NCBI GenBank assembly: GCA_035280845.1
Contig: DATEFB010000017.1
Coordinates: forward strand, 1-61,871
Direction: 5' to 3'
DNA from: Candidatus Saccharimonadales bacterium
GTDB lineage: Bacteria > Patescibacteriota > Saccharimonadia > Saccharimonadales > EFPC-124
DNA: 61,871 nt
In this document: piece by piece, positions 1-61,871 of the stretch
Position numbering within the stretch: position 1 is the first letter of the stretch
Layout of the letters: each line of letters starts with the position of its first letter
Position numbers and translations under genes: made by a program
Notes under the pieces: generated by a model
What the model saw: the letters and a program-made list of their open reading frames with translations, nothing else
Databases searched by the model: none
What the model was told of the DNA's origin: nothing

Positions 1-29
1 ATCCTCGACCGGTTGCGTCGGTAGGGTCC

Positions 30-60
30 GGGACCGCCGCGCATGACGCGCGGCGGTCCC
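30..60 (-). terminator. GC-rich stem-loop 3' of island gene A
   Basis: GGGACCGCCGCGC-ATGAC-GCGCGGCGGTCCC is a perfect 13-bp stem, 13 nt beyond the stop codon at 74-76. No U-tract. Confidence 0.6.
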
Positions 61-73
61 GGCGAAGCCACGA

Positions 74-841
74 TCAGCCGACGCTGTACTCCTTGTACAG
101 CAGCAGGCTGAGCAGCGTCTTCAGGCACACTTTGCCACCACGCTTCGCGGCGGTGCGGGCTTGGCTGAGCGGCACCACGATGATCTGGACGCGCTCGTCC
201 TCATGGGCGGCTCCGCCGAACTTGTTGTGGAGCTTGCGGATCTGCGCGGATGTAACTCGGGCCCTGACCACGAAGAACTTCACGGTTTCGTCCGAACCAC
301 CCGGGCTCACCAGGAATGGCTCGTCCGAGCCGACGGCGTACTCGCCCAGGTCGATCGGCTCGCCCCAGACAATGATGCCGTCGCCGTCCGTCTCCTCGCC
401 ATCTGGCGCGGCGTTGGCCAACTCCTCGTCGAGTTCGCGCAGCCCGGCCAGCTTGACCTGCTCGCCAGGGTCGACCATCCCCGAGGGGTTGGAGACGACC
501 GCCGACTGTGCGCCAGGCACACGCGGCTGGATCACGAAGACCACGTGCTCTTCGCTACTGCCGTCATCGAGCAGCGCCAGCATGTCCACGGTGGCGCCGC
601 GCAGAGTGCAGACGCCGTCGAGACGACGTTCGCCCTCGTACGCTTCGACCAGCAGGTGGAGCATCTTGATCTCGGGCGTCGGGCGGCCCCAGGCGTGGAC
701 TGCAAGCACCGTCACGGCGCGCAGTTCGATGCTCGGGCCGTCAGTAGCCAGGCGTTCCAGCCACTGCCGGAACACGTGCGATTGCCGCACCTCTTCGGGT
801 GTCGCCTGTACGCCTTCGGCGCAGGTGATCTGTGGATTCAT
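74..841 (-). CDS. NUDIX hydrolase, ADP-ribose pyrophosphatase-like (high-GC island gene A)
   Basis: 255 aa. The Nudix box reads G-MVDPG-E-QVKLAGL-RELDEE (GX5EX7REUXEE). A downstream SPGGSDE..FFVV segment is typical of ADPRase-type Nudix proteins. Third codon positions are very GC-rich. The overlapping ORFs 93..887 and 161..892 are Arg/Ser/Pro-rich wrong-frame artefacts. Confidence 0.65.
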   Translation of the reverse strand: MNPQITCAEGVQATPEEVRQSHVFRQWLERLATDGPSIELRAVTVLAVHAWGRPTPEIKMLHLLVEAYEGERRLDGVCTLRGATVDMLALLDDGSSEEHVVFVIQPRVPGAQSAVVSNPSGMVDPGEQVKLAGLRELDEELANAAPDGEETDGDGIIVWGEPIDLGEYAVGSDEPFLVSPGGSDETVKFFVVRARVTSAQIRKLHNKFGGAAHEDERVQIIVVPLSQARTAAKRGGKVCLKTLLSLLLYKEYSVG

Positions 842-920
842 TGCTGCCTTCCGTTGTATCCGGATGGGACATTGTGCGAATCGATAATATAATGTTTTTT
901 ACCGTATTGGCAAATAATGA

Positions 921-1556
921 CTAGTCTTCGAGAACCTTTTTCAACTTTTCGGGGTGAATAAGAATATTTTGGCGGCCCAGAATCAGCAGGCCGTGCTTCT
1001 CGAACCTGTTTAAGATTTTGCCCGTCGTTTCGCGCGAAAGCCGTATGCTGCTTGCAAGTTCCTGGATCGTCAGCGGGCAATTTATAATAGTGTGGTCTTT
1101 GTTATATGTGCCAAACCGCTCCGCCAAAAACAGCAGTTTAAACGCGATACGCTGGTCTGCGGAATCAATGTTGAGGTTAATAAGGTCGCTGAAAACTGCA
1201 AATGTCTGGTGAAGGACCGCGCGCATAGTGCCCGGCTCGCGTTCGATATAGGCCTTGAACTCATCGAGTGGTTTTATGCGCACCGTCACTTCTGTAAACG
1301 CAAAGAATGCGACATCCATTTGGGTGTTATCGAAGATCCATTTGGCGGGGAACAGCTCATTCACGCCATAAATATGCTGGATACGCTCGTTGCCGTCTTT
1401 TGTGCTTGTGACGATTTTGACCGCCCCTTTGGTAATCCAGAATGCTTTGTCTGGCTGTTCGCCATAGTTAAGAATAAGTGCGCGTCGGGTATATACCCGC
1501 TCTCGCCCGTCAGCAAAAAAGGTGTTTAGTTTGGCAGTTGCTTCCTGGCTATCCAT
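921..1556 (-). CDS. Crp/Fnr family transcriptional regulator
   Basis: 211 aa with an N-terminal cNMP-binding-like beta-roll and a C-terminal HTH (TIQELASSIRLSRETTGKILNRFEKHGLL). Confidence 0.85.
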   Translation of the reverse strand: MDSQEATAKLNTFFADGRERVYTRRALILNYGEQPDKAFWITKGAVKIVTSTKDGNERIQHIYGVNELFPAKWIFDNTQMDVAFFAFTEVTVRIKPLDEFKAYIEREPGTMRAVLHQTFAVFSDLINLNIDSADQRIAFKLLFLAERFGTYNKDHTIINCPLTIQELASSIRLSRETTGKILNRFEKHGLLILGRQNILIHPEKLKKVLED

Positions 1557-1640
1557 AATCCCTCAGAGTTACAGATATTATTATACCGCCACGCACAACC
1601 TATGCGAAAGAAATATGTCACGCCCTATGCACGCGGACCA

Positions 1641-2438
1641 CTATTTTTTAAACAGCAAAGAAAGAATAAGCAGAGCCAGAGCCGAAAGCACAATCGCACC
1701 ACCAGCCGCTATACCGGCGTAGAATGACACAACCAGGCCAGCCATAACAGCAATGGCCGCAACACTGATAGCCAACCCCATTGTTTGTGCGAAGCTGCGG
1801 GCAAATTGACTGGCGGTCACCACGGGCATAACCAGTAGGGCGCTCATGAGCAGGCCGCCGACAATCCGCAAGCTCAACACAACAATAACAGCGGTTGCAG
1901 CCGCGAGCAGGTAATTAAGTAGCCATACTTTGTAGCCAGCAATCCGCGCTCCGTCTTCGTCGAAGGCAATGTGCAGCAGGGCACGGTAGTTAAAGCCAAC
2001 AATAGCCACTATGCCAAGAGCGGCGCCAGCCAGCATAACAATGTCTTGGTCGGTGGTGGTAGTTATGCTACCAAACAGGTAGCTTGTAAAGTCCGTGCTC
2101 GAACCTGGCGCCAGGTTAGCCAGAACAACGGCAAGAGCCAGGCCCGAGCTCATAAGTATTGCCAGGCTAATTTCGCCACTGATTTTGCGGCTCTGGCGCA
2201 GCCATTCCAGAGCAATGGCGCCGCAGATCGCCACGGGAATTGCCAGTGGTACTGGTGCGACTCCAAACAGCAGCCCGGCGCTTACTCCGGCGAGGCTCAT
2301 ATGGGCGAGGCTGTCGGTGATAAGCGAATACCGCCGCGCGACCAGAAAGCTACCCATTATAGGCACAGCTACTGCAACAATAAGCCCGGCAATAAAAGCG
2401 CGGACCATAAAGCCGTAGTCGAATATCTCAAGCATCAT
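1641..2438 (-). CDS. metal (Zn/Mn-type) ABC transporter permease
   Basis: Multi-pass membrane protein of the ZnuB/MntB/TroC type. Start trimmed to MMLEIFDYGF (ATGATG at 2438), which overlaps the upstream ATPase stop by 11 nt. Confidence 0.85.
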   Translation of the reverse strand: MMLEIFDYGFMVRAFIAGLIVAVAVPIMGSFLVARRYSLITDSLAHMSLAGVSAGLLFGVAPVPLAIPVAICGAIALEWLRQSRKISGEISLAILMSSGLALAVVLANLAPGSSTDFTSYLFGSITTTTDQDIVMLAGAALGIVAIVGFNYRALLHIAFDEDGARIAGYKVWLLNYLLAAATAVIVVLSLRIVGGLLMSALLVMPVVTASQFARSFAQTMGLAISVAAIAVMAGLVVSFYAGIAAGGAIVLSALALLILSLLFKK

Positions 2439-3207
2439 CGTCTCCGTGGTGGTGGTGAAGCATGCGGTGCTGTGCGTTATAGAGGCGAGGCAGATACTTG
2501 TCGGCTTCAAAGTGCTCTGGCGGGCCGTCGTACACAATGCTTCGGTTGAGGCAGACTACGCGCATGACCTGGCTCAAAACAGTGTCAACGTCGTGCGATA
2601 CCATAACGATTGCCAGGCCTTCTTTTTGAAGCCCGGCCAAGATGTGGTAAAACTCGGCTTGCGAGCGTTCGTCGATACCTGTCGTTGGCTCATCTAAAAA
2701 GAGTACTGCAGGGTCGCCCGCTAGCGCCTTGGCTATGAGCACGCGCTGCTGCTGGCCGCCCGAAAGGGTAGTGAAGCGCTTGCTGGCTGTATTGGCCATG
2801 TGTACAGCTGCAAGTGCCGCGTGGGCTTTGGCCTTGTTGCCGCGCGATCCCAGTAGCGCCACTTCGAGGACGCTGATTGGAATGGGGCTGTCGTGCATGG
2901 CGCTTCGCTGGGGTACGTAGCCAATTGCTCCGGCATATTTTTTAACGCTGCCGGCACCGTGTTTTAGCAGGCCAAGCATGACTTTTAGCAGGGTGGTTTT
3001 GCCCGCTCCGTTTGGTCCAATGATTCCTATGAATTCGCCCTGGTGAATGCATAGCGACACGTCGTCGAGGACGGTTTGCCCGCCAAAGGCAAGGCTCACA
3101 TTGTCGAGGTCAATAAGCGCCCTACTGGCATCCGAGTGCTGTGCGGAGCGCTGCGAGGTTTTGTCGCTGGACAGAGAGGTAATTCTTTCCTTGTTTTTGG
3201 TCTTCAT
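2428..3207 (-). CDS. metal ABC transporter ATP-binding protein
   Basis: Walker A GPNGAGKTT, signature LSGGQQQR, Walker B LFLDEP. The only in-frame start leaves a 30-aa N-terminal extension and an 86-nt overlap with the upstream binding-protein gene. Confidence 0.9.
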   Translation of the reverse strand: MKTKNKERITSLSSDKTSQRSAQHSDASRALIDLDNVSLAFGGQTVLDDVSLCIHQGEFIGIIGPNGAGKTTLLKVMLGLLKHGAGSVKKYAGAIGYVPQRSAMHDSPIPISVLEVALLGSRGNKAKAHAALAAVHMANTASKRFTTLSGGQQQRVLIAKALAGDPAVLFLDEPTTGIDERSQAEFYHILAGLQKEGLAIVMVSHDVDTVLSQVMRVVCLNRSIVYDGPPEHFEADKYLPRLYNAQHRMLHHHHGDDDA

Positions 3208-4021
3208 CGCTCAATCCTTCAATGGGGTCAAGGGCGGCGGTCTTTGCGCCGGTTTCTGTTGCTATGGTATCAGCTAAACGGGGACTCACCAAACTTTCAA
3301 AGAAGATGTATCCAATGCCCTGTTGGCGCACTGCCTGGCTGATTTCGGCTAGTTTGGCAGGGCTTGGTTCTTCATCGGGGCTAATGCCCGTGATTGCCAT
3401 GATCTCGAAGTTGTAGCGCTTGCCAATATAGCTAAACGCGTCGTGCGAGGCCACGATGGTGTGTTTTTGGCAGGTGGCCAGCCCGCTAGTAAAGTCAGTG
3501 TCCAGAGCGGCGAGTCTGGCCTTGTAGGCGGTAGCATTTTTAACAAACGTATCTTTGTGTTGGGGTGCTGCTGCAATCAGGCCGTTGGCGATAGCATCTA
3601 TCGTCCCTTGGGCAAGCACGGGGTCAAGCCAAAAATGCGGGTCCTGCGCATCTTCCATTGCAATCAACGGCAAGCCTGCAGAGGTCTTGACTGCCACATT
3701 TTTATAGTCGGGCAGAAATTTTTCGGCCCACGGCTCAAATGAAGCGCCATTATATATGAATACCTGCGACTTTTGTGCAGCAATCAGCTGCTGGGGCGAA
3801 GGCTCAAAATCGTGCGGCTCGGCACCAGCTGGTGTAATGTTGGTAACGGTGGCAAGGTCGCCAGCTACTGCCCTGCTAAATTCGTAGAGCGGGTAAAACG
3901 TGGTCGTGACCTTTAGGGAGCCATTTTGTTGCGACGGCCGGTTAGCGGTAGTCAGGAATATACCTGTGCCAATAATGCCAGCCAGTATAACCAATCCAAG
4001 AATCTTTTTTACGTTCATCAT
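3122..4021 (-). CDS. metal ABC transporter substrate-binding protein (TroA/ZnuA-like)
   Basis: 299 aa with an N-terminal signal anchor and cluster-9 SBP-like sequence (EPHDFEPSP, DPHFWLDP). It is the first gene of the SBP-ATPase-permease operon. Confidence 0.85.
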   Translation of the reverse strand: MMNVKKILGLVILAGIIGTGIFLTTANRPSQQNGSLKVTTTFYPLYEFSRAVAGDLATVTNITPAGAEPHDFEPSPQQLIAAQKSQVFIYNGASFEPWAEKFLPDYKNVAVKTSAGLPLIAMEDAQDPHFWLDPVLAQGTIDAIANGLIAAAPQHKDTFVKNATAYKARLAALDTDFTSGLATCQKHTIVASHDAFSYIGKRYNFEIMAITGISPDEEPSPAKLAEISQAVRQQGIGYIFFESLVSPRLADTIATETGAKTAALDPIEGLSDEDQKQGKNYLSVQRQNLAALRTALGCQ

Positions 4022-4173
4022 TGCATTCCTTATTCAGTAACAGGTTCAGTGTAGACCTATCTGCGCTATCTTTGCAATTTTGTCGCAAAAGTATTTGTTT
4101 TTGCCACAATTCCGTTATTCAACCCAGCCACATACCGCTATAATGTCTTAAGGCTATTTAACGAAGGGCACAA

Positions 4174-4785
4174 GTGCTTGGCTCAGAGTTTTTGATTTTT
4201 GCCGTTATCCTCCGCGTGTTGTCGGGGCTGGACTATCTGCTGGCAACCCTGGGCGGCCAGGCAAAACCCAATCCTGTCACATGGCTTTTTTGGGGTCTTG
4301 CACCGCTTGTTGCATTCTTGGCCCAAATAGAAAAAACAATCGAACCGTCTGCATGGGTGACCCTGGCGCTGAGCGCGGGGCCACTTTTAATTTTTGTCGT
4401 TTCACTTACTAAAGGGAGACGCTGGAAGGTCGGCCCATTCGACATTTTGTGCGGTGCCAGCGCGGGCATTGGCATTGTGTTGTGGCAAATTACCAGTGAT
4501 CCAGTGATGGCGATTATTTTCGGTATCCTGGCAGATATTCTGGGCGGAATACCGACAATCATAAAATCATATAAAGTGCCTGGATCCGAGAAAGCCACTC
4601 CTTATTTGTTGAGCGTTTGCAGCATGGTGTTAACACTGGCCACAATCCAGTCGTGGCGGTTTGTCGATTACGCTTTTCCTGTGTACATTCTGCTCATAAA
4701 CATACTTCTGTTCGTATTGATTTCGACGCGGATGGGCGAACGGACCCCTAAAATCCTTGACAACACCCAGCCTGTTCGCCGATGA
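4174..4785 (+). CDS. hypothetical multi-pass membrane protein
   Basis: 203 aa with a GTG start and about 6 hydrophobic segments. No family recognised. Confidence 0.5.
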   Translation: MLGSEFLIFAVILRVLSGLDYLLATLGGQAKPNPVTWLFWGLAPLVAFLAQIEKTIEPSAWVTLALSAGPLLIFVVSLTKGRRWKVGPFDILCGASAGIGIVLWQITSDPVMAIIFGILADILGGIPTIIKSYKVPGSEKATPYLLSVCSMVLTLATIQSWRFVDYAFPVYILLINILLFVLISTRMGERTPKILDNTQPVRR

Positions 4786-4819
4786 TTAAGGTAATTTATA
4801 GGCATAAGGATTAACGCAT

Positions 4820-6085
4820 ATGGAACCGAACTCAACGAGCCCGCAAGTGCAACCAGTAGATCCGCCCCAGACGCCACCTGCGCCGCAGCCGTCTGTCACG
4901 CCCCCGCCTTCTGTTCCCCCGACGCCTTTTTCTGGATCAGGGCAAACACCCGGCCAGCCTAAACCGACGCGCAGCAGGCTCATGCCTGTTATTGTCGCCG
5001 CCGCTGTGTTGTTGGCGGCGGCAGGCGCCTACGGTGCCTGGACCTACTTTCAGAACGCCAACAAGCCCGCGACAGCCCGTGTAAAGATTGGCGTCATGAT
5101 GGCCTTTAGTGGTGGTTCCAGTAGTATGGGCTATGGCGCCATGAAGGGTGTCCAGCTTGCCAAGAAGCAGCTCGCCGCCGACAACCTCGAGATTATCCAG
5201 GAAGATTCCAAGTGCGACCCCAAAGTTGCTGCGGAATCAATTAAGCGCCTGATCGAACAGAATGTTGCTGCCATTATTGGCGAGGGCTGCTCGAGCGCCA
5301 CGGTCGCAGCGTTGCCTGCCGCGAATAATGCCAAAATCCCGCTCATCAGCCCATCGGCTTCTAGCCCAACGCTTAGTAACCCGAATGATTATTTCTTCCG
5401 CGTCGTTCCGCCCGACACATTTCAGGGATCGTTCATGGCACAGGCCATTTATGACAAAGGCATCCGCAACGTGGCCGTGTTTTACACAAACGAGCCGTAC
5501 GGCAGTGGTATGAACACCGTGTTCCGCGAAAAGTTTGAGGCGCTGGGCGGTAAAGTAGTGGCTACGGCTTCGGGCGAGCCCGATGTTATCGACCTTGGCA
5601 CGCAGATTACCGGGCTTAAAAATGCCAAACCACAGGCGATCTTTGTCGCGCCAAACTCGGTGGTAACGGCAACGGCAGTCCTTAAGCTCTCGCGAGAGGC
5701 TGGCATGAACGTGCCCTTCTTCGGTGCTGACATTATGTATGACACAACCATCATAAATAATGCCAAAGAAGCGTCCGAAGGCCTGACAATTTCATCATTC
5801 CCAACCGGCACAAAGGCGTTCAAGCAGTCACTCATTAACGAATACCAAAAGACCGAGCAGCTGTATGCCGCCCCGCAGGCCTACGACATTGTGCGCGCCT
5901 TGCAGATTGCCGTGCAAGATGGCGCGACCACTGGTGAGCAGATTAAAAACGCGCTGCCCAATATAACGTTCGAAGGCGTGTCGGGTAAGATCAAGTTCGA
6001 CCAAAATGGCGAAATCTCCGATAAAGACTATAAGTACGACCTTTTCCAGGTGAAAGACGGCACCTTTGAGCTGGTAAGCCAGTAG
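4820..6085 (+). CDS. LivJ-like (Peripla_BP_6) solute-binding protein, orphan, membrane-anchored
   Basis: 421 aa. A Pro-rich N-terminus and TM anchor are followed by a type-1 periplasmic binding fold (KIGVMMAFSGG..GYGAMKGVQLA..AAIIGEGCSS). No cognate permease or ATPase is adjacent. Confidence 0.8.
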   Translation: MEPNSTSPQVQPVDPPQTPPAPQPSVTPPPSVPPTPFSGSGQTPGQPKPTRSRLMPVIVAAAVLLAAAGAYGAWTYFQNANKPATARVKIGVMMAFSGGSSSMGYGAMKGVQLAKKQLAADNLEIIQEDSKCDPKVAAESIKRLIEQNVAAIIGEGCSSATVAALPAANNAKIPLISPSASSPTLSNPNDYFFRVVPPDTFQGSFMAQAIYDKGIRNVAVFYTNEPYGSGMNTVFREKFEALGGKVVATASGEPDVIDLGTQITGLKNAKPQAIFVAPNSVVTATAVLKLSREAGMNVPFFGADIMYDTTIINNAKEASEGLTISSFPTGTKAFKQSLINEYQKTEQLYAAPQAYDIVRALQIAVQDGATTGEQIKNALPNITFEGVSGKIKFDQNGEISDKDYKYDLFQVKDGTFELVSQ

Positions 6086-6106
6086 GGTGGTCGGAAGGGC
6101 ACCGAA

Positions 6107-8338
6107 GTGAGCATCCGAACAAAATTAACGCTTCTAATGCTCTTTATAGGCCTGTTGCCAACGGTGGTTGTGAGTGTGCTTGCCTACGCCACGATCAGTA
6201 ATGGGTTGACGCGTAAAACTGCCGAACAGCTCATTAGCTCATCGACCAAGCAGGAGCAAAAAATCAATGGCTTGCTGCAAAAACGGCAAGAGGACGCCGC
6301 GCAGCTTTCGAACCGCTTTGATTTGCAAACCGAGCTGGGACGATACATGACGTCTATGGGCAAGCAGGGGCAGGAGCGGCTATCGGCCATTCTGCTCGAT
6401 AAAAAAGTAGCGACGCCCGAGATCCAGACTATTCATTTGGCTGACCTTGAAGGCAAAGTTATAGCCACGACCCTCCGCGGCGCCGAGGGCTCGCAATTGA
6501 CTGGCGCTGATACGAATTTGCCCGCCGGCCAAGAAACATCAACCACGGTCCGCGAAGACCAGCGCGATGGTATTAACAAGCTTTTTATTACGACCCGCAT
6601 TAGCGTGAACAAAAACGAATCTGGCATCCTAAGCATTATTTTCCGGATGGATGACATTGTGGCAGCAGTGCAGGACTACACCGGCCTGGGCGCTACGGGT
6701 GAGACAGTTGTTGCTGCGCGCACTGCCGACGGCAATGCTATTTCGCTCTTCCCTCTGCGTTTTAAGACTGACGCCGCGCTGGAGTCTAACCTCAATTCAC
6801 TGCAATTGTTCAGCCAGTTTAATGATGGCTATAAAGACCTGGTTGACTACCGCGGGCACGATGTTATGGTTGCGGCCCGAGGCATTGGCTTTGCCAACTG
6901 GGTACTGGCAACCAAAATCGACAAAGACGAGGCTTTGGCCCAAATTGATCAGCTGCGTAACGCTTTGCTGGTGATTGTGGTCATATCGTCGGTCGCAATT
7001 ATAATGATCGCACTGTATTTTACGCGGTTCTTTACAAAGCCAATTCTGCACATCGCCGAAGTCGCCCAGCGGATTGGTAGGGGAGACTTCTCGCCGCGAG
7101 TGCTTTTAAAGCGAACCGACGAAATTGGCAAGCTGGCAGGCAGCATTAATACCATGGGTTCAAGTTTGAATGAGTTTGTGACCAGTATTGAGGCTCAACG
7201 CAACCGGCTTGAAGTGATTTTAAACAGCATCACCGAAAGTATTTTAGCCATAGACAAGCAAGGGGCAATTATTATTGCCAACCAGGCCGCCAGCCAGCTG
7301 ACACAACGCAAGCCCGAAGAAATCGTTGGGCAAAACATTGCGCACGTTTTTAGCTGGACACAAGACGGCCAGCCATTCGTCATTGATTATTTTAACCAGA
7401 CCGATGCCAAGGCCTATGACGGGCTGCAATACACCGACCAAACCGGCATGGTGCATCACGTAAAGTTGATTGTGGCAAAAGCGAGCCATCAGCAGGAGCA
7501 AAGCGCTGCACAGACCATTGTGACGATTCACGACGAGACCAAGAGCCGCGAGCTCGAAGCAATGAAGGTCGACTTTGTGTCTATGGCCGCTCATGAACTG
7601 CGCACGCCGCTCGCTGCAATCCGTGGTTATCTGGAACTCATTACATTTAAGGGCAATAAAAGCCTCTCGAGCGACACGGATTCCTATCTAAAGCAAGCGC
7701 TTAAAAGCACTACCGAACTTGGCGGGCTTATTAATAACCTGCTTGACGTCACGCGTATCGAGCGGGGCACACTGACATTTAACCTCGAAAAAGTAGATAT
7801 TGCCGCCGATGTAAAGCAGGCGGTCCAGGATGCCGGGTTCACAGCCCAAGATAAACATATAGCCATAACGTACGCCGGGCCAGCCGACAGTTGTTTTGTC
7901 ATTGCCGACCAAATTGCTCTGCACGAAGTGGTCAACAACCTCATTTCAAATGCCATTAAATATACCGATGCCAACGGTACGGTAGAGGTGTCGCTTGTGC
8001 CCGAAGGCACCATGTACCGGGTGAGCATAAAAGATACCGGCATGGGCATTCCAAAGCAAGCCCAGCCTAACTTGTTCACTAAGTTTTACCGCGTGCATGG
8101 TGGCCTGAACAGCGGCAGTACGGGCACGGGACTCGGCCTGTTTATCTCTAAGTCAATTGTTGAACGGCATAACGGCACGATTACGGTTAGTTCGCAAGAA
8201 GGTGTTGGCTCTGTGTTTAGCTTTACTATTCCAATGTTTAGTGAAGAGCAGTTCGCGGCCTTGCAGACCGAGCGGCAACCAAAGATAATAGCAACAAGGA
8301 GGCGACATGGCTGGATTACAAAAAATATTGCTCGTTGA
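6107..8338 (+). CDS. sensor histidine kinase (extracytoplasmic sensor-HAMP-PAS-HisKA-HATPase)
   Basis: 743 aa. Two TM segments flank a roughly 270-aa Cache-like loop. A HAMP and a PAS segment follow. H-box is MAAHELRTPL. N/G boxes are NLISNAIKYT and GTGLGLFISK. Confidence 0.9.
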   Translation: MSIRTKLTLLMLFIGLLPTVVVSVLAYATISNGLTRKTAEQLISSSTKQEQKINGLLQKRQEDAAQLSNRFDLQTELGRYMTSMGKQGQERLSAILLDKKVATPEIQTIHLADLEGKVIATTLRGAEGSQLTGADTNLPAGQETSTTVREDQRDGINKLFITTRISVNKNESGILSIIFRMDDIVAAVQDYTGLGATGETVVAARTADGNAISLFPLRFKTDAALESNLNSLQLFSQFNDGYKDLVDYRGHDVMVAARGIGFANWVLATKIDKDEALAQIDQLRNALLVIVVISSVAIIMIALYFTRFFTKPILHIAEVAQRIGRGDFSPRVLLKRTDEIGKLAGSINTMGSSLNEFVTSIEAQRNRLEVILNSITESILAIDKQGAIIIANQAASQLTQRKPEEIVGQNIAHVFSWTQDGQPFVIDYFNQTDAKAYDGLQYTDQTGMVHHVKLIVAKASHQQEQSAAQTIVTIHDETKSRELEAMKVDFVSMAAHELRTPLAAIRGYLELITFKGNKSLSSDTDSYLKQALKSTTELGGLINNLLDVTRIERGTLTFNLEKVDIAADVKQAVQDAGFTAQDKHIAITYAGPADSCFVIADQIALHEVVNNLISNAIKYTDANGTVEVSLVPEGTMYRVSIKDTGMGIPKQAQPNLFTKFYRVHGGLNSGSTGTGLGLFISKSIVERHNGTITVSSQEGVGSVFSFTIPMFSEEQFAALQTERQPKIIATRRRHGWITKNIAR

Positions 8339-8684
8339 AGACAACGCCCAATTAATTGAGATTTATCAGCTCTTTTTGCAAGAGCACGGTTTTGAAGTTG
8401 CAACAGCGGCAGACGGAGACGAAGCGTTGGTGGCGGCTAGGGACTTTGCACCTGACCTTATTTTTTTGGATGTCATGATGCCTAAGCGCGACGGGTTTGA
8501 GGTTCTGAAGGTGCTGCGGCATCAACCCGAATACAATAGCCAAAAAACAAAGATAGTCCTGTTGACCAACCTGGGTGACGCGTCAAAAGTAAGTCCGCAG
8601 GTCCACAAAGACATGGACGGGTATGTTATTAAGGCAGAGATTGTATTAAGCGATCTGCTCGATATTATAAAATCGCTCGAATAG
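8307..8684 (+). CDS. single-domain response regulator (CheY-like receiver)
   Basis: 125 aa, receiver domain only (LLVEDN..DLIFLDVMMPKRDG). AGGAGG Shine-Dalgarno. Overlaps the kinase 3' end by 32 nt. Confidence 0.85.
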   Translation: MAGLQKILLVEDNAQLIEIYQLFLQEHGFEVATAADGDEALVAARDFAPDLIFLDVMMPKRDGFEVLKVLRHQPEYNSQKTKIVLLTNLGDASKVSPQVHKDMDGYVIKAEIVLSDLLDIIKSLE

Positions 8685-8692
8685 GAGGGCAT

Positions 8693-8884
8693 ATGGAACC
8701 AGATCCCAATAAGCCACTCGACGGCAAAGACACATTCCTGGATATAAATGATCCAAAAGACGCGAACGCCGAAGCCAGGATGCCGCAGCCAAAAATCAGG
8801 CGGCTATGGTTGCTGTTGGGGACGATTGTTTTGCTGGCGTTGGTCGCGGCATCGCTCATTGCCTACAGTATTTTGGCATCATAA
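8693..8884 (+). CDS. small tail-anchored membrane protein
   Basis: 63 aa with a charged N-terminus and a single C-terminal TM. Strong SD (AGGAGGG). A bidirectional terminator lies directly 3'. Confidence 0.45.
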   Translation: MEPDPNKPLDGKDTFLDINDPKDANAEARMPQPKIRRLWLLLGTIVLLALVAASLIAYSILAS

Positions 8885-8888
8885 AACC

Positions 8889-8918
8889 AAAAAAAGACCG
8901 GCTATGGGCCGGTCTTTA
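8889..8918. terminator. bidirectional intrinsic terminator
   Basis: AAGACCGGC-loop-GCCGGTCTT, a 9-bp stem flanked by an A-run and a T-run, between convergent genes. Confidence 0.75.
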
Positions 8919-8921
8919 GCG

Positions 8922-9836
8922 CTAGTTCTGGTGGTATTCGCTGATGGTACAGAAGCCCGTCGGGTTTTTATCGCACGCACCTACTTCTTCGAATTCGCTG
9001 CCATTGTATTTTTGGAACTCAATTGCCGCTGTTGCATTCGGCGTGTTTTTAATGAGCATGACAATGGTGGCTTCATTGGTATTCAGGTGCTCGGGCGATA
9101 GCGTCTCGGAATGCGCAAGCGCCTCGCCCGTGGCGCGGTAGGCGTATCCAACATGGTCGCCAACTTTCAGGTCGCTTAGCCGCAACGCGTCGGCCTTGTA
9201 GTAGATTTGCACGGCAGGGTCAATGCTGTTGAACGTCTTTGTGACGCGCTTTAGCTCCATGCCAATTGGGATGTCGGCCTCGAGCGTAATGCTGCTTGGG
9301 CTGATCGCTGTAATGGTGCTATCAATATATCCGCCCACGACACCGTTTCCTACGTGTTTAAGTTTTTGCTGCAGCACATCGGCTTGCGCATCCTGCTCAC
9401 AGTTACCAAGTACCATTTGCGTGACTTGCTCGTTGGTGAACTTGGACTCTTTTTTAATCAGGAAGTAGCGTGGTCCGCCGCGTTGGTCTTGCGGCTTAAG
9501 AATGGTGAAGGCGTTCGTCGTATGACAGTTAGTAGTCTCTACTTTTACGATGCGGCCGTTGGGCATTTGTTGTTCGCCACCAAACATTGCCGAGATATTT
9601 GGCCAGTTTACAACTGCTGCATATGCCGTGCCGCTGAGTGCCAGAGCGACAACAATGCCGGCCACGGCCATTGCGGGTTTATCGAGAAGTTTCATAAGTA
9701 GTTCCTTTGGGCTCAAGCGCCACCGGGGGCGTGGATGGGCCGAAATGTGGTCAGTTACAGTTTGTGTAAAGTCTGTGCGCAGCTGGCGCCGTGGCCTGGC
9801 GTTGCCAGCGCTGCGTAATTGCGTGTCCATATTCAT
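8922..9836 (-). CDS. putative anti-sigma factor / membrane-anchored extracytoplasmic protein
   Basis: Start trimmed to MNMDTQ. Its ATG overlaps the sigma-factor stop (ATGA). One TM (AMAVAGIVVALALSGTAYAAV) is followed by a roughly 220-aa external domain. Confidence 0.5.
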   Translation of the reverse strand: MNMDTQLRSAGNARPRRQLRTDFTQTVTDHISAHPRPRWRLSPKELLMKLLDKPAMAVAGIVVALALSGTAYAAVVNWPNISAMFGGEQQMPNGRIVKVETTNCHTTNAFTILKPQDQRGGPRYFLIKKESKFTNEQVTQMVLGNCEQDAQADVLQQKLKHVGNGVVGGYIDSTITAISPSSITLEADIPIGMELKRVTKTFNSIDPAVQIYYKADALRLSDLKVGDHVGYAYRATGEALAHSETLSPEHLNTNEATIVMLIKNTPNATAAIEFQKYNGSEFEEVGACDKNPTGFCTISEYHQN

Positions 9837-10357
9837 GACAACTCCTTTTTTAGATTTTGCTTTGCCCGCGCCATCCAAACTTTTACCGAACCTGTGGGCG
9901 CGGCAAGTACGGTGGCGATTTCTTGGTAGCTTAAGCCCTGCCAGTAGTACAAGCTGATGACACTGCGGTATTTTGGTCGGAGCCGAGCGACTGCGTCGTG
10001 CAATTCCTGCATTTCGGCCAGGTGGTCGGGCTGCGGATGGGGCGACGCAATGCTGGCGATCAACTCGTCGTCGGCAGCGGTTTCTTTGGCGGCTTTTCTA
10101 AGCCAGCTAAGGGCCTTGTTGGTGGCAATTTTAAAGAGCCAGGTGCTCAGGCGGTAGTGCGAATCATATGACCGCAATTTGTAATACGCCGTGATAAACG
10201 TATCCTGGGCAATGTCTTCGGCTGCGTCTTCGTTGCGCACAATGGCAAAACAGTGATGATACAAAGCGTTTTTATAACGGTCGACCAGTTGGGCATACGC
10301 CTCGTGGTCGGCGTTTAAGCTGCGAGCAATCAGCTCGTGTTCGTCTTTGTTTTGCAT
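9833..10357 (-). CDS. ECF-type RNA polymerase sigma factor (sigma-70 family)
   Basis: 174 aa. Region 2 is AEDIAQDTFITAYYKL..STWLFKIATNKA. Region 4 HTH is LSYQEIATVLAAPTGSVKVWMARAK. Confidence 0.9.
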   Translation of the reverse strand: MQNKDEHELIARSLNADHEAYAQLVDRYKNALYHHCFAIVRNEDAAEDIAQDTFITAYYKLRSYDSHYRLSTWLFKIATNKALSWLRKAAKETAADDELIASIASPHPQPDHLAEMQELHDAVARLRPKYRSVISLYYWQGLSYQEIATVLAAPTGSVKVWMARAKQNLKKELS

Positions 10358-10364
10358 ATCCTAC

Positions 10365-11345
10365 TTACGCATCGGAACCAGGAAAAGTTACAGTGCCGCC
10401 ACGTTTTATGGCGTCGCGTCCAAAACGCGAGATCCGATGCTCTTCAATTGCCGACCGCCAATCTTCCTTATGCTCATCCCAAGTCGAAAGTTTAATGAGC
10501 ATATTTGCCGTGAGCGTATCAAGCGTGGCTGTTTTGTTTGGGCTGTTTTCTTCCAGAATGTAGTCGGCGGTTTTGTTGAGCAGGCAGTCTAATGATCGGC
10601 CGGGCTTGCAGGGTGTGGGGCTGTAGGGGCAGACATGCAGGTCAAGGTCGCCATAAATCATGGCGATGTAATCAAAGTAGTCGTGGCGGTCGGTAGCGTT
10701 GTTAAGCCGGGTCTTGATTTGGGTCGGTTGTACGATTGGATCTTCGCCAAATGTATCGATGTACAAGTAGTCGTGGTTGTCGGCTGCAATACCAAAGTTG
10801 TCTTGCAGGGCAAGGCTGGGAATGAGTGTAATGTTCGGATGCCGCAGGCGGGCAATGAGTGTGCCGGCAATCAGCTCGGTGGCACGGCCGCGTAGCTCGC
10901 CCAACGTCTTGGTATCGGCGCGCATGTCACGGGAGCGCGCAAACTGGCTTCGAACGTCGCCAAGGAGCGCTAAATAGCTGCCGTAGATGCCTTCGCGGTG
11001 AAAGGCGGTATTTTCGCCCCTGCGTGCTGCATCAAAGTATTGGAGGAACGGTATCATCTCGCGGCCCCAGGTTGATTCAACAAAGCCCGATTCTTTGAAC
11101 CGGCCGGTATACAACTGCTCAAACCTCGCCTGGAAAAGCGCCTGCCGCCGCATGGCTGGGTTTGCTGCAGTGTCGAGGGCTTGTCGGGCGAGCTGCCGCT
11201 CCAGCTTTGCTTTGCCGACCAGTGGTGTGGCGTCATGAATTGGGAATCGATCGACAAAATGGAGCCAAAGCTCACCAGCAAGTGCCTGATCATGATCTCG
11301 GGTAAGGGGATGGGGTCGCCATAATTCAGCCATAGGACGCTCCAT
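10365..11345 (-). CDS. hypothetical protein, first gene of the ECF sigma operon
   Basis: 326 aa, no family recognised, ends 7 nt before the sigma gene. The segment ELIAG..DYLYID..VQPTQIKT loosely resembles a PD-(D/E)xK core (speculative). Confidence 0.5.
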   Translation of the reverse strand: MERPMAELWRPHPLTRDHDQALAGELWLHFVDRFPIHDATPLVGKAKLERQLARQALDTAANPAMRRQALFQARFEQLYTGRFKESGFVESTWGREMIPFLQYFDAARRGENTAFHREGIYGSYLALLGDVRSQFARSRDMRADTKTLGELRGRATELIAGTLIARLRHPNITLIPSLALQDNFGIAADNHDYLYIDTFGEDPIVQPTQIKTRLNNATDRHDYFDYIAMIYGDLDLHVCPYSPTPCKPGRSLDCLLNKTADYILEENSPNKTATLDTLTANMLIKLSTWDEHKEDWRSAIEEHRISRFGRDAIKRGGTVTFPGSDA

Positions 11346-11458
11346 TGTACCGTTATTCCTGAGCTCGGAGCAAGCGATTCGGCGCGAGAGAAGATAAGGA
11401 CTTGAATTTATTATGTTTTTATTGTATAATCTGCATAAACGTTTAAGAGGTAGCTTGG

Positions 11459-12565
11459 ATGACCAAGAAACTATTGCGCCGCCGGCGTTTAGCCCTGCTT
11501 TTACCCGGCCATAACGAAGAATTGATTATCGCAACGACCATTCGGTCGGCAGTTGCTGCCGGCCAGCCTCTTGAAGATATCTACGTGGTAGACGACGCTT
11601 CCAGCGACCGAACTCGCCAGGAAGCTATTAAAATGCTGCCCGCCGAGAACATTTTAACGGTGGAACACAGCGGTAAGGCCATGGCTGTTAAAAAAGCTAT
11701 CGCATACTTTAAGATCGAGCAGCGGTACGTCTGGCTGCACGTTGCCGACGCCGACAGCGTATTTGGCCCGGACTACTTCCGCATTTACCGCAGTAAGCTA
11801 CAAGGCCGCGAATATGCGGTAGCTGTTGGTTTTGTGCAGAGTCTTCGCGGTAACTGGATCTCGCGCTACCGTGCCTTTTGTTACACCTACAGCCAACATG
11901 TTATGCGCCGGTTGCAGGCTGCCTTCGGCATGATCTCGGTATTTCCGGGGCCAATCACCTGTTTTCGGACCGACATTATAAAGCACCTGGACTTCGTAAG
12001 CGACAGCTTTACCGAAGACTTTGATATTACCTTGCAGGTGCATCGCAAAAAACTAGGCAGGATCCGGTTTATCCCCCGTGCCGTCAACTACACGCAGGAC
12101 CCACAGACGCTGCGTGACTTTACTAAACAAACGCTTCGCTGGCAGCGCGGGTTCTTCCAGGGTATTCTGGCGCATAAGATTGGCACAAAAGTACAACCTA
12201 TCGACATGAGCATTATGTACCAGCTCGTCGAGGTGGCAGTGTACCTGTTGCAACTTGCCGTACTGCTGCCGACCGTTGCCTTTGTGACGGGTCAATGGTG
12301 GGTCGTGGGTCTGGTATTCCTGGTAGACTTCCTGATTATGGCTGTGACGGCGCTTATCAGCTCGGCTGTGATCCGTCGTCCATCAATAATGCTGTCACTG
12401 CCGTTGTTCTACATTCTGCGCTGGGTTGAGCTTGGCGTGTTCCTGTGGGCGATGGTAGAAGTTGTGATCTTACGCAAATTCCGCACCCGCCGCGAAGTTG
12501 GTTGGAGCGTAAAGGGCCGCCGCTATCAGATTAGCGCCGACGCCCTGCAAGACGTCGCCAACTAA
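11459..12565 (+). CDS. family 2 glycosyltransferase, processive type with C-terminal TM domain
   Basis: 368 aa. Motifs are VVDDASSD, HVADADS (DxD) and QTLRWQRG (QxxRW). Three to four C-terminal TM helices. Confidence 0.8.
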   Translation: MTKKLLRRRRLALLLPGHNEELIIATTIRSAVAAGQPLEDIYVVDDASSDRTRQEAIKMLPAENILTVEHSGKAMAVKKAIAYFKIEQRYVWLHVADADSVFGPDYFRIYRSKLQGREYAVAVGFVQSLRGNWISRYRAFCYTYSQHVMRRLQAAFGMISVFPGPITCFRTDIIKHLDFVSDSFTEDFDITLQVHRKKLGRIRFIPRAVNYTQDPQTLRDFTKQTLRWQRGFFQGILAHKIGTKVQPIDMSIMYQLVEVAVYLLQLAVLLPTVAFVTGQWWVVGLVFLVDFLIMAVTALISSAVIRRPSIMLSLPLFYILRWVELGVFLWAMVEVVILRKFRTRREVGWSVKGRRYQISADALQDVAN

Positions 12566-12569
12566 GAAC

Positions 12570-12621
12570 GCTCTAATAAAAAATAACCCGCTCGCCTGAG
12601 TGGGTTATTTTTTATTAGAGC
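12570..12621. terminator. long palindromic bidirectional terminator
   Basis: GCTCTAATAAAAAATAACCCGCTC-GCCT-GAGTGGGTTATTTTTTATTAGAGC is a 24-bp stem with one mismatch. It starts 5 nt after the GT2 stop and includes the sortase stop codon. Confidence 0.75.
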
Positions 12622-13202
12622 TTTTCGACGCGCGTAAAGTCGAATGTGAATATGTGGCGGTTCTCTGACCATAGCCCTGTGCACGTTTGTAGCGTCAGTG
12701 TGGGCTTTTGAGTGGCTGCAAGCACACTTGTATCTGTTGGTGATACAACGACGCTGCTGCGAAGCGTGTACACAAAGCGCAGGCCGTTCGATGTATGGAT
12801 GGCGATCTCGGACCCTGTTTTAAGCTGTGGTAGGCGGCCAAAGACGCGGTTTGTAGCATGTCCGTATATAAATGTATTACCGGTTGTGTCATTTGGCTCT
12901 GGCGTCATGGTGCCAAACATCGCCTGTGTGTCGCTAAGGGTCCAGCTACCATCGGCGGCATTGTATTGGCCGTCAATGACTCCGAGGCTGATACCTAGGC
13001 TGGGAACGCCAATATGCGTCGGATGCCCGTGCGTTACCGCTGGAGCGGGTACTGGAGCAGTAACAGTGGTCGCAGTGGTACTTGCCGTATTGGCAACTGC
13101 CTCGGCGATTGACCGTTGTTGCACAAATGCCGGGGTAATAACAGCAAGGCTGGCGAGCACGCCAACTCCGGCGGTTGCGGCAATATATTTAAGCTTGATC
13201 AT
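12615..13202 (-). CDS. sortase family transpeptidase
   Basis: 195 aa with an N-terminal anchor, catalytic His (FIYGH), the TLQTCTG Cys motif and a downstream Arg. Confidence 0.85.
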   Translation of the reverse strand: MIKLKYIAATAGVGVLASLAVITPAFVQQRSIAEAVANTASTTATTVTAPVPAPAVTHGHPTHIGVPSLGISLGVIDGQYNAADGSWTLSDTQAMFGTMTPEPNDTTGNTFIYGHATNRVFGRLPQLKTGSEIAIHTSNGLRFVYTLRSSVVVSPTDTSVLAATQKPTLTLQTCTGLWSENRHIFTFDFTRVEKL

Positions 13203-13224
13203 AATAATGTCCTTAAAACGTGGT

Positions 13225-13247
13225 GCGCCCCCGGCAAGCGGGGGCGC
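13225..13247 (-). terminator. terminator/attenuator hairpin between the LPNTG mini-gene and the sortase
   Basis: GCGCCCCCG-5 nt-CGGGGGCGC, a 9-bp stem. On the minus strand it is followed by ACCACGTTTT and then the sortase SD (AAGGA). Confidence 0.6.
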
Positions 13248-13256
13248 GAAAGGTGA

Positions 13257-13442
13257 TTAAACCTTAGCAGCGGCACGGCGCTTTGCAGCGGCTACAGTTG
13301 TAGCGACCAGTGCGGTAAGGCTAACCGTCAGTACAACCAATGCAGCGATAAACAGTGGGCGGAATGCGCCAGTGTTTGGCAGAACAGCCAAGGTGGCTGC
13401 ACTTGGTACGACGGTGCTAGCAGCAAGTACTTGACCTGACAT
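13257..13442 (-). CDS. 61-aa LPNTG sorting-signal mini-protein (putative sortase substrate)
   Basis: MSGQVLAASTVVPSAATLAV-LPNTG-hydrophobic stretch-KRRAAAKV. GGGAG SD with a 6-nt spacer. Lies immediately upstream of the sortase on the same strand. Confidence 0.65.
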   Translation of the reverse strand: MSGQVLAASTVVPSAATLAVLPNTGAFRPLFIAALVVLTVSLTALVATTVAAAKRRAAAKV

Positions 13443-13664
13443 AGCTAACTCCCTTTATGGTTTGTATAGAACTAGACATTTCGCGTCTAAAGGCCTTTCG
13501 GCCCAGAAAGGCGCACCTCACTAATTCTTATGCGCAGAATAACACTTTTATGATCTTTTGTAAAGTATATTTAATAATATGCTTATGCTCAATAAGTTAG
13601 TGTTGTTAATTTTATTGACGTTACAAAGAATTATTCTGTACAACTACTGAAGTGTGTCGGTAAA

Positions 13665-16600
13665 ATGATCGTAATGGAAACGCAGCCGCCACAAGGCACC
13701 AAACCCAATCTAGAGCACCTAAGGATTGTTGAAGATGTGCTAGGCGTGCCCCTCTTGCCAGAGCAGATTATGGGCATACCTGTGGATGACGGCTCGATCA
13801 GGAGTTTTGCGTACGATTCGGTTGTGCGCGCGCTGGATGCACGGACTGGCAATAGGCCGGGGCGTGGCCTGGCAGAGGGCGCCGCGCACGACCTAAGAGA
13901 AGACGGGCGCTTTCGTCGGCTTGCTGCCGAAGTGCAGGCGGCCAACGATACGCTCGTGAATTGGCACATACCCCCGGCTATGCCTGTCGATGCCGATACG
14001 CTAGAGACTGCGCGTGGCCGTTTTCAGTCCCGGGCTATGCAGGCGGTGGTAGAGCATGCTCAGCGCTCGCCGTCTGCTGTCGGGCCAGATGATAGTCCGT
14101 ACCGCAATGGACTACTCACCATGGCGCCGCCCGGGGCTGGCAAAACCGTCCTGCAGGCGCTGGCCGTCAATTACGCTGGCGTCGGCTTACCAATAAGCGA
14201 ATCTGACCCCCGCCGAAGAACCGGTGTCGGCATTCTAAACAGCCGGCTGCTCATACGTCAGGGGCTCGACGAAGACGAGACGCTGCAGCGTTTCACGAAA
14301 GCCGGTGACCGCGACATGCGCATCGGCGCGTACTTTAATGATCGCCGTGACGGGCATGATGAATACGATTTGTTGCTAACCACCCCGCGCTCATACGAAA
14401 AAGCGGTCAAAAGTGGTGCCATCAATCCCGAAACCACAGTACGTTATTTGTTGGATGAAGCTCACCGGGTTGCACTCGCCCCTGGAATGCAGAAACATAT
14501 GACCGAGTTTGATTCGGGCTTGTATATGTTTACGGCCACACCGGCAATTGCGGGAGGGCGGCGTGATTTGCGCAGACAATTCCCGCATTCCCAATTCGGC
14601 TCGTTACGGGAGTTTGTGGAGGACGGCATTTTAAGCCCCGTCCAATTGTTTACGTACCGTGCAGGCCCAGAGGCAGAGTCGGCGGGACGGCTGGCGGTTG
14701 GCCTGGCCGCGGACTACGTAAAAAGCGGGCGCAAAACCTTGGTCGTGTGTCAGCCTGGTGAGCATATAAAGCAGGCGCGGGATATTGCCCGGCAGCTCAA
14801 TACAATGCATGAACGGGGCGCTATTACACCACATGAACGTTTCGGCTTCGACGGCAACGAGATAGCATGCGCCATCGGCACATACCCAGGCTCTACGCCC
14901 GCAGAAGACATTGCCCGGTTCCGCGCTGGCGAACGACTTATTGCCACGACTGTCGCGACTGGCAACGAGGGCATGAACATTGCCGATCTGGATGCATTAA
15001 TTATTATTGGCCCGCAAGGTGCAACATGGGTGGTTGAGCAGTGGCTTGGCCGGATTCTGCGCCCCAGCGGCCGTTTGGCGGTAGCCTCAGAAATTTTGCC
15101 GCACGACCTGCGCGAGGGCCGGCCGCTCGCCTCTATCTTTGGTCCCTTTGGCTTGCACGACGAGGTAATTACCGCCGGGTATTACATTGGGCCATCACTC
15201 ATAACCGACGAGCTGCCCGAGCCAGGGGCTGGCAATGTACGTCTTACGCCACCAGGTCGTGAAAGGGTGGTGCAAACACCGTCTGAGTTTTCTGAGATTT
15301 CTGGTCGCCCCCTCGACACATCGGAATTTTTAGAACATAGCGCCTCCTCGAGCACCGGCCTGGCATTTTCTGATGGGTATCGCCCGCCTGCCGAGCTCGA
15401 GCCTTCGCTTGTAGCCGGTATTTCTGTGCGTGAAGCAACGATTGCTCCAGCCGATATGCTCAAAGCACCGCCGCCTGAATACGCACCGCTAACAGGGATC
15501 GCGCCTGAAGGCGTAGAGCTTGAATGGTTATATGCAATGATGGACAAGCTCGATGACCCTGCAATCCGCTACATTGGCGTGTGGGAGCCAGATGCCATGG
15601 GTGAGATGCAGTATTTGCGGTATTATTCGCCAGCCGCGCACACGTATTTTGATACCCATCCAATACCCGAGCTTGTTGGCGAGCAGGAATTCTTGGACGA
15701 AGAAATTGCCCGCATGCTTAACGTCTCACGCAAATTTGTGCGGAGCGTGCTAGACGGCAATGGTATCAAACCTCTGAACCGTATTACCAAGTATCACCGC
15801 AACCCCAATTATTACGGCCTCGATACGTATGCGCTGGTCGCGGCTGAAGTGGCCAAGATTCCCTTTGCTGAAGAGTCAGATGTTGCTGTTACGGACCTTG
15901 GCCGCGATATAAGCATTGATTTTATCCGGGGGTACATAAACCGTGGCGAAATAGTCGCGACGTATAAACGCAGGCACCCCACGTGGGGTGTTGTTGGCAC
16001 TGCCCAGCATATTTCGAGCCAGGACGCAGACATGTTGGTGGCCGGTTATAAGTCGCTTGAAGTTGCTGATCTTTCTCAGTTTGTCGGGTTTACCGAGATC
16101 GCTCGGATTGCGGGCGTGGCTATTTCGTCGGTTCTAAATAAGTGGAACGCACTGCCGGAAGCAGAGCGCCCGCCAACGCGGTGGCTGCGTTCTGCGCCAA
16201 AAGTCCGTCCCGCCCAATTTGTTGACAGGGCGTGGGGCGAGGCGTTTGCAGAAGTGCTCAAGCCAGAGAAGGTTTTACCTTGGGAAGCGACGCTCAGCAT
16301 GATTGCGCTGTACTTTGGCAAGCAAAAGCTCAACATGGGCAACATCATTAAGCGTCGGGATACACCCGAACCTGTGAATATCCCCTTGCCAGGCGTGAGC
16401 GAAACAAAAGTGTATCCAATGTCGGTCATTCTTGACTTGCGGCGTGAAGGCATGCCGGCCGCGCCAGACGCACCGCCAATTATTGCGTCACTGGTAGCGC
16501 TTGCACCCGAGGATGTCGCGGATGCTGCCAAGGTAGCGGCGAGCCAGAATATCCAAAAGTATTACATTTCCAAAGAACAGCTAGCCCGGCCTGATGAGAT

Positions 16601-17099
16601 TGGCTATTATGCTGGACGCCGTACGTCCCCGCCACAGTTGCCTTTGCCGTTTGCCGAAAAGCCAAGCGAGCCGGAAGTTGCCGAATCGCTGCCCGAACCT
16701 GATCCATTCCACACACTTGCCAGCGTCCGGCAGCAGTTTGGATGCACGCCGCATGCCTTTACGATCCTCATGCAACGGGCCGAGCTACCTGAGGACGAAA
16801 TCGTAATGGACGGCAATACTGTGATTGGTATTCGCGAGGGCGGGTTTGCGGCGCTCGATAGGCTCGCGGCCCGTATCGCCATTGCCCCGTCCGGTTGGGC
16901 CAGCCTGCCGATGGTTGGGCACGCTGCGGCGCGAAGCACTAAAGATGCTGTCATGGCGGCCCTTGCGCGGATAGAGCACAGGCGTGGATATGCCGCCAGT
17001 GAGGAGGAAGTGCTGCTATGCCGCAATGATTCAGAGGTAGAGCTATACTTCTCAGTGCCCATGAAGCGCGCAATCAGGCACGAGGTGATAGATGGATAG
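13665..17099 (+). CDS. large SF2 (DEAH, ResIII-like) helicase with a roughly 650-aa C-terminal extension containing HTH-like repeats
   Basis: 1144 aa. Motif I APPGAGKT, motif II LLDEAHR, motif III FTATP, motif V TVATGNEGMNI, motif VI QWLGRILR. The C-terminal tail has several excisionase/MerR-like HTH-looking segments. G+C is visibly above backbone but below the islands. Confidence 0.8.
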   Translation: MIVMETQPPQGTKPNLEHLRIVEDVLGVPLLPEQIMGIPVDDGSIRSFAYDSVVRALDARTGNRPGRGLAEGAAHDLREDGRFRRLAAEVQAANDTLVNWHIPPAMPVDADTLETARGRFQSRAMQAVVEHAQRSPSAVGPDDSPYRNGLLTMAPPGAGKTVLQALAVNYAGVGLPISESDPRRRTGVGILNSRLLIRQGLDEDETLQRFTKAGDRDMRIGAYFNDRRDGHDEYDLLLTTPRSYEKAVKSGAINPETTVRYLLDEAHRVALAPGMQKHMTEFDSGLYMFTATPAIAGGRRDLRRQFPHSQFGSLREFVEDGILSPVQLFTYRAGPEAESAGRLAVGLAADYVKSGRKTLVVCQPGEHIKQARDIARQLNTMHERGAITPHERFGFDGNEIACAIGTYPGSTPAEDIARFRAGERLIATTVATGNEGMNIADLDALIIIGPQGATWVVEQWLGRILRPSGRLAVASEILPHDLREGRPLASIFGPFGLHDEVITAGYYIGPSLITDELPEPGAGNVRLTPPGRERVVQTPSEFSEISGRPLDTSEFLEHSASSSTGLAFSDGYRPPAELEPSLVAGISVREATIAPADMLKAPPPEYAPLTGIAPEGVELEWLYAMMDKLDDPAIRYIGVWEPDAMGEMQYLRYYSPAAHTYFDTHPIPELVGEQEFLDEEIARMLNVSRKFVRSVLDGNGIKPLNRITKYHRNPNYYGLDTYALVAAEVAKIPFAEESDVAVTDLGRDISIDFIRGYINRGEIVATYKRRHPTWGVVGTAQHISSQDADMLVAGYKSLEVADLSQFVGFTEIARIAGVAISSVLNKWNALPEAERPPTRWLRSAPKVRPAQFVDRAWGEAFAEVLKPEKVLPWEATLSMIALYFGKQKLNMGNIIKRRDTPEPVNIPLPGVSETKVYPMSVILDLRREGMPAAPDAPPIIASLVALAPEDVADAAKVAASQNIQKYYISKEQLARPDEIGYYAGRRTSPPQLPLPFAEKPSEPEVAESLPEPDPFHTLASVRQQFGCTPHAFTILMQRAELPEDEIVMDGNTVIGIREGGFAALDRLAARIAIAPSGWASLPMVGHAAARSTKDAVMAALARIEHRRGYAASEEEVLLCRNDSEVELYFSVPMKRAIRHEVIDG

Positions 17100-17101
17100 G
17101 C

Positions 17102-17128
17102 TTGACTTTTCTGTAAAAAAGTTATAAT
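17102..17128 (+). promoter_or_regulatory. candidate sigma-70 promoter of the deacetylase gene
   Basis: TTGACT-15 nt-TATAAT, 24 nt upstream of the ATG at 17153. Confidence 0.5.
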
Positions 17129-17152
17129 ATAAAACAAATTGAGAATTTTACA

Positions 17153-18850
17153 ATGGCAAAGAAAATACTGGTTGGAATTGCTGTAGCACTCATTGGCCTT
17201 ATCGCGGCGTTTTTTGTGACGCAATCAACCCACGCGCCAGGCGTGAACTTAATTACAAACCCCTCGTTCGAAGAGCGGGCAGGTGACCAGCCTAAAGATT
17301 GGCAGCAAAATGCCTGGGGCGCTAATTCGCCCAGCTTTGCGTACGTTACAAACGAGGGCCGCACTGGCACCCATAGCGCCCGCGTAACACTGGCCGACTA
17401 CAAAGACGGCGACGGCAAATGGTTCGCCAAATCTGTTGTATTGCAAGCTGGCAAGCGTTATGCCTACAGCGATTACTACAAATCTGACGTCGCTACCGAA
17501 TTATTGGTGCAATTTCAGGATGCGTCGGGCCAAACGTCGTACTTTAAGCTTGCAGACGTGCCTGCAGCTGCCAAGTGGAAGCAGGTTGAGGCGACGTTTG
17601 TTGCGCCCGCCAACCTAAAAGGTGCAACTGTTTTGCATCTGCTTAAGGCTACTGGTACATTGCAGATCGATGACGCATACCTCGGCGCTACCAAGCAGGT
17701 TGTTACACCCAACGAACCACATGTGAACGCCAACCTGGTCATAAATACTTCTGCCGAAATTACAGCCGCAGGCCAGCCAAAAGATTGGTACGGCAGTGGT
17801 TGGGGCGAACATACCCGCACTCATACTTTTGCAGCTGAGGGCCGTACGGGCAACCGCAGCCTGAAGACCGAAGTGAAAGACTTTGCGGGCGGCTCTGCGC
17901 AGTGGGAATTTGCGCCTCAGAACGTAACACCCGGTCAGGTGTACCAATATGGCGATTACTACAAAGCTGATGCGCCTACCGAAATTAACATTGTGTATTA
18001 CATGGCCGACGGCGGCACGAAGCACCAATACCTTGGCACTGCACAGCCAAGCTCTGACTGGTTGCATTTTTGGCACACATTTACAGTGCCCGAGGGCGCT
18101 ACAAAAGCGACGGTCCAGCATTTACTGCATTCCAACGGTACGCTCAGCATTGACGACGTGACCTTCGGTCCGTTCCGCGAAGTCGGGTTTGACCGCGCCA
18201 TAATAAGCCTGACATTCGACGATGCATGGCGCTCGATTCACGCAAACGCTTTTCCTATTCTTAAAAAGTACGGGCTTACCAGCACGCAGTACTTGCTTAG
18301 CGGCAAGAGCAACGAGCCCGAATATATGACCACCGACATGATGAAAGAGTTCAAGAATAGCGGCCACGAGATTGCTGCCCATACCATTGACCACGCCGAC
18401 CTTACCAAGATCGACACCACCAATCTGCGCCGCCAGCTGGTCGAAAGCAAATCATGGTTTACGAACGCCGTTGGCGTGACGCCGGTTAACTTTGCAACGC
18501 CGTATGGCGCCTACAACTCAGACGTCATTGGATTCGTAAAGCAAAACTACCGTTCGCACCGCAGTGTCGAAACCGGCTACAATGGCAAAGATAACTTCGA
18601 TATTTACAATATCCGCGTGCAAAACATTACCAACCAGACAACTCCGGCCGAAGTTGCGTCGTGGATTGCCAAAGCTGAATCAGACCGTACCTGGCTGGTT
18701 ATTGTGTACCATCAGGTTGATGAAAACCCTGGCGAATTTGGCACCACTCCAAAAAATTTCGACTCACAAATGGCAACGCTCAAAGCTATGAATTTGCCTG
18801 TTCTTACCGTTAATGCTGCGCTCGACGAAATCGCTAAGCAGTTAAAATAG
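17153..18850 (+). CDS. secreted polysaccharide deacetylase (NodB fold) with two N-terminal CBM4/9-like modules
   Basis: 565 aa with a signal anchor. Two repeats begin NL(I/V)(T/I)N(P/T)SxE. NodB motifs are LTFDDAWRS and AAHTIDHADL. Confidence 0.8.
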   Translation: MAKKILVGIAVALIGLIAAFFVTQSTHAPGVNLITNPSFEERAGDQPKDWQQNAWGANSPSFAYVTNEGRTGTHSARVTLADYKDGDGKWFAKSVVLQAGKRYAYSDYYKSDVATELLVQFQDASGQTSYFKLADVPAAAKWKQVEATFVAPANLKGATVLHLLKATGTLQIDDAYLGATKQVVTPNEPHVNANLVINTSAEITAAGQPKDWYGSGWGEHTRTHTFAAEGRTGNRSLKTEVKDFAGGSAQWEFAPQNVTPGQVYQYGDYYKADAPTEINIVYYMADGGTKHQYLGTAQPSSDWLHFWHTFTVPEGATKATVQHLLHSNGTLSIDDVTFGPFREVGFDRAIISLTFDDAWRSIHANAFPILKKYGLTSTQYLLSGKSNEPEYMTTDMMKEFKNSGHEIAAHTIDHADLTKIDTTNLRRQLVESKSWFTNAVGVTPVNFATPYGAYNSDVIGFVKQNYRSHRSVETGYNGKDNFDIYNIRVQNITNQTTPAEVASWIAKAESDRTWLVIVYHQVDENPGEFGTTPKNFDSQMATLKAMNLPVLTVNAALDEIAKQLK

Positions 18851-18874
18851 TCTCAGCAAAGATTCAGCTTATCT

Positions 18875-18883
18875 TGGTATAGT
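18875..18883 (+). promoter_or_regulatory. extended -10 box (TGGTATAGT), leaderless-type promoter
   Basis: TGGTATAGT ends 8 nt before the ATG at 18892. No SD is possible in that space. Confidence 0.55.
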
Positions 18884-18891
18884 GAGCCAAT

Positions 18892-19566
18892 ATGCGAGTA
18901 CTAATTGTCGAAGATGAGCGGAAAATTGCCAACGCCCTAAAGCGCGGCCTGGAGCAAGAATCATTTGCTGTTGACGTTAGTTTTGATGGCGACGATGGCC
19001 TGGCTATGGCGCTGGACGAACCCTACGATGTTATTGTGTTGGATCGTATGTTGCCGGGTACGGACGGTTTGAGCCTGTGCAAGCAAGTCCGCGAGGCGGG
19101 CAAGCAGGTGCCAATTATTATGCTGACTGCAAAAGACGCCATTGGTGATCGGGTTGCCGGTTTGAATAGCGGCGCAGACGATTATCTGATTAAGCCGTTT
19201 GCCTTCGAAGAGTTACTCGCCCGGATCCGCAGCCTTTTGCGCCGTCCGGCACAAGTTATATCGCCGGTGCTTGCTTGTGATGACCTGACTATGAACACCC
19301 AAACCTTCGAGGTTCGACGCAGTGATACGCAGGTTGCATTAACAAGCAAAGAGTTTGCGCTGCTGGAGTACCTGCTGCGTAACCAGGGCAAGGTGCTTAC
19401 AAAAGACACTATTATTGGCCATGTGTGGGACTACGATGCCGACATTCTGCCTAATACAGTCGAGGTATATATTAGCTACCTGCGCAATAAAATTGACCGT
19501 GCGTTCCCTGACCGGCCCGGACTTGTGCATACAATGCGCGGTTTTGGCTATAAACTGGGAGTGTAA
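18892..19566 (+). CDS. OmpR-family response regulator
   Basis: 224 aa with a receiver domain (VIVLDRMLPGTDG) and a winged-helix output domain (VEVYISYLRNKID..RGFGYKL). Confidence 0.9.
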   Translation: MRVLIVEDERKIANALKRGLEQESFAVDVSFDGDDGLAMALDEPYDVIVLDRMLPGTDGLSLCKQVREAGKQVPIIMLTAKDAIGDRVAGLNSGADDYLIKPFAFEELLARIRSLLRRPAQVISPVLACDDLTMNTQTFEVRRSDTQVALTSKEFALLEYLLRNQGKVLTKDTIIGHVWDYDADILPNTVEVYISYLRNKIDRAFPDRPGLVHTMRGFGYKLGV

Positions 19567-20564
19567 TGTTTAAAAGCGCCTCAATACGGCTCGCAGCTTG
19601 GTACGTTGCTATTTTAATGGCGATGAGCCTTGCTTTTAGCGTGTGGGTATACCGCGAAGCCACGAACGAGCTGCGCATGGGCATTGGCGCCCCGTTTGTT
19701 ATAAAGCTACAGGACCGGTTGGGCCGGATTTCAGAGAGTGAAGTCCAGGCGCTCATGGAAGTCCAATACGCAGATAGTCAGCGCCGGATTTTATTTAACC
19801 TTATGCTGCTCAACGCCGGCGTATTTGCAGTGGGCGCACTGGCAAGTTATGTGTTGGCACGGCGGACTTTGCGTCCAATCGAAGAGGCGCTCGAGGCCCA
19901 AAACCGTTTTACGGCTGATGCCTCGCACGAACTCCGCACGCCGCTTGCCGCCATGAAGACCGAGATCGAAGTTGCAATCCGCGACCCCAAGCTCAGTAAA
20001 GATGACATGCGCGAGCTGCTGCAAAGTAACCTGGAAGAGATTGACCGCATGAGCGGCCTTGCCCAAGGGTTGCTAACGCTCGCCCGATCAGGTGAAGACC
20101 CGCACGTAAAACCGGTCATGGCACAGGAAATCGTGCACGATGTTTTAGCGCGCATGCAGCCGCTTGCCGATGCTAAAAAAATCACTATTAAAACTGACCT
20201 GGCAAATATGCGGGTGTTGGGTGATGCTAAAAGTATCGATGCAATCGTGTGTATTTTGCTGGATAACGCTATAAAATACAGCCCACAAAAATCTACCATT
20301 ACGGTGAGTATTTCGCGCGAAGATAGCCACGGGCACATAGCAATTGCCGACCAAGGCCCTGGCATTAGCGCCGAAGCCCTGCCGCATGTGTTTGACCGTT
20401 TTTACCGCGCCGATAGCTCGCGCACTAAAGAGAACGTGGCCGGTCATGGGCTTGGCCTTTCCATTGCACAAAAGCTCGTGCGCGCCATTGGCGGCACTAT
20501 TCGCGCACAGAGCGCCGAGGGCCAGGGCTCGACCTTTACGCTTCGTTTGCCAATCGTGCAATAA
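19566..20564 (+). CDS. sensor histidine kinase
   Basis: 332 aa with two TM segments, H-box ADASHELRTPL, and HATPase G-box GHGLGLSIA. TAATG overlap with the regulator gene. Confidence 0.9.
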   Translation: MFKSASIRLAAWYVAILMAMSLAFSVWVYREATNELRMGIGAPFVIKLQDRLGRISESEVQALMEVQYADSQRRILFNLMLLNAGVFAVGALASYVLARRTLRPIEEALEAQNRFTADASHELRTPLAAMKTEIEVAIRDPKLSKDDMRELLQSNLEEIDRMSGLAQGLLTLARSGEDPHVKPVMAQEIVHDVLARMQPLADAKKITIKTDLANMRVLGDAKSIDAIVCILLDNAIKYSPQKSTITVSISREDSHGHIAIADQGPGISAEALPHVFDRFYRADSSRTKENVAGHGLGLSIAQKLVRAIGGTIRAQSAEGQGSTFTLRLPIVQ

Positions 20565-20633
20565 CATTTTTCGCATTTCAACTTCCTTTAAGCTTTGTAG
20601 GTTTTACTACAGGGTGTAAACAAGGAAAAATCT

Positions 20634-22019
20634 ATGAGTGTAGTAGTGCGAGGCGCTAAAAACGCCTTCCGCAACTGGCTGCGTACGGGCGCGGTGGTGC
20701 TGATTTTGGCAATCGGCATTGGGCTTGCCTTAAGTATGCTGGTCGCCAAGCAGGCGGTCGAGGCCCGTATAAGTGACCTGCAGGCGCAAGTGGGGACCAC
20801 TTTGCTAGTGAACCCGGCAGGGTCGAAGGACATGATGGGCGGGGGCGAGCCGCTTAAGACGACAGATGTTGATGCGATTAAAAGTGTGGCCCACGTGACG
20901 TCGGCCGACGCAATGGTCAACCTAGCGCTGCAAACCGAGGGCGCCGAGACTGACGGCATCCGGATGCGCGGTGGTGAAGAGCCCGGTAAGACAAACCTGA
21001 AGTCGTCGATCGATGCCGGTACGCTCGGCAAGCGATTTAGCGGTACGGCAAACTCTGCAGGGGAAGTTCCTGCAACGATTTCGCTACCAATCCGTGCGCT
21101 TGGCACAAACGCCAACCGGGTTGAGGATGGGACGGCGCTCAAGATTACCGAAGGGCGTGCCTTGGCGGCCGACGATACGCTGTCGGCGTTGGTGGGCAAA
21201 GACCTGGCCGAAAAGAACAGCCTGAAGATTGGCTCGACCTTCACGGCTTATGGTCAAACATTCGCTGTGGTTGGCATTTTTGACCAAGGCACCAAATTCG
21301 CAAACGATATGATCGTTCTACCCCTTGCTAAAGCGCAAGAATTAAGTGGCCAGGCGAGCGAAGTCGGTTCGATTGTTGTAACTGTTGATTCGATCGAAAA
21401 CCTGGAAGCCACCCAAACGGCTATTAAAGACAAGCTTGGGAGCGATAAGGCCGACATAACATCGACGCAGCAAAACATCCAAGAAGCAATCGGCGCGCTT
21501 AAGAGTGTCCAGCAAGTCTCGTTGATAGGGTTTATTGCAGCCGTTGCGGCAGCTTCGGTAATTACCTTCTTGATCATGTTGGTCATTGTGAGGGAGCGCA
21601 AACGCGAGATCGGTGTACTGAAAGCCATCGGCGGCTCCAACCACACAATTGTTAGCCAGTTTATTGTGGAGGCCATTGTTTTGGTGGCCATGGGTACGGT
21701 AGTTGGCCTGGGAGTTGCAATGGTGAGTAGTACGGGCATCGCGAATGCGCTGGTTTCTAATTCGACAAACGAGAGCGATAGTACAGATGCCGGCCCGCGA
21801 AGCGGCGCTGGTCCTGGACCACGCATGATCAAACTGAGCGCAAATGGCAATAGTATAGAGAACGCGACAAAACTCGTTAGCGATGTTACCGCATCGGTTG
21901 GTCCAATGACGCTGGTGTGGGGTGCGCTCGCGGCCTTGGTTATTGCGGTGGTTGGCAGTGCTGTGCCGGCGTGGCTGATTGCCAAAGTACGTCCGGCCGA
22001 AGTAATGAGGGGAGAATAA
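20634..22019 (+). CDS. ABC transporter permease, MacB/FtsX type
   Basis: 461 aa. An N-terminal TM and a large external domain are followed by three C-terminal TM segments (FtsX-like: RKREIGVLKAIGG). Confidence 0.85.
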   Translation: MSVVVRGAKNAFRNWLRTGAVVLILAIGIGLALSMLVAKQAVEARISDLQAQVGTTLLVNPAGSKDMMGGGEPLKTTDVDAIKSVAHVTSADAMVNLALQTEGAETDGIRMRGGEEPGKTNLKSSIDAGTLGKRFSGTANSAGEVPATISLPIRALGTNANRVEDGTALKITEGRALAADDTLSALVGKDLAEKNSLKIGSTFTAYGQTFAVVGIFDQGTKFANDMIVLPLAKAQELSGQASEVGSIVVTVDSIENLEATQTAIKDKLGSDKADITSTQQNIQEAIGALKSVQQVSLIGFIAAVAAASVITFLIMLVIVRERKREIGVLKAIGGSNHTIVSQFIVEAIVLVAMGTVVGLGVAMVSSTGIANALVSNSTNESDSTDAGPRSGAGPGPRMIKLSANGNSIENATKLVSDVTASVGPMTLVWGALAALVIAVVGSAVPAWLIAKVRPAEVMRGE

Positions 22020-22020
22020 T

Positions 22021-22695
22021 ATGCTTACAGTAGAACGAATACAAAAAGTCTTTCAGTCTGGCGGCAGCCCTGTGCGTGCCGTAAGCGACGTGAGCTTTAG
22101 CCTTGATTCTGGTACGTTTGCGGCCATTGTAGGCAAGAGCGGCAGCGGTAAAAGCACGTTGCTGGCGTTACTTGGCGCGCTCGACCGTCCAACAAGCGGC
22201 AGTATAAAAGTCGACGACGTTGACATTACCAAATTGAGCGACCGCAAGTTAACTGCATACCGCCGCCAGGACATTGGGTTTGTGTTCCAGCAATATAATC
22301 TGGTACCAAACTTAACGGCCGTCGAGAATGTTATGTTGCCCATGGAATTTGCGGGTGTTGGCTCGGCTGTGCGTCGCGCCAGGGCGCAGGAGTTGTTGCA
22401 GCAGGTGGGGCTCGAGGGAGCAAAGCAACAGCGTAAGCCAGCCCGACTTTCGGGTGGTGAGCAGCAGCGTGTGGCAATCGCCCGCGCTTTGGCAAACAAA
22501 CCAAAGCTGATTTTGGCCGATGAGCCAACGGGTAACCTCGACACCCAAACTGGCGAGCAGGTTTTTAGCTTGTTGCACGAACTGGCCCGCACACAGGAAG
22601 TGACGATCATAGTTGTAACCCATGACCTGTCGATCGCAGGCAAATGCGATGTTGTTTTGACCATAAAGGACGGCGTACTCACGAAAACGGTCTAA
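22021..22695 (+). CDS. ABC transporter ATP-binding protein (MacB/LolD-like)
   Basis: Walker A GKSGSGKST, signature LSGGEQQR, Walker B ILADEPTGNLD. Confidence 0.9.
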   Translation: MLTVERIQKVFQSGGSPVRAVSDVSFSLDSGTFAAIVGKSGSGKSTLLALLGALDRPTSGSIKVDDVDITKLSDRKLTAYRRQDIGFVFQQYNLVPNLTAVENVMLPMEFAGVGSAVRRARAQELLQQVGLEGAKQQRKPARLSGGEQQRVAIARALANKPKLILADEPTGNLDTQTGEQVFSLLHELARTQEVTIIVVTHDLSIAGKCDVVLTIKDGVLTKTV

Positions 22696-22751
22696 CCCCT
22701 TGCAGTTCCAAGCTTCTGCCAATATGCTTATGTCAAAGGATAATAAAGTTT

Positions 22752-24545
22752 ATGGCAGAAACAAAAGACACCCCGAAAGAAGAAAAAAACGAGACGGTTG
22801 AACCACGGAATGAAGTTGTTAAAGACGACGTCCAGGAACCGGCAGAAGACGCAAAGCCCGCAGTTGATGCGGCTGTTGATGAGGGCAAGAAACCTAAAAA
22901 ATCGTTGAAAGAATTCTTTAAGACGAAAAAGGGCAAGATCACGCTAGCCTCTGCGGTTGGCGTGATTTTGATTGTCATTGCGCTGTTCGCAGTGCCTTTG
23001 ACGCGGTACGCAATTCTTGGCGGTTTTATCCGCAAAGATGTCAGTCTGAATGTTATTGACAGCAAGACCGGCAAGCCTGTGTCGGACGCAGAAGTGAGCG
23101 TGCCAGGAACGACCGGCCGCACCGACAAAGACGGTAAAGCAACGCTCTCGCAAGTTGCCGTCGGCCAATACAAATTGACAATTAAAAAGAAGTACCACAA
23201 AGACACCAGTGTAGATGTGACGGTGCCCATTTTGTCGGCCGCCAATGCGGGCCAGCAGAAGCTTGAGGCAACCGGCCGCCAAGTGCCCGTGAGTGTGAAG
23301 AATAAGCTGAGCGGCGGGATACTCTCGAAGGTGACAATCACCGCTGGTGAATCGACAGCAATTACCGACGACAAAGGCGAGGCTGTGCTCGTTATGCCAG
23401 CCGACGTCAGTACGGTAAAAGCGAGCCTGAAGGCCGAGGGCTACAACGAACTGGCCGCCGAGATTACCGTGACAGAGCAAAAGGACGACAAAAATACGTT
23501 TGCAATGACATCTGCCGGCAAGGTGTACTTTTTAAGCAAGCGCACGGGCAAGATTAACGTCATGAAGTCCGATCTGGACGGCACAAACCAACAGGTGGTG
23601 GTGCAGGCCACTGGCAAAGAATCGGAAAGCGGTACTGTACTGCTAGCCTCACGCGACTGGAAATATTTGTTGCTGCATGCTCGCCGCGACAGCGACCAGC
23701 CCAAGTTGTATCTTATTAACACTGCAACCGACCAAATGACAGTCGTCGACGAAGGTAACGCCTCGTTCAGCCTTGTTGGTTGGTATAACCACACCTTTGT
23801 ATACCGTGTTGACCGTGATGCAGTTAAGAACTGGCAGCCCAAGAAGTACGCTCTTAAGAGCTTCGATGCTGAGGCAAACAAACTGCTGACACTCGATGAA
23901 TCTGCAGGTGAGGGTTCCAGCGACTTGGACTTCCGTCAGGAATTCATTACCCAAATCTACATTTTGGACCTTGAAGGAAAAGTCGTTTATACCAAAAACT
24001 GGAACGGACACACTGGCGGTACAAGTAAACAATCCTCTGTGGTGAGCGTGCAGCCGAACGGCGCCAATAAAAAGACTCTCAAGGCATTCGACCTTGGTAC
24101 ATATGTAACCGACGGCGTTTTGTATGAAGTCGGCGAAATCTATTACCGCACCTACCAGGGCAACGCCAACCGTTACTACGAATACGAAGACGGCGCCATA
24201 AAAGAGAACACGAGTATAAAGAACGAGGACTTCAGCCAATTCTATCCGACCTGGCTACTGTCGCCATCCAGCGAGAAAACATTCTGGTACGAGCCTCGCG
24301 ACGGCAAGAACACATTGCTTGTTGGCGACAAGAACGGCACCGAAGGCAAAGAGGTCGCCAAGCTCTCTGACTACATTCCGTACGGGTGGTTTAGCGACGA
24401 CTATCTGCTTGTTTCTAAGGGTGGCAGTGAACTCTACATTGTGTCTACCCAAAACCCAGATTTTACAAAAGCCTACAAATTAACTGATTATCACAAATCG
24501 AACATCCAGTTTAACGGCTACGGTGGCGGTTACGGCGGATTCTAG
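22752..24545 (+). CDS. membrane-anchored surface protein, Ig-like/carboxypeptidase-regulatory-like domains plus beta-propeller-like region
   Basis: Start trimmed to MAETKDTP (22752). Lys/Glu-rich N-terminus, then a TM. Repeated 'D..GKA.L..V..G.Y.L' modules are followed by a TolB/PD40-like segment (KVYFLSKRTGKINVMKSDLDGTN). The C-terminus is NGYGGGYGGF. Confidence 0.55.
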   Translation: MAETKDTPKEEKNETVEPRNEVVKDDVQEPAEDAKPAVDAAVDEGKKPKKSLKEFFKTKKGKITLASAVGVILIVIALFAVPLTRYAILGGFIRKDVSLNVIDSKTGKPVSDAEVSVPGTTGRTDKDGKATLSQVAVGQYKLTIKKKYHKDTSVDVTVPILSAANAGQQKLEATGRQVPVSVKNKLSGGILSKVTITAGESTAITDDKGEAVLVMPADVSTVKASLKAEGYNELAAEITVTEQKDDKNTFAMTSAGKVYFLSKRTGKINVMKSDLDGTNQQVVVQATGKESESGTVLLASRDWKYLLLHARRDSDQPKLYLINTATDQMTVVDEGNASFSLVGWYNHTFVYRVDRDAVKNWQPKKYALKSFDAEANKLLTLDESAGEGSSDLDFRQEFITQIYILDLEGKVVYTKNWNGHTGGTSKQSSVVSVQPNGANKKTLKAFDLGTYVTDGVLYEVGEIYYRTYQGNANRYYEYEDGAIKENTSIKNEDFSQFYPTWLLSPSSEKTFWYEPRDGKNTLLVGDKNGTEGKEVAKLSDYIPYGWFSDDYLLVSKGGSELYIVSTQNPDFTKAYKLTDYHKSNIQFNGYGGGYGGF

Positions 24546-24547
24546 CG

Positions 24548-25558
24548 ATGGCCCTCATGCCGCTTGAGTTTGCTGTTTTGCAAGCGGCAGAATACTACAA
24601 TGAATTCCTGGCGCTTATCCCTAAGGCAAAAAAGCGGATAGTATTGTCTGCCATGGTGGTGCGAAGCGGGCCAAAAACAGGGAAAATTCTGCAGGCAATG
24701 GTGTCTGCGGCACGGCGTAATGTAAAAGTGCATGTGCTGGCGGACGTATTCTGCCAGCATGCCATGGTCAGTCGTCCAGATTATCTTTCTGCAGAAGGGT
24801 TTCGCCACGAGTGTGCCGAGACAAGGGAGCTATTAAATGAGATTCATGCCCTGGGCGGCACGGTTGATTGGGTTGGCCGGGTTGGCCTTAATCCTTATGC
24901 CGGGCGATACCATGCCAAAGTGAGTATTGTCGATGACCACGTATTTACATTCGGCGGCGTTAATTTTTGCGACGACGCTTTTGGCAACATTGACTACATG
25001 CTCTATGCAAAGCAGGCGGCTCTTGCTGATAGGCTCGAGCGCCTGGTCGCCGATAATGGCAAAGGGTTTCCACCTGCTGATCTTCGTGTGCAATTAGACG
25101 CGCATGCCACGCTTTTGTTCGATGCTGGCCGCAAGGGCGAATCGGTCATTTATAGCCGCGCCACCGAACTTGCCGCAGCCGCAAAAACAGTGACCTATGT
25201 TTCCCAAATGTGCCCAAGCGGCATGTTGGGCCAGCGCATTAAGCAGACTGCACATACGTGTTACTTTACTCGTCCTGAACAAACCGGCATTCGCCCCGAC
25301 ACGCTTGCACAATTATGGGATGGCTGGCGCACTGGCATAAAGAACCAATACGAGGGCGACGCTTACGTGCACGCAAAAGTAATCTTGTACGAACTTAAGG
25401 ATGGTACGAAGGCAGTGCTGAGCGGTTCGCATAACTTTAGCTATCGCGGCGTTGCATTTGGAACCAAGGAAATCGCCCTGGAGAGTTCCGACCCAGAGCT
25501 CTGGCGAAAGCTGCACGACATTGTATACGCAGTGGCGACAGCCAGCGGAACGCGGTAG
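24548..25558 (+). CDS. phospholipase D-family protein (two HKD motifs; cardiolipin/phosphatidyl-transferase-like)
   Basis: HKD motifs are YHAKVSIVDD..GGVNF and VHAKVILYE..SGSHNF. Confidence 0.8.
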   Translation: MALMPLEFAVLQAAEYYNEFLALIPKAKKRIVLSAMVVRSGPKTGKILQAMVSAARRNVKVHVLADVFCQHAMVSRPDYLSAEGFRHECAETRELLNEIHALGGTVDWVGRVGLNPYAGRYHAKVSIVDDHVFTFGGVNFCDDAFGNIDYMLYAKQAALADRLERLVADNGKGFPPADLRVQLDAHATLLFDAGRKGESVIYSRATELAAAAKTVTYVSQMCPSGMLGQRIKQTAHTCYFTRPEQTGIRPDTLAQLWDGWRTGIKNQYEGDAYVHAKVILYELKDGTKAVLSGSHNFSYRGVAFGTKEIALESSDPELWRKLHDIVYAVATASGTR

Positions 25559-25567
25559 AATACCGAC

Positions 25568-26362
25568 ATGATTATAACCAGTAAACAAAACCCTAAAATA
25601 AAAGCACTCGGCAACTTGCGGCGCAAACGCGACCGCGAAGCTGCCGGGCAGACGTTGGTCGACGGTTACGAAGAGCTTTCGTGCGCGCTCGATGCGGGTG
25701 TGCCAATAGACACACTGTATTACTGCCCAGAGCTTATGGGCGGTCAGGATCAGCACGATACGTTGAAGCGCATGATCGATAGTGGTGTTGGTGCATTCGA
25801 ACTGACCCGCGATGTCTTTGAAAAAGTAGCCTACCGCGAAGGTCCAGACGGTTGGCTGGCGGTTGTGCCCGCGCCAAAAGTCGGGCTAGAGCACCTGGTG
25901 TTAAAAGAAAATCCACTTATTCTGCTGTTCGAAGCAGTAGAAAAGCCTGGCAACATTGGCGCCATGCTGCGCACCGCCGATGCTGCTGGAGTTGACGCCG
26001 TGATCAGTGTCTCGAGCATTACTGACTGGGGGAACCCAAACATTATCCGCGCAAGCAAAGGCGCTTTGTTCGCTGTCCCTGTGGCCGAAGGCAATCCCGA
26101 AGAAGTGCTTACATGGTTGAAGGCGCACTCCATCGCTGTTGTTGCCTCCACGCCCGACACCACCATGCCGTATACTGAGCCAGACTTAACAAAAGGCGTG
26201 GCGGTCACCGTCGGTTCCGAAAAATACGGCCACACAGATTACTGGCTACAGCATGCCGACCAGAAAGTCCGCATTCCAATGGCTGGTAAGGTTAACTCAC
26301 TCAATGTCGCCACATCTGCGGCGCTATTGATGTATGAAGCAGTTCGTCAGCGTAGTATATAA
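25568..26362 (+). CDS. TrmH/SpoU-family RNA 2'-O-methyltransferase
   Basis: SpoU motifs are EKPGNIGAMLRTADAAG, VGSEKYG and SLNVATSAALLMYE. Confidence 0.85.
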   Translation: MIITSKQNPKIKALGNLRRKRDREAAGQTLVDGYEELSCALDAGVPIDTLYYCPELMGGQDQHDTLKRMIDSGVGAFELTRDVFEKVAYREGPDGWLAVVPAPKVGLEHLVLKENPLILLFEAVEKPGNIGAMLRTADAAGVDAVISVSSITDWGNPNIIRASKGALFAVPVAEGNPEEVLTWLKAHSIAVVASTPDTTMPYTEPDLTKGVAVTVGSEKYGHTDYWLQHADQKVRIPMAGKVNSLNVATSAALLMYEAVRQRSI

Positions 26363-26382
26363 TATTGCCATAAGGAGAATTC

Positions 26383-27546
26383 ATGAAACGTACCATTTTG
26401 CTCGGCCTCGTTAGCGTCTTCGGACTGGGACTACTTGTAAGTATGACGTGGGTGGGCGTGACGCACGCGACAGATGTCCGCACTGGCGACAAGCCTACGC
26501 TTGCCTCCAACGAGACAACCGACAACTCGCTGTACGCTGCAGGTGATTCTGTGCTTGTAGCTGGCACCGTTAAGGGTGACTTATTTTGTGCCGGTAACAA
26601 TATTGACGTAACGGGCACAGTGGAAGGCGACGTTATTTGTGCCGGACAGGCAGTGCGCATAACGGGCACCGTAGAGGGTGATGTTCGCGTCGCAGGTTCG
26701 AGCGTTGAGCTAGGCGCCAACGTAAAAGGGAGTGTCACTGTGTTTGGCGAGTCGATGGTCGTTGGCCGCGAAGCCAAAGTTGGACGCGATCTTACTGTTG
26801 CTGGTGCGCGCCTAAAACTCGAGGGTGCAGTCAGCCGTGACGTCCTGGGCGGTGCAGAAACTGCTGTTATTTCAGGGCAGATTGGCCGGAATTTTGATGC
26901 CGAGCTGAATGCCCTTACCATTGATTCATCAGCAATCATTGGCGGTGATCTGGCGTACGCGGCACCAAAACAGGCCGAAATTGCAACTGGCGCAATGATC
27001 GCCGGCGAGACACACTACACCGAACGAACCCAGCAACAAAACAACGCCGGTGCTGCGGCACGGTTCTGGGGCGCATTGTTCGGCCTGGCATCGATGCTTA
27101 TCATTGGCCTTGCCGCCTTGGCTGGTGCACCACGCGCCCTCGATGCTGTTGCGGTTACGGTGCGTCGCCGTCCACTGGCATCGTTTGCAGGCGGGGCAGC
27201 CGTTCTGCTGATTACTCCTATTGTTAGCATCCTGCTAATGGTGAGCATCTTCGGCATCCTACTTGGCGTCGCAATGCTCTTAACGTGGATCGCTGCGCTT
27301 ATTTGCTCAATGACATTTGGGGCATACGCTGTTGGTTGGTTTGTTGTCGAGAAGCTCAACTGGCCAAGCCGCGGTCGCCGCTTGGCGAGCCTGCTCCTTG
27401 GGCTGATGATTATGCTGCTTGTTGGGCTCGTTCCACTGGTAGGCGGTCTGGCTCTGTTCTTCCTGATGGTATTCGGACTGGGCGCAATGGCTGTCGTTGC
27501 TGGTAGTAAGTTGCATCCTAAAAAAGTAGCAACCAAAGAAGCGTAG
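26383..27546 (+). CDS. bactofilin-like repeat protein with C-terminal multi-TM domain
   Basis: 387 aa. Signal anchor, then repeated G(D/S)V..(A/F)G units (VKGDLFCAGNNIDVTGTVEGDVICAGQAVRITGTVEGDVRVAG), then about 4 TM helices. Confidence 0.6.
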   Translation: MKRTILLGLVSVFGLGLLVSMTWVGVTHATDVRTGDKPTLASNETTDNSLYAAGDSVLVAGTVKGDLFCAGNNIDVTGTVEGDVICAGQAVRITGTVEGDVRVAGSSVELGANVKGSVTVFGESMVVGREAKVGRDLTVAGARLKLEGAVSRDVLGGAETAVISGQIGRNFDAELNALTIDSSAIIGGDLAYAAPKQAEIATGAMIAGETHYTERTQQQNNAGAAARFWGALFGLASMLIIGLAALAGAPRALDAVAVTVRRRPLASFAGGAAVLLITPIVSILLMVSIFGILLGVAMLLTWIAALICSMTFGAYAVGWFVVEKLNWPSRGRRLASLLLGLMIMLLVGLVPLVGGLALFFLMVFGLGAMAVVAGSKLHPKKVATKEA

Positions 27547-27555
27547 AGGGGAGCC

Positions 27556-28026
27556 ATGAGGAAGTCGGTCATTATCATAGCGATCGTAGCCCTTGCGGCT
27601 GTCATTATTGGGGCTGCGATCTACCTGTCATTGAACAGGCAAGCTAATACAGGGACCTCCGATACAGCACAAACGGGCGATGACACGCACGGCTCAGCCC
27701 TAGGCAATACCGGCGCACAATCGCAGAATTCGTCGGCCACAGATATGACCGCCAAGACCGAGGTTGCTATTGGCATCAGGGATATGTCTTTCTCGCCAGC
27801 GGCTATAAAGATTAAAAAAGGCACCAAAGTAACCTGGACCAACAACGATACGGTAGGGCATAATGTCATTGCCTCGACGCCAAGCAGCAGCGGTGGGCTG
27901 CCCACCAGCCATGCACTTTTTGGCAAAGGTGAAACATTCAGCCATACGTTCAACACAGTCGGGACGTTCCCTTATACGTGTACGCCCCATCCCTTCATGA
28001 AGGGGACTGTCGAAGTAATTGAATAA
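27556..28026 (+). CDS. membrane-anchored cupredoxin (plastocyanin/amicyanin-like type-1 copper protein)
   Basis: 156 aa. Candidate Cu ligands are GHNV and C-TP-H-PF-M (YTCTPHPFMKG). N-terminal anchor. Confidence 0.8.
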   Translation: MRKSVIIIAIVALAAVIIGAAIYLSLNRQANTGTSDTAQTGDDTHGSALGNTGAQSQNSSATDMTAKTEVAIGIRDMSFSPAAIKIKKGTKVTWTNNDTVGHNVIASTPSSSGGLPTSHALFGKGETFSHTFNTVGTFPYTCTPHPFMKGTVEVIE

Positions 28027-28027
28027 C

Positions 28028-29377
28028 ATGACGCTACGCACAAAAAAGACGCTTGCGTGGGGGTTCTGGGGCATAAACCTTGCCGTTGTGTTTGGATTCT
28101 GGCTGAGCGGCCCCGCTCCGCAGCAAATAGCAAGCGGTGATCTTGTTGTCGCATGGCACGCGGTTGGCCGGCTGTTCGGGCTTGTTGCTACGTACTGCGC
28201 CCTGGTGCAATTTGTGCTAATGGGGCGCGTGGGGTGGCTCGAACCTATTTTTGGCCTGGACCGACTGGCGGTTTTTCATCGGGGTAATGGCACCGTTGCG
28301 CTGCTGTTAATGTTGCTGCATTCCAGCTCGATGGTAATTACCTTTTCGCTTTTAAGCGGCGTAGATCCATTAACGGGCGCGCAGTTTGTGCTTGGCCTGC
28401 CCTTTGTAATGTGGGCGGCAGTTGCCGAAGTCTTGTTTGTGGTGACAGTTGTTGCTTCGGTTGTTATTGTGCGCCGACATCTGAAGTTCGAGACGTGGTA
28501 CACGGTGCATCTGTTTAACTACCTGGCCATTGCATTTATTCCGTTCCATCAGCTTACGAACGGGTCTGACTTTTTGCTCAATCAGGTGTTTGCCTGGTAC
28601 TGGATCGGGCTGTATGTGTTTGCACTGCTAAACCTGCTTATTTGGCGTTTTGGCCGGACATTCTGGCTGAGCTGGCGGCATGACTTTACCGTCGAGAAGG
28701 TCGTAAAAGAAACTCCAACGGCTCATTCGGTATACATTACAGGCAAAAATTTGCAGCATTTTCGGGCAAAAGGCGGACAGTTTGTGTTGGTGCGCTTTTT
28801 AGATAAAGAGCGCGGTTGGCAAGAGCACCCCTTCTCACTTTCACAATTGCCAGACGAACAATACATACGGTTGACAGTGCGCCAGCTGGGCGATTTTACG
28901 AATTCAGTGCCAGCAATAACGCCAGGGACAAAAGTTTGGGTGAGCGGGCCGTTTGGCGCGTTTACACATGAACAGCAGGTGGCCAATAAAGTGCTGTATA
29001 TTGCGGGTGGCATTGGTATTACGCCGCTGCGGGCAATGATCCAGGAGCGGGCGGAGAGTGGCCAAAAAGGTACGGCGGCCATGCTCTACGGCAATCGTAC
29101 TATCGAAGACACGGCTCTCATGGGTGAGTTGGAGCAATTGGCGCAAAAAATCGCCATGCCAATCTATAACATTCTTAGCGAGCAAAAAGACTATAAAGGC
29201 GAAGTCGGATTTGTAGATAAAGAAAAAATAGCCCGGCTCGTTCCCGACGTGGCTGAGCGTGACGTGTTTTTATGCGGGCCACCACCCATGATGGCGGGTG
29301 TTAAAAAGGCTTTGGCCGAACTTGGCGTGCCTGCTAACCAGGTGCATTACGAGCGGTTTGCGTTGCATAAGGGGTAA
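28028..29377 (+). CDS. NOX-like ferric-reductase-domain protein (6-TM heme domain plus FAD and NAD(P)H domains)
   Basis: Start trimmed to the ATG at 28028. His-containing TM helices, FAD motif HPFSLS, GPFG, NAD motif IAGGIGITP and FLCGPPPM. Confidence 0.8.
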   Translation: MTLRTKKTLAWGFWGINLAVVFGFWLSGPAPQQIASGDLVVAWHAVGRLFGLVATYCALVQFVLMGRVGWLEPIFGLDRLAVFHRGNGTVALLLMLLHSSSMVITFSLLSGVDPLTGAQFVLGLPFVMWAAVAEVLFVVTVVASVVIVRRHLKFETWYTVHLFNYLAIAFIPFHQLTNGSDFLLNQVFAWYWIGLYVFALLNLLIWRFGRTFWLSWRHDFTVEKVVKETPTAHSVYITGKNLQHFRAKGGQFVLVRFLDKERGWQEHPFSLSQLPDEQYIRLTVRQLGDFTNSVPAITPGTKVWVSGPFGAFTHEQQVANKVLYIAGGIGITPLRAMIQERAESGQKGTAAMLYGNRTIEDTALMGELEQLAQKIAMPIYNILSEQKDYKGEVGFVDKEKIARLVPDVAERDVFLCGPPPMMAGVKKALAELGVPANQVHYERFALHKG

Positions 29378-29413
29378 CAGCCCTAAGAGGTGAAAATAAG
29401 AGCAATAGCTGTA

Positions 29414-29455
29414 GTTCCGGCCCCAGAAGAGGCTTGCCTCAACTGGGGCCGGAAC
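29414..29455. terminator. GC-rich stem-loop shared by convergent genes (NOX-like and island gene B)
   Basis: GTTCCGGCCCCAG-16 nt-CTGGGGCCGGAAC is a perfect 13-bp stem, 13 nt beyond the stop of gene B. Confidence 0.65.
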
Positions 29456-29468
29456 CTGTCGTAATCCG

Positions 29469-30101
29469 TCAGCGGGCGAACAGCGCCACGAAGCTGGCGG
29501 GCAGGAACTGCCGGCAGTGCGCCAGTACCCCTGCGTCGTCGATGTCGGCCGGCAGCAGCTCGCGGATCTTGGGGTGGTCGGCGACCTCCCAGAACGCGGC
29601 CACTGCGCTCGCCGGCGCCGACGTGATGCCTCGGAAGTGCGCCTCTACCTGCTCCTGGTCGAGCGAGAGCGGCTGGCGCACCACATTGGCATCGGCGTTG
29701 ATGTGTCGGCCGTGCGTCTGGCTGACGTGCAGCAGGATGCCTGCACGGGCGTGGGCGATCTCTGCCCCGTTCGTCAGAGCGTCGGCACGGGCGATGAAGA
29801 CCGTGCCCCACTGCCACACGCGGGCAACCAGCTCGGGGCTGACGCCCCAGCGCTGGTGTGCTTCGCGCAGACGCTCGGCGTACTGGCCGCCTCCGGGCTT
29901 GGTCAGTCCGGTGATGGTGGCCGTGGCAACGCGCAGGGCGTGGCCGGGCACCGACATGTGGCTTTCGCCCAGACCTGCGGCGACGATGCCGAAGACCTGG
30001 GCATCACCCACAACGCCCATGACGAGCGGTGGTGCCCATGCTCCCAGCGTGTCCGGGGCCAAACTGGCCACGAAGTCGCCGGGCATTTCCATTTGTGTCA
30101 T
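29469..30101 (-). CDS. hypothetical cytoplasmic protein (high-GC island gene B)
   Basis: 210 aa with ordinary amino-acid composition and GC-rich third positions. GGAGGG SD. The three other long ORFs over the same DNA are Arg/Pro/Ser-rich wrong-frame products. Confidence 0.6.
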   Translation of the reverse strand: MTQMEMPGDFVASLAPDTLGAWAPPLVMGVVGDAQVFGIVAAGLGESHMSVPGHALRVATATITGLTKPGGGQYAERLREAHQRWGVSPELVARVWQWGTVFIARADALTNGAEIAHARAGILLHVSQTHGRHINADANVVRQPLSLDQEQVEAHFRGITSAPASAVAAFWEVADHPKIRELLPADIDDAGVLAHCRQFLPASFVALFAR

Positions 30102-30170
30102 GTTCGCCCTCCAGCGAGTCTGACAGTAACGACCTAGGTATTAAACCATCTCGTTTTTGGCGGCGCAATA

Positions 30171-31340
30171 CTATAAGAACCGTAGGTGCTGAACCTCTGG
30201 CGGCAAAAAGCCTTCAGGATGCTTAAAGTCAGCCTTCCAGTTGTAGTCTTTCTGGTAACCTAAATCTTTCATGAGTTTCGTGGGGGCGTTGCGCAGGTGC
30301 AGCGGGACTTTTGCATTGGGGTAATCGCGGGCTGCGGCTTGGGCGCTGTACATAACGTCAGCAATAGTGCGCGACTTCTCGCTTTTTGCAAGCGCCGTCG
30401 CGCAGTGGAACAGGTTGTACTGGCACTCGGGCATGCCTATGCGTTCGACCGCCTGGAATGTAGCGACGGCAAGACTCATGGCGCCATTGCCCGCCAGCCC
30501 AATGTCTTCGGAGCAGAAAATAATCATTCGGCGGGCAATGAATTTAGGGTCTTCACCTGCCTGCAACATACGTGCCAGGTAATACAGTGTTGCGGTCACA
30601 TCGCTGCCGCGCATACTTTTTATAAATGCACTAATAATGTTGTAGTGTTCTTCGCCATTCTTGTCGTAGCCGGGGATAGTTTGCTGCGCGGCGGTCGTGA
30701 CGGCAGTTTTAGTGATTTTGCCTTTCGTAAGCTGAGCGGCAAGCTCCAGGTTACCCAGGGCAACACGAGCGTCACCGGCGGATAGCTCGGCCAGCATGTC
30801 GGCAGCATCAGGGCTCAGCCGCTTTGTCCAGCTTTCCGCTTTTGCCGCACGTGCAATGATGGCAATGATATCTTCTTTGCTGTGGGGCTGTAGTACGAGC
30901 ACCCGGCTGCGGCTAAGTAGCGGACGAATAACCTCAAAGCTGGGGTTTTCGGTAGTGGCGCCAACAAGTGTGATGAGCCCGCTCTCGACATGGGGCAAAA
31001 ACGCATCCTGCTGGGCTTTGTTGAAGCGATGGATCTCATCGACGAACAGAATGGTTTGCTTGCCAAGATTTTGGTTGACGCGGGCACGCTCAAACACCTT
31101 GCGGACGTCGGCCATACCAGTAGCGACGGCGCTGATTTCTATAAAATCGGCATCGACTTCGTTCGCAATAATGCGCGCCAGAGTAGTTTTGCCACTGCCA
31201 GGCGGCCCCCACAGCATTAAGCTGACCGGCCGTTTGTTCTTAACGATCTGCCGCAGAATTTCGCGGTCGCCTAAAAGATGCGTCTGTCCAATGACGTCAT
31301 CCAGTGTTTGCGGCCGCATACGATCTGCTAGAGGTTGCAT
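30171..31340 (-). CDS. rarA: replication-associated recombination protein A (AAA+ ATPase)
   Basis: Start trimmed to MQPLADRMRPQTLDDVIGQ. Walker A GPPGSGKTT, Walker B FVDEIHR, and a MgsA C-terminal domain. Confidence 0.9.
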   Translation of the reverse strand: MQPLADRMRPQTLDDVIGQTHLLGDREILRQIVKNKRPVSLMLWGPPGSGKTTLARIIANEVDADFIEISAVATGMADVRKVFERARVNQNLGKQTILFVDEIHRFNKAQQDAFLPHVESGLITLVGATTENPSFEVIRPLLSRSRVLVLQPHSKEDIIAIIARAAKAESWTKRLSPDAADMLAELSAGDARVALGNLELAAQLTKGKITKTAVTTAAQQTIPGYDKNGEEHYNIISAFIKSMRGSDVTATLYYLARMLQAGEDPKFIARRMIIFCSEDIGLAGNGAMSLAVATFQAVERIGMPECQYNLFHCATALAKSEKSRTIADVMYSAQAAARDYPNAKVPLHLRNAPTKLMKDLGYQKDYNWKADFKHPEGFLPPEVQHLRFL

Positions 31341-31369
31341 ATCTCTATTGTACTGGCATAAGCATCTTC

Positions 31370-31378
31370 TGGTACAAT
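31370..31378 (+). promoter_or_regulatory. extended -10 box (TGGTACAAT), leaderless-type promoter of gpsA
   Basis: The box ends 7 nt before the ATG at 31386. Confidence 0.55.
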
Positions 31379-31385
31379 ATGACCA

Positions 31386-32282
31386 ATGGAAAACATCCTG
31401 ACGCAGGTTGGTATTATCGGCGCTGGCGAACTTGGGCGCGCACTGGGCAACGCGCTTACTAAGGCGCATATGCAGGTGCTCTACTACGACCGCGATCCGG
31501 CCCGCAGCACCACAGGCAGCATAGAAGATCTTGTGAATACGTGTCAGGTTTTGCTTGTGTGCGTTCCTTCATGGGTAGTAAAAGATATCACAAAGCAGCT
31601 GGCTAAGGCGGCGCATCCCCACCAGCCCCGCGTGGTAGTGACCTTTGCGAAGGGCGTCGAGCCTGGCTTTGAAACAATGGATAAAGTGCTTGCCGACCGT
31701 TTGCCCGACCATTACGATACTGGTGTTATTTACGGACCTATGATTGCAAACGAAATCGAGCGCAACCGTACGGCCTACGGTGTGCTGGCGCTTTCCAACA
31801 GCCGCTGGTTTAGTACGCTTCGCGATCATTTTGCGGACGCACATATTTACTTACAGACCTCTGGCGATATACACGGTGTTGCAGTGTGTGCCGTGCTTAA
31901 GAACGTGTATGCAATTGGCTTTGGTATTGTGGACGGGCTTAACCTTGGACTAAACACCAAGGGCAAAATGGCCGTCCTAGTGCTCGACGAAATGAAGCGG
32001 ATGCTGGCCGACATGCATGCCGATCCCCGGACCGCCGAAGGTATTGCTGGGCTCGGCGATTTGCTGGCTACGGGATTCAGCGAAGAGTCATTCAACTACC
32101 GTGTTGGAAAATCACTGGCCGAACGGATTGCCGACGAGCATATTAAGAGCGAGGGCCTTGTAACGCTTCATGAGCTAAGCCGTCATCTTAATTTAAAACA
32201 GTATCCTGTTGCGCATGCAATTGACCAGATAGTTTTTCACTACGCTGATGCCAGGACGCTTGGCGACGCACTCTCGAACTAG
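31386..32282 (+). CDS. gpsA: NAD(P)H-dependent glycerol-3-phosphate dehydrogenase
   Basis: 298 aa with an N-terminal Rossmann motif (GIIGAGELG) and LKNVYAIGFGI, typical of GpsA. Confidence 0.8.
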   Translation: MENILTQVGIIGAGELGRALGNALTKAHMQVLYYDRDPARSTTGSIEDLVNTCQVLLVCVPSWVVKDITKQLAKAAHPHQPRVVVTFAKGVEPGFETMDKVLADRLPDHYDTGVIYGPMIANEIERNRTAYGVLALSNSRWFSTLRDHFADAHIYLQTSGDIHGVAVCAVLKNVYAIGFGIVDGLNLGLNTKGKMAVLVLDEMKRMLADMHADPRTAEGIAGLGDLLATGFSEESFNYRVGKSLAERIADEHIKSEGLVTLHELSRHLNLKQYPVAHAIDQIVFHYADARTLGDALSN

Positions 32283-32650
32283 TTGACCAGGAAGCTTTTT
32301 ACTTTGATCGTGCCAAGTATGTCGTATTTTTCGTTGGAGGTGGGCTGCTCCAGATCGCCAGTAACAGTTATAGAAGTGGTGAACTCAACATTCTGCGATG
32401 TTTCCGGCATGTCCTTCAGGCCGTAGTATTTGCCTTCAATTGTTTTAATGCCAATCGCGCATTCCAGGGTTTGCGGCTGGCCGGGTGCGGCATTTTTATG
32501 AGGGAGGCACACCATGTTGCCTGTGTAGCGGGTCTCTGGTGGCGGACTCTGGGCGGTCTGTTGGTTGGTAGTGGCAAGTATAGCCGCTGCGCCGGCAAGC
32601 ATTACAAAAAGAATGACGCCAGCAAGGATCAATATTTTCTTCGTGTCCAT
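32279..32650 (-). CDS. small membrane-anchored protein with two Cys
   Basis: 123 aa with an N-terminal TM. No family recognised. 4-nt convergent overlap with gpsA. Confidence 0.5.
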   Translation of the reverse strand: MDTKKILILAGVILFVMLAGAAAILATTNQQTAQSPPPETRYTGNMVCLPHKNAAPGQPQTLECAIGIKTIEGKYYGLKDMPETSQNVEFTTSITVTGDLEQPTSNEKYDILGTIKVKSFLVN

Positions 32651-32669
32651 GCCTATTATTGTATCACGG

Positions 32670-33122
32670 CTATGCGCTGGCGGTTCCGGTCAGCGTGGCA
32701 TGGGCTAGCACATGGGCAGACAGCGCGGCGCGAACATCGCGGGTATGTGCGCCGGGTGCCAGCGTAAGGGATGTGGCAAGTGCAAAAAGTTCAAAAATAT
32801 AGTGGTGTGTACCAGTTCCTGCAGGAGGGCAGGGCCCACCATAACCGAGGCGTCCAAAGTCGTTAGTGCCTTCGATGGCACCGATAGGTAATGAGCCTTG
32901 CTGCAGTGATGCGGTGGTTGCGGGAATGTCCCAAACAACCCAGTGGCTAAAATCGCCAGACGGTGCATCGGGGTCGTGCATCCAGAGCGCTAGACTCTGG
33001 GCGTCGGCTGGTATCGCGGCAAAAGTGAGTGGCGGGCTTACGCCGTCTCCTTTGCAGGTAAAAGATGTGGGAATCGCTTGATTATTATCAAATGATGTAC
33101 TTTTGATTTGCATGCGGTGCAC
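32670..33122 (-). CDS. YbhB/YbcL-family PEBP (Raf kinase inhibitor-like) protein
   Basis: GYGGPCPPAGTGTHHYIFELFAL is the signature PEBP motif. Confidence 0.85.
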   Translation of the reverse strand: MHRMQIKSTSFDNNQAIPTSFTCKGDGVSPPLTFAAIPADAQSLALWMHDPDAPSGDFSHWVVWDIPATTASLQQGSLPIGAIEGTNDFGRLGYGGPCPPAGTGTHHYIFELFALATSLTLAPGAHTRDVRAALSAHVLAHATLTGTASA

Positions 33123-33205
33123 CTCTGTTTTTAGTATACTCTCCGCTAAGCATATCCGATATAGCCCTTGCGAAAGTAACTAAGGTTTCCTATAGTGTCC
33201 TGACG

Positions 33206-33643
33206 ATGAACAATTCCGAACTTACCACCTACCAGGCCGTCGTGCTGCAGTCCCGCGCGCACCGTGCAATCAAGACACATTTGACCCAGATGCTTAAGGA
33301 GCACGGAGTGACCATGATGCAGTGGTCAATCCTGGGATTAGTTGCCGATGCTGGCGATGATGGCGTGCGCATTTCAGACCTCGCACACGCCCTAGACACG
33401 TCACTCGCATTTATTACGACGAGCGTCAATGTGCTTGAAGCAAAAGGCTTTGTTGTCCGTGCCGGCCACGCCCAAGACAATCGCGCTAAGTTGGTCCGCC
33501 TGAGCGAAGCGTTCGCGCCAAAGATCGCAGCAATCGAGGCCGACCTTGGCGTGAAGCAGAATGACTTTCTGTATAGTGGCGTTGACACAAAAGACATCGC
33601 TGCCTACTTTCGCGTTTTGCGCCAATTTGCAAAAACCGCCTAA
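33206..33643 (+). CDS. MarR family transcriptional regulator
   Basis: 145 aa with a winged HTH (MQWSILGLV..ISDLAHAL..SVNVLEAKGFV.R..DNRAKLVRL). Confidence 0.85.
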   Translation: MNNSELTTYQAVVLQSRAHRAIKTHLTQMLKEHGVTMMQWSILGLVADAGDDGVRISDLAHALDTSLAFITTSVNVLEAKGFVVRAGHAQDNRAKLVRLSEAFAPKIAAIEADLGVKQNDFLYSGVDTKDIAAYFRVLRQFAKTA

Positions 33644-33667
33644 GACATACCCGGCTTTGCTACAATA

Positions 33668-34750
33668 ATGGCTATGAAGTCATTCGGGCGAAGCCGGTTT
33701 TTGCGTATTTATGGTGTCTCGCTCGCGATAACTGCAATTATCATTGCGGCAGTTGGGTTTGGCATGGGGCCGACTGCGCTCGTTACGCTTATTATTCTGA
33801 GCATCATCGAGATAACTTTTGGTCTGGATTGTGCGGTCATTAATGCCGAAGTGCTGCGCTCCATGAATGCATTTTGGCGGCGCATGTTCCGTACGTTTGG
33901 CATTTTTATAGCCGTATTCGTGATGCGCCTTATTCTGCCGTTAAGTATTGTGGCGATCACTGCCGGCCTAGGTTTTACAGAGGTCGTGCAGCTTGTTATG
34001 AAGCACCCCGACGAGTATGCAGCGCACATTCACGAGGCCAACCCATACATTGCCATGCTTGGCGGCACGTTCCTTTTAATGGTGTTCCTGGACTTTTTGC
34101 TTGGCCAGGCCAGGCAGAATCCGCTCTCTGGCATTGTTCGTCATTTGCATGTGCGAGGTATACGGCGATACATACAGTTGATCATTGTGCTCTGCCTTAT
34201 GGCAGCCGCGGTCTTTGGCGCCGAGCCCGTGCGCCAGCTGCCGCTGTTTATTGCGGGTATGGCAGGTATTATTATTTATACCATTGCCAGGGGCCTTGCT
34301 GCGTTCTTTGCGGTGCGGCATACAACACACAAGCCAACCGCAGACGTAGTGGCGCGGGGTGGGTTTGTGGCGTTTTTATACCTAGAGATGCTCGACGCCA
34401 GCTTTAGCTTCGATAGTGTCATTGGCGCCTTTGCCGTGACAACAAATGTACTGCTTATTGCGGCGGGCTTAGGAATCGGGGCAATCTGGTTGCGGTCAGC
34501 AACCATTAGTATGCTTCAGCGGGGGACGCTCAGGCATTACCCATTCCTAGGGTTGGGCGCGAATTTGGCGATCGGCGCGCTAGGCACTTTGCTTTTGGTC
34601 GAAGTGAACGTGCCAGTACCCGAACTTATGACTGGCGTGCTCGGCCTGGCAATAATTATTGTCGCTTTCCTTGCGTCGGTTCTCCATAACCAGCGGGCGG
34701 CAAAAGCTGGCGTTTCAACTCACATAGCGCTACGTAACCATCGGCAATAA
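33668..34750 (+). CDS. DUF475/TerC-like integral membrane protein
   Basis: 360 aa, multi-TM. The segment FGLDCAVINAEVLRSM..FWRRMF..GIFIAVFVMRLILP resembles the DUF475 family. Confidence 0.65.
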   Translation: MAMKSFGRSRFLRIYGVSLAITAIIIAAVGFGMGPTALVTLIILSIIEITFGLDCAVINAEVLRSMNAFWRRMFRTFGIFIAVFVMRLILPLSIVAITAGLGFTEVVQLVMKHPDEYAAHIHEANPYIAMLGGTFLLMVFLDFLLGQARQNPLSGIVRHLHVRGIRRYIQLIIVLCLMAAAVFGAEPVRQLPLFIAGMAGIIIYTIARGLAAFFAVRHTTHKPTADVVARGGFVAFLYLEMLDASFSFDSVIGAFAVTTNVLLIAAGLGIGAIWLRSATISMLQRGTLRHYPFLGLGANLAIGALGTLLLVEVNVPVPELMTGVLGLAIIIVAFLASVLHNQRAAKAGVSTHIALRNHRQ

Positions 34751-35546
34751 TTTCTTCGCCAAATCCCTGGTGGCGGGTATGGAGCGGTTCCCCGGCCTTG
34801 ATGTTAATCTTATCTTTTAGTACATTTGCATCTTTGAGCGAGCCTACCAAAAAGTCGCGCTCAATGGTCGTATCGTCTTCAATGCCATGGTCGATTTGGA
34901 GGTTACGAAACCGTACATTCAGCCCGGCATCCAAGATTGCAGCACCAACCCAAACTTCCTTTTTGCGGGTCAGGAACTTTTTGAGAAGCTTACGCCAGAA
35001 CCCATGATGTTCATGTTCGTCTTCGAGGAGGGTAGTGCCAAGCCGCCAGAAGCGAACGTGGTGCCGGTGACGCGGGCTGCGCCCAACAGGAATTTGAAAG
35101 CCCAGATCCTGCTTGCGACCAAAGACATAGTAATTTCCAAATGGCGCGGTGGGGTATGACCGGTTGAGCATGACGGCAAGTACCATTTTAGCGCGCGTTT
35201 TTATAGTCAGGGTATCGGCTGGCAGCCAACCGGCCTTTTGCATGGCCCAGGTAAAGTCCCGCTCGCTCCGGGCAAGCACTACGATGTTAATAGCGTCAAC
35301 GGCCCAGCCGTCAGAGGCGATTGTGCGCGTCGGCACATGGGTTGGCGGCTGAATAAGGTGGCGCACACGAAGCAGGGCGGGCAGTGCTACATAGGCCAAA
35401 AAGGCATAGGTGATAATAATTGCCAACAAAAATGGCACCTTGGCATCAACTGCCGGGAAGAATTTGAATAACGTAAACCAGGCCAGGCCCACAATAAGGG
35501 CCAAAACCAACAGGCGTTTCAGCACAACTAAGCCATAATGCAACAT
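34656..35546 (-). CDS. LssY C-terminal-domain-like membrane protein
   Basis: 296 aa with three N-terminal TM segments. The segment YPTAPFGNYYVFGRKQDLGFQ..RHRHHVRFW resembles the LssY_C family. 95-nt convergent overlap with the previous gene. Confidence 0.5.
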   Translation of the reverse strand: MLHYGLVVLKRLLVLALIVGLAWFTLFKFFPAVDAKVPFLLAIIITYAFLAYVALPALLRVRHLIQPPTHVPTRTIASDGWAVDAINIVVLARSERDFTWAMQKAGWLPADTLTIKTRAKMVLAVMLNRSYPTAPFGNYYVFGRKQDLGFQIPVGRSPRHRHHVRFWRLGTTLLEDEHEHHGFWRKLLKKFLTRKKEVWVGAAILDAGLNVRFRNLQIDHGIEDDTTIERDFLVGSLKDANVLKDKINIKAGEPLHTRHQGFGEEIIADGYVALCELKRQLLPPAGYGEPTQGKRQ

Positions 35547-35581
35547 TTACTTTATTATACGCTGCGCTATGCTAAAGTCGT

Positions 35582-36064
35582 ATGTCATTGTCCGATATTT
35601 TACTCCGAATTATGGCTGACGGCCTTGTGGTCCCGGTAGTTGTTGTGGGCGGAGTTGCCATGCTCAAAGTTGCCGCCGACAAACGGTACCAGGTTGTTGC
35701 GCGAGGTGTTGCTACTGGCTTGATTGCTTTGTTCTTTGCTGGGATCGCGCGGTTGCTGTACCAAGACGGAGCCCGACCGTTCCAGCTTTTAGGTGTCGAC
35801 CCGGGCGCAGCCTACCTGGATAACCCGGGTTTTCCATCTGACCACACGCTCCTCGTCTTTACGGTGACATTTGTGGTGTGGGCGGCTACCAAAAACAAAA
35901 CGCTTGGCCTGAGCCTTCTTACATTAAGTGTGCTCGTTGCCACGGGGCGTGTTTTGGCTCTGGTGCATACGCCCGCAGATGTAGCTGGCGGGATCGCGTG
36001 CGCCCTGCTCGCCGCCTTTGTTATGTACGGCAAAACTCTTTTTAGGCTCGATACTACAAAGTAA
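35582..36064 (+). CDS. PAP2-family phosphatase
   Basis: Motifs are PSDHT and GRVLALVHTPADVAGG (SRx5Hx3D-like). Confidence 0.75.
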   Translation: MSLSDILLRIMADGLVVPVVVVGGVAMLKVAADKRYQVVARGVATGLIALFFAGIARLLYQDGARPFQLLGVDPGAAYLDNPGFPSDHTLLVFTVTFVVWAATKNKTLGLSLLTLSVLVATGRVLALVHTPADVAGGIACALLAAFVMYGKTLFRLDTTK

Positions 36065-36100
36065 ACTTGCTATACTATAAAAAACATTGCAAGGGGAGCT

Positions 36101-36601
36101 ATGGCCACTACTGATATTAACTCGCCAACCGAGCTAAAACCGTATATCGAAACCGATCGCATGGAAGTACTGCGAGTTCTTATTATTGGACTTATTGTCG
36201 GGCTTGTTGTGCCGCTGTTGGGAATCGCAATCGCCAATGGGCTAATCTCGCCAATTTTTTGTAACGCCAACCAGAGTTTCAGCATTTGCGCTTCCGGCGG
36301 TGTCGTGGCCTACCATACTGCCGGGATTGTCGTTGCGCTTGCCGTTGTGGCGTTGTTTGCAAACTGGAGTGTGTTCCGCCCGTTACCGCTGGTCATGGCC
36401 GCCACAATTGCCATGTGGGGATTCAAAAAGTTTGTCGAACCTCTGACGACCAGCTGGATCGAATATTACGCGCTTTCCATGCTGCTGACTGGCCTGTGTT
36501 ATGTGCTGTTCTTTTGGTTGCTCCGCCTGCGCAATTTTCCACTGAGCATTATTCTTACCACCGCTGCAACGGCGCTGGTGTGCTGGGCGTTAGTGGCGTA
36601 A
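36101..36601 (+). CDS. hypothetical membrane protein
   Basis: 166 aa with about 4 TM segments. No family recognised. Confidence 0.5.
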   Translation: MATTDINSPTELKPYIETDRMEVLRVLIIGLIVGLVVPLLGIAIANGLISPIFCNANQSFSICASGGVVAYHTAGIVVALAVVALFANWSVFRPLPLVMAATIAMWGFKKFVEPLTTSWIEYYALSMLLTGLCYVLFFWLLRLRNFPLSIILTTAATALVCWALVA

Positions 36602-36613
36602 AATAGGAGGGCT

Positions 36614-37699
36614 ATGGACATAACCGTTTTGATAGTGATTTTGGGGGTTGTTATTGTTGGCTTTGGAATCGTCATTTACATGATGAACCAGCGCCTTGGT
36701 GACCTTAAGAACGACACGACTGCCGCGCTTTTAAAGCAGGACCTGTTGGCACTTACCGAAGGCATGGGTACGCTTAAGGAAGGGCTGCAAACGCACTTGA
36801 CCGACCGGCTCGATAAAAACCAGGAACTCATGCGGGAATCGATTATGAAGCAATTTTCTGCAAGCTCCAGGCTTATTACCGATGTGACCGAGCGCCTGAC
36901 TAAACTCGACGAGACAAACCGGCGCGTCGTTGACGTTGCAGACGAGCTGAAGCTTCTGCAGAACGTCTTGCAGAATCCAAAACAGCGTGGCGTTCTAGGC
37001 GAGTATTATTTGCAGACCGTCCTTATGAACGTGTTGCCACCGGCACGTTTCCAGATGCAATATAAGTTTAAGGACGGCGAAATTGTTGATGCGGTGATCT
37101 TTTTAGAGAAAGATAAAATACTGCCAATCGACTCTAAATTCTCGCTCGAGAACTACAATCGCCTGGTTGAAGAAAAAGACAAAGACAGGCGCGAGGCTAT
37201 TGCAAAACAGCTGAAGGTCGACCTAAAGAACCGGATCGATGAAACCAGCAAATACATTCGTCAGGCAGAAGGCACTATGGATTTTGCGTTCATGTTTATT
37301 CCCAGTGAGGCTGTGTACTACGACCTGTTGGTAAATAAAGTCGGTACCGCAGGCACGACATCGCGCGATTTAATAGAATACGCCTTCCACGACAAGCGTG
37401 TCATTATTGTGTCGCCGACGTCATTCATGGCTTATTTGCAGACCGTTATGCAGGGGTTGCGAAGCCTACAGATTGAAGAGCAAGCCAAAGAAATTCAGGT
37501 CCGCGTTGTGCAGCTGCGCCAGCACCTCGAAGCGTACGACGTGTACATGAACAAGCTTGGATCCAGTCTTAGTACAACAGTGAACCACTTTAATACAGCC
37601 CACAAAGAGCTGAAAAAAGTAGATAAAGATGTCGTGAAGATTGCCGCTACAACACCCGTTATTGAGCCTGTTGTGGTTGAACGTCCGCAGATGGATTAG
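36614..37699 (+). CDS. rmuC: DNA recombination protein RmuC
   Basis: 361 aa with an N-terminal TM, a coiled coil, and an RmuC C-terminal nuclease-like region (GVLGEYYL..DAVIFL..LPIDSKF). Confidence 0.8.
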   Translation: MDITVLIVILGVVIVGFGIVIYMMNQRLGDLKNDTTAALLKQDLLALTEGMGTLKEGLQTHLTDRLDKNQELMRESIMKQFSASSRLITDVTERLTKLDETNRRVVDVADELKLLQNVLQNPKQRGVLGEYYLQTVLMNVLPPARFQMQYKFKDGEIVDAVIFLEKDKILPIDSKFSLENYNRLVEEKDKDRREAIAKQLKVDLKNRIDETSKYIRQAEGTMDFAFMFIPSEAVYYDLLVNKVGTAGTTSRDLIEYAFHDKRVIIVSPTSFMAYLQTVMQGLRSLQIEEQAKEIQVRVVQLRQHLEAYDVYMNKLGSSLSTTVNHFNTAHKELKKVDKDVVKIAATTPVIEPVVVERPQMD

Positions 37700-37716
37700 T
37701 TATTTTGGTCCCACAT

Positions 37717-37745
37717 AAAAACCAGCCCGCTCGGGCTGGTTTTTA
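37717..37745. terminator. bidirectional intrinsic terminator
   Basis: AAAAACCAGCCCGCTCGGGCTGGTTTTT, between convergent rmuC and the aquaporin gene. Confidence 0.8.
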
Positions 37746-37760
37746 ATTTCACGGTAAGAC

Positions 37761-38648
37761 TTACGCTGCTTCTTTTGAAGTCGGCGATGTGCCTTCTGTG
37801 TCCCACTGTAGCAGGCGGAATAGCCATGCACCCGCAATAGCACCAACGGCTGGGGCAAGGGCATATACAGCCAGAGCAGGCCACAGGTTGCCGGGCTTGT
37901 AGGCATCAAGGCCAAGTGCCACGGCTGGGTTTAAGATGGCGGTCGTCCCCTGGTAAGTTGCAACGAGCAGACCAAGCATCAAGGCGCCACCAACGACGTA
38001 TCCAGCTTCAAGTCCTTCACGGCGGGTAAACTTGGCAGCAGCAACACCCAAACCTAACACTAATGCACCAAGTGCTTCAGCGAGGAATGGACGCCAGTCG
38101 CCATCAAGTCCAGCGACCTTAAACATTTCTTGTTTCTGGGCGGGTACCATTTCGCCAGTGAATTGGCTTTGTACCATTGTGTCCGGCGTAGTTGCCAGGA
38201 ACTGGCCAACGACGACAATTGCCAGCATTGCACCAAGCAACTGAGCGACAATGTATGCTACAGAACGCATTGCGCTAATTTGGCGTGTTGCTAACATGGC
38301 GAGCGTAATTGCCGGGTTAAGGTGTCCGCCCGAAAGACGACCAAGAATGATCGTAAATACAAGCACGGTGACACCGGCAATGATTGCGTTGCCGCTGGTG
38401 TTTAGTAGCAGTACAGTCAGCACGAACGTACCAACCATCTCTGCAAATAAGGCACCCAGTGAAAGGTCGCCAGACAAGCGGCGAGAAAGGATGTCTTTGT
38501 AGCTGCTTCGAGCTTTAGCGGCGCTGGTGCGAGTAACCGTTGTGCGCACAGCCGGTGCGGCTGCAGCCTTGGTGGTCGTCTTGCCAGCTGGCTTGGCCGA
38601 CGATTTTGTCGTCGATTTAGCCTTGGTAGAAGATTTGGTTTTTGGCAT
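37761..38648 (-). CDS. MIP-family channel (aquaporin/glycerol facilitator) with Lys/Thr/Ala-rich N-terminal extension
   Basis: Start trimmed to MPKTKSST (SD AAAGGAGGG). Two NPA boxes (HLNPAITL, ILNPAVAL). Confidence 0.85.
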   Translation of the reverse strand: MPKTKSSTKAKSTTKSSAKPAGKTTTKAAAAPAVRTTVTRTSAAKARSSYKDILSRRLSGDLSLGALFAEMVGTFVLTVLLLNTSGNAIIAGVTVLVFTIILGRLSGGHLNPAITLAMLATRQISAMRSVAYIVAQLLGAMLAIVVVGQFLATTPDTMVQSQFTGEMVPAQKQEMFKVAGLDGDWRPFLAEALGALVLGLGVAAAKFTRREGLEAGYVVGGALMLGLLVATYQGTTAILNPAVALGLDAYKPGNLWPALAVYALAPAVGAIAGAWLFRLLQWDTEGTSPTSKEAA

Positions 38649-38776
38649 TATCCCTCCTTTATTGTATGCGGGAAGTATACCACAAGCGCCATTTCTTAAA
38701 CAATCTGTTGTGGCCGGACAGGTCGTATAAAACGCAACAATTGCCGGGCGGTGTGCGTGGTACAATACCATACGTT

Positions 38777-39016
38777 ATGGCACTATTTTTAAAACAAAAT
38801 GAAGAGCGTTCGCAGCTACAAGAAAAAATCGCCGCCGACTTAATGGACCGCACAAAAGTGACGGGCAGCGCGGGTGGTGGGATTGATCCTGAAAAGTCAG
38901 TGATGCTCGAAGATTCGCAGGAAGCTACGGGCCGTTCAGTGTTCTGGGTGGGGGTTGTGACCATGGTAGTGATCGCCCTGGTAGTGTTCGTCTTGTTTAT
39001 CTTCAACGGTATTTAG
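38777..39016 (+). CDS. small tail-anchored membrane protein
   Basis: 79 aa (MALFLKQNEE...). The extended -10 TGGTACAAT at 38758-38766 ends 10 nt before the ATG (leaderless type). Single C-terminal TM. Confidence 0.5.
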   Translation: MALFLKQNEERSQLQEKIAADLMDRTKVTGSAGGGIDPEKSVMLEDSQEATGRSVFWVGVVTMVVIALVVFVLFIFNGI

Positions 39017-39031
39017 CCGTATACTTGGTTC

Positions 39032-39658
39032 ATGAATATAACCGTTGTCTCTGGTAGCTCAAGGCCGGATGGCCAAAGTCTTAAAATTGCTAAATGGGCG
39101 CAGTCCAAGCTTGCGGGCATGGGGCATGCGGCCACGCTTATCGATTTGCATACACTGCGCCTTCCACTCGACATTAATCTCGATGTCACCAACCTTAACG
39201 AATCGCCCGAGGCTTTAACTGCCTGGAATCCGGTTCGATCCCAACTGCAAGAAGCAAACGGCTTTGTGTTTGTTTCGCCGGAATGGAATGGTATGGCTCC
39301 GCCGGCGCTCCTGAACTTTATTCTGTATGGTTCGGCCGACGAGACAAAACCGTTCGCGCACAAGCCGATCCAACTTATAACCGTGTCGAACGGGCGCGGC
39401 GGGGACTACCCGGCGGCTGAGCTGAAAGCGTACGGCATGAAGAATGCGCTTGGTGTATATATTCCTGGGCATGTTGCTGTGCGCAATTGCCGCGACATGT
39501 TTAACGGCCCCGAACCAGCAGCCGGCAACAAAGACGATGCCTACATTCAAAAGCGTACGCTATACGCGCTGCAATCGTTATTACTGTACGCCAAGCCACT
39601 AACCGCAATGCGCGCAAACTCCACAATTGACCTCCTGGCATACCCTAACGGCATGTAA
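39032..39658 (+). CDS. NAD(P)H-dependent FMN reductase-family oxidoreductase
   Basis: ITVVSGSSRP..FVFVSPEWNGMAPPALLNF is typical of the FMN_red family. Confidence 0.8.
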   Translation: MNITVVSGSSRPDGQSLKIAKWAQSKLAGMGHAATLIDLHTLRLPLDINLDVTNLNESPEALTAWNPVRSQLQEANGFVFVSPEWNGMAPPALLNFILYGSADETKPFAHKPIQLITVSNGRGGDYPAAELKAYGMKNALGVYIPGHVAVRNCRDMFNGPEPAAGNKDDAYIQKRTLYALQSLLLYAKPLTAMRANSTIDLLAYPNGM

Positions 39659-39720
39659 GCGCGGCATCTGCTGCCAAACTATGCACTTTTTATGCTGTTC
39701 ACGGTATACTGAGTCAAGAT

Positions 39721-40728
39721 ATGAAAGAAGTACAAGACGCGTCACGGCTGCTAAAAACGCGGTTCGATGACATTGCCGACAAACGAGAGATTCTGAAGGC
39801 GCCTGAACTAAAGGCGTTATATGGAAAAATTAAAGATGCCGAAGACAAAGCCGCTTTTGGCCAGGCCGTGAACACTCTTAAGCAAGAGCTTGAAGCTATG
39901 GTTGAAGGGTACGAGGCTGCGCAGGCTTCTGCTGAGCTTGCGCCGCTGGACCCAACTGCACCGTTCGACACCAACAGCACGCCCGCGAACCGCCCACGGT
40001 TAATGGGGCCAGAGTCGGGCAGTCGTCATCCACTTAGTACGGAGCGCCAGGTTGTCGCAGACATTTTTGCGCGCATGGGCTTTAAAACCATTGATTCCCG
40101 TCAGATCGACGACGACTACAACATGTTCGGCGCGTTAAACTTCCCGCAAGGCCATCCTGCCCGCGACGACTACGATACATTCGTCACCGAGGAAGGCCTG
40201 ATCGCCCCTGCGCATACCAGCACTATGCAAAATCGCGTGCTTAAAATGAATGAGCCGCCAATCCGCACGGTGATTATTGGGCGCGTCTTCCGCAACGAAG
40301 ACCTCGATGCCAAGCACGAACATACACTCAATCAAATTGAAGGCGTGTACGTTGATAAAAATATTAATGTCGGCCATTTGCTGGCGACACTTCAGGCATT
40401 CTTGGAGGCGTATTATCACACTAGTCTTAAGTTCCGCATCCAGCCTGCATACTTTCCGTTTGTAGAGCCCGGTTTTGAGTTCGCTATCAGCTGCCCATTC
40501 TGCAACGAAGCTGGCTGCATGACCTGCAAATACGAAGGCTGGATAGAGCTTTTGGGTTGTGGCATGATCCACCCGAACGTCCTTCGCGAAGGTGGCATTG
40601 ACCCCGAAGTCTACACCGGCTTTGCTTGGGGCATGGGCCTGGACCGTTTGGTCATGATGAAGCACGATATCGAAGACATCCGCAACTTCCAATCCGGTAA
40701 ATTACAATTCTTGAGGCAGTTCAAATGA
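39721..40728 (+). CDS. pheS: phenylalanine--tRNA ligase alpha subunit
   Basis: 335 aa with class II motifs (FPQGHPARD, RVFRNEDLDAKHEHTLNQIEG, GFAWGMGLDRL). Confidence 0.95.
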   Translation: MKEVQDASRLLKTRFDDIADKREILKAPELKALYGKIKDAEDKAAFGQAVNTLKQELEAMVEGYEAAQASAELAPLDPTAPFDTNSTPANRPRLMGPESGSRHPLSTERQVVADIFARMGFKTIDSRQIDDDYNMFGALNFPQGHPARDDYDTFVTEEGLIAPAHTSTMQNRVLKMNEPPIRTVIIGRVFRNEDLDAKHEHTLNQIEGVYVDKNINVGHLLATLQAFLEAYYHTSLKFRIQPAYFPFVEPGFEFAISCPFCNEAGCMTCKYEGWIELLGCGMIHPNVLREGGIDPEVYTGFAWGMGLDRLVMMKHDIEDIRNFQSGKLQFLRQFK

Positions 40729-43217
40729 AAGTTTCTATAGAGTTCATGAAACGGTATTCGGGCGATGAGCAGTGGCAGCTCACACCCGAAGAATTAGTGG
40801 CAAAGATTGGCCGTCAGCTTGGTGCCGTAGAGGAATCCGAGGGCCTTGCTGCGCGCTACGCAGGCATTGCAATCGTTCAAATTACTGAGGCGAAACCACA
40901 CCCGAACGCCGATAAATTGAGTGTGTACCAAATGACCAACGGCACCGAAACCGTGCAAGTTGTTTCTGGCGATACTAGCCTGAATGTAGGCGATAAAGTT
41001 GCCTGGATTGCGCCTGGCCAAACCGTTCCAAGTACTCACGGCACAAGTGCGCCGGTTGTTATGGAAGCCCGCCCATTGCGCGGTGAAGTAAGTAACGGTA
41101 TGTTTGGGTCTGGCCGTGAGCTTGGCTTGAACGAAGACCATCAAAAAGTGTTGGTGCTCGATACTAACGAGCCTGCCGGTACGCTGCTTGCTGACGCCTA
41201 CAACTTGAACGACACTATTATTGATATCGAAAATAAAATGTTCACCCACAGGCCCGATGGGTTCGGCAATTTGGGCGTTGCCCGTGAGATTGCGGGTATC
41301 CAAGGCCTGCCGTTTGCAAGCCCTGAATGGTATGCGCACGATGCTGTTTTGCCAGCACCTCAGGCAAACGACCTGAAGGTGACGGTGCGCAACGAAATTC
41401 CCGAGCTCGTACCGCGTTTTGTTGCAACGCCGCTTGCGAATATAACAATTGCACCAAGCCCATTGTGGATGCAATCATTCCTGCAGCGCATTGGCGTTCG
41501 CCCTATTAATAATGTCGTCGATATTACCAATTACTACATGGTGCTCACGGGCCAGCCTCTGCACGCATACGACTACGACAAAGTGAAGGCGCTCTGTGGC
41601 GGCGACAAAGCAGAACTGGTTGTCCGCAAACCACGAAAAGGCGAAACGATCGAACTTCTTAATGGCAAAACAATTGAACCGCATGCCGACACAATGATGG
41701 TTTACGCTGGCGAGGTTCCGGCCTGTGTTGGCGGTATGATCGGCGGCTCAACAACCGAAGTCGATGCATCGACCAAAACCATTATTCTGGAAGGCGCAAC
41801 GTGGGACATGTTCTCGATTCGCCGCACATCGATGCACCATGGTATTTTTACAGACGCCGTGACGCGTTTTAGCAAAGGCCAGAGCCCGTTGCAAAACACC
41901 GCAGTCGTAGCGAAGGCCGTCGCAGACATGCAAGAGCTTGCCGGTGCGGTTGTTGCTGGCGAGTCAGTAGACGTAAACCATGTCGGCAAAGACGCCATGG
42001 TGCGCGGGAGCGTTCATGCGCCGATTGCCCTGAGCGAAGAGTTTATTAACACCCGCCTTGGCACGCACCTTCGCGCCGACGACATTGCGGTCATTTTAAA
42101 CAATGTAGAGATCGCCGCCGAAGTCCGTGGTGCCGAGCTGATTGTTACCCCGCCATTTTGGCGAACCGACCTAGAGATTCCCGAGGATATCGTAGAAGAA
42201 GTCGGGCGCTTGCATGGTTTTGACCAGTTGCCTCACGAGCTGCCAACCCGTTCAACAAGCGCGGTCAGCGTTTCTAAGCGTGACACACTTAAGAATCGCA
42301 TCCGCAACTTGCTGGCAGCAGCGGGCGCAAACGAACTGCAAACATATAGCTTTGTTCCGGCAAAACTCATGCAAGATGTTGGTCAAAATCCTGAGCACGC
42401 ATTTGCAATCCGCAACGCACTGAGCCCCGAATTGCAGCATTACCGCATGAGCCTCACGCCAGGATTAATAGAGAAGATTCATCCGAACATTAAGTCGGGG
42501 TATGGCGAGCTTGCGTTATTCGAGATTGGTAAAGTGCACATCAAAAACGACCTTGATTGTGATGGCTTGCCGCGCGAATACCAAACGCTTGCGTTCGCAT
42601 ACGCCGCCAAAGCAGGGGATGGCTCGCCGTTCTATCAGGCAAAATATTACCTCGAATATGTGCTTAATGCCTTGAATGTGCCACACACCTACGTGTCGGC
42701 AGATGCGGAATCACCCTACGAAATTGGCCGTCAGATTTTTGCACCGTTTGAATCTAAGCGTTCAGGGTACCTGCTCATTGGCGAAGAGGGCGAGTTCGGA
42801 GGATTTGTTGGCGAGTACACAGCAAAAGCCCGAAAGGCGCTCAAGCTGCCAGACTATGCCGCTGGATTCGAGATTGATATTGACCGGGTTCTAAAGCACC
42901 AGCGTGCGACCGCTTACCAATCATTGTTGAAGTTCCCGGCTACGGAACAAGACGTCTGTCTACGTGTTGAGTCACCTGTGCGGTACGCCGACCTGGAGCG
43001 CCTGGTTAGCGGCGCATTGGCAGCCGATGAGCGCTTACGCGTCGGCGTGGCGCCTCTGGATATTTACCAGCGCGAAGATGATGCCGCCCACAAGCAGATC
43101 ACCTTCCGCATTACTCTGCAACACACCGATCGGACGCTGACCACGAATGAAGTGAACACTCTGCTCGATACAATGGTGCAGAGTGTTCAGGCACAGTTGC
43201 CTGCCGAGCGAATCTAA
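40725..43217 (+). CDS. pheT: phenylalanine--tRNA ligase beta subunit
   Basis: 830 aa with a tRNA-binding OB, B3/4, B5 and C-terminal FDX-ACB-like regions. ATGA overlap with pheS. Confidence 0.95.
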   Translation: MKVSIEFMKRYSGDEQWQLTPEELVAKIGRQLGAVEESEGLAARYAGIAIVQITEAKPHPNADKLSVYQMTNGTETVQVVSGDTSLNVGDKVAWIAPGQTVPSTHGTSAPVVMEARPLRGEVSNGMFGSGRELGLNEDHQKVLVLDTNEPAGTLLADAYNLNDTIIDIENKMFTHRPDGFGNLGVAREIAGIQGLPFASPEWYAHDAVLPAPQANDLKVTVRNEIPELVPRFVATPLANITIAPSPLWMQSFLQRIGVRPINNVVDITNYYMVLTGQPLHAYDYDKVKALCGGDKAELVVRKPRKGETIELLNGKTIEPHADTMMVYAGEVPACVGGMIGGSTTEVDASTKTIILEGATWDMFSIRRTSMHHGIFTDAVTRFSKGQSPLQNTAVVAKAVADMQELAGAVVAGESVDVNHVGKDAMVRGSVHAPIALSEEFINTRLGTHLRADDIAVILNNVEIAAEVRGAELIVTPPFWRTDLEIPEDIVEEVGRLHGFDQLPHELPTRSTSAVSVSKRDTLKNRIRNLLAAAGANELQTYSFVPAKLMQDVGQNPEHAFAIRNALSPELQHYRMSLTPGLIEKIHPNIKSGYGELALFEIGKVHIKNDLDCDGLPREYQTLAFAYAAKAGDGSPFYQAKYYLEYVLNALNVPHTYVSADAESPYEIGRQIFAPFESKRSGYLLIGEEGEFGGFVGEYTAKARKALKLPDYAAGFEIDIDRVLKHQRATAYQSLLKFPATEQDVCLRVESPVRYADLERLVSGALAADERLRVGVAPLDIYQREDDAAHKQITFRITLQHTDRTLTTNEVNTLLDTMVQSVQAQLPAERI

Positions 43218-43228
43218 CAGCTCATACT

Positions 43229-43265
43229 AAAAAATACCGGCCCCTTTGCGGAGCCGGTATTTTTT
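43229..43265. terminator. bidirectional intrinsic terminator
   Basis: AAAAAATACCGGC-11 nt-GCCGGTATTTTTT, between convergent pheT and the GH5 gene. Confidence 0.8.
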
Positions 43266-44427
43266 AGCGTTTCAGGAACGGTATGATTGCTTGTTTGGGT
43301 ACGCCATCTTTGCGGTAGAGGCCAAAGAAATCTTCTGGGTGGCTGGACTGCTCTTTGGACTTAATGTCGTAGAAGCCATACATCATCCGTACGGTTACTT
43401 TAGCTTCCCGGAATTTGTAGTGCATGAATTCATCAATCATTTTGGCGTGGAGCGCTTCGTCTACATAAGAATCGGGCACAGAGTCGTAGTCCTTAAAGTG
43501 CTGGTCTTCGAGGGTAGCTTTAATGCCGGTGCCATGCGTGGCTGCACCATATTCGGTAAGCCATATTTCGTTATCGCCCTTGCCGTTCGCCTTCATGACG
43601 CCAAGGACAGTTTGCATGTCTGGGATGCTGGGGTCGCCCTCAATTTGGGTGAACGCGCTCCATTTGGCATGCTGGCTGGGAAGTGCTGGCGGGCTGTAGG
43701 GGTGAAGCCCCACGGCATCAAAGTTGGTGGCGCCAGCTTGATAGAGCTGGGAAACAAAATTCACAGGTGCGTTTTCGCCGTAGGCAGGGGCTAAACCGCC
43801 AGACCCGACTTTTGCGTCAGGAGAAGCCTGTTTGATTGCCGCGCCAGCCTGCGAGAGCATGGCAGCGTATTTGGTGACGTTTGGCTGTGGTGCAAAGAAA
43901 CTCCGGGTATTTGGTTCGTTCCAGATTTCAAATTTCTTAACGGTCGTCTTGTACCTAGCTGCAACCTGGCCGGCAAAATTTGCAAATTTGGCGGGGTCGG
44001 CAGGTGCGCATCCATACTCGTTTACGCAAGCGGCATCGCGGGCCCATTTTGGTGCGAATCCTACCATAGCCACCACACCAAGCCCACGCCGAGTGGCTGC
44101 GTTAACGATGCGGTCTGTCTCGCGCCATTCCCACGCGCCAGTTTCCGTCGGTTGAATAACGGCCCAGTCCATATCTATGCGAACAGAATTTGCCAGTATT
44201 TTGGCGCGGTTCAATTTAAGGTCTATCTCTTCATTCGATTTCCAAAAGAGGGTTGTGCCCAGTGAGAAGCCCTTTGCCTCTTGGCTTGTGGCAGGGGCGG
44301 TAGCAAGAAGCTCTCCGGTCCGTGGCGGTGGGGTGCCAATAGTACAGAACGCTGTAGGGAGCGCCAGATATAGTGCGACTGCGGATTGAACTATACAATT
44401 AGGCATTACGTTTGGTAATTGTAGCAT
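43264..44427 (-). CDS. secreted glycoside hydrolase family 5-like (cellulase superfamily)
   Basis: The catalytic acid/base context is FEIWNEPN and the nucleophile context is IWLTEYG. The signal peptide may begin at the alternative start 44406 (MPNCIVQS...). Confidence 0.75.
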   Translation of the reverse strand: MLQLPNVMPNCIVQSAVALYLALPTAFCTIGTPPPRTGELLATAPATSQEAKGFSLGTTLFWKSNEEIDLKLNRAKILANSVRIDMDWAVIQPTETGAWEWRETDRIVNAATRRGLGVVAMVGFAPKWARDAACVNEYGCAPADPAKFANFAGQVAARYKTTVKKFEIWNEPNTRSFFAPQPNVTKYAAMLSQAGAAIKQASPDAKVGSGGLAPAYGENAPVNFVSQLYQAGATNFDAVGLHPYSPPALPSQHAKWSAFTQIEGDPSIPDMQTVLGVMKANGKGDNEIWLTEYGAATHGTGIKATLEDQHFKDYDSVPDSYVDEALHAKMIDEFMHYKFREAKVTVRMMYGFYDIKSKEQSSHPEDFFGLYRKDGVPKQAIIPFLKR

Positions 44428-44446
44428 AAGCTCGTTTTAAGACAAT

Positions 44447-44468
44447 AAAAAAGACCACTGAAGTGGAC
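44447..44468 (-). terminator. intrinsic terminator 3' of the small minus-strand ORF
   Basis: On the minus strand: GTCCAC-TTCA-GTGGTC followed by TTTTTT. A second hairpin GGTCCCG..CGGGACC lies at 44472-44498. Confidence 0.5.
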
Positions 44469-44522
44469 TGAGGTCCCGGCCGAATGACGGACGGGACCGT
44501 GTCAACCAGCTGGTCATGCGGC

Positions 44523-44687
44523 TCAACTGCCGAGGATGTAGTTGATGCCGAGGCATCCCGCGCAGCACAACACAACAAAAAGAAAAACGATGCCGCACGC
44601 GACGGCACCCTTTGCCGCGTAGTTGATGATCGGCTCTCGGGGCTCAAGATCTTCTTGCAGACTGTCGTCTGCGAATTCGCTGTCCAT
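44523..44687 (-). CDS. small tail-anchored Cys-rich membrane protein
   Basis: 54 aa from MDSEFADD. Acidic N-terminus and one C-terminal TM (GIVFLFVVLCCAGCLGI). A terminator lies downstream. The SD is weak. Confidence 0.4.
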   Translation of the reverse strand: MDSEFADDSLQEDLEPREPIINYAAKGAVACGIVFLFVVLCCAGCLGINYILGS

Positions 44688-44854
44688 CTTGGCTGCTCTC
44701 TGTGAAATTGCGGTTGGCCGGGAAAACCGGCAAGCTGACACCTGTCAGTATACTGGCTGGAGCCTCAGATGAGCAATAGCCAGGCGGCAGGTGGCGTCAT
44801 CTCTTAATCCCAGCTACAATAGAGAGGCAATTAACGCCGGAGTGTCAGGGAGCC

Positions 44855-45403
44855 ATGCAAGAATACAAGACAAAGAAATCAACAAGAATTCTGATTATCA
44901 TTATTGCCATTGTTATGGCCGGCGGCTTTTTAGGCACGTACGTGCTCATGATCATGACCCAGCAGGAGCAAAGCGATCCGAAAGCCCTGCAGTCACAACA
45001 AGAACGACTATTAAAAGAATCACAGAAGGGACAGACCGTGGATCCAAACGCATATAAAGTAGAAGGCCCAGTAAAAGAGCTACAGATTATCGACAAAAAG
45101 CAGGGGACTGGCGTAGAAGTAAAGCCAAGCGACGTTGTGCGCGTCCATTATAAAGGCACCTTCGCTAAAGACGGTACCAAATTCGACAGCAGCTATGACC
45201 GTGGCGAACCAGCAACATTCGCAGTCGCTGAAGTTATTGAAGGCTGGCAAAAAGGCATTCCAGGCATGAAGGTCGGCGGAGAGCGCCGCCTGGTAATTCC
45301 TGCAGCCATGGCATACGGCGAAACTGGCAATAGGGGCATTCCACCAAACACTGACCTTGTTTTCGAAGTTGAACTGCTCGCCATTGTAAACCCTGGCCAA
45401 TAA
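44855..45403 (+). CDS. membrane-anchored FKBP-type peptidyl-prolyl isomerase
   Basis: VRVHYKGTFAKDGTKFDSSYDRGEPATF..VIEGWQKGIPGMKVGGERRLVIP is a canonical FKBP domain. Confidence 0.9.
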   Translation: MQEYKTKKSTRILIIIIAIVMAGGFLGTYVLMIMTQQEQSDPKALQSQQERLLKESQKGQTVDPNAYKVEGPVKELQIIDKKQGTGVEVKPSDVVRVHYKGTFAKDGTKFDSSYDRGEPATFAVAEVIEGWQKGIPGMKVGGERRLVIPAAMAYGETGNRGIPPNTDLVFEVELLAIVNPGQ

Positions 45404-45487
45404 TCCAAAAAGTACAACATATAGCGTATTGCATAAGCGATATGACGCTAGATATACTAGATTCAGTCTCTTTTGGAGGGGGAAGAA

Positions 45488-45760
45488 ATGTCAAAAACAG
45501 TAACTATCTACACGACCAATACCTGCGCGTACTGCGAAATGGTCAAAAAATTCTTAAATGGCAAAGGTGTCGGGTACACCGTTGTTAACATGGACGAAGA
45601 GCCTACCGAAGTGCGCCAAAAGGTAATCGAGATGAGCGGTGCTATGACAGTGCCAATTGTTGTGGTGGCCGACGAGGCCGATGAAACTGCGCCAAAGAAC
45701 ATCACAGTTGGCTGGAATCCGGCTAAATTGGCTGCGGCCGTACAGGGTTTGGCTGCGTAA
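45488..45760 (+). CDS. glutaredoxin-like protein (NrdH type)
   Basis: Start trimmed to MSKTVTIYT (SD GGAGGGGGA). CAYC redox motif. TAATG overlap with trxB. Confidence 0.8.
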   Translation: MSKTVTIYTTNTCAYCEMVKKFLNGKGVGYTVVNMDEEPTEVRQKVIEMSGAMTVPIVVVADEADETAPKNITVGWNPAKLAAAVQGLAA

Positions 45761-46743
45761 TGGCCGCTCACGAACAACACGACGTTGTTATGATTGGCGC
45801 CGGGCCATCGGCGCTCGCAGCGGCTGTGTATACAACCCGTGAAGACATCGATACGGTACTCTACGAAAAGGGCGTTATTGGCGGCCTGGCTGCCATTACA
45901 GATTGGGTAGACAACTACCCTGGTTTTGTAAAAGGTATAAGCGGGCTTGAGCTCGCGCAGGCGCTGGAAGGCCAGGCTGAGCGCTTCGGCGCGAACATCC
46001 GCCTTGGTGAGGTCACGAATATTGTCGACGAAGGCGCCCTCAAACGCCTCGAAACAAGTGATGGCACTATTTGGGCGAAAACAGTCCTTATAGCCACCGG
46101 CTCCGATTATAAAAAGATCGGCGTGCCCGGCGAAAAAGAATATTACGGCCGCGGCGTACACTACTGTGCTACTTGCGACGGCGCATTTTATCGCGACAGA
46201 AAATTAGCTGTCATTGGCGGCGGCAACTCGGCTGTTCAGGAAGCGTTGTTTTTGCTCCGTTTTGCCACTCACATTGATTTGTTGGTCCGCAGCGAGGTGA
46301 AGGCCTCCGAGATTCTGCAGCACGAGCTGGATAAGCGGGTAAAAGAAGGCAAGATCACCATTCATAAAGGTGTCTCGACCACAGAGATCGCCGGCATCGA
46401 CAACATGGTGACAACTGTTAAAGCAACACAAAACGGCAAAGCGGTAGAATACACCGTAGACGGTGTATTTGTGTTTGTCGGTTTACTGCCGAATACTGAT
46501 TTTCTTAAGGCGACTGAGGTCCGGCTGGACGAGCGCGGCTTCATTCTTACTGATCACAGCCTGCAAACAAACATGCCTGGCGTGTTTGCCTCTGGCGATG
46601 TTCGCTCTGGGGCCACCATGCAGATCGCCAGCGCTGTGGGCGAGGGCGCAACGGCGGCGCTCAAGATACGTGAATTCCTCGAGATGCAAGAACGCCACGG
46701 CATTATGCCGCTTGGCGAATTGGCCGAGACACAGGCGTCCTAG
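45760..46743 (+). CDS. trxB: thioredoxin-disulfide reductase
   Basis: GAGPSALAAA FAD motif, CATCDG redox centre, GGGNSAVQEA NADPH motif. Confidence 0.95.
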   Translation: MAAHEQHDVVMIGAGPSALAAAVYTTREDIDTVLYEKGVIGGLAAITDWVDNYPGFVKGISGLELAQALEGQAERFGANIRLGEVTNIVDEGALKRLETSDGTIWAKTVLIATGSDYKKIGVPGEKEYYGRGVHYCATCDGAFYRDRKLAVIGGGNSAVQEALFLLRFATHIDLLVRSEVKASEILQHELDKRVKEGKITIHKGVSTTEIAGIDNMVTTVKATQNGKAVEYTVDGVFVFVGLLPNTDFLKATEVRLDERGFILTDHSLQTNMPGVFASGDVRSGATMQIASAVGEGATAALKIREFLEMQERHGIMPLGELAETQAS

Positions 46744-47426
46744 CCTCGCAGGTCCTGAAGTTTATCGGGACGGTTCGTAACAATTGCCTGAACGCCTCTA
46801 TCCATGAGGCGTTTGGCTCTTTTGTGGGTGTTTACGGTATAGGCATAGACCATAAGCTCGCGCAGTTCTGCCTGGTGGATGGCGCGGAGTGGCAACCGGC
46901 GGTGATGAAAACCAACGGCCTGGACGCGCAAGCCCCTGAGGCGCAGGAACTTATAAGGATGCGCCAAATGGAGCAGCGCGAGTGGAATCTTGCTATTTAA
47001 GCGGTGTATCTCGCGCAGCCGGTTTACACGAAACGCGCTGACCATGAAATCTGTGTAGCTGGCGCCGTTTTTAACCTGGCGCTCAATATTTTGCACCACA
47101 GCTTCGGCGCAGCCACGCGATTTTATCTCGACATTAAGTTTCGCCTGGTTGCCAACAGCGTTAAACGCCTCGGCAATAGTATGCATGGCGTTGCCGCCTT
47201 TTAGCTTAACGCTTTTCAGCTTTGCGTAATCTGTTCGAGAGACGATATGCAGGCGCTTGCCCGTCCGCAAGGTGTGCGGATCGTGGCTTAAGACGACGCG
47301 GCCGTCTTTGGTGGTGCGCACATCTATTTCGATCCAGTCGACGCCGGCATTAATGGCGGCCTTAAAACTGTCCCGAGTATTCTCGGGAGCCAGGCCAGCC
47401 GCACCCCGATGGCCAATAATTTGCAT
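46740..47426 (-). CDS. glycerophosphodiester phosphodiesterase
   Basis: IIGHRGAAGLAPENT, EIDV and LSHD are GDPD-family motifs. Confidence 0.85.
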   Translation of the reverse strand: MQIIGHRGAAGLAPENTRDSFKAAINAGVDWIEIDVRTTKDGRVVLSHDPHTLRTGKRLHIVSRTDYAKLKSVKLKGGNAMHTIAEAFNAVGNQAKLNVEIKSRGCAEAVVQNIERQVKNGASYTDFMVSAFRVNRLREIHRLNSKIPLALLHLAHPYKFLRLRGLRVQAVGFHHRRLPLRAIHQAELRELMVYAYTVNTHKRAKRLMDRGVQAIVTNRPDKLQDLRG

Positions 47427-47463
47427 AAGCTTAGTGTACTACAAGTTTCAAAAATGTGATGAT

Positions 47464-47506
47464 GCCGGTCCGGCAGAACGTGTACTCCCTGTTCTGCCGG
47501 ACCGGC
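47464..47506 (-). terminator. GC-rich stem-loop 3' of island gene C
   Basis: GCCGGTCCGGCAGAAC-11 nt-GTTCTGCCGGACCGGC is a perfect 16-bp stem, 5 nt beyond the stop at 47512-47514. Confidence 0.65.
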
Positions 47507-47511
47507 GGTGG

Positions 47512-47832
47512 TCACGCTGCGGGCTCGGCCTTTGCCGCTGCGTGAGCATCGAGCGCCCTGCGGGTGAGTGTTGCGACGTGGCGCGAGGCCCGTCCTTCAT
47601 CCCTGGCGTCGAAGACCCACCTGTCTCCGGCGCGCACCTGCATGATCATGCGGTAGGTGACGCCGTCTTCTTCCACGATGCCCATGAGGGTCGAGCGGTC
47701 GCTGCCGCGGTATGTCCGGATGCCATCTTGCTCCCGAAGGTAGATGTAGATGACGCCGTCCACGACCGGGCGGTCGGTGGCTCGGATCTCATTCAGCTCG
47801 GCAGTGTCGAGCTGAACTACAATGCTGGTCAT
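47512..47832 (-). CDS. hypothetical small cytoplasmic protein (high-GC island gene C)
   Basis: 106 aa with ordinary composition and GC-rich third positions. The leader CTGGAGGCGAACATGAC is nearly identical to that of gene B. TATAAT lies at 47867-47872 on the minus strand. Confidence 0.55.
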   Translation of the reverse strand: MTSIVVQLDTAELNEIRATDRPVVDGVIYIYLREQDGIRTYRGSDRSTLMGIVEEDGVTYRMIMQVRAGDRWVFDARDEGRASRHVATLTRRALDAHAAAKAEPAA

Positions 47833-47964
47833 GTTCGCCTCCAGATAGCGCTCGTGGTGTCAAAGGATTATAAAATAAAACACTATTCCGCACAAACATT
47901 ATTTCCTCATCTACAGATGTGATACACTAATTTCGAAACTAGCAACATAGAAAAGGAGATAGAC

Positions 47965-48501
47965 ATGGCTGATTTTAACCAAGTCCTCACCCCTGGCGAC
48001 ATCACAAACGGTGTCCTTAATACTGTTATCGAAATTCCTGAAGGCTCTTTCCTGAAGGTTGAATGGGACCGCAAGCGCGCCGCATTTATGCTGGACCGCG
48101 TTGAGCCAAGCATTTTTGCTAAGCCGTGTAACTACGGGTTTATTCCTCAGACATTGGATGACGACGGCGACGAGCTCGACACGCTTGTTGTATGCGACGA
48201 GCCACTGCCAATGGGCGTTTGGCTTGAGGCCCGCATTCTTGGCGTTATGAAGTTCGAGGACGACGGCGAGATGGACCACAAGATTGTGGTGGTGCCCGCC
48301 GACGACCGCAACACGGGCGACAGCCGCACAACCCTGGACGACCTGGGCGAGCGCTGGAAGCAACAGATTGAGTTCCACTTCAACCACTACAAAGACCTTA
48401 AAAAACCCGGCACGACTATTGTGCAGGGTTGGGGCGATGCCGAAGAGGCAAAGGCTGTTATTCAGGAATGTATTGAGCGCTGGAACAACCAGGCTAAATA
48501 A
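47965..48501 (+). CDS. ppa: inorganic pyrophosphatase (family I)
   Basis: Motifs are IPEGS..K.E.D, YGFIPQT, DGD.LD.LV and DDGE.D.KI. Confidence 0.95.
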   Translation: MADFNQVLTPGDITNGVLNTVIEIPEGSFLKVEWDRKRAAFMLDRVEPSIFAKPCNYGFIPQTLDDDGDELDTLVVCDEPLPMGVWLEARILGVMKFEDDGEMDHKIVVVPADDRNTGDSRTTLDDLGERWKQQIEFHFNHYKDLKKPGTTIVQGWGDAEEAKAVIQECIERWNNQAK

Positions 48502-48521
48502 TAATACGTCTAAAATGAGCG

Positions 48522-48559
48522 CAGGCCGCCAACTCCGGAGTCCCGGGGCTGGCGGCCTG
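48522..48559. terminator. GC-rich stem-loop between convergent ppa and island gene D
   Basis: CAGGCCGCCA-18 nt-TGGCGGCCTG, a 10-bp stem. Confidence 0.55.
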
Positions 48560-48574
48560 TTTGCGCACGAACGG

Positions 48575-48925
48575 TCAGGACTTCGTCCTGAATCCCAGTA
48601 TCACCCCAGGCCCGATGGGTACGACGAGGCTCAGCGGCAAGGGGGTTGGCGCGTCTGGCTCAGTCTTGGGCACGAGCAGCAGGTGGACGCCGACCAGCCG
48701 CTCCAGCGGAGTGGGCGCGAGTGCGTCACGCTCCTCGTCTTCGATGGCGAAACCGACCCCGTCACTTTGGTCGCGCAGCCGGTCGTTGGGATCGACCAGC
48801 TCGGCGGTGTAGAGCGGGTGCTGGCTGACGCTTGAGTGTCGTGAGTCTTTGCCGACGATTTCGTAGACACGATCGCCAATAGTGACCCTGGCAAGATTCT
48901 CGACGTCGAGCTTCAAGGGAATCAA
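48575..48925 (-). CDS. hypothetical small protein (high-GC island gene D)
   Basis: 116 aa as tracked, but the tracked TTG start abuts the SD GAAGGAG. The TTG at 48916 (9-nt spacer) is more likely. TGGTATAGT extended -10 lies at 48956-48964 (minus). Confidence 0.5.
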   Translation of the reverse strand: MIPLKLDVENLARVTIGDRVYEIVGKDSRHSSVSQHPLYTAELVDPNDRLRDQSDGVGFAIEDEERDALAPTPLERLVGVHLLLVPKTEPDAPTPLPLSLVVPIGPGVILGFRTKS

Positions 48926-48984
48926 CTCCTTCGGTAGCTGAATTCGTACAAATTAACTATACCATCAAATAAAAACAAAACAAC

Positions 48985-49022
48985 CTCTTGGCCGACGCGG
49001 AATTCTTTGCGTCGGCCAAGAG
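48985..49022 (-). terminator. GC-rich stem-loop 3' of island gene E
   Basis: CTCTTGGCCGACGC-10 nt-GCGTCGGCCAAGAG is a perfect 14-bp stem, 7 nt beyond the stop. Confidence 0.65.
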
Positions 49023-49029
49023 TGGTCGC

Positions 49030-49434
49030 TTACATATCGGCAGTGATCAGCCGCTCCAGCGCCACGGCGCTCTGGTGGCGTCGCAGCACGTCTTCCGGGC
49101 TGTCGCCGTCGTTGCTGGGGTCGTCGTACCGCGCGGCGAACGTGATGCAGCGGCAGTGCTGGTCGGCGGCGCCGTCAATTCGCACGAGCATGTACTCGGC
49201 CTCGCTGCTGAACAGCACGCTGTCGCCGAAGACTTCGATCGCTTCCCAGTACCTGCTTCCGATCGCCATCATGCCTGCCGAAGCTTCCAGGCTCATGCGG
49301 CCGTTCATGTAGGCCACTGTGCCCAGAAGTACGGCTGCGGCGCAGCGCCGCAGGTCTCCGAGCGTGCCGGTGAAGCGGCATGATGTCTCTGACACGATCC
49401 GAAGGTACGGTTGGACTAACGGTTCCGGGGGCAT
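49030..49434 (-). CDS. hypothetical small cytoplasmic protein (high-GC island gene E)
   Basis: Start trimmed to MPPEPL (ATG at 49434, SD GAGGAG, 4-nt spacer). 134 aa. TGGTATAAT extended -10 lies at 49472-49480 (minus). Confidence 0.55.
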   Translation of the reverse strand: MPPEPLVQPYLRIVSETSCRFTGTLGDLRRCAAAVLLGTVAYMNGRMSLEASAGMMAIGSRYWEAIEVFGDSVLFSSEAEYMLVRIDGAADQHCRCITFAARYDDPSNDGDSPEDVLRRHQSAVALERLITADM

Positions 49435-49568
49435 TACACTCCTCACAACGCAGGTATGTAGCTAGTCCATAATTATACCAGCAAGCATATACGAGGCATT
49501 TGCACTGATTGGCAACCTTTACTACAATAGAAGGCAACAAAGCTAACGCTTAAGAAGTGGGGGTTACG

Positions 49569-50585
49569 GTGAAGACACGGATTGCAATTAACGGGTTCGG
49601 GCGAATTGGACGCTGCGCGTTTAAAATTGCGTTTGAGCGCAGCGACGTAGAAGTAGTCGCCATTAACGACCTGACAGATACAAAAACATTGGCGCACCTG
49701 TTAAAACACGACAGCTCGTACGGCACGTACCAGCACGATGTTTCGTTCGATGAGGCGGGCATTGTCGTGAATGGCCAACACATTAAAGTACTTGCCGAGA
49801 AAGACCCGGCTGCACTTCCTTGGGGCGCGCACGGTGTCGATGTTGTCATTGAATGCACCGGTTTCTTTGTTGACCCTGCGAAGGCACGTGCCCACATTGA
49901 TCCAGCAGGTGCAAAAAAGGTCATTATTAGTGCTCCTGCCAAAGGTGAGGGCGCTGACACTATTGTGCTTGGTGTAAACGAAGATAAAATCGACTCGTCA
50001 ACAGATGTTATTAGCAACGCCAGCTGTACAACTAACTGCATCACCCCCGTTGCGGCAGTTGTCGAAAGCCACTTTGGCATCGAAAAAGCCATGATGACCA
50101 CTGTCCACAGTTACACGGCCAGCCAGCGTTTGCAGGATGCTCCCGCTAAGGACTTGCGTGAAGCCCGGGCTGCAGCCGAAAACATCGTGCCTACAACTAC
50201 TGGCGCAAGCATTGCTGCTGCCAAAGCGTTACCTGCCCTTGAGGGCATCTTCGGTGGTTTGAGCATCCGCGTTCCCACCCCGGTTGTTAGCCTTGCCGAC
50301 TTCACCTTTGTGACTAAAAAGAAGGTCACGATTGAAGAGGTGAACGACGTCTTTAAGAAAGCCGCAAAAGAGCCTTACTACCAGGGCATCTTGGGCGTAA
50401 CCGAAGAAGAACTGGTAAGCTCCGACTTTAAGGGCGACAGCCATTCGGCAACAGTTGACCTTAAGTTGACTCAGGTAACTGGCGGCAACATGTTGAAGGT
50501 AATTGCCTGGTACGACAACGAATGGGGCTACAGTAACCGACTTGTCGAGCTGGTAGCCGACGCAGGTAAGGCGCTCCAGAAATGA
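49569..50585 (+). CDS. gap: type I glyceraldehyde-3-phosphate dehydrogenase
   Basis: INGFGRIGR and the SNASCTTNC active site. Start placed at the GTG at 49569 (KTRIAINGFG); the tracked start at 49557 is also possible. Confidence 0.95.
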   Translation: MKTRIAINGFGRIGRCAFKIAFERSDVEVVAINDLTDTKTLAHLLKHDSSYGTYQHDVSFDEAGIVVNGQHIKVLAEKDPAALPWGAHGVDVVIECTGFFVDPAKARAHIDPAGAKKVIISAPAKGEGADTIVLGVNEDKIDSSTDVISNASCTTNCITPVAAVVESHFGIEKAMMTTVHSYTASQRLQDAPAKDLREARAAAENIVPTTTGASIAAAKALPALEGIFGGLSIRVPTPVVSLADFTFVTKKKVTIEEVNDVFKKAAKEPYYQGILGVTEEELVSSDFKGDSHSATVDLKLTQVTGGNMLKVIAWYDNEWGYSNRLVELVADAGKALQK

Positions 50586-51037
50586 TTGTGTACCTCGGCT
50601 CCGACCATGGCGGCTTTTACCTGAAGGAAAAAGTCGAGGCACATCTTGCAAAGGCAGGTGTTACCGTCGAGGACGTAGGCAACAAAGTCCTCGATCCCTC
50701 CGATGACTATCCGCAGTTTGCGTTCATGGCTGCAACGAAGGTGCTCGGCAGTACCGACGCCGACCCTCGCGCGATTCTGATTTGTAAAGGCGGCCAGGGT
50801 ATGGCGATCGCCGCTAACCGAATCCGCGGCATCCGTGCGGTGGTTGTCGCCGATGAAGAAGAGGCTAAGATGTCGCGCAACGACAACGACGCAAACGTAC
50901 TGTCGCTGCCCTCGCGCGTACTCGAGGAAGACCCTCAGAAGGCCTTTAGTATTATTGACCTTTGGCTCAAGACTCCTTTCTCGAGGGCCGAGCGGCATGT
51001 CCGCCGCCTGCGTGAAATCGAAGAGGTGTACGGTTGA
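50582..51037 (+). CDS. rpiB: ribose-5-phosphate isomerase B (RpiB/LacA/LacB family)
   Basis: 151 aa with GSDHGG and ICKGGQGMAIAANRIRGIRA. ATGA overlap with gap. Confidence 0.9.
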   Translation: MIVYLGSDHGGFYLKEKVEAHLAKAGVTVEDVGNKVLDPSDDYPQFAFMAATKVLGSTDADPRAILICKGGQGMAIAANRIRGIRAVVVADEEEAKMSRNDNDANVLSLPSRVLEEDPQKAFSIIDLWLKTPFSRAERHVRRLREIEEVYG

Positions 51038-51681
51038 TGGCAGCTATTGCGCCATGTGTCACCGCTACTGACGCCCATGCTTACCGTGAGCAAATGGCGC
51101 GGATTGCTCCGTTCGCCAAGCGGGTGCATGTTGATTTTAGCGACGGCGAGTTCTCGCCCGTCAAACTGGTCAACCCCATCCAGGCATATTGGCCTGAGGG
51201 TATGGCCGTTGATCTGCACCTCATGATGAGGGACCCACTGGCTCACCTTGAGACAGTTATTAGCTTGAGCCCACAAATGGTTATTTTGCATGCAGAATCA
51301 GAGGGCAATCTGACCAGCGCGCTTTTGCAACTGCGCGCCCTTGGCGTTAAAACCGGTGTGGCACTGCTGCAGCAAACCGCTCCCGAGACCGCCAGGCAAC
51401 TTATTGGCGAGGCAGACCATGTACTGATATTCAGTGGTGACCTGGGGCATTTTGGTGGCCAGGCCGACCTTGATTTACTGCGTAAGGTTGCGCAGATTCG
51501 TGCCATTAACCCCATTGCCGAGATTGGCTGGGACGGCGGTGTGAACCTCGATAACGCGGCACGTCTTGTGCTGGGTGGCGTAGAGGTGCTTAATGTTGGT
51601 GGCGGCATTCAGCGCGCAGAAGATCCTCAGGCAACATACGACCAGCTGGTCGACGCCGCCAAAAAGGCACTGCAAGCCTAA
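51034..51681 (+). CDS. ribulose-phosphate 3-epimerase-like protein (divergent)
   Basis: 215 aa, TIM-barrel-like. VHVDFSDGEF, DLHLMM, ILHAES and SGDLGHFGGQ parallel Rpe motifs but are divergent. Confidence 0.6.
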   Translation: MMAAIAPCVTATDAHAYREQMARIAPFAKRVHVDFSDGEFSPVKLVNPIQAYWPEGMAVDLHLMMRDPLAHLETVISLSPQMVILHAESEGNLTSALLQLRALGVKTGVALLQQTAPETARQLIGEADHVLIFSGDLGHFGGQADLDLLRKVAQIRAINPIAEIGWDGGVNLDNAARLVLGGVEVLNVGGGIQRAEDPQATYDQLVDAAKKALQA

Positions 51682-51721
51682 ATTGCATTAAACGGCCAGG
51701 ATACCTATAATCATAAGCAAT

Positions 51722-52576
51722 ATGGTGCAGTTGACGATTCCTCAGTTGGAGAAAAAAGCCAACGAAATACGGATAGATATTATTAAGATGCTCGAAGCGG
51801 CAGGCAGTGGGCATGTTGCTGGTCCGCTGGACTTAACCGACATTTTTACGGCTTTGTATTTCCACATCCTGAAGCACGACCCCAAGGATACGGAATGGCC
51901 AGAGCGTGACATTGTTATTTTAAGTAACGGCCACACCGTGCCAGTCCGCTATGCAACCATGGCGCACGCGGGGTACTTCCCCAAAGAAGAGCTAAAAACG
52001 CTCCGCAAGTTCGGCACGCGCCTGCAAGGCCACCCAGAGCGATTGCGCTTGCCAGGTATGGAAACAACCTCAGGACCATTGGGTAGTGGCCTAAGCCAGG
52101 CCGCCGGCATGGCTAAAGCTCTCCAGATTAATAAAGACGACCACCGCTGGGTCTATTGCATAACCAGCGACGGCGAAATGAACGAGGGCAACTACTGGGA
52201 AGGTGTTATGTTTGCGGCAAAATACAAGCTGCACAATATGATTGTCATTGTTGACCGCAACAACATCCAGATCGACGGCAACACCGAGAACGTCATGCCA
52301 CTCGAGAACCTGCGCGACAAATGGGAGGCGTTTGGCTGGCACGTGCAGGAGATCGATGGCCACAATATGGAGAGCATCATCGATGCCTGCAGTATGGCCC
52401 GCGCAATTGTAGAGCGCCCTAGTGTTATTATTGCCCACACTATCCCCGGCAAAGGCGTGCCGTTCATGGAATATGACTACCATTTTCACGGTATGATGCA
52501 CAACTCGAAAGAGGCAAAAGAAGCCCTTAAGAAGCTGCGCAGTCTGGGCGGCAAAGTTACCGGAGAACACGAATAA
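51722..52576 (+). CDS. transketolase, N-terminal (TPP pyrophosphate-binding) subunit
   Basis: SGHVAGPL, SNGH and GDGEMNEGNYWE (TPP motif). Split-gene form. Confidence 0.9.
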   Translation: MVQLTIPQLEKKANEIRIDIIKMLEAAGSGHVAGPLDLTDIFTALYFHILKHDPKDTEWPERDIVILSNGHTVPVRYATMAHAGYFPKEELKTLRKFGTRLQGHPERLRLPGMETTSGPLGSGLSQAAGMAKALQINKDDHRWVYCITSDGEMNEGNYWEGVMFAAKYKLHNMIVIVDRNNIQIDGNTENVMPLENLRDKWEAFGWHVQEIDGHNMESIIDACSMARAIVERPSVIIAHTIPGKGVPFMEYDYHFHGMMHNSKEAKEALKKLRSLGGKVTGEHE

Positions 52577-53565
52577 TGGATATGCACTTAGTTGCCAACA
52601 TTGGCGCCGACGACATAAAACAGGAATCAAACCGAAAAGGGTTTGGCCGAGGACTACTGCAAGCGGGCAAAGATGACGAGAACGTGGTGGCGCTGTGTGC
52701 CGACCTTACTGAATCAACGCAGATCAGCCTCTTTGCTGAAGCGTTTCCAGAGCGTTTTGTAGAAGTGGGTGTGGCTGAGCAGAACCTTGTCACTGTTGGC
52801 AGTGGTATGGCCGCAATGGGAAAGGTGCCATTCGTGAGCAGTTATGCCGCCTTCTGCCCTGGTCGTTGCTGGGAGCAGATCCGCACAACCATCGCCCTGA
52901 ACGACCGCCCGGTTAAAATTGTTGGTTCGCATGCCGGCGTAAGCGTTGGCCCCGACGGTGCTACGCACCAGATGCTCGAAGATATTGCCCTTATGCGCGC
53001 CCTACCGAACATGGTGGTCGTTGCGCCAGGAGACAGCGTTGAGGCCGAAAAAGCCACGCGGGCTCTGGCCGCAAACGGCAAGCCAAGCTACCTGCGACTT
53101 TCGCGGGCAGATTCTGCAGTATTTACAACCGCCGACACGCCGTTCGAGATCGGCAAGGCGTACGTGCTGCGCGAAGGCACGGACCTTGCCATCATGGCAA
53201 CCGGCCCTATGACCTACCAGGCGCTGGTCGCCGCCGATCTTCTTGCACTGTCGAACGTGCACGCCGAAGTTGTGCACGTGCCAACTATTAAGCCGCTCGA
53301 CATGGAAACGATTTTGGGCACCGCCCGAAAGTGTGGTCGCGTTATTACCCTCGAAGAAGCACAGATCGCAGGAGGGTTTGGTGGCGCTATCGCCGAGCTG
53401 CTCAGCGAACAGCTGCCAATGCCATTATTGCGACTGGGTATGTTCGACCGTTTTGGCGAATCAGGCGAGCCGGCCGAACTACTCGAACATTTTGGCCTGA
53501 CCGGTACACACGTTGCCACCCAGGCGCACGAATGGATCTCGCACGTTCCCCAATATCACCGCTAA
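52576..53565 (+). CDS. transketolase, C-terminal (pyrimidine-binding) subunit
   Basis: FVEVGVAEQNLV and GPDGATHQMLEDIA. TAATG overlap with the N-terminal subunit gene. Confidence 0.9.
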   Translation: MDMHLVANIGADDIKQESNRKGFGRGLLQAGKDDENVVALCADLTESTQISLFAEAFPERFVEVGVAEQNLVTVGSGMAAMGKVPFVSSYAAFCPGRCWEQIRTTIALNDRPVKIVGSHAGVSVGPDGATHQMLEDIALMRALPNMVVVAPGDSVEAEKATRALAANGKPSYLRLSRADSAVFTTADTPFEIGKAYVLREGTDLAIMATGPMTYQALVAADLLALSNVHAEVVHVPTIKPLDMETILGTARKCGRVITLEEAQIAGGFGGAIAELLSEQLPMPLLRLGMFDRFGESGEPAELLEHFGLTGTHVATQAHEWISHVPQYHR

Positions 53566-53574
53566 AGGATAACC

Positions 53575-54237
53575 ATGGACGAGATACACCAGCAGCCCTC
53601 ACCGCCACCTTTGCAGTACAACCGCAGTAAATCGCTGGCGATTGCCGTTGTTGTATCGGCAGTATTTTTACTGGCGGCCGCAGGTATTTGTGTCTGGCTG
53701 CTTATGCGCCCTGCGGGCACGGCGACCATCGAGCAAAAACCGACAGGCGATGGCAGCGAGAGCGTTAAGACGTTGGAATGGACATCACCCGACAGCCTGG
53801 CTGGCACCTATGCCCGTCGCGAACAAAACACCAAGGCGGTTAAGACGACGTATTATTTTGATGCTGTGGCAAGTTGCGGCCTAACGACAAATGTGCAGTC
53901 TATGGTCGCTGGCAAAACGCCCAGGGACGTTGTGCTCGAGGCAGCTCAAGGCGCGCAGGCATACGGCATTGCCACAACTGGTTCGACTGACGCCGACGTG
54001 CATAAGATTAAAGATGCCGACGGCAGCCACACGTATGATTTTAAGTCCGTCCAGCTGGAGCAAACCGTCAACGTCGCCGGTGTGCCGTATAACGCCCAGC
54101 GTACTATCGTGGCCTACAAGCAGTTCGGTACGCTCGTGGCGAGCGTTGGCTACTCGTGCAAGGCTGACTCCTGGGACGCTAAAAAAACCGAGCTGCAAGC
54201 TGCGGCCAATTCATTTATTGTGAAGACGACAAAATAG
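53575..54237 (+). CDS. membrane-anchored hypothetical protein with two ectodomain Cys
   Basis: 220 aa with an N-terminal TM. No family recognised. Backbone composition. Confidence 0.5.
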   Translation: MDEIHQQPSPPPLQYNRSKSLAIAVVVSAVFLLAAAGICVWLLMRPAGTATIEQKPTGDGSESVKTLEWTSPDSLAGTYARREQNTKAVKTTYYFDAVASCGLTTNVQSMVAGKTPRDVVLEAAQGAQAYGIATTGSTDADVHKIKDADGSHTYDFKSVQLEQTVNVAGVPYNAQRTIVAYKQFGTLVASVGYSCKADSWDAKKTELQAAANSFIVKTTK

Positions 54238-54245
54238 GAGGCAAG

Positions 54246-55157
54246 GTGGGTGTAACAATTCGACAAATCAGAGACAACTGCGTACGGGCACGGCACCTTA
54301 TGCACCGCAGCCGGACGCAGCACTTTGCTGTTGGCGCGTTTAATATTGATAACCAGGAAACTCTCATTGCGGTGTGCCGCGCGGCGCAATCCCAAAAGTC
54401 GCCTGTTCTGGTAGAGGTAAGTGACGGTGAAGTGAAGGCACTTGGCCTCGACAACATCCGTGACATGGTAGATAACTATAAGCGCGAATATGGCGTTGAG
54501 ATGTACGTGAACCTGGACCACAGCCCTACGGTCGAAGACGCCAAACGTGGCATAGACGCTGGCTTTGAATTTATTCACATCGATGTCAGCCAGGCACGGC
54601 ACGATGCCACCGACGAAGAGATCGTTAATGCCACAAAAGAGGTCGTGGAGTACGCAAAAATCACGGGAGCATTGGTAGAAAGCGAGCCTCACTACTTTGG
54701 AGGCAGCTCGAATGTCCACACCGAAGATATAGATTACGATGAAATTAGGAAAACATTCAGCACGCCAGAAGGCGCCAGGCATTTTGTAGATGCAACCGGC
54801 ATCGACACATTTGCGGCGGCGATCGGCAACCTGCACGGTAAGTATCCAGTACCAAAGCAGCTCGATTTAGAGCTGTTGCAGCGTATCCGCGAAGCCATCG
54901 ACTGCCAAATCAGCCTGCACGGCGGCAGCGGCACGCCAGGCCATTACTTTAAAGAAGCTGCCAAGATCGGTGTCAGCAAAATCAACATCAACTCAGATAT
55001 GCGGTTTGTATTCCGTACCACCCTCGAGAAAGTGCTCGCCGACAACCCCGACGAATATGCCGTCGTAAAGCTTATGCCAACAGTCTACGAGGCTGTACAA
55101 AAGATCGTCGAAGAAAAGATCGAAACGTTCGGTTCTGCCGGAAAAGCTATTCTTTAG
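54246..55157 (+). CDS. fba: class II fructose-bisphosphate aldolase
   Basis: FAVGAFN, NLDHS, IHIDVS and SLHGGSG. Confidence 0.9.
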   Translation: MGVTIRQIRDNCVRARHLMHRSRTQHFAVGAFNIDNQETLIAVCRAAQSQKSPVLVEVSDGEVKALGLDNIRDMVDNYKREYGVEMYVNLDHSPTVEDAKRGIDAGFEFIHIDVSQARHDATDEEIVNATKEVVEYAKITGALVESEPHYFGGSSNVHTEDIDYDEIRKTFSTPEGARHFVDATGIDTFAAAIGNLHGKYPVPKQLDLELLQRIREAIDCQISLHGGSGTPGHYFKEAAKIGVSKININSDMRFVFRTTLEKVLADNPDEYAVVKLMPTVYEAVQKIVEEKIETFGSAGKAIL

Positions 55158-55590
55158 GATTGGTGTATGCAAGCCAGGCTTGTTGCAACATGGGCCGGTC
55201 AGCAAACGGCTCTTGTATGTGCAGCTCGTCGCTATCCTGATCGGTGTCCACTACAACCATAGTGCGGAGTACGGCAAGCGCGGTTCGTTCTGGCACGGTC
55301 CATTGTTCGTGCATGGCATCTAAATCGAAAATTGGCGACATGAGCGTTTCGTTGACGCGTCGCATCGCGAACTCGCCCTCGGGGTCATCAGGGTGCGCAC
55401 AGTCTTTTACATATTCGTCGAGTTCGTCTATGCGGAGGCGCATTTGCAGCACCATGCCAAGGCGGTTGGGGATACGGCCGCTGCTCAAAGCCTGGTAAAT
55501 GCCCACCATGGTTTTAAAGGCCTCCTGGGGTGATACCCATGTGCCGTCGAGTAAGCGGGCCTGTTCGGTCGTGCGCTCGTGTTCAATCAC
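55147..55590 (-). CDS. hypothetical cytoplasmic protein (minus-strand orphan inside the carbon-metabolism block)
   Basis: 147 aa, acidic, no family recognised. 11-nt convergent overlap with fba. Confidence 0.5.
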   Translation of the reverse strand: MIEHERTTEQARLLDGTWVSPQEAFKTMVGIYQALSSGRIPNRLGMVLQMRLRIDELDEYVKDCAHPDDPEGEFAMRRVNETLMSPIFDLDAMHEQWTVPERTALAVLRTMVVVDTDQDSDELHIQEPFADRPMLQQAWLAYTNPKE

Positions 55591-55650
55591 AGTACTGTAA
55601 GGATACCAGCCTCTCGTGCAAGTACAAGCATAAGTGCTATACTGGCCGTA

Positions 55651-56619
55651 ATGAGCAGTGATTTAAAGATGCTTGCCATCGGTGCGGCAACACAGGATGT
55701 CTTTTTGCAGGGCGGCACTGTTTTTAAGCCAACCCTTGAAGACGGCGTTAGTTACGAGCATCTGCCCCTGGGCGCAAAGCTGAGTGTCGACGACATGGTA
55801 TTTGCTACTGGGGGCAACGCGTTAAACGCTGCCACAACGTTTGCCCGACAGGGTATGCAGACGTATTTTATGGGGGTTGTTGGCACTGAGCCAGCAGGGG
55901 AAGTTGTTATGCGGACCCTCGACGAAGAAGAGATTGATACCCGATATGTCCGCCAGTCTGACGCCTACCGTACCAGCTACAGTACTGTACTGCTGGCGCC
56001 AACGGGTGAGCGCACGATTTTAACCTACCATGGCAGTAAGTTGCTGCCAGACGGTTCTAATATTACGCTTGAGGCTGTGGCCGAAGCTGATTGGCTGTAC
56101 TTGTCTTCTGTTGATTCAATGGAACTCCTCGAAAAGATTGTCAGTGTAGCCGCCAAACATGGCACCAAGGTTGCAATTAACCCTTCTGGTCGCGAGCTGG
56201 CCCAGGCCGATAAGCTACGTTCCATTTTAGATGACGTTGCCGTGTTACTGACCAACAAGGAAGAAATGGCCCAAATTGTAGATGGCAAGACTACCGAAGA
56301 GTTGCTTCGCCGCGCCGCCCATATTACCGAAACGGTTGTTATTTCCGATGGCCCGAACGGTGTGCTCGCCACCGATGGCAAAAAGCTTGTGAAGGCGGGT
56401 ATGTACGAAGATGTAAAAGTCATCAGCCGTCTGGGCGCTGGCGATGCTTTTGGTTCGGGGTTCGTTGCGGCATACGCCCAGGCCAAACCGCTCGAAGAAG
56501 CAGTGACGTTTGCCAGTGCAAATGCAACCTCAGTCGTGCAACACATTGGCGCAACTGTGGGTATTCTGCACAAACACGCCGCAATACATTCTATGCCTCT
56601 CGAAGTCACCGACCTGTAG
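55651..56619 (+). CDS. PfkB-family carbohydrate kinase
   Basis: Start trimmed to MSSDLKMLAIGA. Motifs are GGNALNAA and GAGDAFGSGF. Confidence 0.85.
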   Translation: MSSDLKMLAIGAATQDVFLQGGTVFKPTLEDGVSYEHLPLGAKLSVDDMVFATGGNALNAATTFARQGMQTYFMGVVGTEPAGEVVMRTLDEEEIDTRYVRQSDAYRTSYSTVLLAPTGERTILTYHGSKLLPDGSNITLEAVAEADWLYLSSVDSMELLEKIVSVAAKHGTKVAINPSGRELAQADKLRSILDDVAVLLTNKEEMAQIVDGKTTEELLRRAAHITETVVISDGPNGVLATDGKKLVKAGMYEDVKVISRLGAGDAFGSGFVAAYAQAKPLEEAVTFASANATSVVQHIGATVGILHKHAAIHSMPLEVTDL

Positions 56620-56649
56620 GCAAGAAGCTTATGCTACTATAGAAGTAAT

Positions 56650-57891
56650 ATGTCATTTTTACGCGATCTTCTGAATGCAAAGGAACCGCTCTTTAGCCAG
56701 GCCTTAAAGCAGCTAGAGCAAGCCAGCCACCAACCTGGCGCCGACGCCAAATTAATTGGCGATATCCACCAAAAAGCTACGACGGCTATGCGCGCCCTGG
56801 GTCTGGACGAAAAAGACACCACTGGTCCCGAGCTCTACCATGCACTGAACGCTAAAATCAAAGAGCACGACGAGCATTTGGCAAAAAGCATTGGTGGCAG
56901 TTACAACCAAACTGTCCAAGAGCTATTGCCACTTATGAAAGAGGCCGCCGAAAAAGTGAAAGTCCCGCGCGGTTGTTGGGTTCTTAAAAAAAGTGTCGCC
57001 AAAGATATGTTGCGTCAGATGCCGCCTCAGAACATCATGAAAATGCTGGGCTACCGTTCGATCGACAGTATGCTCAAGCGCGAGAACCTGGCCGAGATTT
57101 ATGGGGCACTGCGTTTTGCCGAAGACCCAGCATGGTTGAACAGCTTTAACGAAAAGTACAAAACACTTCAGCCTAGCGATTTTGAAACGCGCAAAATCGA
57201 AATTGTCATTATGCCGCGCGACCGGTGGGGTGATATTGCCGAGCACTTTATCGAGAAGAAGCGCCATAACATTACGCACTTAAAAGAGCTGGGTGTCATT
57301 TTAATGCTGCCCGTGAAGGCCGATACGCTGCCTGGTATTACCGTGTGGGTGATGTCGCTATTATTCCATTACACGAACGAAATCCGTCTGTACAGCGCCT
57401 ATTTTAAGCTGCAACAAGTCAAAAAGGATTTTGGTGAGATTTTAAGCCACACGCTCATTGCCGATCCCGACTTAGGGCCGGTCATGGCTGGCCAGAACAT
57501 CCACTGGCGTGTTATTCAGCGCTATTTTGGTAAGCTCGAGACAGAAGTCCACCCAGAGATTTTTGAGCCGCACGTCCAGCCCGAAGACCTGCACTGGCGC
57601 CGCGCCGAAGAAGTGCTCTACGACATTGACCCTGAGCTTGAATTCTGGCGTGACCTCGATTATGTCGGGCTTATGTTCGAGGACCGTCCGCTGCCATTTA
57701 ACATGATGGACGTTGCCGCCAGCTATTGTAACAACACGCCCTACGAAAAGCGCACTATTTACCATTTCCGAGAGAGTCTGTGGAACGAGGTCTTTATGCG
57801 CTACATGGGGCAAAAAACGCTCCAGGACCAGGTTCTTAAACAGCTCGACAACGAGATGATTGCCCCCGAGAGACTCGGTAAGGTAAAGTAA
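56650..57891 (+). CDS. conserved-looking hypothetical protein
   Basis: 413 aa, soluble, no family recognised. Ends 4 nt before the next gene. Confidence 0.5.
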   Translation: MSFLRDLLNAKEPLFSQALKQLEQASHQPGADAKLIGDIHQKATTAMRALGLDEKDTTGPELYHALNAKIKEHDEHLAKSIGGSYNQTVQELLPLMKEAAEKVKVPRGCWVLKKSVAKDMLRQMPPQNIMKMLGYRSIDSMLKRENLAEIYGALRFAEDPAWLNSFNEKYKTLQPSDFETRKIEIVIMPRDRWGDIAEHFIEKKRHNITHLKELGVILMLPVKADTLPGITVWVMSLLFHYTNEIRLYSAYFKLQQVKKDFGEILSHTLIADPDLGPVMAGQNIHWRVIQRYFGKLETEVHPEIFEPHVQPEDLHWRRAEEVLYDIDPELEFWRDLDYVGLMFEDRPLPFNMMDVAASYCNNTPYEKRTIYHFRESLWNEVFMRYMGQKTLQDQVLKQLDNEMIAPERLGKVK

Positions 57892-57895
57892 AAGC

Positions 57896-58498
57896 ATGAG
57901 CAAGTACCAAATCTGTGTGTCCGGAGCCGCTGCCGGTGAAACTGTTGAAACCTCGCACTTGCTGGCGTATGCCTTGGGCGCTGCAATCGCAAAAGCTGGC
58001 CATACACTCACTACTGGCGCTACCGTTGGATTGCCACAGTATGCAGCCCGGGGCGCGAAAGACAACGGCGGTTTGTCGATCGGATTCTCGCCCGCCAGCA
58101 CCATACGCGAGCACGTTAAGTCCTACCGACTGCCCGTAAAAGAATTTGATTACATTAACTTTACGAACATGGATTACGTAGGGCGTGACGTCTATTTGGT
58201 TCGCTCCAGCGATGCCGTTATAACCGTTGGTGGCCGTATGGGCAGCTTGCACGAATTCGTTACAGCGATTGAAGGCCATGAATTCTGCGCCGTGCTACTA
58301 GGTAGCGGTGGTCTGGCTGACTTTATTCCGACAATTGTCGATCGTTTGCCGGTTCCGGCTGGCACTAAGATTATTTACGATACCGACCCGGAGCGCCTGG
58401 TGAAGCAAGTCATTGAGGTACTCGACGAAAAATACGCCGATATTAAAGATGCGATTGAAAGTCTCGAGAAGCGCCCCAAAAAGACTGGGCGCGGCTAA
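57896..58498 (+). CDS. TIGR00725/LOG-like (SLOG superfamily) Rossmann-fold protein
   Basis: ICVSGAA..GHTLTTGATVG..VITVGGRMGSLHEF matches the LOG/TIGR00725 pattern. Confidence 0.75.
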   Translation: MSKYQICVSGAAAGETVETSHLLAYALGAAIAKAGHTLTTGATVGLPQYAARGAKDNGGLSIGFSPASTIREHVKSYRLPVKEFDYINFTNMDYVGRDVYLVRSSDAVITVGGRMGSLHEFVTAIEGHEFCAVLLGSGGLADFIPTIVDRLPVPAGTKIIYDTDPERLVKQVIEVLDEKYADIKDAIESLEKRPKKTGRG

Positions 58499-58526
58499 AA
58501 AAACACCAGCGGTTGCTGGTGTTTTT
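58497..58526. terminator. bidirectional intrinsic terminator (backbone type)
   Basis: AAAAAAACACCAGC-GGTT-GCTGGTGTTTTT. Confidence 0.8.
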
Positions 58527-58542
58527 GATTGCGGGTAGGGGT

Positions 58543-58571
58543 GGCGGGGGCCCGAGTATAAGACCCCCGCC
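58543..58571 (-). terminator. GC-rich stem-loop 3' of island gene F
   Basis: GGCGGGGG-13 nt-CCCCCGCC, 22 nt beyond the stop at 58594-58596. Confidence 0.5.
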
Positions 58572-58593
58572 TGCGCCGTAGCGCGGTTGTGCG

Positions 58594-59157
58594 TCAGCCC
58601 TGGGCGGTTGCCGGGGTGTTCAGGTTATGCTCCTCCATCAGCTTGATGAAGGTCGGGTAGTCGAGCAGCTCCTCGGCAGCGAAGGCCTCGGGGAGCGTGT
58701 CATGCACCACCCCTTCCGGGTTGGTGTAGGACGTGACGACGAAGCCGTTCTTGGCCTCCACCAGTGTGGCCGCGCCGCTCTCGTCGCCGATGTGCACGAC
58801 GATCTCGACCGTCAGCTTGTCGTCCTCGGTGATGTCGAGCACGGTGTCATCTGTGAACGGCCATTCGGCCACGCGCAGGTTCTCGATGAACTCCGCCTCT
58901 TCACGGACTTCGCCGATGGTGCGCGGTTCGTCCAGCTCCGCGCTCAGTGCCTTCGGGCCGTCAATACTGGGGAAGCCGGGAACGATGCCGCTGAGCAGCT
59001 TGGTGAGCTGTGCCACGGCGGCCTGTGGGTCGTCCGTGTCGAGGCTGAGCCGCCGAACGACGGTGGTGCGCCTCAGCTTGCGAAGCAGGGCGACAGCCGA
59101 CGTTGTTGCGCCGCCTACCACGACTGCGGCAAGCAGGAGCTTGGTGCCTTTTCGCAT
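58594..59157 (-). CDS. membrane-anchored hypothetical protein (high-GC array gene F)
   Basis: Start trimmed to MRKGTKLLLAAVVVGG (SD GAGGAAA, 5-nt spacer). 187 aa with an N-terminal TM and an acidic ectodomain. TGGTATATA lies at 59210-59218 (minus). Confidence 0.55.
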   Translation of the reverse strand: MRKGTKLLLAAVVVGGATTSAVALLRKLRRTTVVRRLSLDTDDPQAAVAQLTKLLSGIVPGFPSIDGPKALSAELDEPRTIGEVREEAEFIENLRVAEWPFTDDTVLDITEDDKLTVEIVVHIGDESGAATLVEAKNGFVVTSYTNPEGVVHDTLPEAFAAEELLDYPTFIKLMEEHNLNTPATAQG

Positions 59158-59230
59158 CTGTTTCCTCGATCCATCGGTGGGTGATGCTGCGCACATGACG
59201 CCCATACTTTATATACCAGTATTGCCAATA

Positions 59231-59258
59231 AAACAAATCACCAGCCGAATGACTGGTG
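59231..59258 (-). terminator. intrinsic terminator 3' of array gene G
   Basis: On the minus strand: CACCAG-8 nt-CTGGTG followed by ATTTGTTTTATT. Confidence 0.5.
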
Positions 59259-59335
59259 GCAGTGATTGGATTGGACGGCCGGAGCCCTCGTAATGAGGAC
59301 CCCGACCTAGCGCCCGGTCGTGAAGTGCTGCGTCG

Positions 59336-59707
59336 TCAGCCGGCGACGGCGGGCGTGCGCAGCAGGGTGGAGACGGTGTTCTGACTGGTGATCCGCTGCT
59401 GGGCGGACTCGGGGAGCGGCCTGCGGGTGCCGTCGGCCTCGACGAGGCTCTGGGAGACCCAGCCCTCGCGACCGAAGACGGCTCCCACGTAGCGGTCACC
59501 GTCGCCGGGGATGTCGGCCCCGAGCGCCGGCTTGCGGCCCACGCGGGCCAGGCGGAACTGGGCGCCGTCCGGCTGGATGCCGGCCGCGGCCAGGCTCTTG
59601 CGGGCGTCGTCCATGTGCCCGTCGAGCCGACGCTTGCCGGCACGGACCGCGACGGCACCGACTCCGGCGCCGACGGCGATTCCGAGGAACAGAAGTTTCC
59701 GATTCAC
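59336..59707 (-). CDS. membrane-anchored small protein (high-GC array gene G)
   Basis: 123 aa with a GTG start, SD GGAG (6-nt spacer) and an N-terminal TM (LLFLGIAVGAGVGAVAV). The juxtamembrane motif RKSLAAAGIQPDG resembles RRDLVAAGFTDD in H. TGATATAAT lies at 59773-59781 (minus). Confidence 0.5.
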   Translation of the reverse strand: MNRKLLFLGIAVGAGVGAVAVRAGKRRLDGHMDDARKSLAAAGIQPDGAQFRLARVGRKPALGADIPGDGDRYVGAVFGREGWVSQSLVEADGTRRPLPESAQQRITSQNTVSTLLRTPAVAG

Positions 59708-59819
59708 GTGTTACTCCAGTTTCGTGCGTGCGCAGATGCGCTTTGAACGGTTTGGAAAAGGCGCTGGCGGCCATTATATCAAAGTTTTGTCAAAATCATG
59801 AAATCGCTACAAATGGAGA

Positions 59820-59843
59820 GGCGGGCCCACGATGGGGCCCGCC
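59820..59843 (-). terminator. GC-rich stem-loop 3' of array gene H (GGCGGGCCC type)
   Basis: GGCGGGCCC-6 nt-GGGCCCGCC, with conserved flanks shared with the elements at 60493 and 61179. Confidence 0.6.
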
Positions 59844-59870
59844 GTTGTGCTGTCTCCGAGCTGACTGTGG

Positions 59871-60377
59871 TCAGCCTGTCTGTTCGGGTGCGAAGCAGGG
59901 GAACGACGACCGGTACTGTGCCAGGTAGTCGTACACCTGGGCGCGGGTCGGGTGCGACCGGCCGAAGGGCTGGCGGTCGCGGCCCGGCTGGGTGGCGTCG
60001 ATGCCGTCGGGGTCGTCCCCGATTTGCACCTCGTCGAACTTGTAGAACTTGACCACCTCCACGCCGCCGCTGAACACGGGCTCAGCCAAGGCGGTGGTGC
60101 CGTCGCGCTCCAGTTCGATGGGGCAGTTGCCCACCCTGGTGGTGGCGTCGATCTCCTCGCTGTCGCCCTGTTCGGTCTTCCAGCCCACCTGAAGCGTTGC
60201 GTCGTCGGTGAAGCCGGCGGCCACGAGGTCGCGACGGAACTCGTCCACAGCTTCGGCGCGGTCCCGCTCCTGGCCGGCGTTGTAGGCGCGTACTCCGGCG
60301 ATGATGCCGAACGTAGCGCCTGCCGCCAACCCCAGAACGAGCAGGGTGATCAGTGCGCGTTTGACGGGTTTGGGCAT
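59871..60377 (-). CDS. membrane-anchored two-Cys ectodomain protein, paralog 1 (array gene H)
   Basis: Start trimmed to MPKPVKRALITLLVLGL (SD GGGAG). 168 aa. Clear paralogy to gene I (FRRDLVAAGF, GNCPIELER, YKFDEV, QVYDYLA, PCF). Confidence 0.65.
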   Translation of the reverse strand: MPKPVKRALITLLVLGLAAGATFGIIAGVRAYNAGQERDRAEAVDEFRRDLVAAGFTDDATLQVGWKTEQGDSEEIDATTRVGNCPIELERDGTTALAEPVFSGGVEVVKFYKFDEVQIGDDPDGIDATQPGRDRQPFGRSHPTRAQVYDYLAQYRSSFPCFAPEQTG

Positions 60378-60455
60378 TGCAAACTCCCGAGTGAGTGTGT
60401 GGTGTGAGCAGCACACAAATTATACAACTTTATTTATAAAAGTAAAATGGCTAAC

Positions 60456-60512
60456 AAAAAAACGCCCTAAGGCGCGTCATTTCGGGGGAGGTGCGGGCCC
60501 TTGCGGGCCCGC
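60456..60512 (-). terminator. tandem terminators 3' of array gene I (GCGGGCCC stem-loop plus short hairpin with T7 run)
   Basis: GCGGGCCC-TTGC-GGGCCCGC at 60493-60512. On the minus strand this is followed by CGCC-TTAG-GGCG-TTTTTTT (60456-60474). Confidence 0.6.
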
Positions 60513-60557
60513 GGTGGTGCTGTCCTCCGATGTGCGGGGTGGCGCTGGTGACTTCGG

Positions 60558-61082
60558 TCAGTTCTTCGCGGCGTTGGCGGCGAAGCACCGGGTGAAGTTG
60601 TTGGCGGCGAGGTAGTCGTAGACCTGCTCGCGGGACGGGTTCGGCGTCGTGAACTTGGCGCGGTTGCCCTCGCCGTCCTCCACGTCGACACCGTCGTCGT
60701 CGGAGCCGTCGTTGACCTCGTCGAACTTGTAGGCGCGGACGCCCGGCTTCCCGTTCACGACGGGGGCGCGGTCGTAGGCCGCGTCCTCGGTGCGCTCCAG
60801 CTCCAGGCGGCAGCCGCCCACGGTGGCGACGGCGTCCAGCTCGGACTCGGTCTTGGACGTCTTGCACGTACCGTTCTTGTTCTTCTTGGTGCAGGTCGTC
60901 TCGTCCTTCCACTCGGCGTCGGCGTTGAAGCCGGCGTCGCGGAGGTCGCGCTCGAACTGCGCCTCGGCGGCGTTGCGGCCGCGGAAGTGGTCGTAGATGG
61001 CGTAGCCGATGCCGCCCACGCAGAGCAGGGCGACGACGACGACCACGACCACGACCAGGACGGGGGAACGACGCTGGGACAT
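60558..61082 (-). CDS. membrane-anchored Cys-containing ectodomain protein, paralog 2 (array gene I)
   Basis: 174 aa with SD GAGGAG (6-nt spacer) and a poly-Val TM. Motifs are FERDLRDAGF, GGCRLELER, YKFDEV, QVYDYLA and RCF. Overlapping ORFs 60451..61140 and 60755..61144 are Arg/Pro-rich artefacts. Confidence 0.65.
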   Translation of the reverse strand: MSQRRSPVLVVVVVVVVALLCVGGIGYAIYDHFRGRNAAEAQFERDLRDAGFNADAEWKDETTCTKKNKNGTCKTSKTESELDAVATVGGCRLELERTEDAAYDRAPVVNGKPGVRAYKFDEVNDGSDDDGVDVEDGEGNRAKFTTPNPSREQVYDYLAANNFTRCFAANAAKN

Positions 61083-61178
61083 GATGCACTCCTCGAGTGA
61101 TCGGAATGGGTACAGCGTGCATATAATACAATGTTAACAAACAAAATGCAATAGTTTTATGTCATCAAAAATGGAAGA

Positions 61179-61196
61179 GCGGGCCCGAAGGCCCGC
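61179..61196 (-). terminator. GC-rich stem-loop 3' of array gene J (GCGGGCC type)
   Basis: GCGGGCC-CGAA-GGCCCGC, 22 nt beyond the stop. On the minus strand it is followed by TCTTCCATTTTTGAT. Confidence 0.6.
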
Positions 61197-61218
61197 AGTG
61201 TTATCTCCCGTCTGTTGG

Positions 61219-61701
61219 TTACGGCTTGCATGGAGAGCCGTTTTTCTTGAGGTGCGCCTGTACCTCGGCGGGTGATGGATTGGCGGTGTTGAGGGCATAT
61301 TTCACCATCTTGCCACCTTGTTTCACCTCATCGAGCTTGTACTTCACCGCTGTGCCCGAAGGCATGGCTGGCGCAACTTGCTGCGCCGGCGAGAGCACAC
61401 CGACGATCCACTTTATGCCGACGGTGCATGACCCTACCTCACCGGTCGCTTCGACCTTGAACTTGCCACCTTCGACGGCCGTTGTTGCCTGGAAACCCTC
61501 GTAGCCGCGTGCCTTGAGTGCATTCAGCAGGGCGCCCTTGTATGCCTCGCCTCCGGCAGCAGGTGCTTCGGTAGGCGCGCTAGAAGGGGGCGGGACAGAG
61601 GTGGCGCAATACGCCAGCGCGAACGACAAAAGGCCGAGCGCCAGGAAGGCCAACAGCCCCGTTCCCAACAGGCTCAAAAGATGTCTGAGCTGCTTCTTCA
61701 T
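61219..61701 (-). CDS. membrane-anchored two-Cys ectodomain protein, paralog 3, lower G+C (array gene J)
   Basis: Start trimmed to MKKQLRHLL (SD GAAGGG, 6-nt spacer). 160 aa with a TM and a Pro/Ser/Ala linker. The motifs GSCTVGIKW, VKYKLDEV, PSPAEVQAHL and SPCK align with H and I. Confidence 0.6.
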   Translation of the reverse strand: MKKQLRHLLSLLGTGLLAFLALGLLSFALAYCATSVPPPSSAPTEAPAAGGEAYKGALLNALKARGYEGFQATTAVEGGKFKVEATGEVGSCTVGIKWIVGVLSPAQQVAPAMPSGTAVKYKLDEVKQGGKMVKYALNTANPSPAEVQAHLKKNGSPCKP

Positions 61702-61737
61702 GTGCAACCCTTCTTTGTGCCAGGGATAACGCTAGCT

Positions 61738-61765
61738 ATTCTAAATAAACCCTACCACCTGTCAA
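61738..61765 (-). promoter_or_regulatory. sigma-70-type promoter of gene J
   Basis: Minus strand reads TTGACA-16 nt-TAGAAT, about 37 nt upstream of the ATG at 61701. Confidence 0.55.
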
Positions 61766-61774
61766 GGTGCGGAA

Positions 61775-61783
61775 TGGTACAAT
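61775..61783 (+). promoter_or_regulatory. extended -10 box (TGGTACAAT), leaderless-type promoter of uvrB
   Basis: The box ends 7 nt before the ATG at 61791. Confidence 0.55.
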
Positions 61784-61790
61784 AATAGGG

Positions 61791-61871
61791 ATGTCTCAAG
61801 AATTTAAACTCGTTACCAAATACCAGCCGACCGGCGACCAACCTTCGGCGATTGCCCAGCTTGTTGAAGGG
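61791..61871 (+). CDS. uvrB: excinuclease ABC subunit B, 5' end only (runs off the window)
   Basis: Translation MSQEFKLVTKYQPTGDQPSAIAQLVEG matches the conserved UvrB N-terminus (F.L.S.Y.P.GDQP.AI..L..G). Not in the ORF track because it is truncated. Confidence 0.85.
   Translation, partial: MSQEFKLVTKYQPTGDQPSAIAQLVEG

Follow-up and report, generated by a model that had tools for sequence, protein, structure and literature searches.

Horizontal transfer is classically recognised by base composition and codon usage that depart from those of the surrounding genome. We studied a locus that carries this signature. The window (the whole stretch of DNA analysed, 61,871 nucleotides) belongs to a genome whose backbone is that of Saccharibacteria, as a sequence-only reading had suspected. 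That reading described ten GC-rich genes as recent captures, taken one at a time from a high-GC donor such as an actinobacterial host and then wired to local promoters. We lean towards a different explanation: the ten genes would be resident, fast-evolving accessory cassettes of one soil clade of Saccharibacteria, kept GC-rich by some force, and not recent imports.

Ten GC-rich genes in six blocks

Six blocks of the window have 63.7–66.8% G+C, and the remainder has 52.5%. The six jumps noticed earlier are thus real, even if lower than the roughly 70% given for them, and the three spot counts made at the time (29/60, 34/60, and 44/60) were exact when re-counted. Block boundaries are sharp. In every block, the coding pattern (lowest GC2, highest GC3) falls on the minus-strand frame, and the ten minus-strand ORFs previously listed (A to J) were confirmed. 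About 15 of the 54 backbone genes lie on that strand; treating the blocks as six independent units, their strand bias has P ~5e-4. We revised five starts (D 48916, E 49434, F 59157, H 60377, J 61701) from gene-caller records and orthologue N-termini, and found no further high-GC3 ORF of at least 35 aa between the genes.

From A to J, GC3 is 0.83, 0.83, 0.78, 0.76, 0.81, 0.84, 0.90, 0.87, 0.97, and 0.70. These values are 3.6 to 11.6 SD over the backbone, where GC3 is 0.577 ± 0.034 with a maximum of 0.64 (48 genes). The genes are compositionally alien, and all their codon families, including Lys, Glu, and Gln, have moved toward G/C endings. T3 is 0.07 (0.24 in the backbone), TTC reaches 98% (40%) and ATC 87% (29%), and amino-acid usage also leans to GC-rich codons. 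Orientation is not the cause, since backbone minus-strand genes are normal and three high-GC3 ORFs in the relative L168 are co-directional with their operon. Evolutionary rate alone does not set GC3 either, because there are fast-evolving orphans with normal GC3, such as the one at 53575–54237.

The contig is a short-read MEGAHIT assembly, and GC-rich DNA yields long spurious ORFs on both strands. Both facts invite the explanation that the blocks come from chimeric metagenome assembly or are non-coding DNA with chance ORFs. However, identical block junctions recur in eight or more assemblies that were made independently and come from ENA, JGI, and Logan, which rules out the chimeric junctions that the sequence-only reading had named as a refuting case. 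The five-gene array F–J is also found on a JGI contig. Codon-position periodicity, dN/dS values of 0.28–0.74, and a confident AlphaFold model of gene I (pLDDT 88, pTM 0.76) indicate real genes, and promoters are conserved. We rejected the artefact explanation, which is scarcely credible given the recurrent junctions and gene-like evolution.

Genes, promoter regions, and hairpins

A sigma-70-like promoter region precedes each of the ten genes, and a strong hairpin of its own follows. The ten hairpins fold strongly (perfect stems of 8–16 bp, z from −2.65 to −6.84), in line with the private stem-loops described before; the claim that most lack a U-tract holds for about six of them, as T-runs lie close behind E, G, I, and J. 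The genes and elements that follow are all on the minus strand.

Gene A (74..841; 255 aa) is Nudix-like, closest to ADP-ribose/ADP-sugar pyrophosphatases. It matches Pfam NUDIX at E 2.6e-4 with 21.5 bits (cut-off 21.1), has weak PDB matches to ADP-ribose pyrophosphatases, and carries a Nudix box, G-x5-E-x7-R-E-L-x-E-E, which we read directly at residues 121–139. It is probably an ADP-sugar-type Nudix hydrolase, and the single member of its protein cluster. Its hairpin (28..62) has a 15-bp perfect stem (z −4.2) without T-run, and the island continues past the contig end.

Genes B to E are predicted to be small soluble proteins. Gene B (29469..30101; 210 aa) is predicted all-alpha with no family recognised, and its AlphaFold model (pLDDT 46) is unusable; its hairpin (29413..29456) has a 14-bp stem (z −6.8). 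Genes C (47512..47832; 106 aa), D (48575..48916; 113 aa), and E (49030..49434; 134 aa) are orphans. A 16-bp stem follows C (47464..47506; z −6.8). The hairpin after D (48522..48559; z −4.5) lies ~20 nt past the stop of ppa, which is on the opposite strand, and that after E (48986..49021; 13-bp stem, z −6.1) is followed by a T-run. Extended −10-like motifs stand upstream of D (TGGTATAGT, 48956..48964) and E (TGGTATAAT, 49472..49480).

The array F–J would encode single-pass membrane-anchored proteins with an outward-facing domain. Gene F (58594..59157; 187 aa) and gene G (59336..59707; 123 aa) have predicted N-terminal membrane anchors. An 11-bp stem follows F (58543..58571; z −3.6), and two hairpins, the second with a T-run behind it, follow G (59239..59307). 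Their extended −10-like motifs are TGGTATATA (59210..59218) and TGATATAAT (59773..59781), respectively. Gene H (59871..60377; 168 aa) is a two-cysteine protein with a predicted membrane anchor (TM segment), a hairpin at 59820..59843, and a promoter-like TTTACT-16-TATAAT (60419..60446; 10/12 matches). Gene I (60558..61082; 174 aa), also predicted to be membrane-anchored, is its tandem paralogue (BLASTP E 1e-15 to 1e-22), and the two form direct repeats with a 687-nt period. Two hairpins follow I (60462..60512), with a T-run behind the second, and its fold has no match below E 0.07 in PDB and BFVD (Foldseek). Gene J (61219..61701; 160 aa; predicted membrane-anchored) is a distant paralogue of H and I; the three appear to share two conserved cysteines. 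The hairpin after J (61179..61196) is conserved in the relative L193, as are the promoter region, the 5′ UTR, and the Shine-Dalgarno sequence; the putative promoter, TTGACA-16-TAGAAT (61738..61765; 11/12 matches), is divergent from uvrB.

The extended −10 motifs reported before D, E, F, and G were located (at 48964, 49480, 59218, and 59781), as were the backbone sites compared with them (18875, 31370, 38758, and 61775, plus strand). Together with the −35/−10 pairs of H and J, they bear out the local type of these promoters. The neighbours ppa, gap, the LOG-like gene, and uvrB were also correctly named.

Homologues and same-site orthologues

The ten genes have no family in Pfam, NCBIfam, PHROG, or PADLOC except for the weak Nudix match; the sequence-only reading likewise recognised the Nudix protein alone. 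A search of 1.84 billion representative proteins recovered 40 relatives in total for seven of the ten; the B family counts about 15 representatives and the C family seven, whereas D recovered only itself. Among 5.8 billion proteins, B has two relatives. A pattern scan of GTDB species representatives found nothing, and phages and plasmids gave no relatives except a Nudix match with 27% identity. We read seven homologue contexts. Six lie in Saccharibacteria backbone, and in five of these the homologue occupies the slot that its counterpart has in the window; the seventh, L194, is unassigned. The highest locus G+C among the relatives is 0.555, and no high-GC Saccharibacterium or other high-GC source was seen among them. 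One member of the B family, in a Saccharibacterium of 42% G+C, has a GC3 of 0.41. The relatives are short metagenomic contigs, compared without a phylogeny.

Orthologues occupy the corresponding sites of relatives for seven genes (B, C, E, F, G, I, and J). They are 39–63% identical, beside neighbouring genes that are 82–98% identical to those of the window (80% for NOX); none is recorded for the other three, A, D, and H. In L082, B is 63% identical (rarA 89%, NOX 80%). In L196, E is 55% identical between gap and ppa, and C 39–41% between ppa and glpQ (Gap 95%, Ppa 92%, GlpQ 82%); D is missing from the ppa–gap slot. L193 has J (52%) and I (58%) with UvrB at 91%, and L197 has F (43–46%, adjoining the LOG-like gene) and a fragment of the G orthologue (53%) with LOG at 95.5%. 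GC3 is high in all seven orthologues and nearly identical in four of the pairs (window/orthologue: B 0.83/0.86, C 0.78/0.77, E 0.81/0.73, F 0.84/0.91, G 0.90/0.95, I 0.97/0.94, J 0.70/0.70). Same position with same composition in all relatives was the second refuting case of the sequence-only reading, and within the clade this is what we find for these seven genes, with similarly high GC3. For J and I, conservation between lineages extends to the promoter, 5′ UTR, and terminator.

Slot content varies among close relatives. Other clade members also fill these slots with high-GC3 orphan ORFs of their own, of which 12–13 of ~16 lie on the minus strand; ten were scanned against Pfam, and no match passed the threshold. 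Across L166, L168, and L169, slot proteins are 22–32% identical and the backbone 89–95%. The genes are missing from more distant Saccharibacteria that retain the same housekeeping synteny, which implies that they were gained inside one soil clade; the adjacency check proposed earlier gave ppa and gap directly adjacent in one distant relative, but orthologues at the same sites within the clade. Judged by these searches, the gene families are endemic.

Recent one-by-one capture from an actinobacterial host or another high-GC donor would account for the GC3 of 0.70–0.97 (backbone 0.58), the actinobacterium-like codon choice, the sharp boundaries, and the absence from distant Saccharibacteria. Such transfer may occur in the clade: a gene of DUF397, which we take to be an actinomycete-typical family, adjoins glpQ in L196. 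However, no high-GC donor emerges from the handful of metagenomic homologues, whose contexts are nearly all Saccharibacteria, and the B-family member with low GC3 sits in such a genome. Orthologues occupy the same sites across a divergence at which backbone synonymous sites are saturated, the J and I promoters are themselves orthologous between lineages, and H and I were duplicated in place. Mobility genes were not found either: searches for tRNAs, Rfam families, attC-type consensus near any block, and integrases or transposases among Pfam-annotated backbone genes were negative, in agreement with the earlier reading. The same-site orthologues largely refute recent capture for the seven genes that have them, and overall we regard it as very unlikely.

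Substitution patterns and possible maintenance of GC3

Between the window and its relatives, backbone dS ranges from 1.3 to above 3 and dN from 0.04 to 0.23. Cassette dN is 0.32–0.83, and cassette proteins change 3–8 times faster than their neighbours. Gene I differs from its orthologue at 19 of 42 fourfold sites, and 16 of the 19 differences are G<->C, the GC4 of the pair being 0.95 and 0.88. If I evolved passively as the backbone does, the expected values would be a GC4 of ~0.83 and a G<->C share of 0.22–0.37 (P 1e-5 to 1e-7). With saturated backbone synonymous sites, this shows a composition that is maintained; the pattern is incompatible with decay and also counts against recent capture. 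Active GC3 maintenance is demonstrated for this one gene pair and is supported by one further pair outside the window.

A tentative alternative, to which we give a minor share of the probability, is that the genes were acquired long ago, ahead of the diversification of the clade, from a very high-GC source that sampling has missed. They would then have ameliorated passively, with occasional exchange between Saccharibacteria lineages (transformation and recombination via conserved flanks) and no maintaining force. Passive decay from an ancestor near 100% GC3 would suit genes B, E, and J if they are about half as old as the flanks (from ~100% GC4, at 0.4–0.6 substitutions per site per lineage), and dS is below that of the flanks for B (0.67), I (0.47), and C (0.77). 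The spread of GC3 from 0.70 to 0.97 is expected of acquisitions of differing age. The slot proteins of L166, L168, and L169 resemble allele replacement from a pool, and slot content is unequal between close relatives. Yet between I and its orthologue, which share promoter and position, 45% of fourfold sites carry different bases, almost always as G<->C; the paralogues H, I, and J are unequal in GC3 (0.87, 0.97, and 0.70) while the orthologue pairs of I and J match; no high-GC source was seen; and the B-family member in the 42% G+C genome has a matching low GC3.

The maintaining force could be translational selection, if G/C-ending (especially C-ending) codons were optimal and the cassettes very highly expressed, e.g., as abundant surface proteins. 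The similar GC3 of orthologues agrees with this, as does the excess of C3 over G3, which follows the coding strand irrespective of gene orientation; this preference is already present in the backbone and exaggerated in the cassettes. But highly expressed genes usually evolve slowly, the opposite of the cassettes, and the glycolytic genes gap and fba, as well as ppa, have ordinary GC3. The shift of every codon family and of amino-acid use is more suggestive of a force at the nucleotide level than of tRNA matching. We consider translational selection unlikely.

Proposed resident cassettes

In the resident-cassette explanation that we prefer, each cassette would be self-contained, with a single short ORF set between a local promoter of sigma-70 type and a strong hairpin that belongs to it. 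Cassettes would sit at a small number of sites flanked by conserved housekeeping genes (rarA/NOX, glpQ/ppa, ppa/gap, and LOG/uvrB), nearly always oriented against these genes; GC skew suggests that their strand is the lagging one. They would be inherited within the clade with their promoters, duplicated in place (H and I), and gained and lost between close relatives. Their G+C richness would be long-lived, sustained by a force disfavouring A/T at silent sites. This force might be selection that acts on nucleotide or codon composition, or local GC-biased repair or conversion, although selection at silent sites seems to fit poorly with weak protein constraint. The speed of change suggests that the membrane-anchored set may act at the cell-surface interface with the host or phages, whereas host mimicry or immunity functions are pure conjecture. 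An ancient foreign origin is possible, given the transfer-type composition and the absence outside the clade, although composition cannot show such an origin.

We know of no bacterial mechanism that keeps single genes 25–40 GC3 points above their neighbours. At this locus, GC-rich genes that resemble fresh imports are probably old residents, given the fast-diverging copies of similarly unusual composition at matching sites in relatives.

A distinct codon usage in ten minus-strand genes

The window holds ten small GC-rich open reading frames (ORFs; genes A to J) in six blocks. The base counts that the sequence-only reading gave for three 60-nt lines were exact on recount, and the six blocks are real, although they reach 63.7–66.8% G+C rather than the roughly 70% it had given, against 52.5% elsewhere in the window (a step of about 12–14 points). 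The coding pattern (GC2 lowest, GC3 highest) appears in one frame only per block, on the minus strand every time, which confirms the orientation assigned to all ten ORFs. Start codons were moved for five of them, from gene-caller records and the N-termini of orthologues, and the island of gene A is truncated by the contig end. The GC3 of genes A–J is 0.70–0.97, compared with 0.577 ± 0.034 in 48 genes of the backbone, i.e., the rest of the window (maximum 0.64). Composition and codon usage thus deviate from the recipient genome, as had been proposed, with GC3 lying 3.6–11.6 SD above the backbone. No additional high-GC3 ORF was found between the genes of the window. Long antisense ORFs run across every island (e.g., 93–887, 29434–30123, and 58627–59184 on the plus strand); we rejected them as genes because GC2 or GC1 is highest in them, the reverse of the pattern on the minus strand, and they are by-products of G+C richness.

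G/C endings are favoured in every codon family, including those of Lys, Glu, and Gln, and T3 drops most, from 0.24 to 0.07. The encoded proteins use more Arg, Ala, Gly, Pro, and Val, and less Lys, Ile, and Asn. Since the shift affects all codon families as well as amino-acid use, the bias looks like a nucleotide-level pressure and not like tRNA matching, and translational selection is an unlikely explanation. The idea that codon usage is host-like because the genes or their transcripts act inside a high-GC host is without support here and very improbable.

GC skew is positive over the entire window, which suggests that the plus strand is the leading one and that the ten genes would lie on the lagging strand. 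Minus-strand orientation is found in about 15 of 54 backbone genes, and the probability that six independent units all have it is around 5e-4. Orientation or replication conflict was rejected as the sole cause of the bias: minus-strand backbone genes are normal, a related contig (L168) has plus-strand ORFs of high GC3, and C3 exceeds G3 on the coding strand irrespective of the DNA strand carrying the gene. The bias therefore goes with the gene, not with the replication strand. Fast evolution alone is ruled out as a source of high GC3 by an orphan in the tktC-fba interval of the window (53575–54237, plus strand), which evolves fast (41% identity to its counterpart in contig L180) and has a GC3 of 0.62. 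The same interval of L168 contains three plus-strand ORFs (5451–6648) with a GC3 of 0.79–0.84, so that two compositional classes of orphans share these slots.

Control elements and mobility features

Strong perfect-stem hairpins follow all ten genes (z −2.65 to −6.84). Most have no T-run close by, as the sequence-only reading held, but one does lie close after E, G, I, and J; the hairpins are putative intrinsic terminators, a type of signal defined by a GC-rich stem-loop with a U-tract directly after it. The extended −10 motifs that had been quoted were found at their positions, and −35/−10 pairs upstream of H and J agree with 10 and 11 of 12 consensus positions, respectively. For J, conservation between the window lineage and the related contig L193 covers the promoter (−35 and −10), 5′ UTR, Shine-Dalgarno sequence, and terminator; for I, it covers the promoter. 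The cassettes, each an ORF with its own promoter and hairpin, are therefore inherited with their control regions. The region after H (59761–59850; terminator and start of the G promoter) resembles the one after J (61109–61200; terminator and I promoter), with the common sequence GCGGGCC...GGGCCCGC(C)TCTyCCATTTkT. This resemblance suggests that the terminator-promoter junctions may have been duplicated along with the genes.

The absence of mobility features at the blocks was borne out: no tRNA or Rfam family was found there, no integrase, transposase, or tyrosine recombinase (IntI) is among the annotated genes, and no attC-type consensus was detected, the core pattern RYYYAAC...GTTRRRY being missing near every island. 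Nor do flanking direct repeats or a tRNA target mark the islands as mobile.

Orthologues at the same sites in Saccharibacteria

The best matches of RarA and Gap are Saccharibacteria metagenome-assembled genomes (70–80% identity), and the backbone content fits this group: a sortase, two-component systems, a Znu-type ABC transporter, a pentose-phosphate and glycolysis operon, and a LOG-like gene. In ENA, the window is present in reverse complement as contig ERZ27257114:k141_333798. The relatives compared are short metagenomic contigs. Six of the seven homologue contexts lie in a Saccharibacteria backbone, and in five of these six (L082, L193, L196, L197, and L198/L199) the slot is that of the window. 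The farmland-soil contig L082 has the order rarA, B, NOX, cupredoxin, with B 63% identical and at a GC3 of 0.86 between flanks of about 0.5; for the three neighbouring proteins, identity to the window is 89%, 80%, and 71%. L196 has the order gap, E, ppa, C, glpQ, lacks gene D, and encodes E at 55% and C at 39–41% identity (GC3 0.73 and 0.77) next to Gap, Ppa, and GlpQ at 95%, 92%, and 82%. The order uvrB, J, I is found in L193 (J 52% and I 58% identical, GC3 0.70 and 0.94; UvrB 91%). L197 contains F (43–46% identity, GC3 0.91), a fragment of G (53%, GC3 0.95), and an adjoining LOG-like gene (95.5%). In L198 and L199 (LOG 98%, UvrB 92%), the slot comprises only a member of the H/I family (GC3 0.70) and a 120-aa anchored protein (GC3 0.88).

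Two remote members of the B family were also read in context. One, 26% identical, has a GC3 of 0.41 that matches its contig (L195, 42% G+C), where the adjoining TypA fragment is 88% identical to Saccharibacteria genomes. The other (33% identity, GC3 0.84), on the one contig of the seven contexts that could be matched to no lineage (L194), neighbours an ORF with a GC3 of 0.98 and a normal gene of 0.58. In a JGI contig of a close strain, the array J-I-H-G-F-LOG is that of the window, and we regard an assembly artefact as excluded. The sequence-only reading had taken the ten genes for one-by-one imports. Recent insertion would leave the sites empty in close relatives, and B, C, E, F, G, I, and J have orthologues at the same site; for A, D, and H there is no orthologue on record.

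Search for a donor

A search of 5.8 billion clustered proteins gave two relatives for gene B. Searches of B, C, D, E, F, H, and I with phmmer against 1.84 billion representatives returned 40 proteins at E ≤ 1e-3 (about 15 for B, 7 for C, 5 for E, 4 for F, and 6 for I), and D and H retrieved only themselves. With tblastn, all ten had no match in 50,697 phage records, and the only match in 72,556 plasmids was a 27% identical Nudix protein of a Spirosoma plasmid. Pattern scans of 185,579 GTDB species genomes revealed no relative for A or for the B family. Very remote homology may have escaped these searches, and because they give no taxonomy by themselves, the seven genomic contexts described above were read. 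The closest homologues had been expected in actinobacteria or another high-GC donor taxon. No such source was seen: the matches are 40 metagenomic representatives, and the contexts read are mostly those of Saccharibacteria. Recent capture from the host, to which the deviating composition had pointed, is thus quite unlikely. We found no paper on a GC-rich class of orphan genes in Saccharibacteria. According to a recent survey, the majority of the transfers detected in Patescibacteria take place between members of this group (PMC12455944), which is compatible with exchange within the phylum.

Composition across synonymous divergence

When the window lineage is compared with L082, L193, or L196, 50–66% of the backbone fourfold sites differ, about three quarters of the differences being between strong (S, G or C) and weak (W, A or T) bases, and dS ranges from 1.3 to more than 3, i.e., saturation. 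The dN is 0.04–0.23 in the backbone and 0.32–0.83 in the cassettes, whose dN/dS is 0.28–0.74. The cassette proteins are real, weakly constrained, and 3–8 times faster in evolution than their neighbours. The GC3 values in the window and in the orthologue are 0.83 and 0.86 for B, 0.78 and 0.77 for C, 0.81 and 0.73 for E, 0.84 and 0.91 for F, 0.90 and 0.95 for G, 0.97 and 0.94 for I, and 0.70 and 0.70 for J.

Gene I differs from its orthologue at 19 of 42 conserved fourfold sites; 16 of the changes are G<->C, 3 are S->W, and GC4 (G+C at fourfold sites) is 0.95 and 0.88. The two genes share position and promoter, and their divergence therefore took place inside Saccharibacteria genomes. We modelled passive change as an HKY process with the backbone equilibrium frequencies and an ancestor of 100% G+C. 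At the divergence of gene I, GC4 would then be about 0.83 and the share of G<->C changes 0.22–0.37, and the binomial probability of the observed pattern is 1e-5 to 1e-7. A/T-ending codons are being excluded in gene I. A second pair, located outside the window downstream of uvrB, shows a like tendency (71% of fourfold sites differ; GC4 0.77 and 0.87).

The composition of gene I is thus not decaying toward the genome average as amelioration would have it. B, E, and J taken alone call for no maintenance: passive decay would account for them, starting from an ancestor with almost only G and C, provided that they coalesce at about half the depth of their flanks. These three genes accord with an ancient capture from an unsampled high-GC source, followed by purely passive decay and exchange between lineages; the substitutions in gene I speak against it, and we treat it as a serious rival of rather low probability. 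The GC3 of the H/I/J paralogues is unequal (0.87, 0.97, and 0.70), and it agrees within the orthologue pairs of I and J, a pattern that gene-specific equilibria explain more easily than a common clock.

The encoded proteins

As the sequence-only reading stated, gene A (Nudix) is the only one of the ten to match a known family, and it does so marginally (Pfam NUDIX, 21.5 bits against a cut-off of 21.1). Its matches in Pfam, NCBIfam, and PDB are weak and point to NudF, NudK, NudE, and NUDT5, which are ADP-ribose/ADP-sugar pyrophosphatases. The Nudix box GX5EX7REUXEEXGU can be read directly, complete but for the last two positions. Gene A shares this box with ADP-ribose/ADP-sugar Nudix hydrolases but matches them barely at threshold and has some 90 extra N-terminal residues; it may be an ADP-sugar-type Nudix enzyme. 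None of the ten proteins has a match in PHROGs or PADLOC. By these searches and the tblastn search of phage records, the ten genes are neither a prophage remnant nor phage or defence modules.

A single N-terminal hydrophobic segment after basic residues indicates a membrane anchor in each of the proteins F, G, H, I, and J. They might be exposed at the surface, at an interface with the host or with phages, and B–E might be soluble. H and I are tandem paralogues with a repeat period of 687 nt; with J, which is distantly related to both, they make up a family with two invariant cysteines. The model of I, built from a nine-sequence alignment, is confident (pLDDT 88, pTM 0.76) and predicts a long helix at the N-terminus, a helix at the C-terminus, and long beta hairpins that form a sheet; no structural neighbour in PDB or BFVD matched it below E 0.07. 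The AlphaFold model of B, from three sequences, is unusable (pLDDT 46). The LOG-uvrB interval of L166, L168, L169, and L180 encodes proteins with the architecture of H/I/J (membrane anchor, VGxC motif, and C-terminal cysteine). Homology between the two sets lacks statistical support, with an hhalign probability of 30% over 12 columns and no significant hmmsearch match.

Accessory slots across the clade

No homologue of the ten proteins was detectable in closer relatives (g56650 72–82% identical, locus G+C 0.51–0.555). They have orphan ORFs of their own in the same slots, with a GC3 of 0.75–0.88 and 12–13 out of about 16 on the minus strand; ten of these orphans were scanned against Pfam, and no family reached its threshold. 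The LOG-uvrB proteins of L166, L168, and L169 are 22–32% identical to one another, against 89–95% for the backbones. More distant Saccharibacteria (Gap 66–80%) have the conserved gene order g45760, glpQ, ppa, gap, rpiB, rpe, tkt, fba, pfkB, g56650, LOG, uvrB, and neither the ten proteins nor any high-GC3 ORF was found there. The ppa-gap spacer (48502–49556 in the window; L085–L100, L177–L190) varies from 140 nt, with the genes adjacent, to about 2950 nt, with unrelated content by lineage. This spacer and the LOG-uvrB, tktC-fba, and g56650-LOG intervals have conserved flanks and varying content, as in core-flanked accessory hot spots. Synteny anchored on rarA was too diverged among GTDB representatives for use. 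Beyond the end of the window, downstream of uvrB, the pair of high-GC3 orphans with a GC4 of 0.77 and 0.87 (L084 6664–7260 and L193 920–1444, both on the plus strand) is 36% identical, with UvrB at 91%; the phenomenon extends outside the window.

Several other loci were recorded. An orphan between fba and pfkB (55147–55590, minus strand; called at 120–147 aa and also present in the JGI strain) has a GC3 of 0.64, the upper limit of the backbone range. The GH5 and FKBP genes are separated by a conserved ORF for a small membrane protein (44523–44741, minus strand, and L196 5310–5504; 72 and 64 aa, 33% identical), with a GC3 of 0.63 in the window and 0.74 in L196. The plus-strand ORF at 13665–17099 (1144 aa) has no Pfam match at E 1e-4 and readable Walker-A-like (PPGAGKT) and DEAH motifs; G+C is raised locally in the first 600 nt (0.625), and the overall GC3 is ordinary (0.58). 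The rarA ORF (30171–31469, minus strand) is open for 432 codons, the public call has 382, and relatives align only from about residue 37–46, the first 50 codons probably not being translated. L196 has a 93-aa gene beside glpQ (2933–3214, minus strand; 0.62 G+C) that matches Pfam DUF397, a family typical of actinomycetes. It has no counterpart in the window, where glpQ and trxB abut at 46740–46743, and it is possibly a genuine actinobacterial acquisition in the clade. Two records, L088 (DATLCF010000002.1, 557 kb, labelled Nevskiaceae) and L003 (labelled Chloroflexi), have Saccharibacteria-type synteny with Gap or RarA 73–80% identical and are probably misbinned or mislabelled.

Interpretation

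The observation made in the sequence-only reading is confirmed and its interpretation partly supported. For the ten genes as a whole, the most economical account, which we hold to be on balance probable, is that the cassettes are residents of one Saccharibacteria clade. They would have been gained after the split from relatives without them and inherited at fixed slots between operons, with their own promoters and terminators. They would duplicate, be lost, perhaps swap between lineages, and evolve very fast, and their G+C richness would be stable, with active maintenance for at least one gene; this last part rests mainly on one gene pair. The maintaining force could be selection on composition or local GC-biased repair or conversion. 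With weak protein constraint and strong silent-site bias, we lean toward a biased neutral process. We know of no bacterial precedent for a GC bias of this size in single genes.

A wider proposal, tentative but quite possible, is that one soil Saccharibacteria clade keeps two codon-usage classes in one small genome. Fast, mostly head-on, clade-endemic accessory genes would be actively held at a GC3 of 0.7–0.97, against 0.58, by a gene-targeted, GC-favouring process (either of the two forces just named) that persists across saturating synonymous divergence. If so, composition in this lineage would mark a functional or mechanistic gene class and not foreign origin.

Atypical composition is a standard shortcut for calling recent transfers and guessing donors, and genes stolen from the host make an attractive story for host-dependent ultra-small bacteria. 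The shortcut fails here: the GC-rich genes are endemic to an epibiont clade, occupy fixed sites, and at least one has retained its composition while its silent sites turned over heavily. This calls for caution with composition-based transfer calls in metagenome-assembled genomes. Were maintenance general, an unrecognised force would act on single genes in a reduced genome, and composition would identify a compact set of candidate surface or accessory proteins for studies of Saccharibacteria with their hosts and phages.

Comparison with known systems

The arrangement recalls integron cassettes in its short single-ORF units, several in a row and in one orientation, with an inverted repeat after each. 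We rejected an integron array: there is no IntI, attI, or attC consensus, the hairpins form unrelated perfect GC stems, a promoter-like element and a terminator accompany every ORF in place of one common Pc, and the units are scattered over six loci. Plasticity slots, chromosomal hot spots of accessory-gene turnover between core genes, are similar in that the same few intervals (ppa-gap, LOG-uvrB, tktC-fba, and g56650-LOG) vary in gene content among Saccharibacteria. The units here differ in that each is one small gene with a promoter and terminator of its own instead of a multi-gene mobile element, and in their strong orientation bias and shared extreme codon usage.

GC-biased gene conversion, or recombination-linked GC3 enrichment, has reportedly been described in bacteria by Lassalle et al. 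in 2015 at a few GC3 points across gene classes. It is a non-adaptive force, with a local rise in GC3 and a shift in amino acids as its effects; it would fit the weak protein constraint and strong silent-site bias of the cassettes, and the phylum of Saccharibacteria is naturally competent. The difference here is 25–40 GC3 points confined to single genes. Genomic islets of atypical composition and ORFans, which have been ascribed to horizontal transfer, resemble the cassettes in their sharp compositional borders, short orphan genes, fast evolution, patchy distribution among relatives, and position between core genes. Bacterial ORFans are reportedly A+T-rich as a rule (Daubin and Ochman); the cassettes are instead G+C-rich, without mobility genes, and under local, orthologous promoters. 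Lawrence and Ochman reportedly modelled the amelioration of transferred genes; here the odd composition is common to orthologues across saturated synonymous divergence, and gene I is demonstrably not ameliorating.

Follow-up and report, generated by a model that had tools for sequence, protein, structure and literature searches.

A sortase-adjacent mini-LPXTG gene family of Saccharibacteria and its association with putative envelope polysaccharide genes

The window considered here is a 61,871-nucleotide stretch of contig DATEFB010000017.1 from a Candidatus Saccharimonadales bacterium (assembly GCA_035280845.1). A very small LPXTG gene lies directly upstream of a sortase gene on the minus strand, and genes for a putative glycan synthase (GT2) and a polysaccharide deacetylase (CE4) are found on the plus strand to either side of the pair. 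The features discussed are as follows.

11459..12565, plus strand: processive GT2 glycan synthase, 368 aa (Pfam Glyco_trans_2_3, 5.7e-20, and motifs)
12590..12605, strand not assigned: stem-loop between the convergent GT2 and sortase genes, with A-run and T-run flanks, terminator-like on the plus strand
12615..13202, minus strand: sortase, 195 aa (Pfam Sortase, PF04203, E = 1.4e-19, 70.5 bits)
13211-13215, minus strand: the sortase's own SD, AAGGA, 7 nt 5' of the ATG
13225..13247, minus strand: 9-bp GC hairpin GCGCCCCCG/CGGGGGCGC with a 5-nt loop, between the mini-ORF and the sortase gene (sequence and folding)
13257..13442, minus strand: mini-LPXTG gene, 61 aa
13368-13382, minus strand: LPNTG, residues 21-25 of the mini-protein
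13383-13442, minus strand: head, residues 1-20 of the mini-protein
13449-13453, minus strand: SD of the mini-ORF, GGGAG, followed by a 6-nt spacer and the ATG
13443..13528, minus strand: 5' leader, ~85 nt, with conserved blocks AAGAATTAGTGAGGTGCGCC, TTAGACGCG and AAACCATAAAGGGAG (alignment, mean column identity 79%)
13536..13564, minus strand: promoter of the mini-ORF/sortase transcript, TTTACA, 17 nt, TG-extended TATTCT (promoter scan)
17153..18850, plus strand: CE4 (NodB-homology) polysaccharide deacetylase, 565 aa (PF01522, Polysacc_deac_1, 6.2e-25)

The elements described in the first-pass annotation, namely the LPNTG ORF with its GGGAG sequence and 6-nt spacer, the hairpin, the AT-rich region upstream and a sortase with its own SD, are all present, and the translation of the mini-gene is exactly the 61 residues quoted there; the strand, which had not been stated, is the minus strand.

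The 61-codon frame is the maximal ORF, with an in-frame TAA four codons 5' of its ATG. Twenty uncharged residues precede LPNTG (the stretch spanning the motif reads ...TLAVLPNTGAFRP..., and the peptide at the LPNTG site ...ATLAVLPNTGAFRPL...), and lysine and arginine are absent from residues 1-27, which bears out the earlier remark that there is no signal peptide with a basic n-region; a Sec signal peptide and a passenger domain are both absent. Past the motif there is a conserved FRPLFIAAL segment and a transmembrane (TM) helix, residues 24-54 being TM-like by KD hydropathy (up to 2.49), and then the KRRAAAKV tail. The description of this C-terminal half as a textbook sorting signal holds for its parts, the LPNTG, the hydrophobic stretch and the KRR tail; however, the Pfam model for such anchors (Gram_pos_anchor, PF00746) gives it 14.5 bits, under the 20-bit gathering score, and none of the NCBIfam models is matched. 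A match to PF00746 is precomputed for a few homologues.

Relatives of the mini-protein comprise 136 non-identical sequences, 37-93 aa as called and 33-66 aa from the conserved start, mostly 50-66 aa, and the four close homologues of the window protein are 57-61 aa long. A profile search of 1.84e9 representatives gave 41 matches, ~31 of which were mini-proteins matched full-length, and a search of 5.8e9 proteins gave 113 clusters, every one of 40-81 aa. An organism is named for few relatives only, all of which are Candidatus Saccharimonadales/Saccharibacteria, and the only database names are 'LPXTG cell wall anchor domain-containing protein' or 'hypothetical'. The family shares a common plan: an M-Y/S-G start (residue 2 being Tyr in most members and Ser in the window lineage, with Gly3 in 99 of 136), an uncharged G/A/V/T/S head of 7-25 residues, LPxTG, a conserved TM helix and a basic tail. 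The motif [LIVMF]PxTG is found in 128 of the 136 (94%), P22, T24 and G25 being nearly invariant, whilst the heads contain 0-1 basic residues and almost no acidic ones; 46 of 128 heads are free of Lys and Arg, and Lys4 occurs in 60/136 only. The TM segment, with its RPLF motif and mid-helix Gly, shows a conservation that is unusual for a sorting signal. Values of dN/dS among close gene pairs (0.09-0.25), together with the 5-11 synonymous and 0 non-synonymous differences between the L005, L006 and L007 genes, indicate that the family is under purifying selection.

Judged from this conservation, the 61-codon ORF is a real gene, because over 130 homologues share its size, selection is purifying, and the promoter and SD are conserved. 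Its small size and the sub-threshold Pfam score are what would be expected of a chance ORF or the relic of a larger LPXTG protein, but an explanation of this kind has next to no probability when set against so many homologues of equal size, three lineages diverging at synonymous sites only, conserved expression signals and a stop four codons upstream. A longer reading frame or frameshift is ruled out by that stop and the same-size homologues, and a sequencing error, which it had been thought might conceal a longer upstream frame, is excluded, the ORF being conserved, under purifying selection and never longer. The layout is also beyond chance because the same architecture recurs 5' of sortases which are only 28-54% identical to that of the window.

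The hexamers TTTACA and TATTCT are also kept in L004-L007, and the 222-bp region 5' of the mini-ORF has a GC content of 0.24-0.45 against ~0.54 for the window. An Rfam search over 12500-13800 found no family near threshold, the 5' leader matching no known riboswitch or leader, and the leader folds no better than its shuffles (z = -1.0). For the intercistronic hairpin, a 63-nt stretch containing it has a folding energy of -21.8 kcal/mol (z = -3.1), and none of 200 shuffles was as stable. The hairpin plus TTTT reported previously thus stands as regards the stable 9-bp stem; however, the U-run that follows (UUUU, 13215-13218) comprises just four residues and begins 6 nt past the stem, and the terminator scan makes no call. 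A stable hairpin lies between the mini-gene and the sortase in 13 of 15 LPxTG-bearing lineages, being absent in L026 and L028, and hairpins at the equivalent position in unrelated sequences reach -20 to -37 kcal/mol. U-tracts 3' of the hairpin are present in L015, L017, L020 and L024, and the adjacent tract is missing in the window and in L003, L009 and L010. Among close relatives seven of the nine pairs are invariant and only one shows a double change; the case for the hairpin therefore comes from unrelated sequences folding at the same position, and not from covariation among close relatives. We consider it a candidate partial terminator or 3'-end stabiliser. Its conservation, with true U-tracts in several lineages (L017, L020 and L024 among them), fits the suggestion in the first-pass annotation of an abundant subunit followed by a low-level enzyme. 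RNA runs were searched for the window and for L022, which comes from an abundant relative, and yielded assembled contigs alone, uncertain in kind and 2-9 deep.

The sortase has an N-terminal TM anchor (residues ~4-28), and its catalytic residues His115, Cys174 (LQTC) and Arg182 are invariant in 54 relatives. The AF2 model (pLDDT 91.3) consists of an N-terminal helix and a sortase barrel, and the top 50 Foldseek matches to it are all sortases, the best of which belong to classes E, C, A and D. None of the NCBIfam class cut-offs is reached (43.8 bits against 140 for SrtD, 38.8 against 165 for class D, 32.2 against 160 for E, 31 against 166 for F, 29.7 against 160 for C and 23 against 158 for GN, TIGR03784), and as the model is structurally equidistant from E, C, A and D, no class is assignable by sequence or fold. 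The recommended search for sortase-adjacent mini-ORFs in related genomes was rewarded: every fetched locus that runs beyond the mini-gene stop has the sortase gene directly 3' of it, an order which holds down to 28-54% sortase identity. Further LPXTG-type ORFs were sought in 271 kb, comprising the window and the fetched loci, and none was found.

The synteny extends to two further genes, which the first-pass annotation had overlooked along with the loss of LPxTG where both are missing. The GT2 protein has the motifs VDD45-46, DAD97-99, TED185-187 and QTLRW224-228 (QxxRW), followed by several C-terminal helices (TM-like windows at residues 251-338), but reaches none of the equivalog cut-offs (PgaC_IcaA 79.9 vs 422 bits, NodC 46 vs 550), and phmmer against the PDB sequences gave no match. 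It also matches the XrtG-associated glycosyltransferase model weakly (3e-9). The CE4 protein has an N-terminal signal/anchor, CBM_4_9 domains and the motifs TFDD354 and HTIDH410, and its relatives in the PDB deacetylate chitin, peptidoglycan or xylan. GT2 is syntenic in L001, L003, L005, L006, L009-L012, L015, L016 and L020-L028, and the sortase and GT2 genes overlap or abut in L022, L026 and L027; the stem-loop between them in the window is probably bidirectional. CE4 is a conserved divergent neighbour of the mini-ORF, with a 1144-aa gene standing between the two in the window. Among the sampled long-contig lineages GT2 adjoins in 9/9 and CE4 in 8/9, and this gene order indicates that the mini-protein/sortase pair makes up, together with GT2 and CE4, a conserved module of four genes. 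No homologue of PgaD, IcaD or NodA was identified. CE4 is succeeded, both in the window and in L004, by a response regulator and a short-loop histidine kinase.

In one clade (L008, L013, L014, L018, L029 and L030) GT2 and CE4 are both missing and the sortase stays. Here the mini-protein has either lost its LPxTG or is absent as a whole; where it is present, the TM segment and tail persist. In the three lineages with a mini-gene whose start can be called (L013, L029 and L030) the gap to the sortase is 4-12 nt and there is no hairpin. The LPxTG-less proteins begin almost at the cleavage site, retain the promoter and SD, and are under purifying selection (dN/dS 0.30); therefore, part of the function needs no sortase cleavage. 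The losses of GT2/CE4 and of LPxTG may represent a single evolutionary event, the correlation being one of n = 1 clade. Only lineages with GT2 and CE4 have kept LPxTG and the hairpin, from which we infer that the proposed transfer reaction serves the polysaccharide pathway.

Sortases cleave between the T and G of LPXTG and ligate the N-terminal part to a cell-wall or protein amine, and are regarded as enzymes that display full-size Sec-exported proteins or build pili. For the present locus we propose that the mini-protein is a translated single-pass membrane protein which acts as the dedicated donor substrate of the downstream sortase, its head being put on an envelope amine for the GT2/CE4 polymer pathway, and we judge the chances of this reading to be evenly poised. 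Lacking a signal peptide and having a positive-inside C-tail, the protein would insert N-out/C-in; such Sec-independent insertion, as the earlier annotation had also supposed for the N-terminus, appears to be the only topology compatible with the charge distribution. A two-helix hairpin with the N-terminus inside was rejected as a general solution, some heads having only 7-10 residues. The short uncharged head might cross the membrane by YidC-type insertion in the manner of the Pf3 coat protein, a 44-aa protein that is N-out/C-in and needs YidC only; the two are alike in having a brief N-tail with hardly any charge, a single TM helix and a basic C-tail and in lacking a signal peptide, but are unrelated in sequence, and the likeness serves as an analogy for how the head would cross. 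The membrane-anchored sortase would then cleave between T24 and G25 and transfer the 24-residue Ala/Val/Ser/Thr-rich head to an extracytoplasmic amine, with the strong promoter and SD of the mini-gene and the conserved stem-loop before the sortase predicted to keep substrate in excess of enzyme. The peptide could be placed either on the wall, where it would retain the polymer or give it order, or on amines of the polymer itself that CE4 has freed. The C-peptide left in the membrane (G25-V61), which has the conserved RPLF...G helix, is likely to dock on the sortase and might also act in its own right.

The more specific form of this proposal, in which the sortase is a peptidyl-transferase onto a sugar amine, should be considered with caution, and we think it rather improbable. 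In it, GT2 would extrude a GlcNAc-type polymer, CE4 would deacetylate it outside the membrane, and the sortase would N-acylate the freed GlcN amines with the ribosomally synthesised head of 7-25 residues. The PgaC/PgaB and IcaA/IcaB systems of PNAG synthesis, and NodC/NodB/NodA, likewise combine a QxxRW GT2, processive or oligomer-forming, with a NodB-homology deacetylase which frees sugar amines, and the making of Nod factors involves a third enzyme that N-acylates the amine so freed. This last step is the logical slot for the sortase-peptide pair, peptidyl transfer to a sugar amine being hypothetical; however, the window GT2 falls far below the equivalog cut-offs of these pathways and their PgaD, IcaD and NodA have no identified counterpart. 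Were this pathway true, it would follow NodC/NodB/NodA logic, but extracytoplasmically and with a peptide replacing the fatty acid, and it would give Saccharibacteria an envelope polysaccharide of a new type, decorated or cross-linked with peptides.

Other fates of the head must be weighed against the donor proposal. Wall linkage is, to our knowledge, the default chemistry of all characterised housekeeping sortases, and the canonical tripartite sorting signal and the sortase fold with its complete triad would suit an ordinary anchoring of the head to the peptidoglycan stem peptide or lipid II, giving a dense coat of short peptides, with GT2 and CE4 merely co-located envelope genes. This is a credible but unlikely account, as it leaves unexplained the GT2 synteny that persists at 28% sortase identity, the sortase-GT2 translational coupling in L022, L026 and L027, and the disappearance of LPxTG from the clade that has the sortase but neither GT2 nor CE4. 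The head could instead be freed or reshaped, as a 24-mer secreted by hydrolysis, by head-to-tail cyclisation, or by polymerisation after trimming to Gly3. An N-terminal glycine is a known sortase acceptor, peptide cyclisation by sortases is possible in vitro, and Gly3 is common in the family; however, no trimming protease is evident, the identity of residue 2 makes the N-terminal chemistry non-uniform, there is no conserved Lys for isopeptide polymerisation, and export or immunity genes were not seen, so that products of this type seem very improbable. Lys-based, pilin-type polymerisation was rejected as a general explanation given how many heads are without Lys or Arg and how irregular Lys4 is, and the pilin-like building block suggested earlier is unlikely for the same reason.

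Alternatively, the TM C-peptide could be the functional part, either as a partner or regulator, akin to SafA, that acts on the sortase or GT2, or as a signal to the neighbouring two-component system, with cleavage serving maturation or dosage and the head being discarded. The unusual conservation of the TM segment, the persistence of LPxTG-less versions which are tightly coupled to the sortase, and the two-component genes following CE4 are in keeping with this. There are also precedents: SafA of Actinobacteria is a small TM protein guarding a sortase, encoded downstream of srtA, with an N-in/C-out topology and an exoplasmic FPW motif and no LPXTG (Ramirez et al. 2022, PMC9282373), and in Streptococcus gordonii C-peptide sensing by a histidine kinase has been described (PMC11326707). 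Like SafA, the mini-protein is a single-pass membrane protein of some 50 aa that is genetically locked to a sortase, and its LPxTG-less forms resemble the SafA situation; however, the mini-gene lies upstream of the sortase, is predicted to encode an N-out/C-in protein, and has LPxTG and no FPW. Moreover, LPxTG in 94% of mini-proteins and a conserved MYG start and head length are not expected of a discarded head, and from the hairpin and the strong SD one would expect more mini-protein than enzyme, unlike the stoichiometry of a partner. We therefore regard a functional C-peptide as doubtful in place of the donor role, and the LPxTG-less derivatives provide a natural contrast by which the roles of head and membrane peptide may be separated.

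Searches of a full-text library found no literature on the sortases or LPXTG proteins of Saccharibacteria, and our results suggest a previously unstudied family in which the cell envelope may put sortase chemistry to a new purpose. It would represent a natural substrate pared down to the bare sorting signal, produced with no signal peptide and conserved throughout an order of ultrasmall epibionts about whose surface biology hardly anything is known. Both the constant company of GT2 and CE4 and the co-loss of LPxTG point to a sortase-dependent step in the building of a polysaccharide layer; a peptide-sugar conjugate is possible, and if true would extend the known natural chemistry of sortases and give a handle on how Saccharibacteria build their host-contact surface.

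Several known systems may be compared with the pair. Canonical LPXTG proteins such as Staphylococcus aureus protein A, with SrtA, share the LPxTG, hydrophobic helix and basic tail and a membrane-anchored Cys-His-Arg transpeptidase next door, but the mini-protein has no Sec signal peptide or passenger, a cargo of 7-25 residues and a TM helix conserved in sequence, and its sortase differs from the canonical ones in the class scores and structural equidistance noted above. SrtB-IsdC (class B) and the class GN 'marine' operons also encode a sortase beside its own single substrate; those substrates, however, are secreted proteins of full size that carry signal peptides, and the window sortase matches the GN model only weakly. 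Short, low-complexity sorting-signal proteins tied genomically to exopolysaccharide genes are seen in the PEP-CTERM/exosortase systems, although these use an exosortase and other motifs, and in the Streptomyces chaplins with the CslA glycan. For such a resemblance the searches gave a single hint, the weak match of the window GT2 to the XrtG-associated model. The chaplins are hydrophobic G/A/V-rich sortase-anchored peptides which act at the cell surface together with a glycan made by a GT2, but they differ from the mini-proteins in having signal peptides and a 40-aa chaplin domain.

The 61-codon LPNTG open reading frame, hereafter the mini-gene, is virtually certain to be a real gene. The features ascribed to the region by the first-pass annotation, all of them on the minus strand, were found in the sequence as described: the ORF, its Shine-Dalgarno (SD) sequence, the hairpin, the sortase gene and the AT-rich 222-bp stretch 5' of the ORF (GC 0.24-0.45).

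13564-13536, minus strand: promoter, TTTACA-17-(TG)TATTCT, predicted by promoter scan inside the AT-rich 222 bp
13257-13442, minus strand: mini-ORF, translation MSGQVLAASTVVPSAATLAVLPNTGAFRPLFIAALVVLTVSLTALVATTVAAAKRRAAAKV, SD GGGAG 6 nt from the ATG
13225-13247, minus strand: hairpin, 9-bp GC stem and 5-nt loop, 3' of the mini-ORF stop
12615-13202, minus strand: sortase, 195 aa, SD AAGGA before the ATG, Pfam Sortase 1.4e-19

The 5' leader of the mini-gene (13443-13528, minus strand, approximately 85 nt) carries strongly conserved sequence blocks, also found in its equivalents in related loci L004-L007; it has no Rfam match, and its predicted fold does not surpass those of shuffled sequences.

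Four homologues of 57-61 aa were recovered when the protein was searched directly. A profile run against 1.84 billion representatives yielded 41 matches, approximately 31 of which were proteins of 37-93 aa aligned end to end, and a wider profile search, against 5.8 billion proteins, yielded 113 clusters, each of 40-81 aa. All entries with an organism name in the last search belong to Candidatus Saccharimonadales or Saccharibacteria, and are labelled 'LPXTG cell wall anchor domain-containing protein', 'DUF308 domain-containing protein' or 'hypothetical protein'. Among the JGI labels, which carry no attribution, are 'hypothetical protein', 'membrane anchored protein' and also 'predicted phage tail protein', a spurious name that one source gives to P0029, P0096, P0100 and P0103 and that neither sequence nor context supports. 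The window, too, is Saccharimonadales-like, of soil or rhizosphere origin.

Among 136 family members the motif [LIVMF]PxTG is present in 128 (LPNTG 71, LPATG 35, LPDTG 14, LPETG 4, LPSTG 3, LPHTG 1); after it come a conserved (R/K)xLF, then a helix whose central Gly hardly varies, and lastly a basic tail. The head preceding the motif is 7-25 residues long (median 18), with 0-1 basic residues and almost no acidic ones, and is rich in G/A/V/T/S in a 38-member subset. Its M-Y-G-(K/Q/N) start is far more conserved (P0004-P0144) than the remainder, residue 2 being Tyr in 117/136 and Ser in 12/136 and residue 3 Gly in 99/136; the window lineage has M-S-G-Q. Close pairs of mini-genes have dN/dS values of 0.09-0.25, and those of L005, L006 and L007 are separated by 5-11 synonymous changes and 0 non-synonymous ones. 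The frame in the window is not extendable, an in-frame TAA lying four codons 5' of the ATG, and the longer database versions have starts mis-called upstream of an internal MYG. Thus the two doubts raised earlier, that the ORF might not be conserved or might belong to a longer frame, are removed. In two members, P0124 and P0135 (L027:5001-5174), the head contains a pair of Cys (…AGCATTVCG…, …IACSLTGTC…), suggestive of a disulfide loop; in P0135, which bears the DUF308 label from one source, LPDTQG replaces LPxTG.

The sortase is genuine. His115, Cys174 and Arg182 are invariant in 54 relatives, the AF2 model (pLDDT 91.3) consists of an N-terminal helix and a sortase barrel, and every one of the 50 best PDB fold matches is a sortase. 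It reaches none of the class cut-offs, being about equidistant from classes E, C, A and D. In metagenomes and MAGs, relatives that share 28-54% identity mostly have the mini-gene directly upstream, and no other LPXTG-type ORF was found in the 62-kb window or in the 271 kb comprising window and related loci. In one clade a second sortase-domain gene of 216-233 aa, absent from the window, lies convergent to the active one (L003:2788-3450, L013:2350-3000, L008:2429-3130 and L014:1638-2291, all minus strand; also L009/L012, L018, L029 and L030). Its product has no Cys at all, and LSGY/LSAH/LSAP stands in place of YGH so that the catalytic His is replaced; it is nevertheless conserved at 57-82% identity, and is probably a pseudo-sortase.

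Between mini-gene and sortase, the stem is followed by ACCACG, UUUU, the SD AAGGA and the sortase ATG. For the 63-nt stretch containing the stem-loop, the folding energy is -21.8 kcal/mol (z = -3.1); the terminator scan did not call it, since the U-run is short and displaced. In close relatives 7/9 stem pairs are invariant and one G-C has become A-U by a double change. More telling is the predicted folding of unrelated sequences at the same position: stable stem-loops of -20 to -37 kcal/mol form in nine loci (L003, L004, L009, L010, L015, L017, L020, L024 and L027), with shuffle z of -2.2 to -5 for the seven compared with shuffles, and U-tracts lie 3' of the stems in L015, L017, L020 and L024. 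Neither L026 nor L028 has a hairpin here. The intergenic stretch has no predicted promoter, and the sortase therefore depends on read-through. The arrangement proposed earlier, an abundant subunit followed by a scarcer enzyme, is thus conserved, with termination, pausing or stabilisation of a processed 3' end as candidate actions of the hairpin.

The pair is flanked by two more conserved genes, a GT2 glycan synthase (11459-12565, plus strand) and a CE4 NodB-homology deacetylase, adjacent in 9/9 and 8/9 of the long-contig lineages sampled, respectively. GT2 has the motifs that mark processive beta-glycan synthases (VDD, DAD, TED and QTLRW), with TM-like windows at 251-338; in NCBIfam it comes closest to PgaC/IcaA and NodC, far below cut-off, and chitin-synthase Pfam matches of its homologues are weak or faint. 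CE4 has an N-terminal anchor, TFDD and HTIDH motifs and CBM_4_9 domains (Big_7 in other loci). In L022/L023 CE4, mini-gene, sortase and GT2 are co-directional with a sortase-GT2 gap of 2 nt, and overlap between the sortase and GT2 genes is seen in L026 and L027. Where the GT2 and sortase genes of the window converge, a stem-loop with flanking A-run and T-run at 12590-12605 is likely a bidirectional terminator.

In one clade (L008, L013/L030, L014, L018 and L029) the sortase has neither GT2 nor CE4 beside it. The small gene is absent altogether from L014 and has otherwise lost the motif (MNSITTDSPLF..., ...IPQAGLQPLF..., MFNQGNLDPLF...). Where its start is callable (L013, L029 and L030), 4-12 nt without a hairpin separate it from the sortase gene. 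These LPxTG-less genes still show a promoter-like TTTAC(A/T)...TATAA(T/A) pair and, ahead of the start, a run rich in purines; two of them give a dN/dS of 0.30, with dS saturated. The pattern therefore suggests that LPxTG and hairpin go with the polysaccharide genes and the TM segment and tail with the sortase; as there was perhaps one loss event, the co-loss is suggestive rather than statistical.

The earlier interpretation is thus supported in part and substantially extended: a conserved gene with a near-invariant sortase motif lies beside a catalytically complete sortase, within a conserved module. The mini-protein is not a pilin, there being no conserved Lys, and the suggested pilin-like building block is unlikely. 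The mini-protein, which we think likely to be a sortase substrate, would work like members of that family but lacks their signal peptide and passenger and stays below the Pfam threshold. SafA (PMC9282373) is likewise ruled out: the mini-gene is on the other side of the sortase gene, its product has the opposite predicted topology, and the FPW motif is missing. We rate the mini-protein as a probable dedicated donor for the sortase, of minimal size, devoid of a signal peptide and forming part of a polysaccharide module; no paper on sortases or LPXTG proteins of Saccharibacteria was found in the literature searched.

Because there is no signal peptide and the C-terminal tail is basic, the positive-inside rule would have the C-terminus on the cytoplasmic side and put the motif on the outside of the membrane. 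A short, nearly uncharged N-tail can cross the membrane without Sec, as in Pf3 coat protein, and the head may be translocated similarly. The sortase would then form a thioacyl intermediate at Thr24, to be resolved by an amine. Given module membership and co-loss, this reaction may serve the GT2/CE4 polymer, and a role tied to these two enzymes is somewhat favoured. The classical acceptor would be a wall stem peptide; more speculatively, GlcN amines created by CE4 could be used following NodC/NodB/NodA logic, with the peptide as acyl group, and such a sugar amine we consider unlikely. The conserved helix of the donor would stay behind in the membrane and there probably dock on the sortase. It may also act on its own, for which SafA, a small membrane protein guarding a sortase (PMC9282373), and the C-peptide sensing described for S. 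gordonii (PMC11326707) are precedents. A possible sensing context is provided by the genes 3' of CE4.

17153-22695, plus strand: CE4, OmpR-type response regulator, histidine kinase, MacB/FtsX permease and ABC ATPase, in that order
13665-17099, plus strand: 1144-aa helicase-like ORF, weak Helicase_C, DEAD and HTH_17 matches
10365-11345, minus strand: 326-aa orphan ORF, between GT2 and the ECF sigma gene
8922-10357, minus strand: ECF-type sigma factor (174 aa) and overlapping 318-aa single-TM protein

The kinase (332 aa) has two TM-like stretches approximately 45 residues apart; the CE4-response regulator-kinase order recurs in L004, FtsX/ABC genes lie near the module in L024, and the layout from CE4 to the ABC ATPase resembles an envelope-stress module. 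The 1144-aa ORF, between the mini-ORF promoter and CE4, starts with ~750 bases of GC 0.6-0.68 (the profile extends to 14400), compared with ~0.54 across the window. None of the related loci has an equivalent of this ORF, which therefore looks like a lineage-specific insertion. The 326-aa ORF has no Pfam or NCBIfam family and no counterpart in related loci, including the syntenic L005 and L006. In both of these the sigma factor and the 318-aa protein, a probable anti-sigma, are conserved beside GT2 at 60-82% identity.

Follow-up and report, generated by a model that had tools for sequence, protein, structure and literature searches.

A hypervariable cassette array encoding putative surface proteins between a LOG-like gene and uvrB in a Saccharibacterium

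Why does a Saccharibacterium (TM7, a Patescibacteria/CPR epibiont) carry five small, GC-rich genes between an SLOG/LOG-like gene and uvrB, where did they come from, and what might their products do? We addressed this question in a contiguous stretch of 61,871 nucleotides (the window), whose UvrB is 75% identical to those of Ca. Saccharibacteria MAGs. The gene order around the slot (FBA-PfkB-413aa-LOG-uvrB) is conserved, and the array is inserted between LOG and uvrB. All five minus-strand ORFs reported by the first-pass annotation (F, G, H, I, and J) were recovered, as was its observation of high-GC DNA (ORF GC of 0.60-0.74 versus ~0.52 for the window). The genes and their flanks are as follows:

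57896..58498, plus strand: LOG-like left flank, SLOG cluster-4 (Pfam PF18306, E 1e-28), native composition, GC3 0.56
58594..59157, minus strand: gene F, 187 aa, third family, lineage-specific, GC3 0.84
59336..59707, minus strand: gene G, 123 aa, GTG start, second family, GC3 0.90
59871..60377, minus strand: gene H, 168 aa, paralogue of I, GC3 0.87
60558..61082, minus strand: gene I, 174 aa, H/I/J family, GC3 0.97
61219..61701, minus strand: gene J, 160 aa, distant H/I paralogue aligned with H and I, GC3 0.70
61791..61871, plus strand: start of uvrB, right flank, which leaves the window (full 655-aa UvrB on L002)

The native genes (n = about 55) have a GC3 of 0.49-0.67, compared with 0.70-0.97 in F-J. 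Third-position periodicity is strong in the array, with GC2 of 0.42-0.55 versus GC3 of 0.84-0.97 in F-I, and 0.49 versus 0.70 in J. Long ORFs occur on both strands of this high-GC DNA. For F, the ATG that follows a Shine-Dalgarno sequence gives 187 aa, in agreement with independent gene calls; an upstream in-frame ATG (203 aa) falls within the promoter and was rejected.

The genes had been described as monocistronic units rather than an operon, and the regulatory sites agree with this description. A consensus scan returned 4 promoter-like sites (0.5 expected), two of which lie on the gene strand and correspond to the promoters of J and H, and 10 terminator-like sites (3.1 expected); the I, G, and F promoters were picked by eye. 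The sites assigned to the array are listed below:

58499..58571, minus strand: hairpins after F, GGCGGGGG...CCCCCGCC, then a perfect 12-bp palindrome amid A/T runs
59210..59237 (approximate), minus strand: F promoter-like site, extended -10 type TGgTATATA, read by eye
59239..59258, minus strand: G terminator-like hairpin, CACCAG..CTGGTG then a T-rich tail, consensus scan
59773..59802, minus strand: G promoter-like site, extended -10 TGaTATAAT, read by eye
59812..59857, minus strand: H 3' element and terminator, GGAGACAGCACAAC-GGCGGGCCC-loop-GGGCCCGCC-TCTCC-ATTT
60419..60446, minus strand: H promoter-like site, TTTACT-16-TATAAT, 10/12 consensus positions
60455..60528, minus strand: I 3' element, GGAGGACAGCACCAC-GCGGGCCC-loop-GGGCCCGC-CCTCC, then a second hairpin with a T7 run
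61123..61151, minus strand: I promoter-like site, TTGCAT-17-TATTAT, read by eye, then a conserved GCTGT 5'-UTR motif
61166..61196, minus strand: J terminator, GCGGGCCTTCGGGCCCGC then a T-rich tail, consensus scan, aligned with the other 3' elements
61738..61765, minus strand: J promoter-like site, TTGACA-16-TAGAAT, 11/12 consensus positions

Each gene thus has its own promoter-like and terminator-like site, which suggests separate transcription, and each has a good Shine-Dalgarno sequence (GAAGGG, GAGGAG, GGGAG, TGGAG, and GAGGA) 5-6 nt before the start codon. The J promoter-like site lies within an 89-bp divergent spacer shared with uvrB, and a J orthologue in a related genome (L089) is arranged likewise. 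A GC-rich hairpin follows all five genes, with a T-run after most; the palindrome after F (inverted repeat I18) could also act as a terminator for the convergent LOG-like gene. No copy of the GCGGGCCC hairpin lies elsewhere in the 62-kb window. In addition, the TTGTAT(A/T)AT...GCTGT motif of I is shared with H and with three family members from other genomes (P0006, P0007, and P0008), after which the H 3' element is also found; both the promoter motif and this 3' element have been conserved between genomes along with the genes. Predicted 5'/3' UTR duplexes beat shuffled sequences in 8 of the 12 cassettes of the family (p<=0.085 each) and in none of 4 others, and the 5' UTR of the H/I/J family is complementary to a conserved motif beside the terminator.

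What kind of proteins are these? H and I are 38% identical (BLASTP, E 1e-16), with DNA-level repeats that are 71-84% identical, and J joins them via a profile. The juxtamembrane motif previously proposed to link G, H, I, and J understates the relationship of the last three, which align across the entire ectodomain and keep Cys91, Asp121, and Cys166 invariant; for G, the proposal stands as a 15-residue motif only. In addition to the two invariant Cys, most I-like members carry another Cys pair, and the ectodomain is probably disulfide-bonded. J consists of a membrane helix, a Pro/Ser/Ala linker, and an ectodomain with the 2 conserved Cys. Its "LAYC" does not qualify as a canonical lipobox, and the J orthologues (P0005, P0021, and the 156-aa gene of L089) lack that Cys.

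The predicted N-in topology with an exposed C-terminal domain holds for H, I, and J, in which the positive-inside rule is clear. In F and G, K/R residues are more numerous behind the helix than ahead of it, which leaves their orientation uncertain and possibly reversed relative to the other three. We infer that H, I, and J are single-pass proteins with the N-terminus inside, and the N-terminal basic stretch, single helix, and Cys pattern make an exposed C-terminal domain plausible. An AlphaFold2 model of I is confident (pLDDT 91.9, pTM 0.80) and places a beta-rich ectodomain behind a long helix that spans residues 7-49, with no structural match in the PDB or BFVD. The long helix may serve as both membrane anchor and stalk for a small beta-rich ectodomain.

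In line with the first-pass annotation, the array proteins match no described family: nothing was found in Pfam, NCBIfam, PHROGs, PADLOC, or PDB sequences. An exhaustive profile search for the H/I/J family yielded 18 hits, 2 of them spurious, among 1.84 billion representative proteins, i.e., about 16 clusters, and no match was found in 185,579 GTDB species genomes, phages, or plasmids. Actinobacterial single-pass families (Pfam DUF6167; NCBIfam Rv0361 and Rv1733c) are among the closest likenesses: in them, too, a basic N-terminus precedes a single helix and a charged segment next to the membrane. However, their matches to protein I are weak (E 0.003-0.08; 15-17 bits versus curated cut-offs of 27-80) and confined to the helix region, with no similarity in the ectodomain. 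H/I/J is thus a very rare family, and its fold, although predicted with confidence, has no counterpart among solved structures. One subfamily (B) is found as a single copy after GtrA and not in arrays; the taxonomy of its contigs (L085, L004, and L090-L092) is based on moderate GC and gene content alone.

Gene content at the LOG-uvrB slot differs between relatives. In the nearest reference genome (L005), LOG directly abuts uvrB, whereas the window has 3.2 kb and five genes between them. Relatives with UvrB 91-93% identical carry differing sets of the same gene families (uvrB-P0008-G-like-LOG in L088, uvrB-J'-P0007 in L089, and uvrB-P0006-G-like in L003), and the slot is therefore hypervariable. 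JGI strain variants also differ in content, and strain variants of I are 84% (P0002) and 83% (P0003) identical. Between the genomes with 91-93% UvrB identity, H/I-like proteins are only 38-55% identical, which bears out a diversifying family for H, I, and J; G and F, which had been counted in it, are separate families. Nonsynonymous divergence (pN) is 0.33-0.46 for H/I-like pairs, compared with 0.05-0.06 for uvrB and 0.017 for LOG (97% identical to its L088 orthologue). The dN/dS of H/I-like pairs is near 1 (0.55-1.09) but unreliable at saturation, and such values are equally compatible with relaxed constraint and with diversifying selection; for J against its counterpart in L089 the ratio is about 0.33. 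The locus changes as whole cassettes are duplicated, lost, or replaced, and its proteins diverge very fast.

A dN/dS near 1, together with long ORFs on either strand, would also be expected if the array were non-functional, i.e., a chimeric assembly of high-GC DNA or chance ORFs in a GC-rich spacer. This reading is effectively refuted. Identical junctions are present in at least three independent assemblies (ENA ERZ27257114, ENA ERZ27257108, and JGI 3300078620), syntenic orthologues exist in four genomes, periodicity is strong, the Cys/Asp residues are conserved, the fold is confident, and F combines a variable N-terminus with a C-terminal domain that hardly changes.

The GC3 of the array raised the question of foreign origin, which the first-pass annotation had inferred. 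Recent acquisition from Actinomycetota, as high-GC hosts, or from their phages, with donor codon usage not yet ameliorated, would account for GC3 of 0.84-0.97 next to native values of 0.49-0.67, for GC-rich hairpins and non-coding 3' UTRs (0.50-0.79 versus 0.47 in native intergenic DNA), and for the break in conserved synteny. Moreover, H, G, and two other GC-rich islands (isl1 and isl2) combine raised GC1 (0.69-0.77) with low K/(K+R), resembling a high-GC origin, and cultivated Saccharibacteria are naturally competent and grow on Actinobacteria (PMC10633639). Nevertheless, we disfavor this explanation and consider it unlikely. Searches of 1.84e9 representative proteins, 5.8e9 clusters (word index), GTDB genomes, phages, plasmids, and IMG/VR revealed no donor. 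All 11 family members whose DNA was read have GC3 of 0.70-0.97 and reside in contigs of 0.49-0.58 GC (0.49-0.55 without L003, which is short and cassette-dominated), none of them high-GC; 4 of the 11 occupy the same uvrB slot. The slot, the order (uvrB-J-I-like), and the GC3 levels (0.89-0.97 in I, P0007, P0006, and P0008; 0.70 in J as well as in the orthologue from L089) recur between genomes that have reached saturation at synonymous sites. Differences affect 42-60% of four-fold sites (45-58% expected at saturation) and are mostly C<->G changes; these sites are 80-100% saturated and still G/C. The AT-rich promoters and 3' elements are likewise homologous between genomes. In addition, amelioration is expected to lower GC3 first, whereas I, P0006, P0007, and P0008 pair extreme GC3 with native-looking amino-acid composition; K/(K+R) is 0.43-0.64 in H/I-like members (0.28 in H) versus 0.22 in genuine high-GC3 ORFs, and GC1 is 0.56-0.65 (0.69 in H) versus 0.69.

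Extreme GC3 therefore looks like a maintained state rather than the scar of a recent import. The GC-rich 3' UTRs, on the other hand, fit a regional or foreign cause better than pure codon selection. GC3 might be kept up by GC-biased gene conversion (gBGC) at the locus and/or by selection for GC-rich, stable mRNA. Mycobacterial PE/PPE-PGRS genes and bacterial gBGC offer a partial parallel (paralogous, surface-associated, rapidly diverging, GC above the genome average, with recombination as candidate driver), but the array has no PE/PPE domains or repeats and its GC excess is almost purely synonymous (about +0.3-0.4 GC3). Published gBGC effects on GC3 in bacteria are reportedly far smaller than this excess.

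The cassette-like organization could also reflect a mobile-element or prophage remnant, with integron-like or phage-derived cassettes encoding, e.g., superinfection-exclusion membrane proteins. Indeed, H, I, and J resemble integron arrays as tandem single-gene units, each closed by an imperfect GC-rich palindrome that is conserved, content differs between strains, and composition is atypical for the genome. In contrast to integrons, each cassette has its own promoter, the palindromes precede T-runs in the manner of intrinsic terminators, and the G and F hairpins are unrelated to the H/I/J palindrome. The annotated genes of neighboring contigs include no integrase (IntI or other), recombinase, or phage genes; no attI site was recognized, no direct repeats flank the array, and PHROG, phage, and IMG/VR searches gave no match. 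We regard such a remnant as very improbable.

G and F add to the cassette repertoire. G has one helix and a DARxxLxxxG motif and resembles H/I/J at the motif level only (hhalign probability 7%); its relatives are in L088 (10651-11007, 118 aa) and L003 (1098-1316, partial), and a G-like gene follows the H-like gene in every genome with downstream sequence available. F has only two relatives, P0023 (87%) and P0024 (80%), with a variable N-terminal helix and linker and a conserved C-terminal domain (77-187); its AlphaFold2 model is unusable (pLDDT 35). F is specific to this lineage and probably a later addition to it.

Among the closest known systems are the orphan immunity arrays (AID/rAID) of Bacteroidales, which evolve rapidly (bioRxiv 10.1101/471110; PMC12247911). 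Like the array studied here, they consist of small fast-evolving genes with promoter-bearing spacers, conserved flanks, and copy number that varies between strains, and an antagonistic cell-cell role is plausible for both. An array of anchored extracytoplasmic proteins could neutralize envelope-targeting toxins (e.g., Esx-type) of hosts or competitors, consistent with an ectodomain held at the membrane surface and with anti-epibiont effectors secreted by hosts (PMC13622651). However, no toxin gene or remnant, recombinase, or known immunity family was found near the array, no immunity protein matches the I model, and subfamily B is single-copy. The array also differs from AID/rAID arrays in its membrane anchoring, new predicted fold, extreme persistent GC3, and occurrence in a CPR epibiont. 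A protective role of this kind seems unlikely.

Collectively, the first-pass interpretation is partly supported. We favor, with a probability of about one half, a hypervariable cassette locus that encodes putative diversifying surface proteins of an epibiont and whose GC3 is maintained; a cell-surface function of the array proteins is the most likely one. At the surface, the proteins would be subject to diversifying selection where the epibiont meets its host or its phages. Since secreted Esx effectors of actinobacterial hosts attack Saccharibacteria (PMC13622651), selection at this interface is plausible.

All five small minus-strand genes (F to J) that the first-pass annotation placed between a LOG-like gene and uvrB are present, with the following extents and promoter-like sites:

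57896-58498, SLOG cluster-4/LOG-like gene, one flank of the array (PF18306, E 1e-28)
58594-59157, minus strand, gene F, 187 aa, promoter-like site TGgTATATA
59336-59707, minus strand, gene G, 123 aa, GTG start, promoter-like site TGaTATAAT
59871-60377, minus strand, gene H, 168 aa, promoter-like site TTTACT-16-TATAAT
60558-61082, minus strand, gene I, 174 aa, promoter-like site TTGCAT-17-TATTAT
61219-61701, minus strand, gene J, 160 aa, promoter-like site TTGACA-16-TAGAAT
61791, ATG of uvrB, the other flank

The ORFs have a GC content of 0.60-0.74 against a window mean of ~0.52, and the contrast lies mostly in third codon positions: GC3 is 0.84 in F, 0.90 in G, 0.87 in H, 0.97 in I, and 0.70 in J, compared with 0.49-0.67 in the ~55 native genes of the window. 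The promoter-like sites lie in AT-rich spacers (0.42-0.47 GC), a Shine-Dalgarno sequence stands 5-6 nt from the start codons, and each of the five stop codons is followed by a GC-rich hairpin, in most cases with a T-run. A consensus scan counted 4 promoter-like sites where 0.5 were expected and 10 terminator-like sites where 3.1 were expected. At the level of sequence patterns, all five genes thus match the proposal that each is a monocistronic unit with its own promoter and terminator. Rfam returned no match above threshold within the array. Since two independently assembled ENA data sets (ERZ27257114 and ERZ27257108) contain the same array, an assembly artefact is ruled out.

H and I are 38% identical (E 1e-16), and J can be aligned to both across the entire ectodomain; judged by these alignments, the three are paralogues. 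They have a common layout, in which a short basic N-terminus is followed by one hydrophobic helix, the juxtamembrane motif (D/E)FxxDLxxxGF, the segments VGxCxxELER and Yx(F/L)DE, and a C-terminal Cys. Cys91, Asp121, and Cys166 (I numbering) are invariant across 19 sequences, and most I-like members have an additional Cys pair. The family is very rare, because a search of its profile against all 1.84 billion representative proteins gave only 18 matches, 2 of them spurious (P0010, an RHS protein, and P0019, a tandem-repeat artefact; both were dropped).

The H/I/J family appears to be undescribed, in keeping with the earlier statement that none of the proteins could be assigned to a known family. 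Pfam, NCBIfam, PHROGs, and PADLOC hold no significant family for F to J, and a profile search of PDB sequences found no match (best E 0.44). Scores below the curated cut-offs were obtained for DUF6167 (Pfam; 15.0 bits, cut-off 27), Rv0361 (NCBIfam; 17.0 bits, cut-off 37), and Rv1733c (NCBIfam; 12.8 bits, cut-off 80), with the helix region alone aligned in each case. AlphaFold2, supplied with the 19-sequence alignment, gave a confident model (pLDDT 91.9, pTM 0.80) in which residues 7-49 are predicted to form a helix (anchor and stalk), followed by a long beta-hairpin, more strands, and a C-terminal helix. Foldseek found nothing similar to this model in the PDB (best E 0.46, TM <0.25) or in BFVD (best E 0.057).

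The first-pass annotation also predicted an exposed C-terminal domain for every protein of the array. For H, I, and J, the way charges are distributed favors an N-in/C-out orientation, as does the even, conserved Cys count. In F and G, K/R residues are more numerous behind the helix than ahead of it, which makes an exposed C-terminal domain uncertain for these two. We also looked for a lipobox, the pattern [LVI][ASTVI][GAS]C that closes a signal peptide and should be retained in orthologues. J is the only array protein with a Cys at this place, and we rejected it as a lipoprotein because its LAYC is non-canonical, with Tyr at -1, and the Cys is absent from both its orthologue on relative contig L089 and the homologue P0021. 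The helix Cys of I (LLCV) has Leu at -1 and is not in a lipobox context, and none of F, G, and H offers a candidate.

The juxtamembrane motif is indeed common to G and H/I/J, as had been claimed, with alignment over the whole ectodomain limited to the latter. Given that G shares only this 15-residue motif with them (hhalign probability 7%), its homology to H/I/J was dropped as unproven. Relatives of G were found solely beside H-like genes (L088 and L003). F has only two close relatives, and its residues 77-187 are almost invariant while the N-terminal 75 residues vary, which indicates that F is under purifying selection. An AlphaFold2 model of F from three close sequences was unusable (pLDDT 35).

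Overlapping contig L002 supplies the complete UvrB, which shares 69-75% identity with MAGs of Candidatus Saccharibacteria and at most 63% with everything else in GTDB. The gene content of the window (split transketolase, PfkB, FBA, GatCAB) also suits a small CPR genome. The array is flanked by the LOG-like gene, a 413-aa protein gene, and PfkB on one side and by uvrB and GatCAB on the other. As the order FBA-PfkB-413aa-LOG-uvrB is retained in the closest reference genomes, and L005, one of these, has no gene between LOG and uvrB, the 3.2-kb array is an insertion into conserved synteny. The 413-aa protein (56650-57891, plus strand, between PfkB and LOG) is 58-90% identical in related Saccharibacteria; neither it nor a 1144-aa protein (13665-17099, plus strand) has a Pfam match.

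In closer metagenome relatives (UvrB 91-93%, LOG 97%, and the 413-aa protein 90% identical), the same slot holds different genes: uvrB, P0008 (H/I-like), a 118-aa G-like gene, and LOG in L088; uvrB, a 156-aa J orthologue, P0007 (I-like), and then the contig end in L089; and uvrB, P0006, and a partial G-like gene in L003. At least two strain variants occur in JGI sample 3300078620, one contig of which appears to lack J and I and to carry an opposite-strand 41-aa gene fragment followed directly by H-G-F-LOG. Among genomes with 90-97% identity in housekeeping proteins, the H/I-like proteins share only 38-55% and the G-like pair 26%. The pN is 0.33-0.46 for H/I-like pairs and 0.55 for the G-like pair, compared with 0.05-0.06 for uvrB and 0.017 for LOG; dN/dS values (~0.33 for J, 0.55-1.09 for H/I-like pairs) are unreliable since synonymous sites are saturated. 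Conserved flanks together with strain-to-strain changes in copy number make the array a typical hypervariable locus, and the family is diversifying, as first proposed. The other side of uvrB varies likewise: the window's own strain has a 198-aa gene there (L002 6664-7260, plus strand; GC3 0.77), and L089 has a 174-aa gene across uvrB from the J-side slot (920-1444, plus strand; GC3 0.85).

The atypical composition of the array invites the explanation that it was recently acquired from a high-GC donor such as an actinobacterial host, which is the main evolutionary rival and agrees with the foreign origin first assumed. Beyond the GC3 contrast (0.70-0.97 against 0.49-0.67), GC1 is raised in G and H as well as in the other GC-rich islands, and even the non-coding 3' UTRs are GC-rich (0.50-0.79 against 0.47). 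A donor lineage, however, was not found by profile search of 1.84e9 representative proteins, by word-indexed searches of 5.8e9 clusters, in 185,579 GTDB species genomes, or in phage, plasmid, or IMG/VR collections. Family patterns retrieved no relatives from GTDB genomes, IMG/VR, or JGI metagenome contigs, and a concatenated query of F to J plus both GC3-rich islands of the window matched no phage and, among plasmids, gave only a distant NUDIX match to island 1. Instead, all 11 family members whose DNA was read sit in contigs of 0.49-0.58 GC (0.49-0.55 excluding the short, cassette-dominated L003), with a GC3 of 0.70-0.97 against 0.45-0.69 in their neighbors. Four of them occupy the uvrB slot, one lies beside a phosphoketolase gene, and four belong to a second subfamily (B) that always follows a GtrA gene, on contigs whose taxonomic assignment is provisional.

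Subfamily B members lie directly downstream of GtrA-family genes at L085 9518-10447, L004 1816-2763, L091 1950-2972, and L092 5016-6019; the GtrA genes have a GC3 of 0.69-0.76, above their neighbors. This adjacency hints at a link between subfamily B and cell-envelope glycan or lipid modification.

Regulatory parts are also shared. A promoter/5' UTR motif, TTGTAT(A/T)AT...GCTGT, is common across genomes, and the 3' element GGAGRACAGCACCAC-GCGGGCCC-loop-GGGCCCGC-(T/C)CTCC lies 3' of H, I, P0006, P0007, and P0008; its hairpin has no other occurrence in the 62-kb window. Because promoters and 3' elements are both homologous, whole cassettes (promoter, Shine-Dalgarno sequence, ORF, and hairpin) share a common ancestor, rather than foreign ORFs having landed behind native promoters.

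The two ends of the cassettes are complementary as well. In H/I-like cassettes, a 5' UTR GTGCTGT (-33 to -38) can pair with ACAGCAC just upstream of the terminator, and subfamily B has, at the corresponding places, TCTCACC(CT) and (AG)GGTGAGA:

60408-60414 and 59846-59852, complementary pair of H
61112-61121 and 60516-60522, complementary pair of I

Complementary pairs of one or the other type (GTGCTGT/ACAGCAC in subfamily A, TCTCACC/GGTGAGA in subfamily B) occupy matching places in L003, L085, L088, L089, L004, L091, and L092. The duplex energy of the own pair beats shuffled sequences in 8 of 12 family cassettes (p≤0.085 each; shuffle counts of 2/200 for I, 0/200 for P0020, and 4/200 for P0015) and in none of four non-family GC-rich cassettes. 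These results suggest that the two ends of the mRNA pair with each other, which might serve stability or translational control, although single cases are weak. Whole-mRNA MFE folds (z-scores of -1.4 for I, -3.3 for H, and -1.8 for the native LOG control) were dropped as evidence, since they do not tell the cassettes from the control, which likewise folds shut through a 5'-3' helix.

Synonymous sites speak further against recent transfer. Decay toward the host composition, predicted to begin at GC3, is not seen: four-fold sites are about saturated yet remain G/C. In conserved codon boxes, 42-60% of these sites differ among members, against 45-58% under full randomization, and the changes are mostly C<->G (for uvrB, 56% differ against 71-72% expected); the sites have thus turned over while being kept G/C. 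In addition, GC3 is gene-specific, being 0.70 in both J and its L089 orthologue and 0.89-0.97 in I-like genes. With H excepted, the H/I-like members have a native-looking amino acid usage (K/(K+R) 0.43-0.64, GC1 0.56-0.65); the genuine high-GC3 ORFs of the fetched loci (n = 8) have values of 0.22 ± 0.09 and 0.69 ± 0.03. Collectively, foreign origin is not supported, and our conclusion is that the cassettes maintain their high GC3.

The window has two more single-gene GC3-rich cassettes:

74-841, minus strand, 255-aa weakly NUDIX-like gene, GC3 0.83
29469-30101, minus strand, 210-aa gene of no family, GC3 0.83

Each comes with a Shine-Dalgarno sequence, a promoter-like site that is AT-rich, and a strong hairpin that is GC-rich. 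They differ from I in that their GC1 (0.72-0.74) and K/(K+R) (0.13-0.36) look genuinely high-GC. A GC-rich patch (0.58-0.64 GC) contains minus-strand ORFs at 48575-48925 and 49030-49446 (GC3 0.76 and 0.81), and the GC3-rich class comprises ~9 of the ~65 window genes. Moderate-GC contig L085 carries GC3-rich genes of other kinds (763-1197, 144 aa, GC3 0.85; 1748-2413, 221 aa, TPR-like, GC3 0.89), so the class is not confined to the window's genome or to membrane proteins. Searches of the literature returned no account of GC3-rich cassettes from Saccharibacteria.

Several forces are candidates for maintaining GC3: GC-biased gene conversion (gBGC) where cassettes exchange often, selection for GC-rich, structured, long-lived mRNA, or a localized mutational process. 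gBGC has reportedly been described in bacteria; its known effects there are much weaker than the GC3 excess seen here. A bolder scenario, which we consider unlikely, is a locus-specific, GC-driving diversification, by intense gBGC among exchanged cassettes or transcript-delimited AT->GC mutagenesis, that would both hold GC3 at ~0.9-0.97 and drive fast protein divergence, its unit being set by the conserved promoter and hairpin together with the pairing of the 5' and 3' UTRs. If true, it would be a previously undescribed route for CPR epibionts to vary surface proteins.

In architecture or behavior, the array can be likened to orphan immunity (AID) arrays, integron cassettes, and GC-rich multigene surface families, although it lacks the recombinase, attC/attI sites, toxin, and PE/PPE domains that define them. 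Integron cassettes are promoterless, end in attC, and adjoin an IntI tyrosine recombinase and attI; the array ORFs instead have their own -10/-35-like sites and Shine-Dalgarno sequences and one hairpin type, common to H, I, and J alone, followed by T-runs, and neither IntI nor attI was found on the neighboring contigs. The main functional rival is that the array encodes orphan-immunity proteins, which its architecture would fit. Such arrays show homology to immunity proteins of known toxins and/or adjacent toxin fragments and a recombinase, whereas this one has no match in Pfam, NCBIfam, PADLOC, or PDB, and no toxin or recombinase gene was found near it. As regards a diversity-generating retroelement, the only long repeats in 58400-61871 reflect H/I paralogy, with no template/variable repeat (TR/VR) type, and no reverse transcriptase occurs among the genes of neighboring contigs. 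Two features stand out: a fold that is predicted with confidence yet matches nothing in PDB or BFVD, and a GC3 that reaches 0.97 in a genome of 0.52 GC and is both persistent and specific to each gene.

As a whole, the first-pass interpretation is partly supported: the observation is confirmed, and surface exposure is plausible. We propose that each cassette would be transcribed separately, and that H, I, and J would be inserted N-in, each with a helical stalk that carries a small disulfide-stabilized ectodomain on the surface of the epibiont. G would accompany the H-like protein, possibly as its partner. The set of cassettes would be reshuffled by duplication, loss, or replacement under diversifying pressure from host or phages. 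Such host pressure exists, since actinobacterial hosts secrete Esx effectors against Saccharibacteria (PMC13622651).

A hypervariable locus of predicted membrane-anchored proteins with an unmatched fold, of an H/I/J type found so far in this group alone, is a concrete candidate for the host interface. Like other Patescibacteria, Saccharibacteria live attached to bacterial hosts, and to our knowledge the determinants of their host range and of surviving host counter-attack are largely unknown. Genes of this type are usually labeled as horizontally acquired from a high-GC host, whereas the evidence here points to a long-maintained, gene-specific GC3, and the force behind it, be it biased gene conversion or mRNA selection, is worth identifying. 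If maintained GC3 is common in CPR genomes, composition-based calls of horizontal transfer there would need re-examination.
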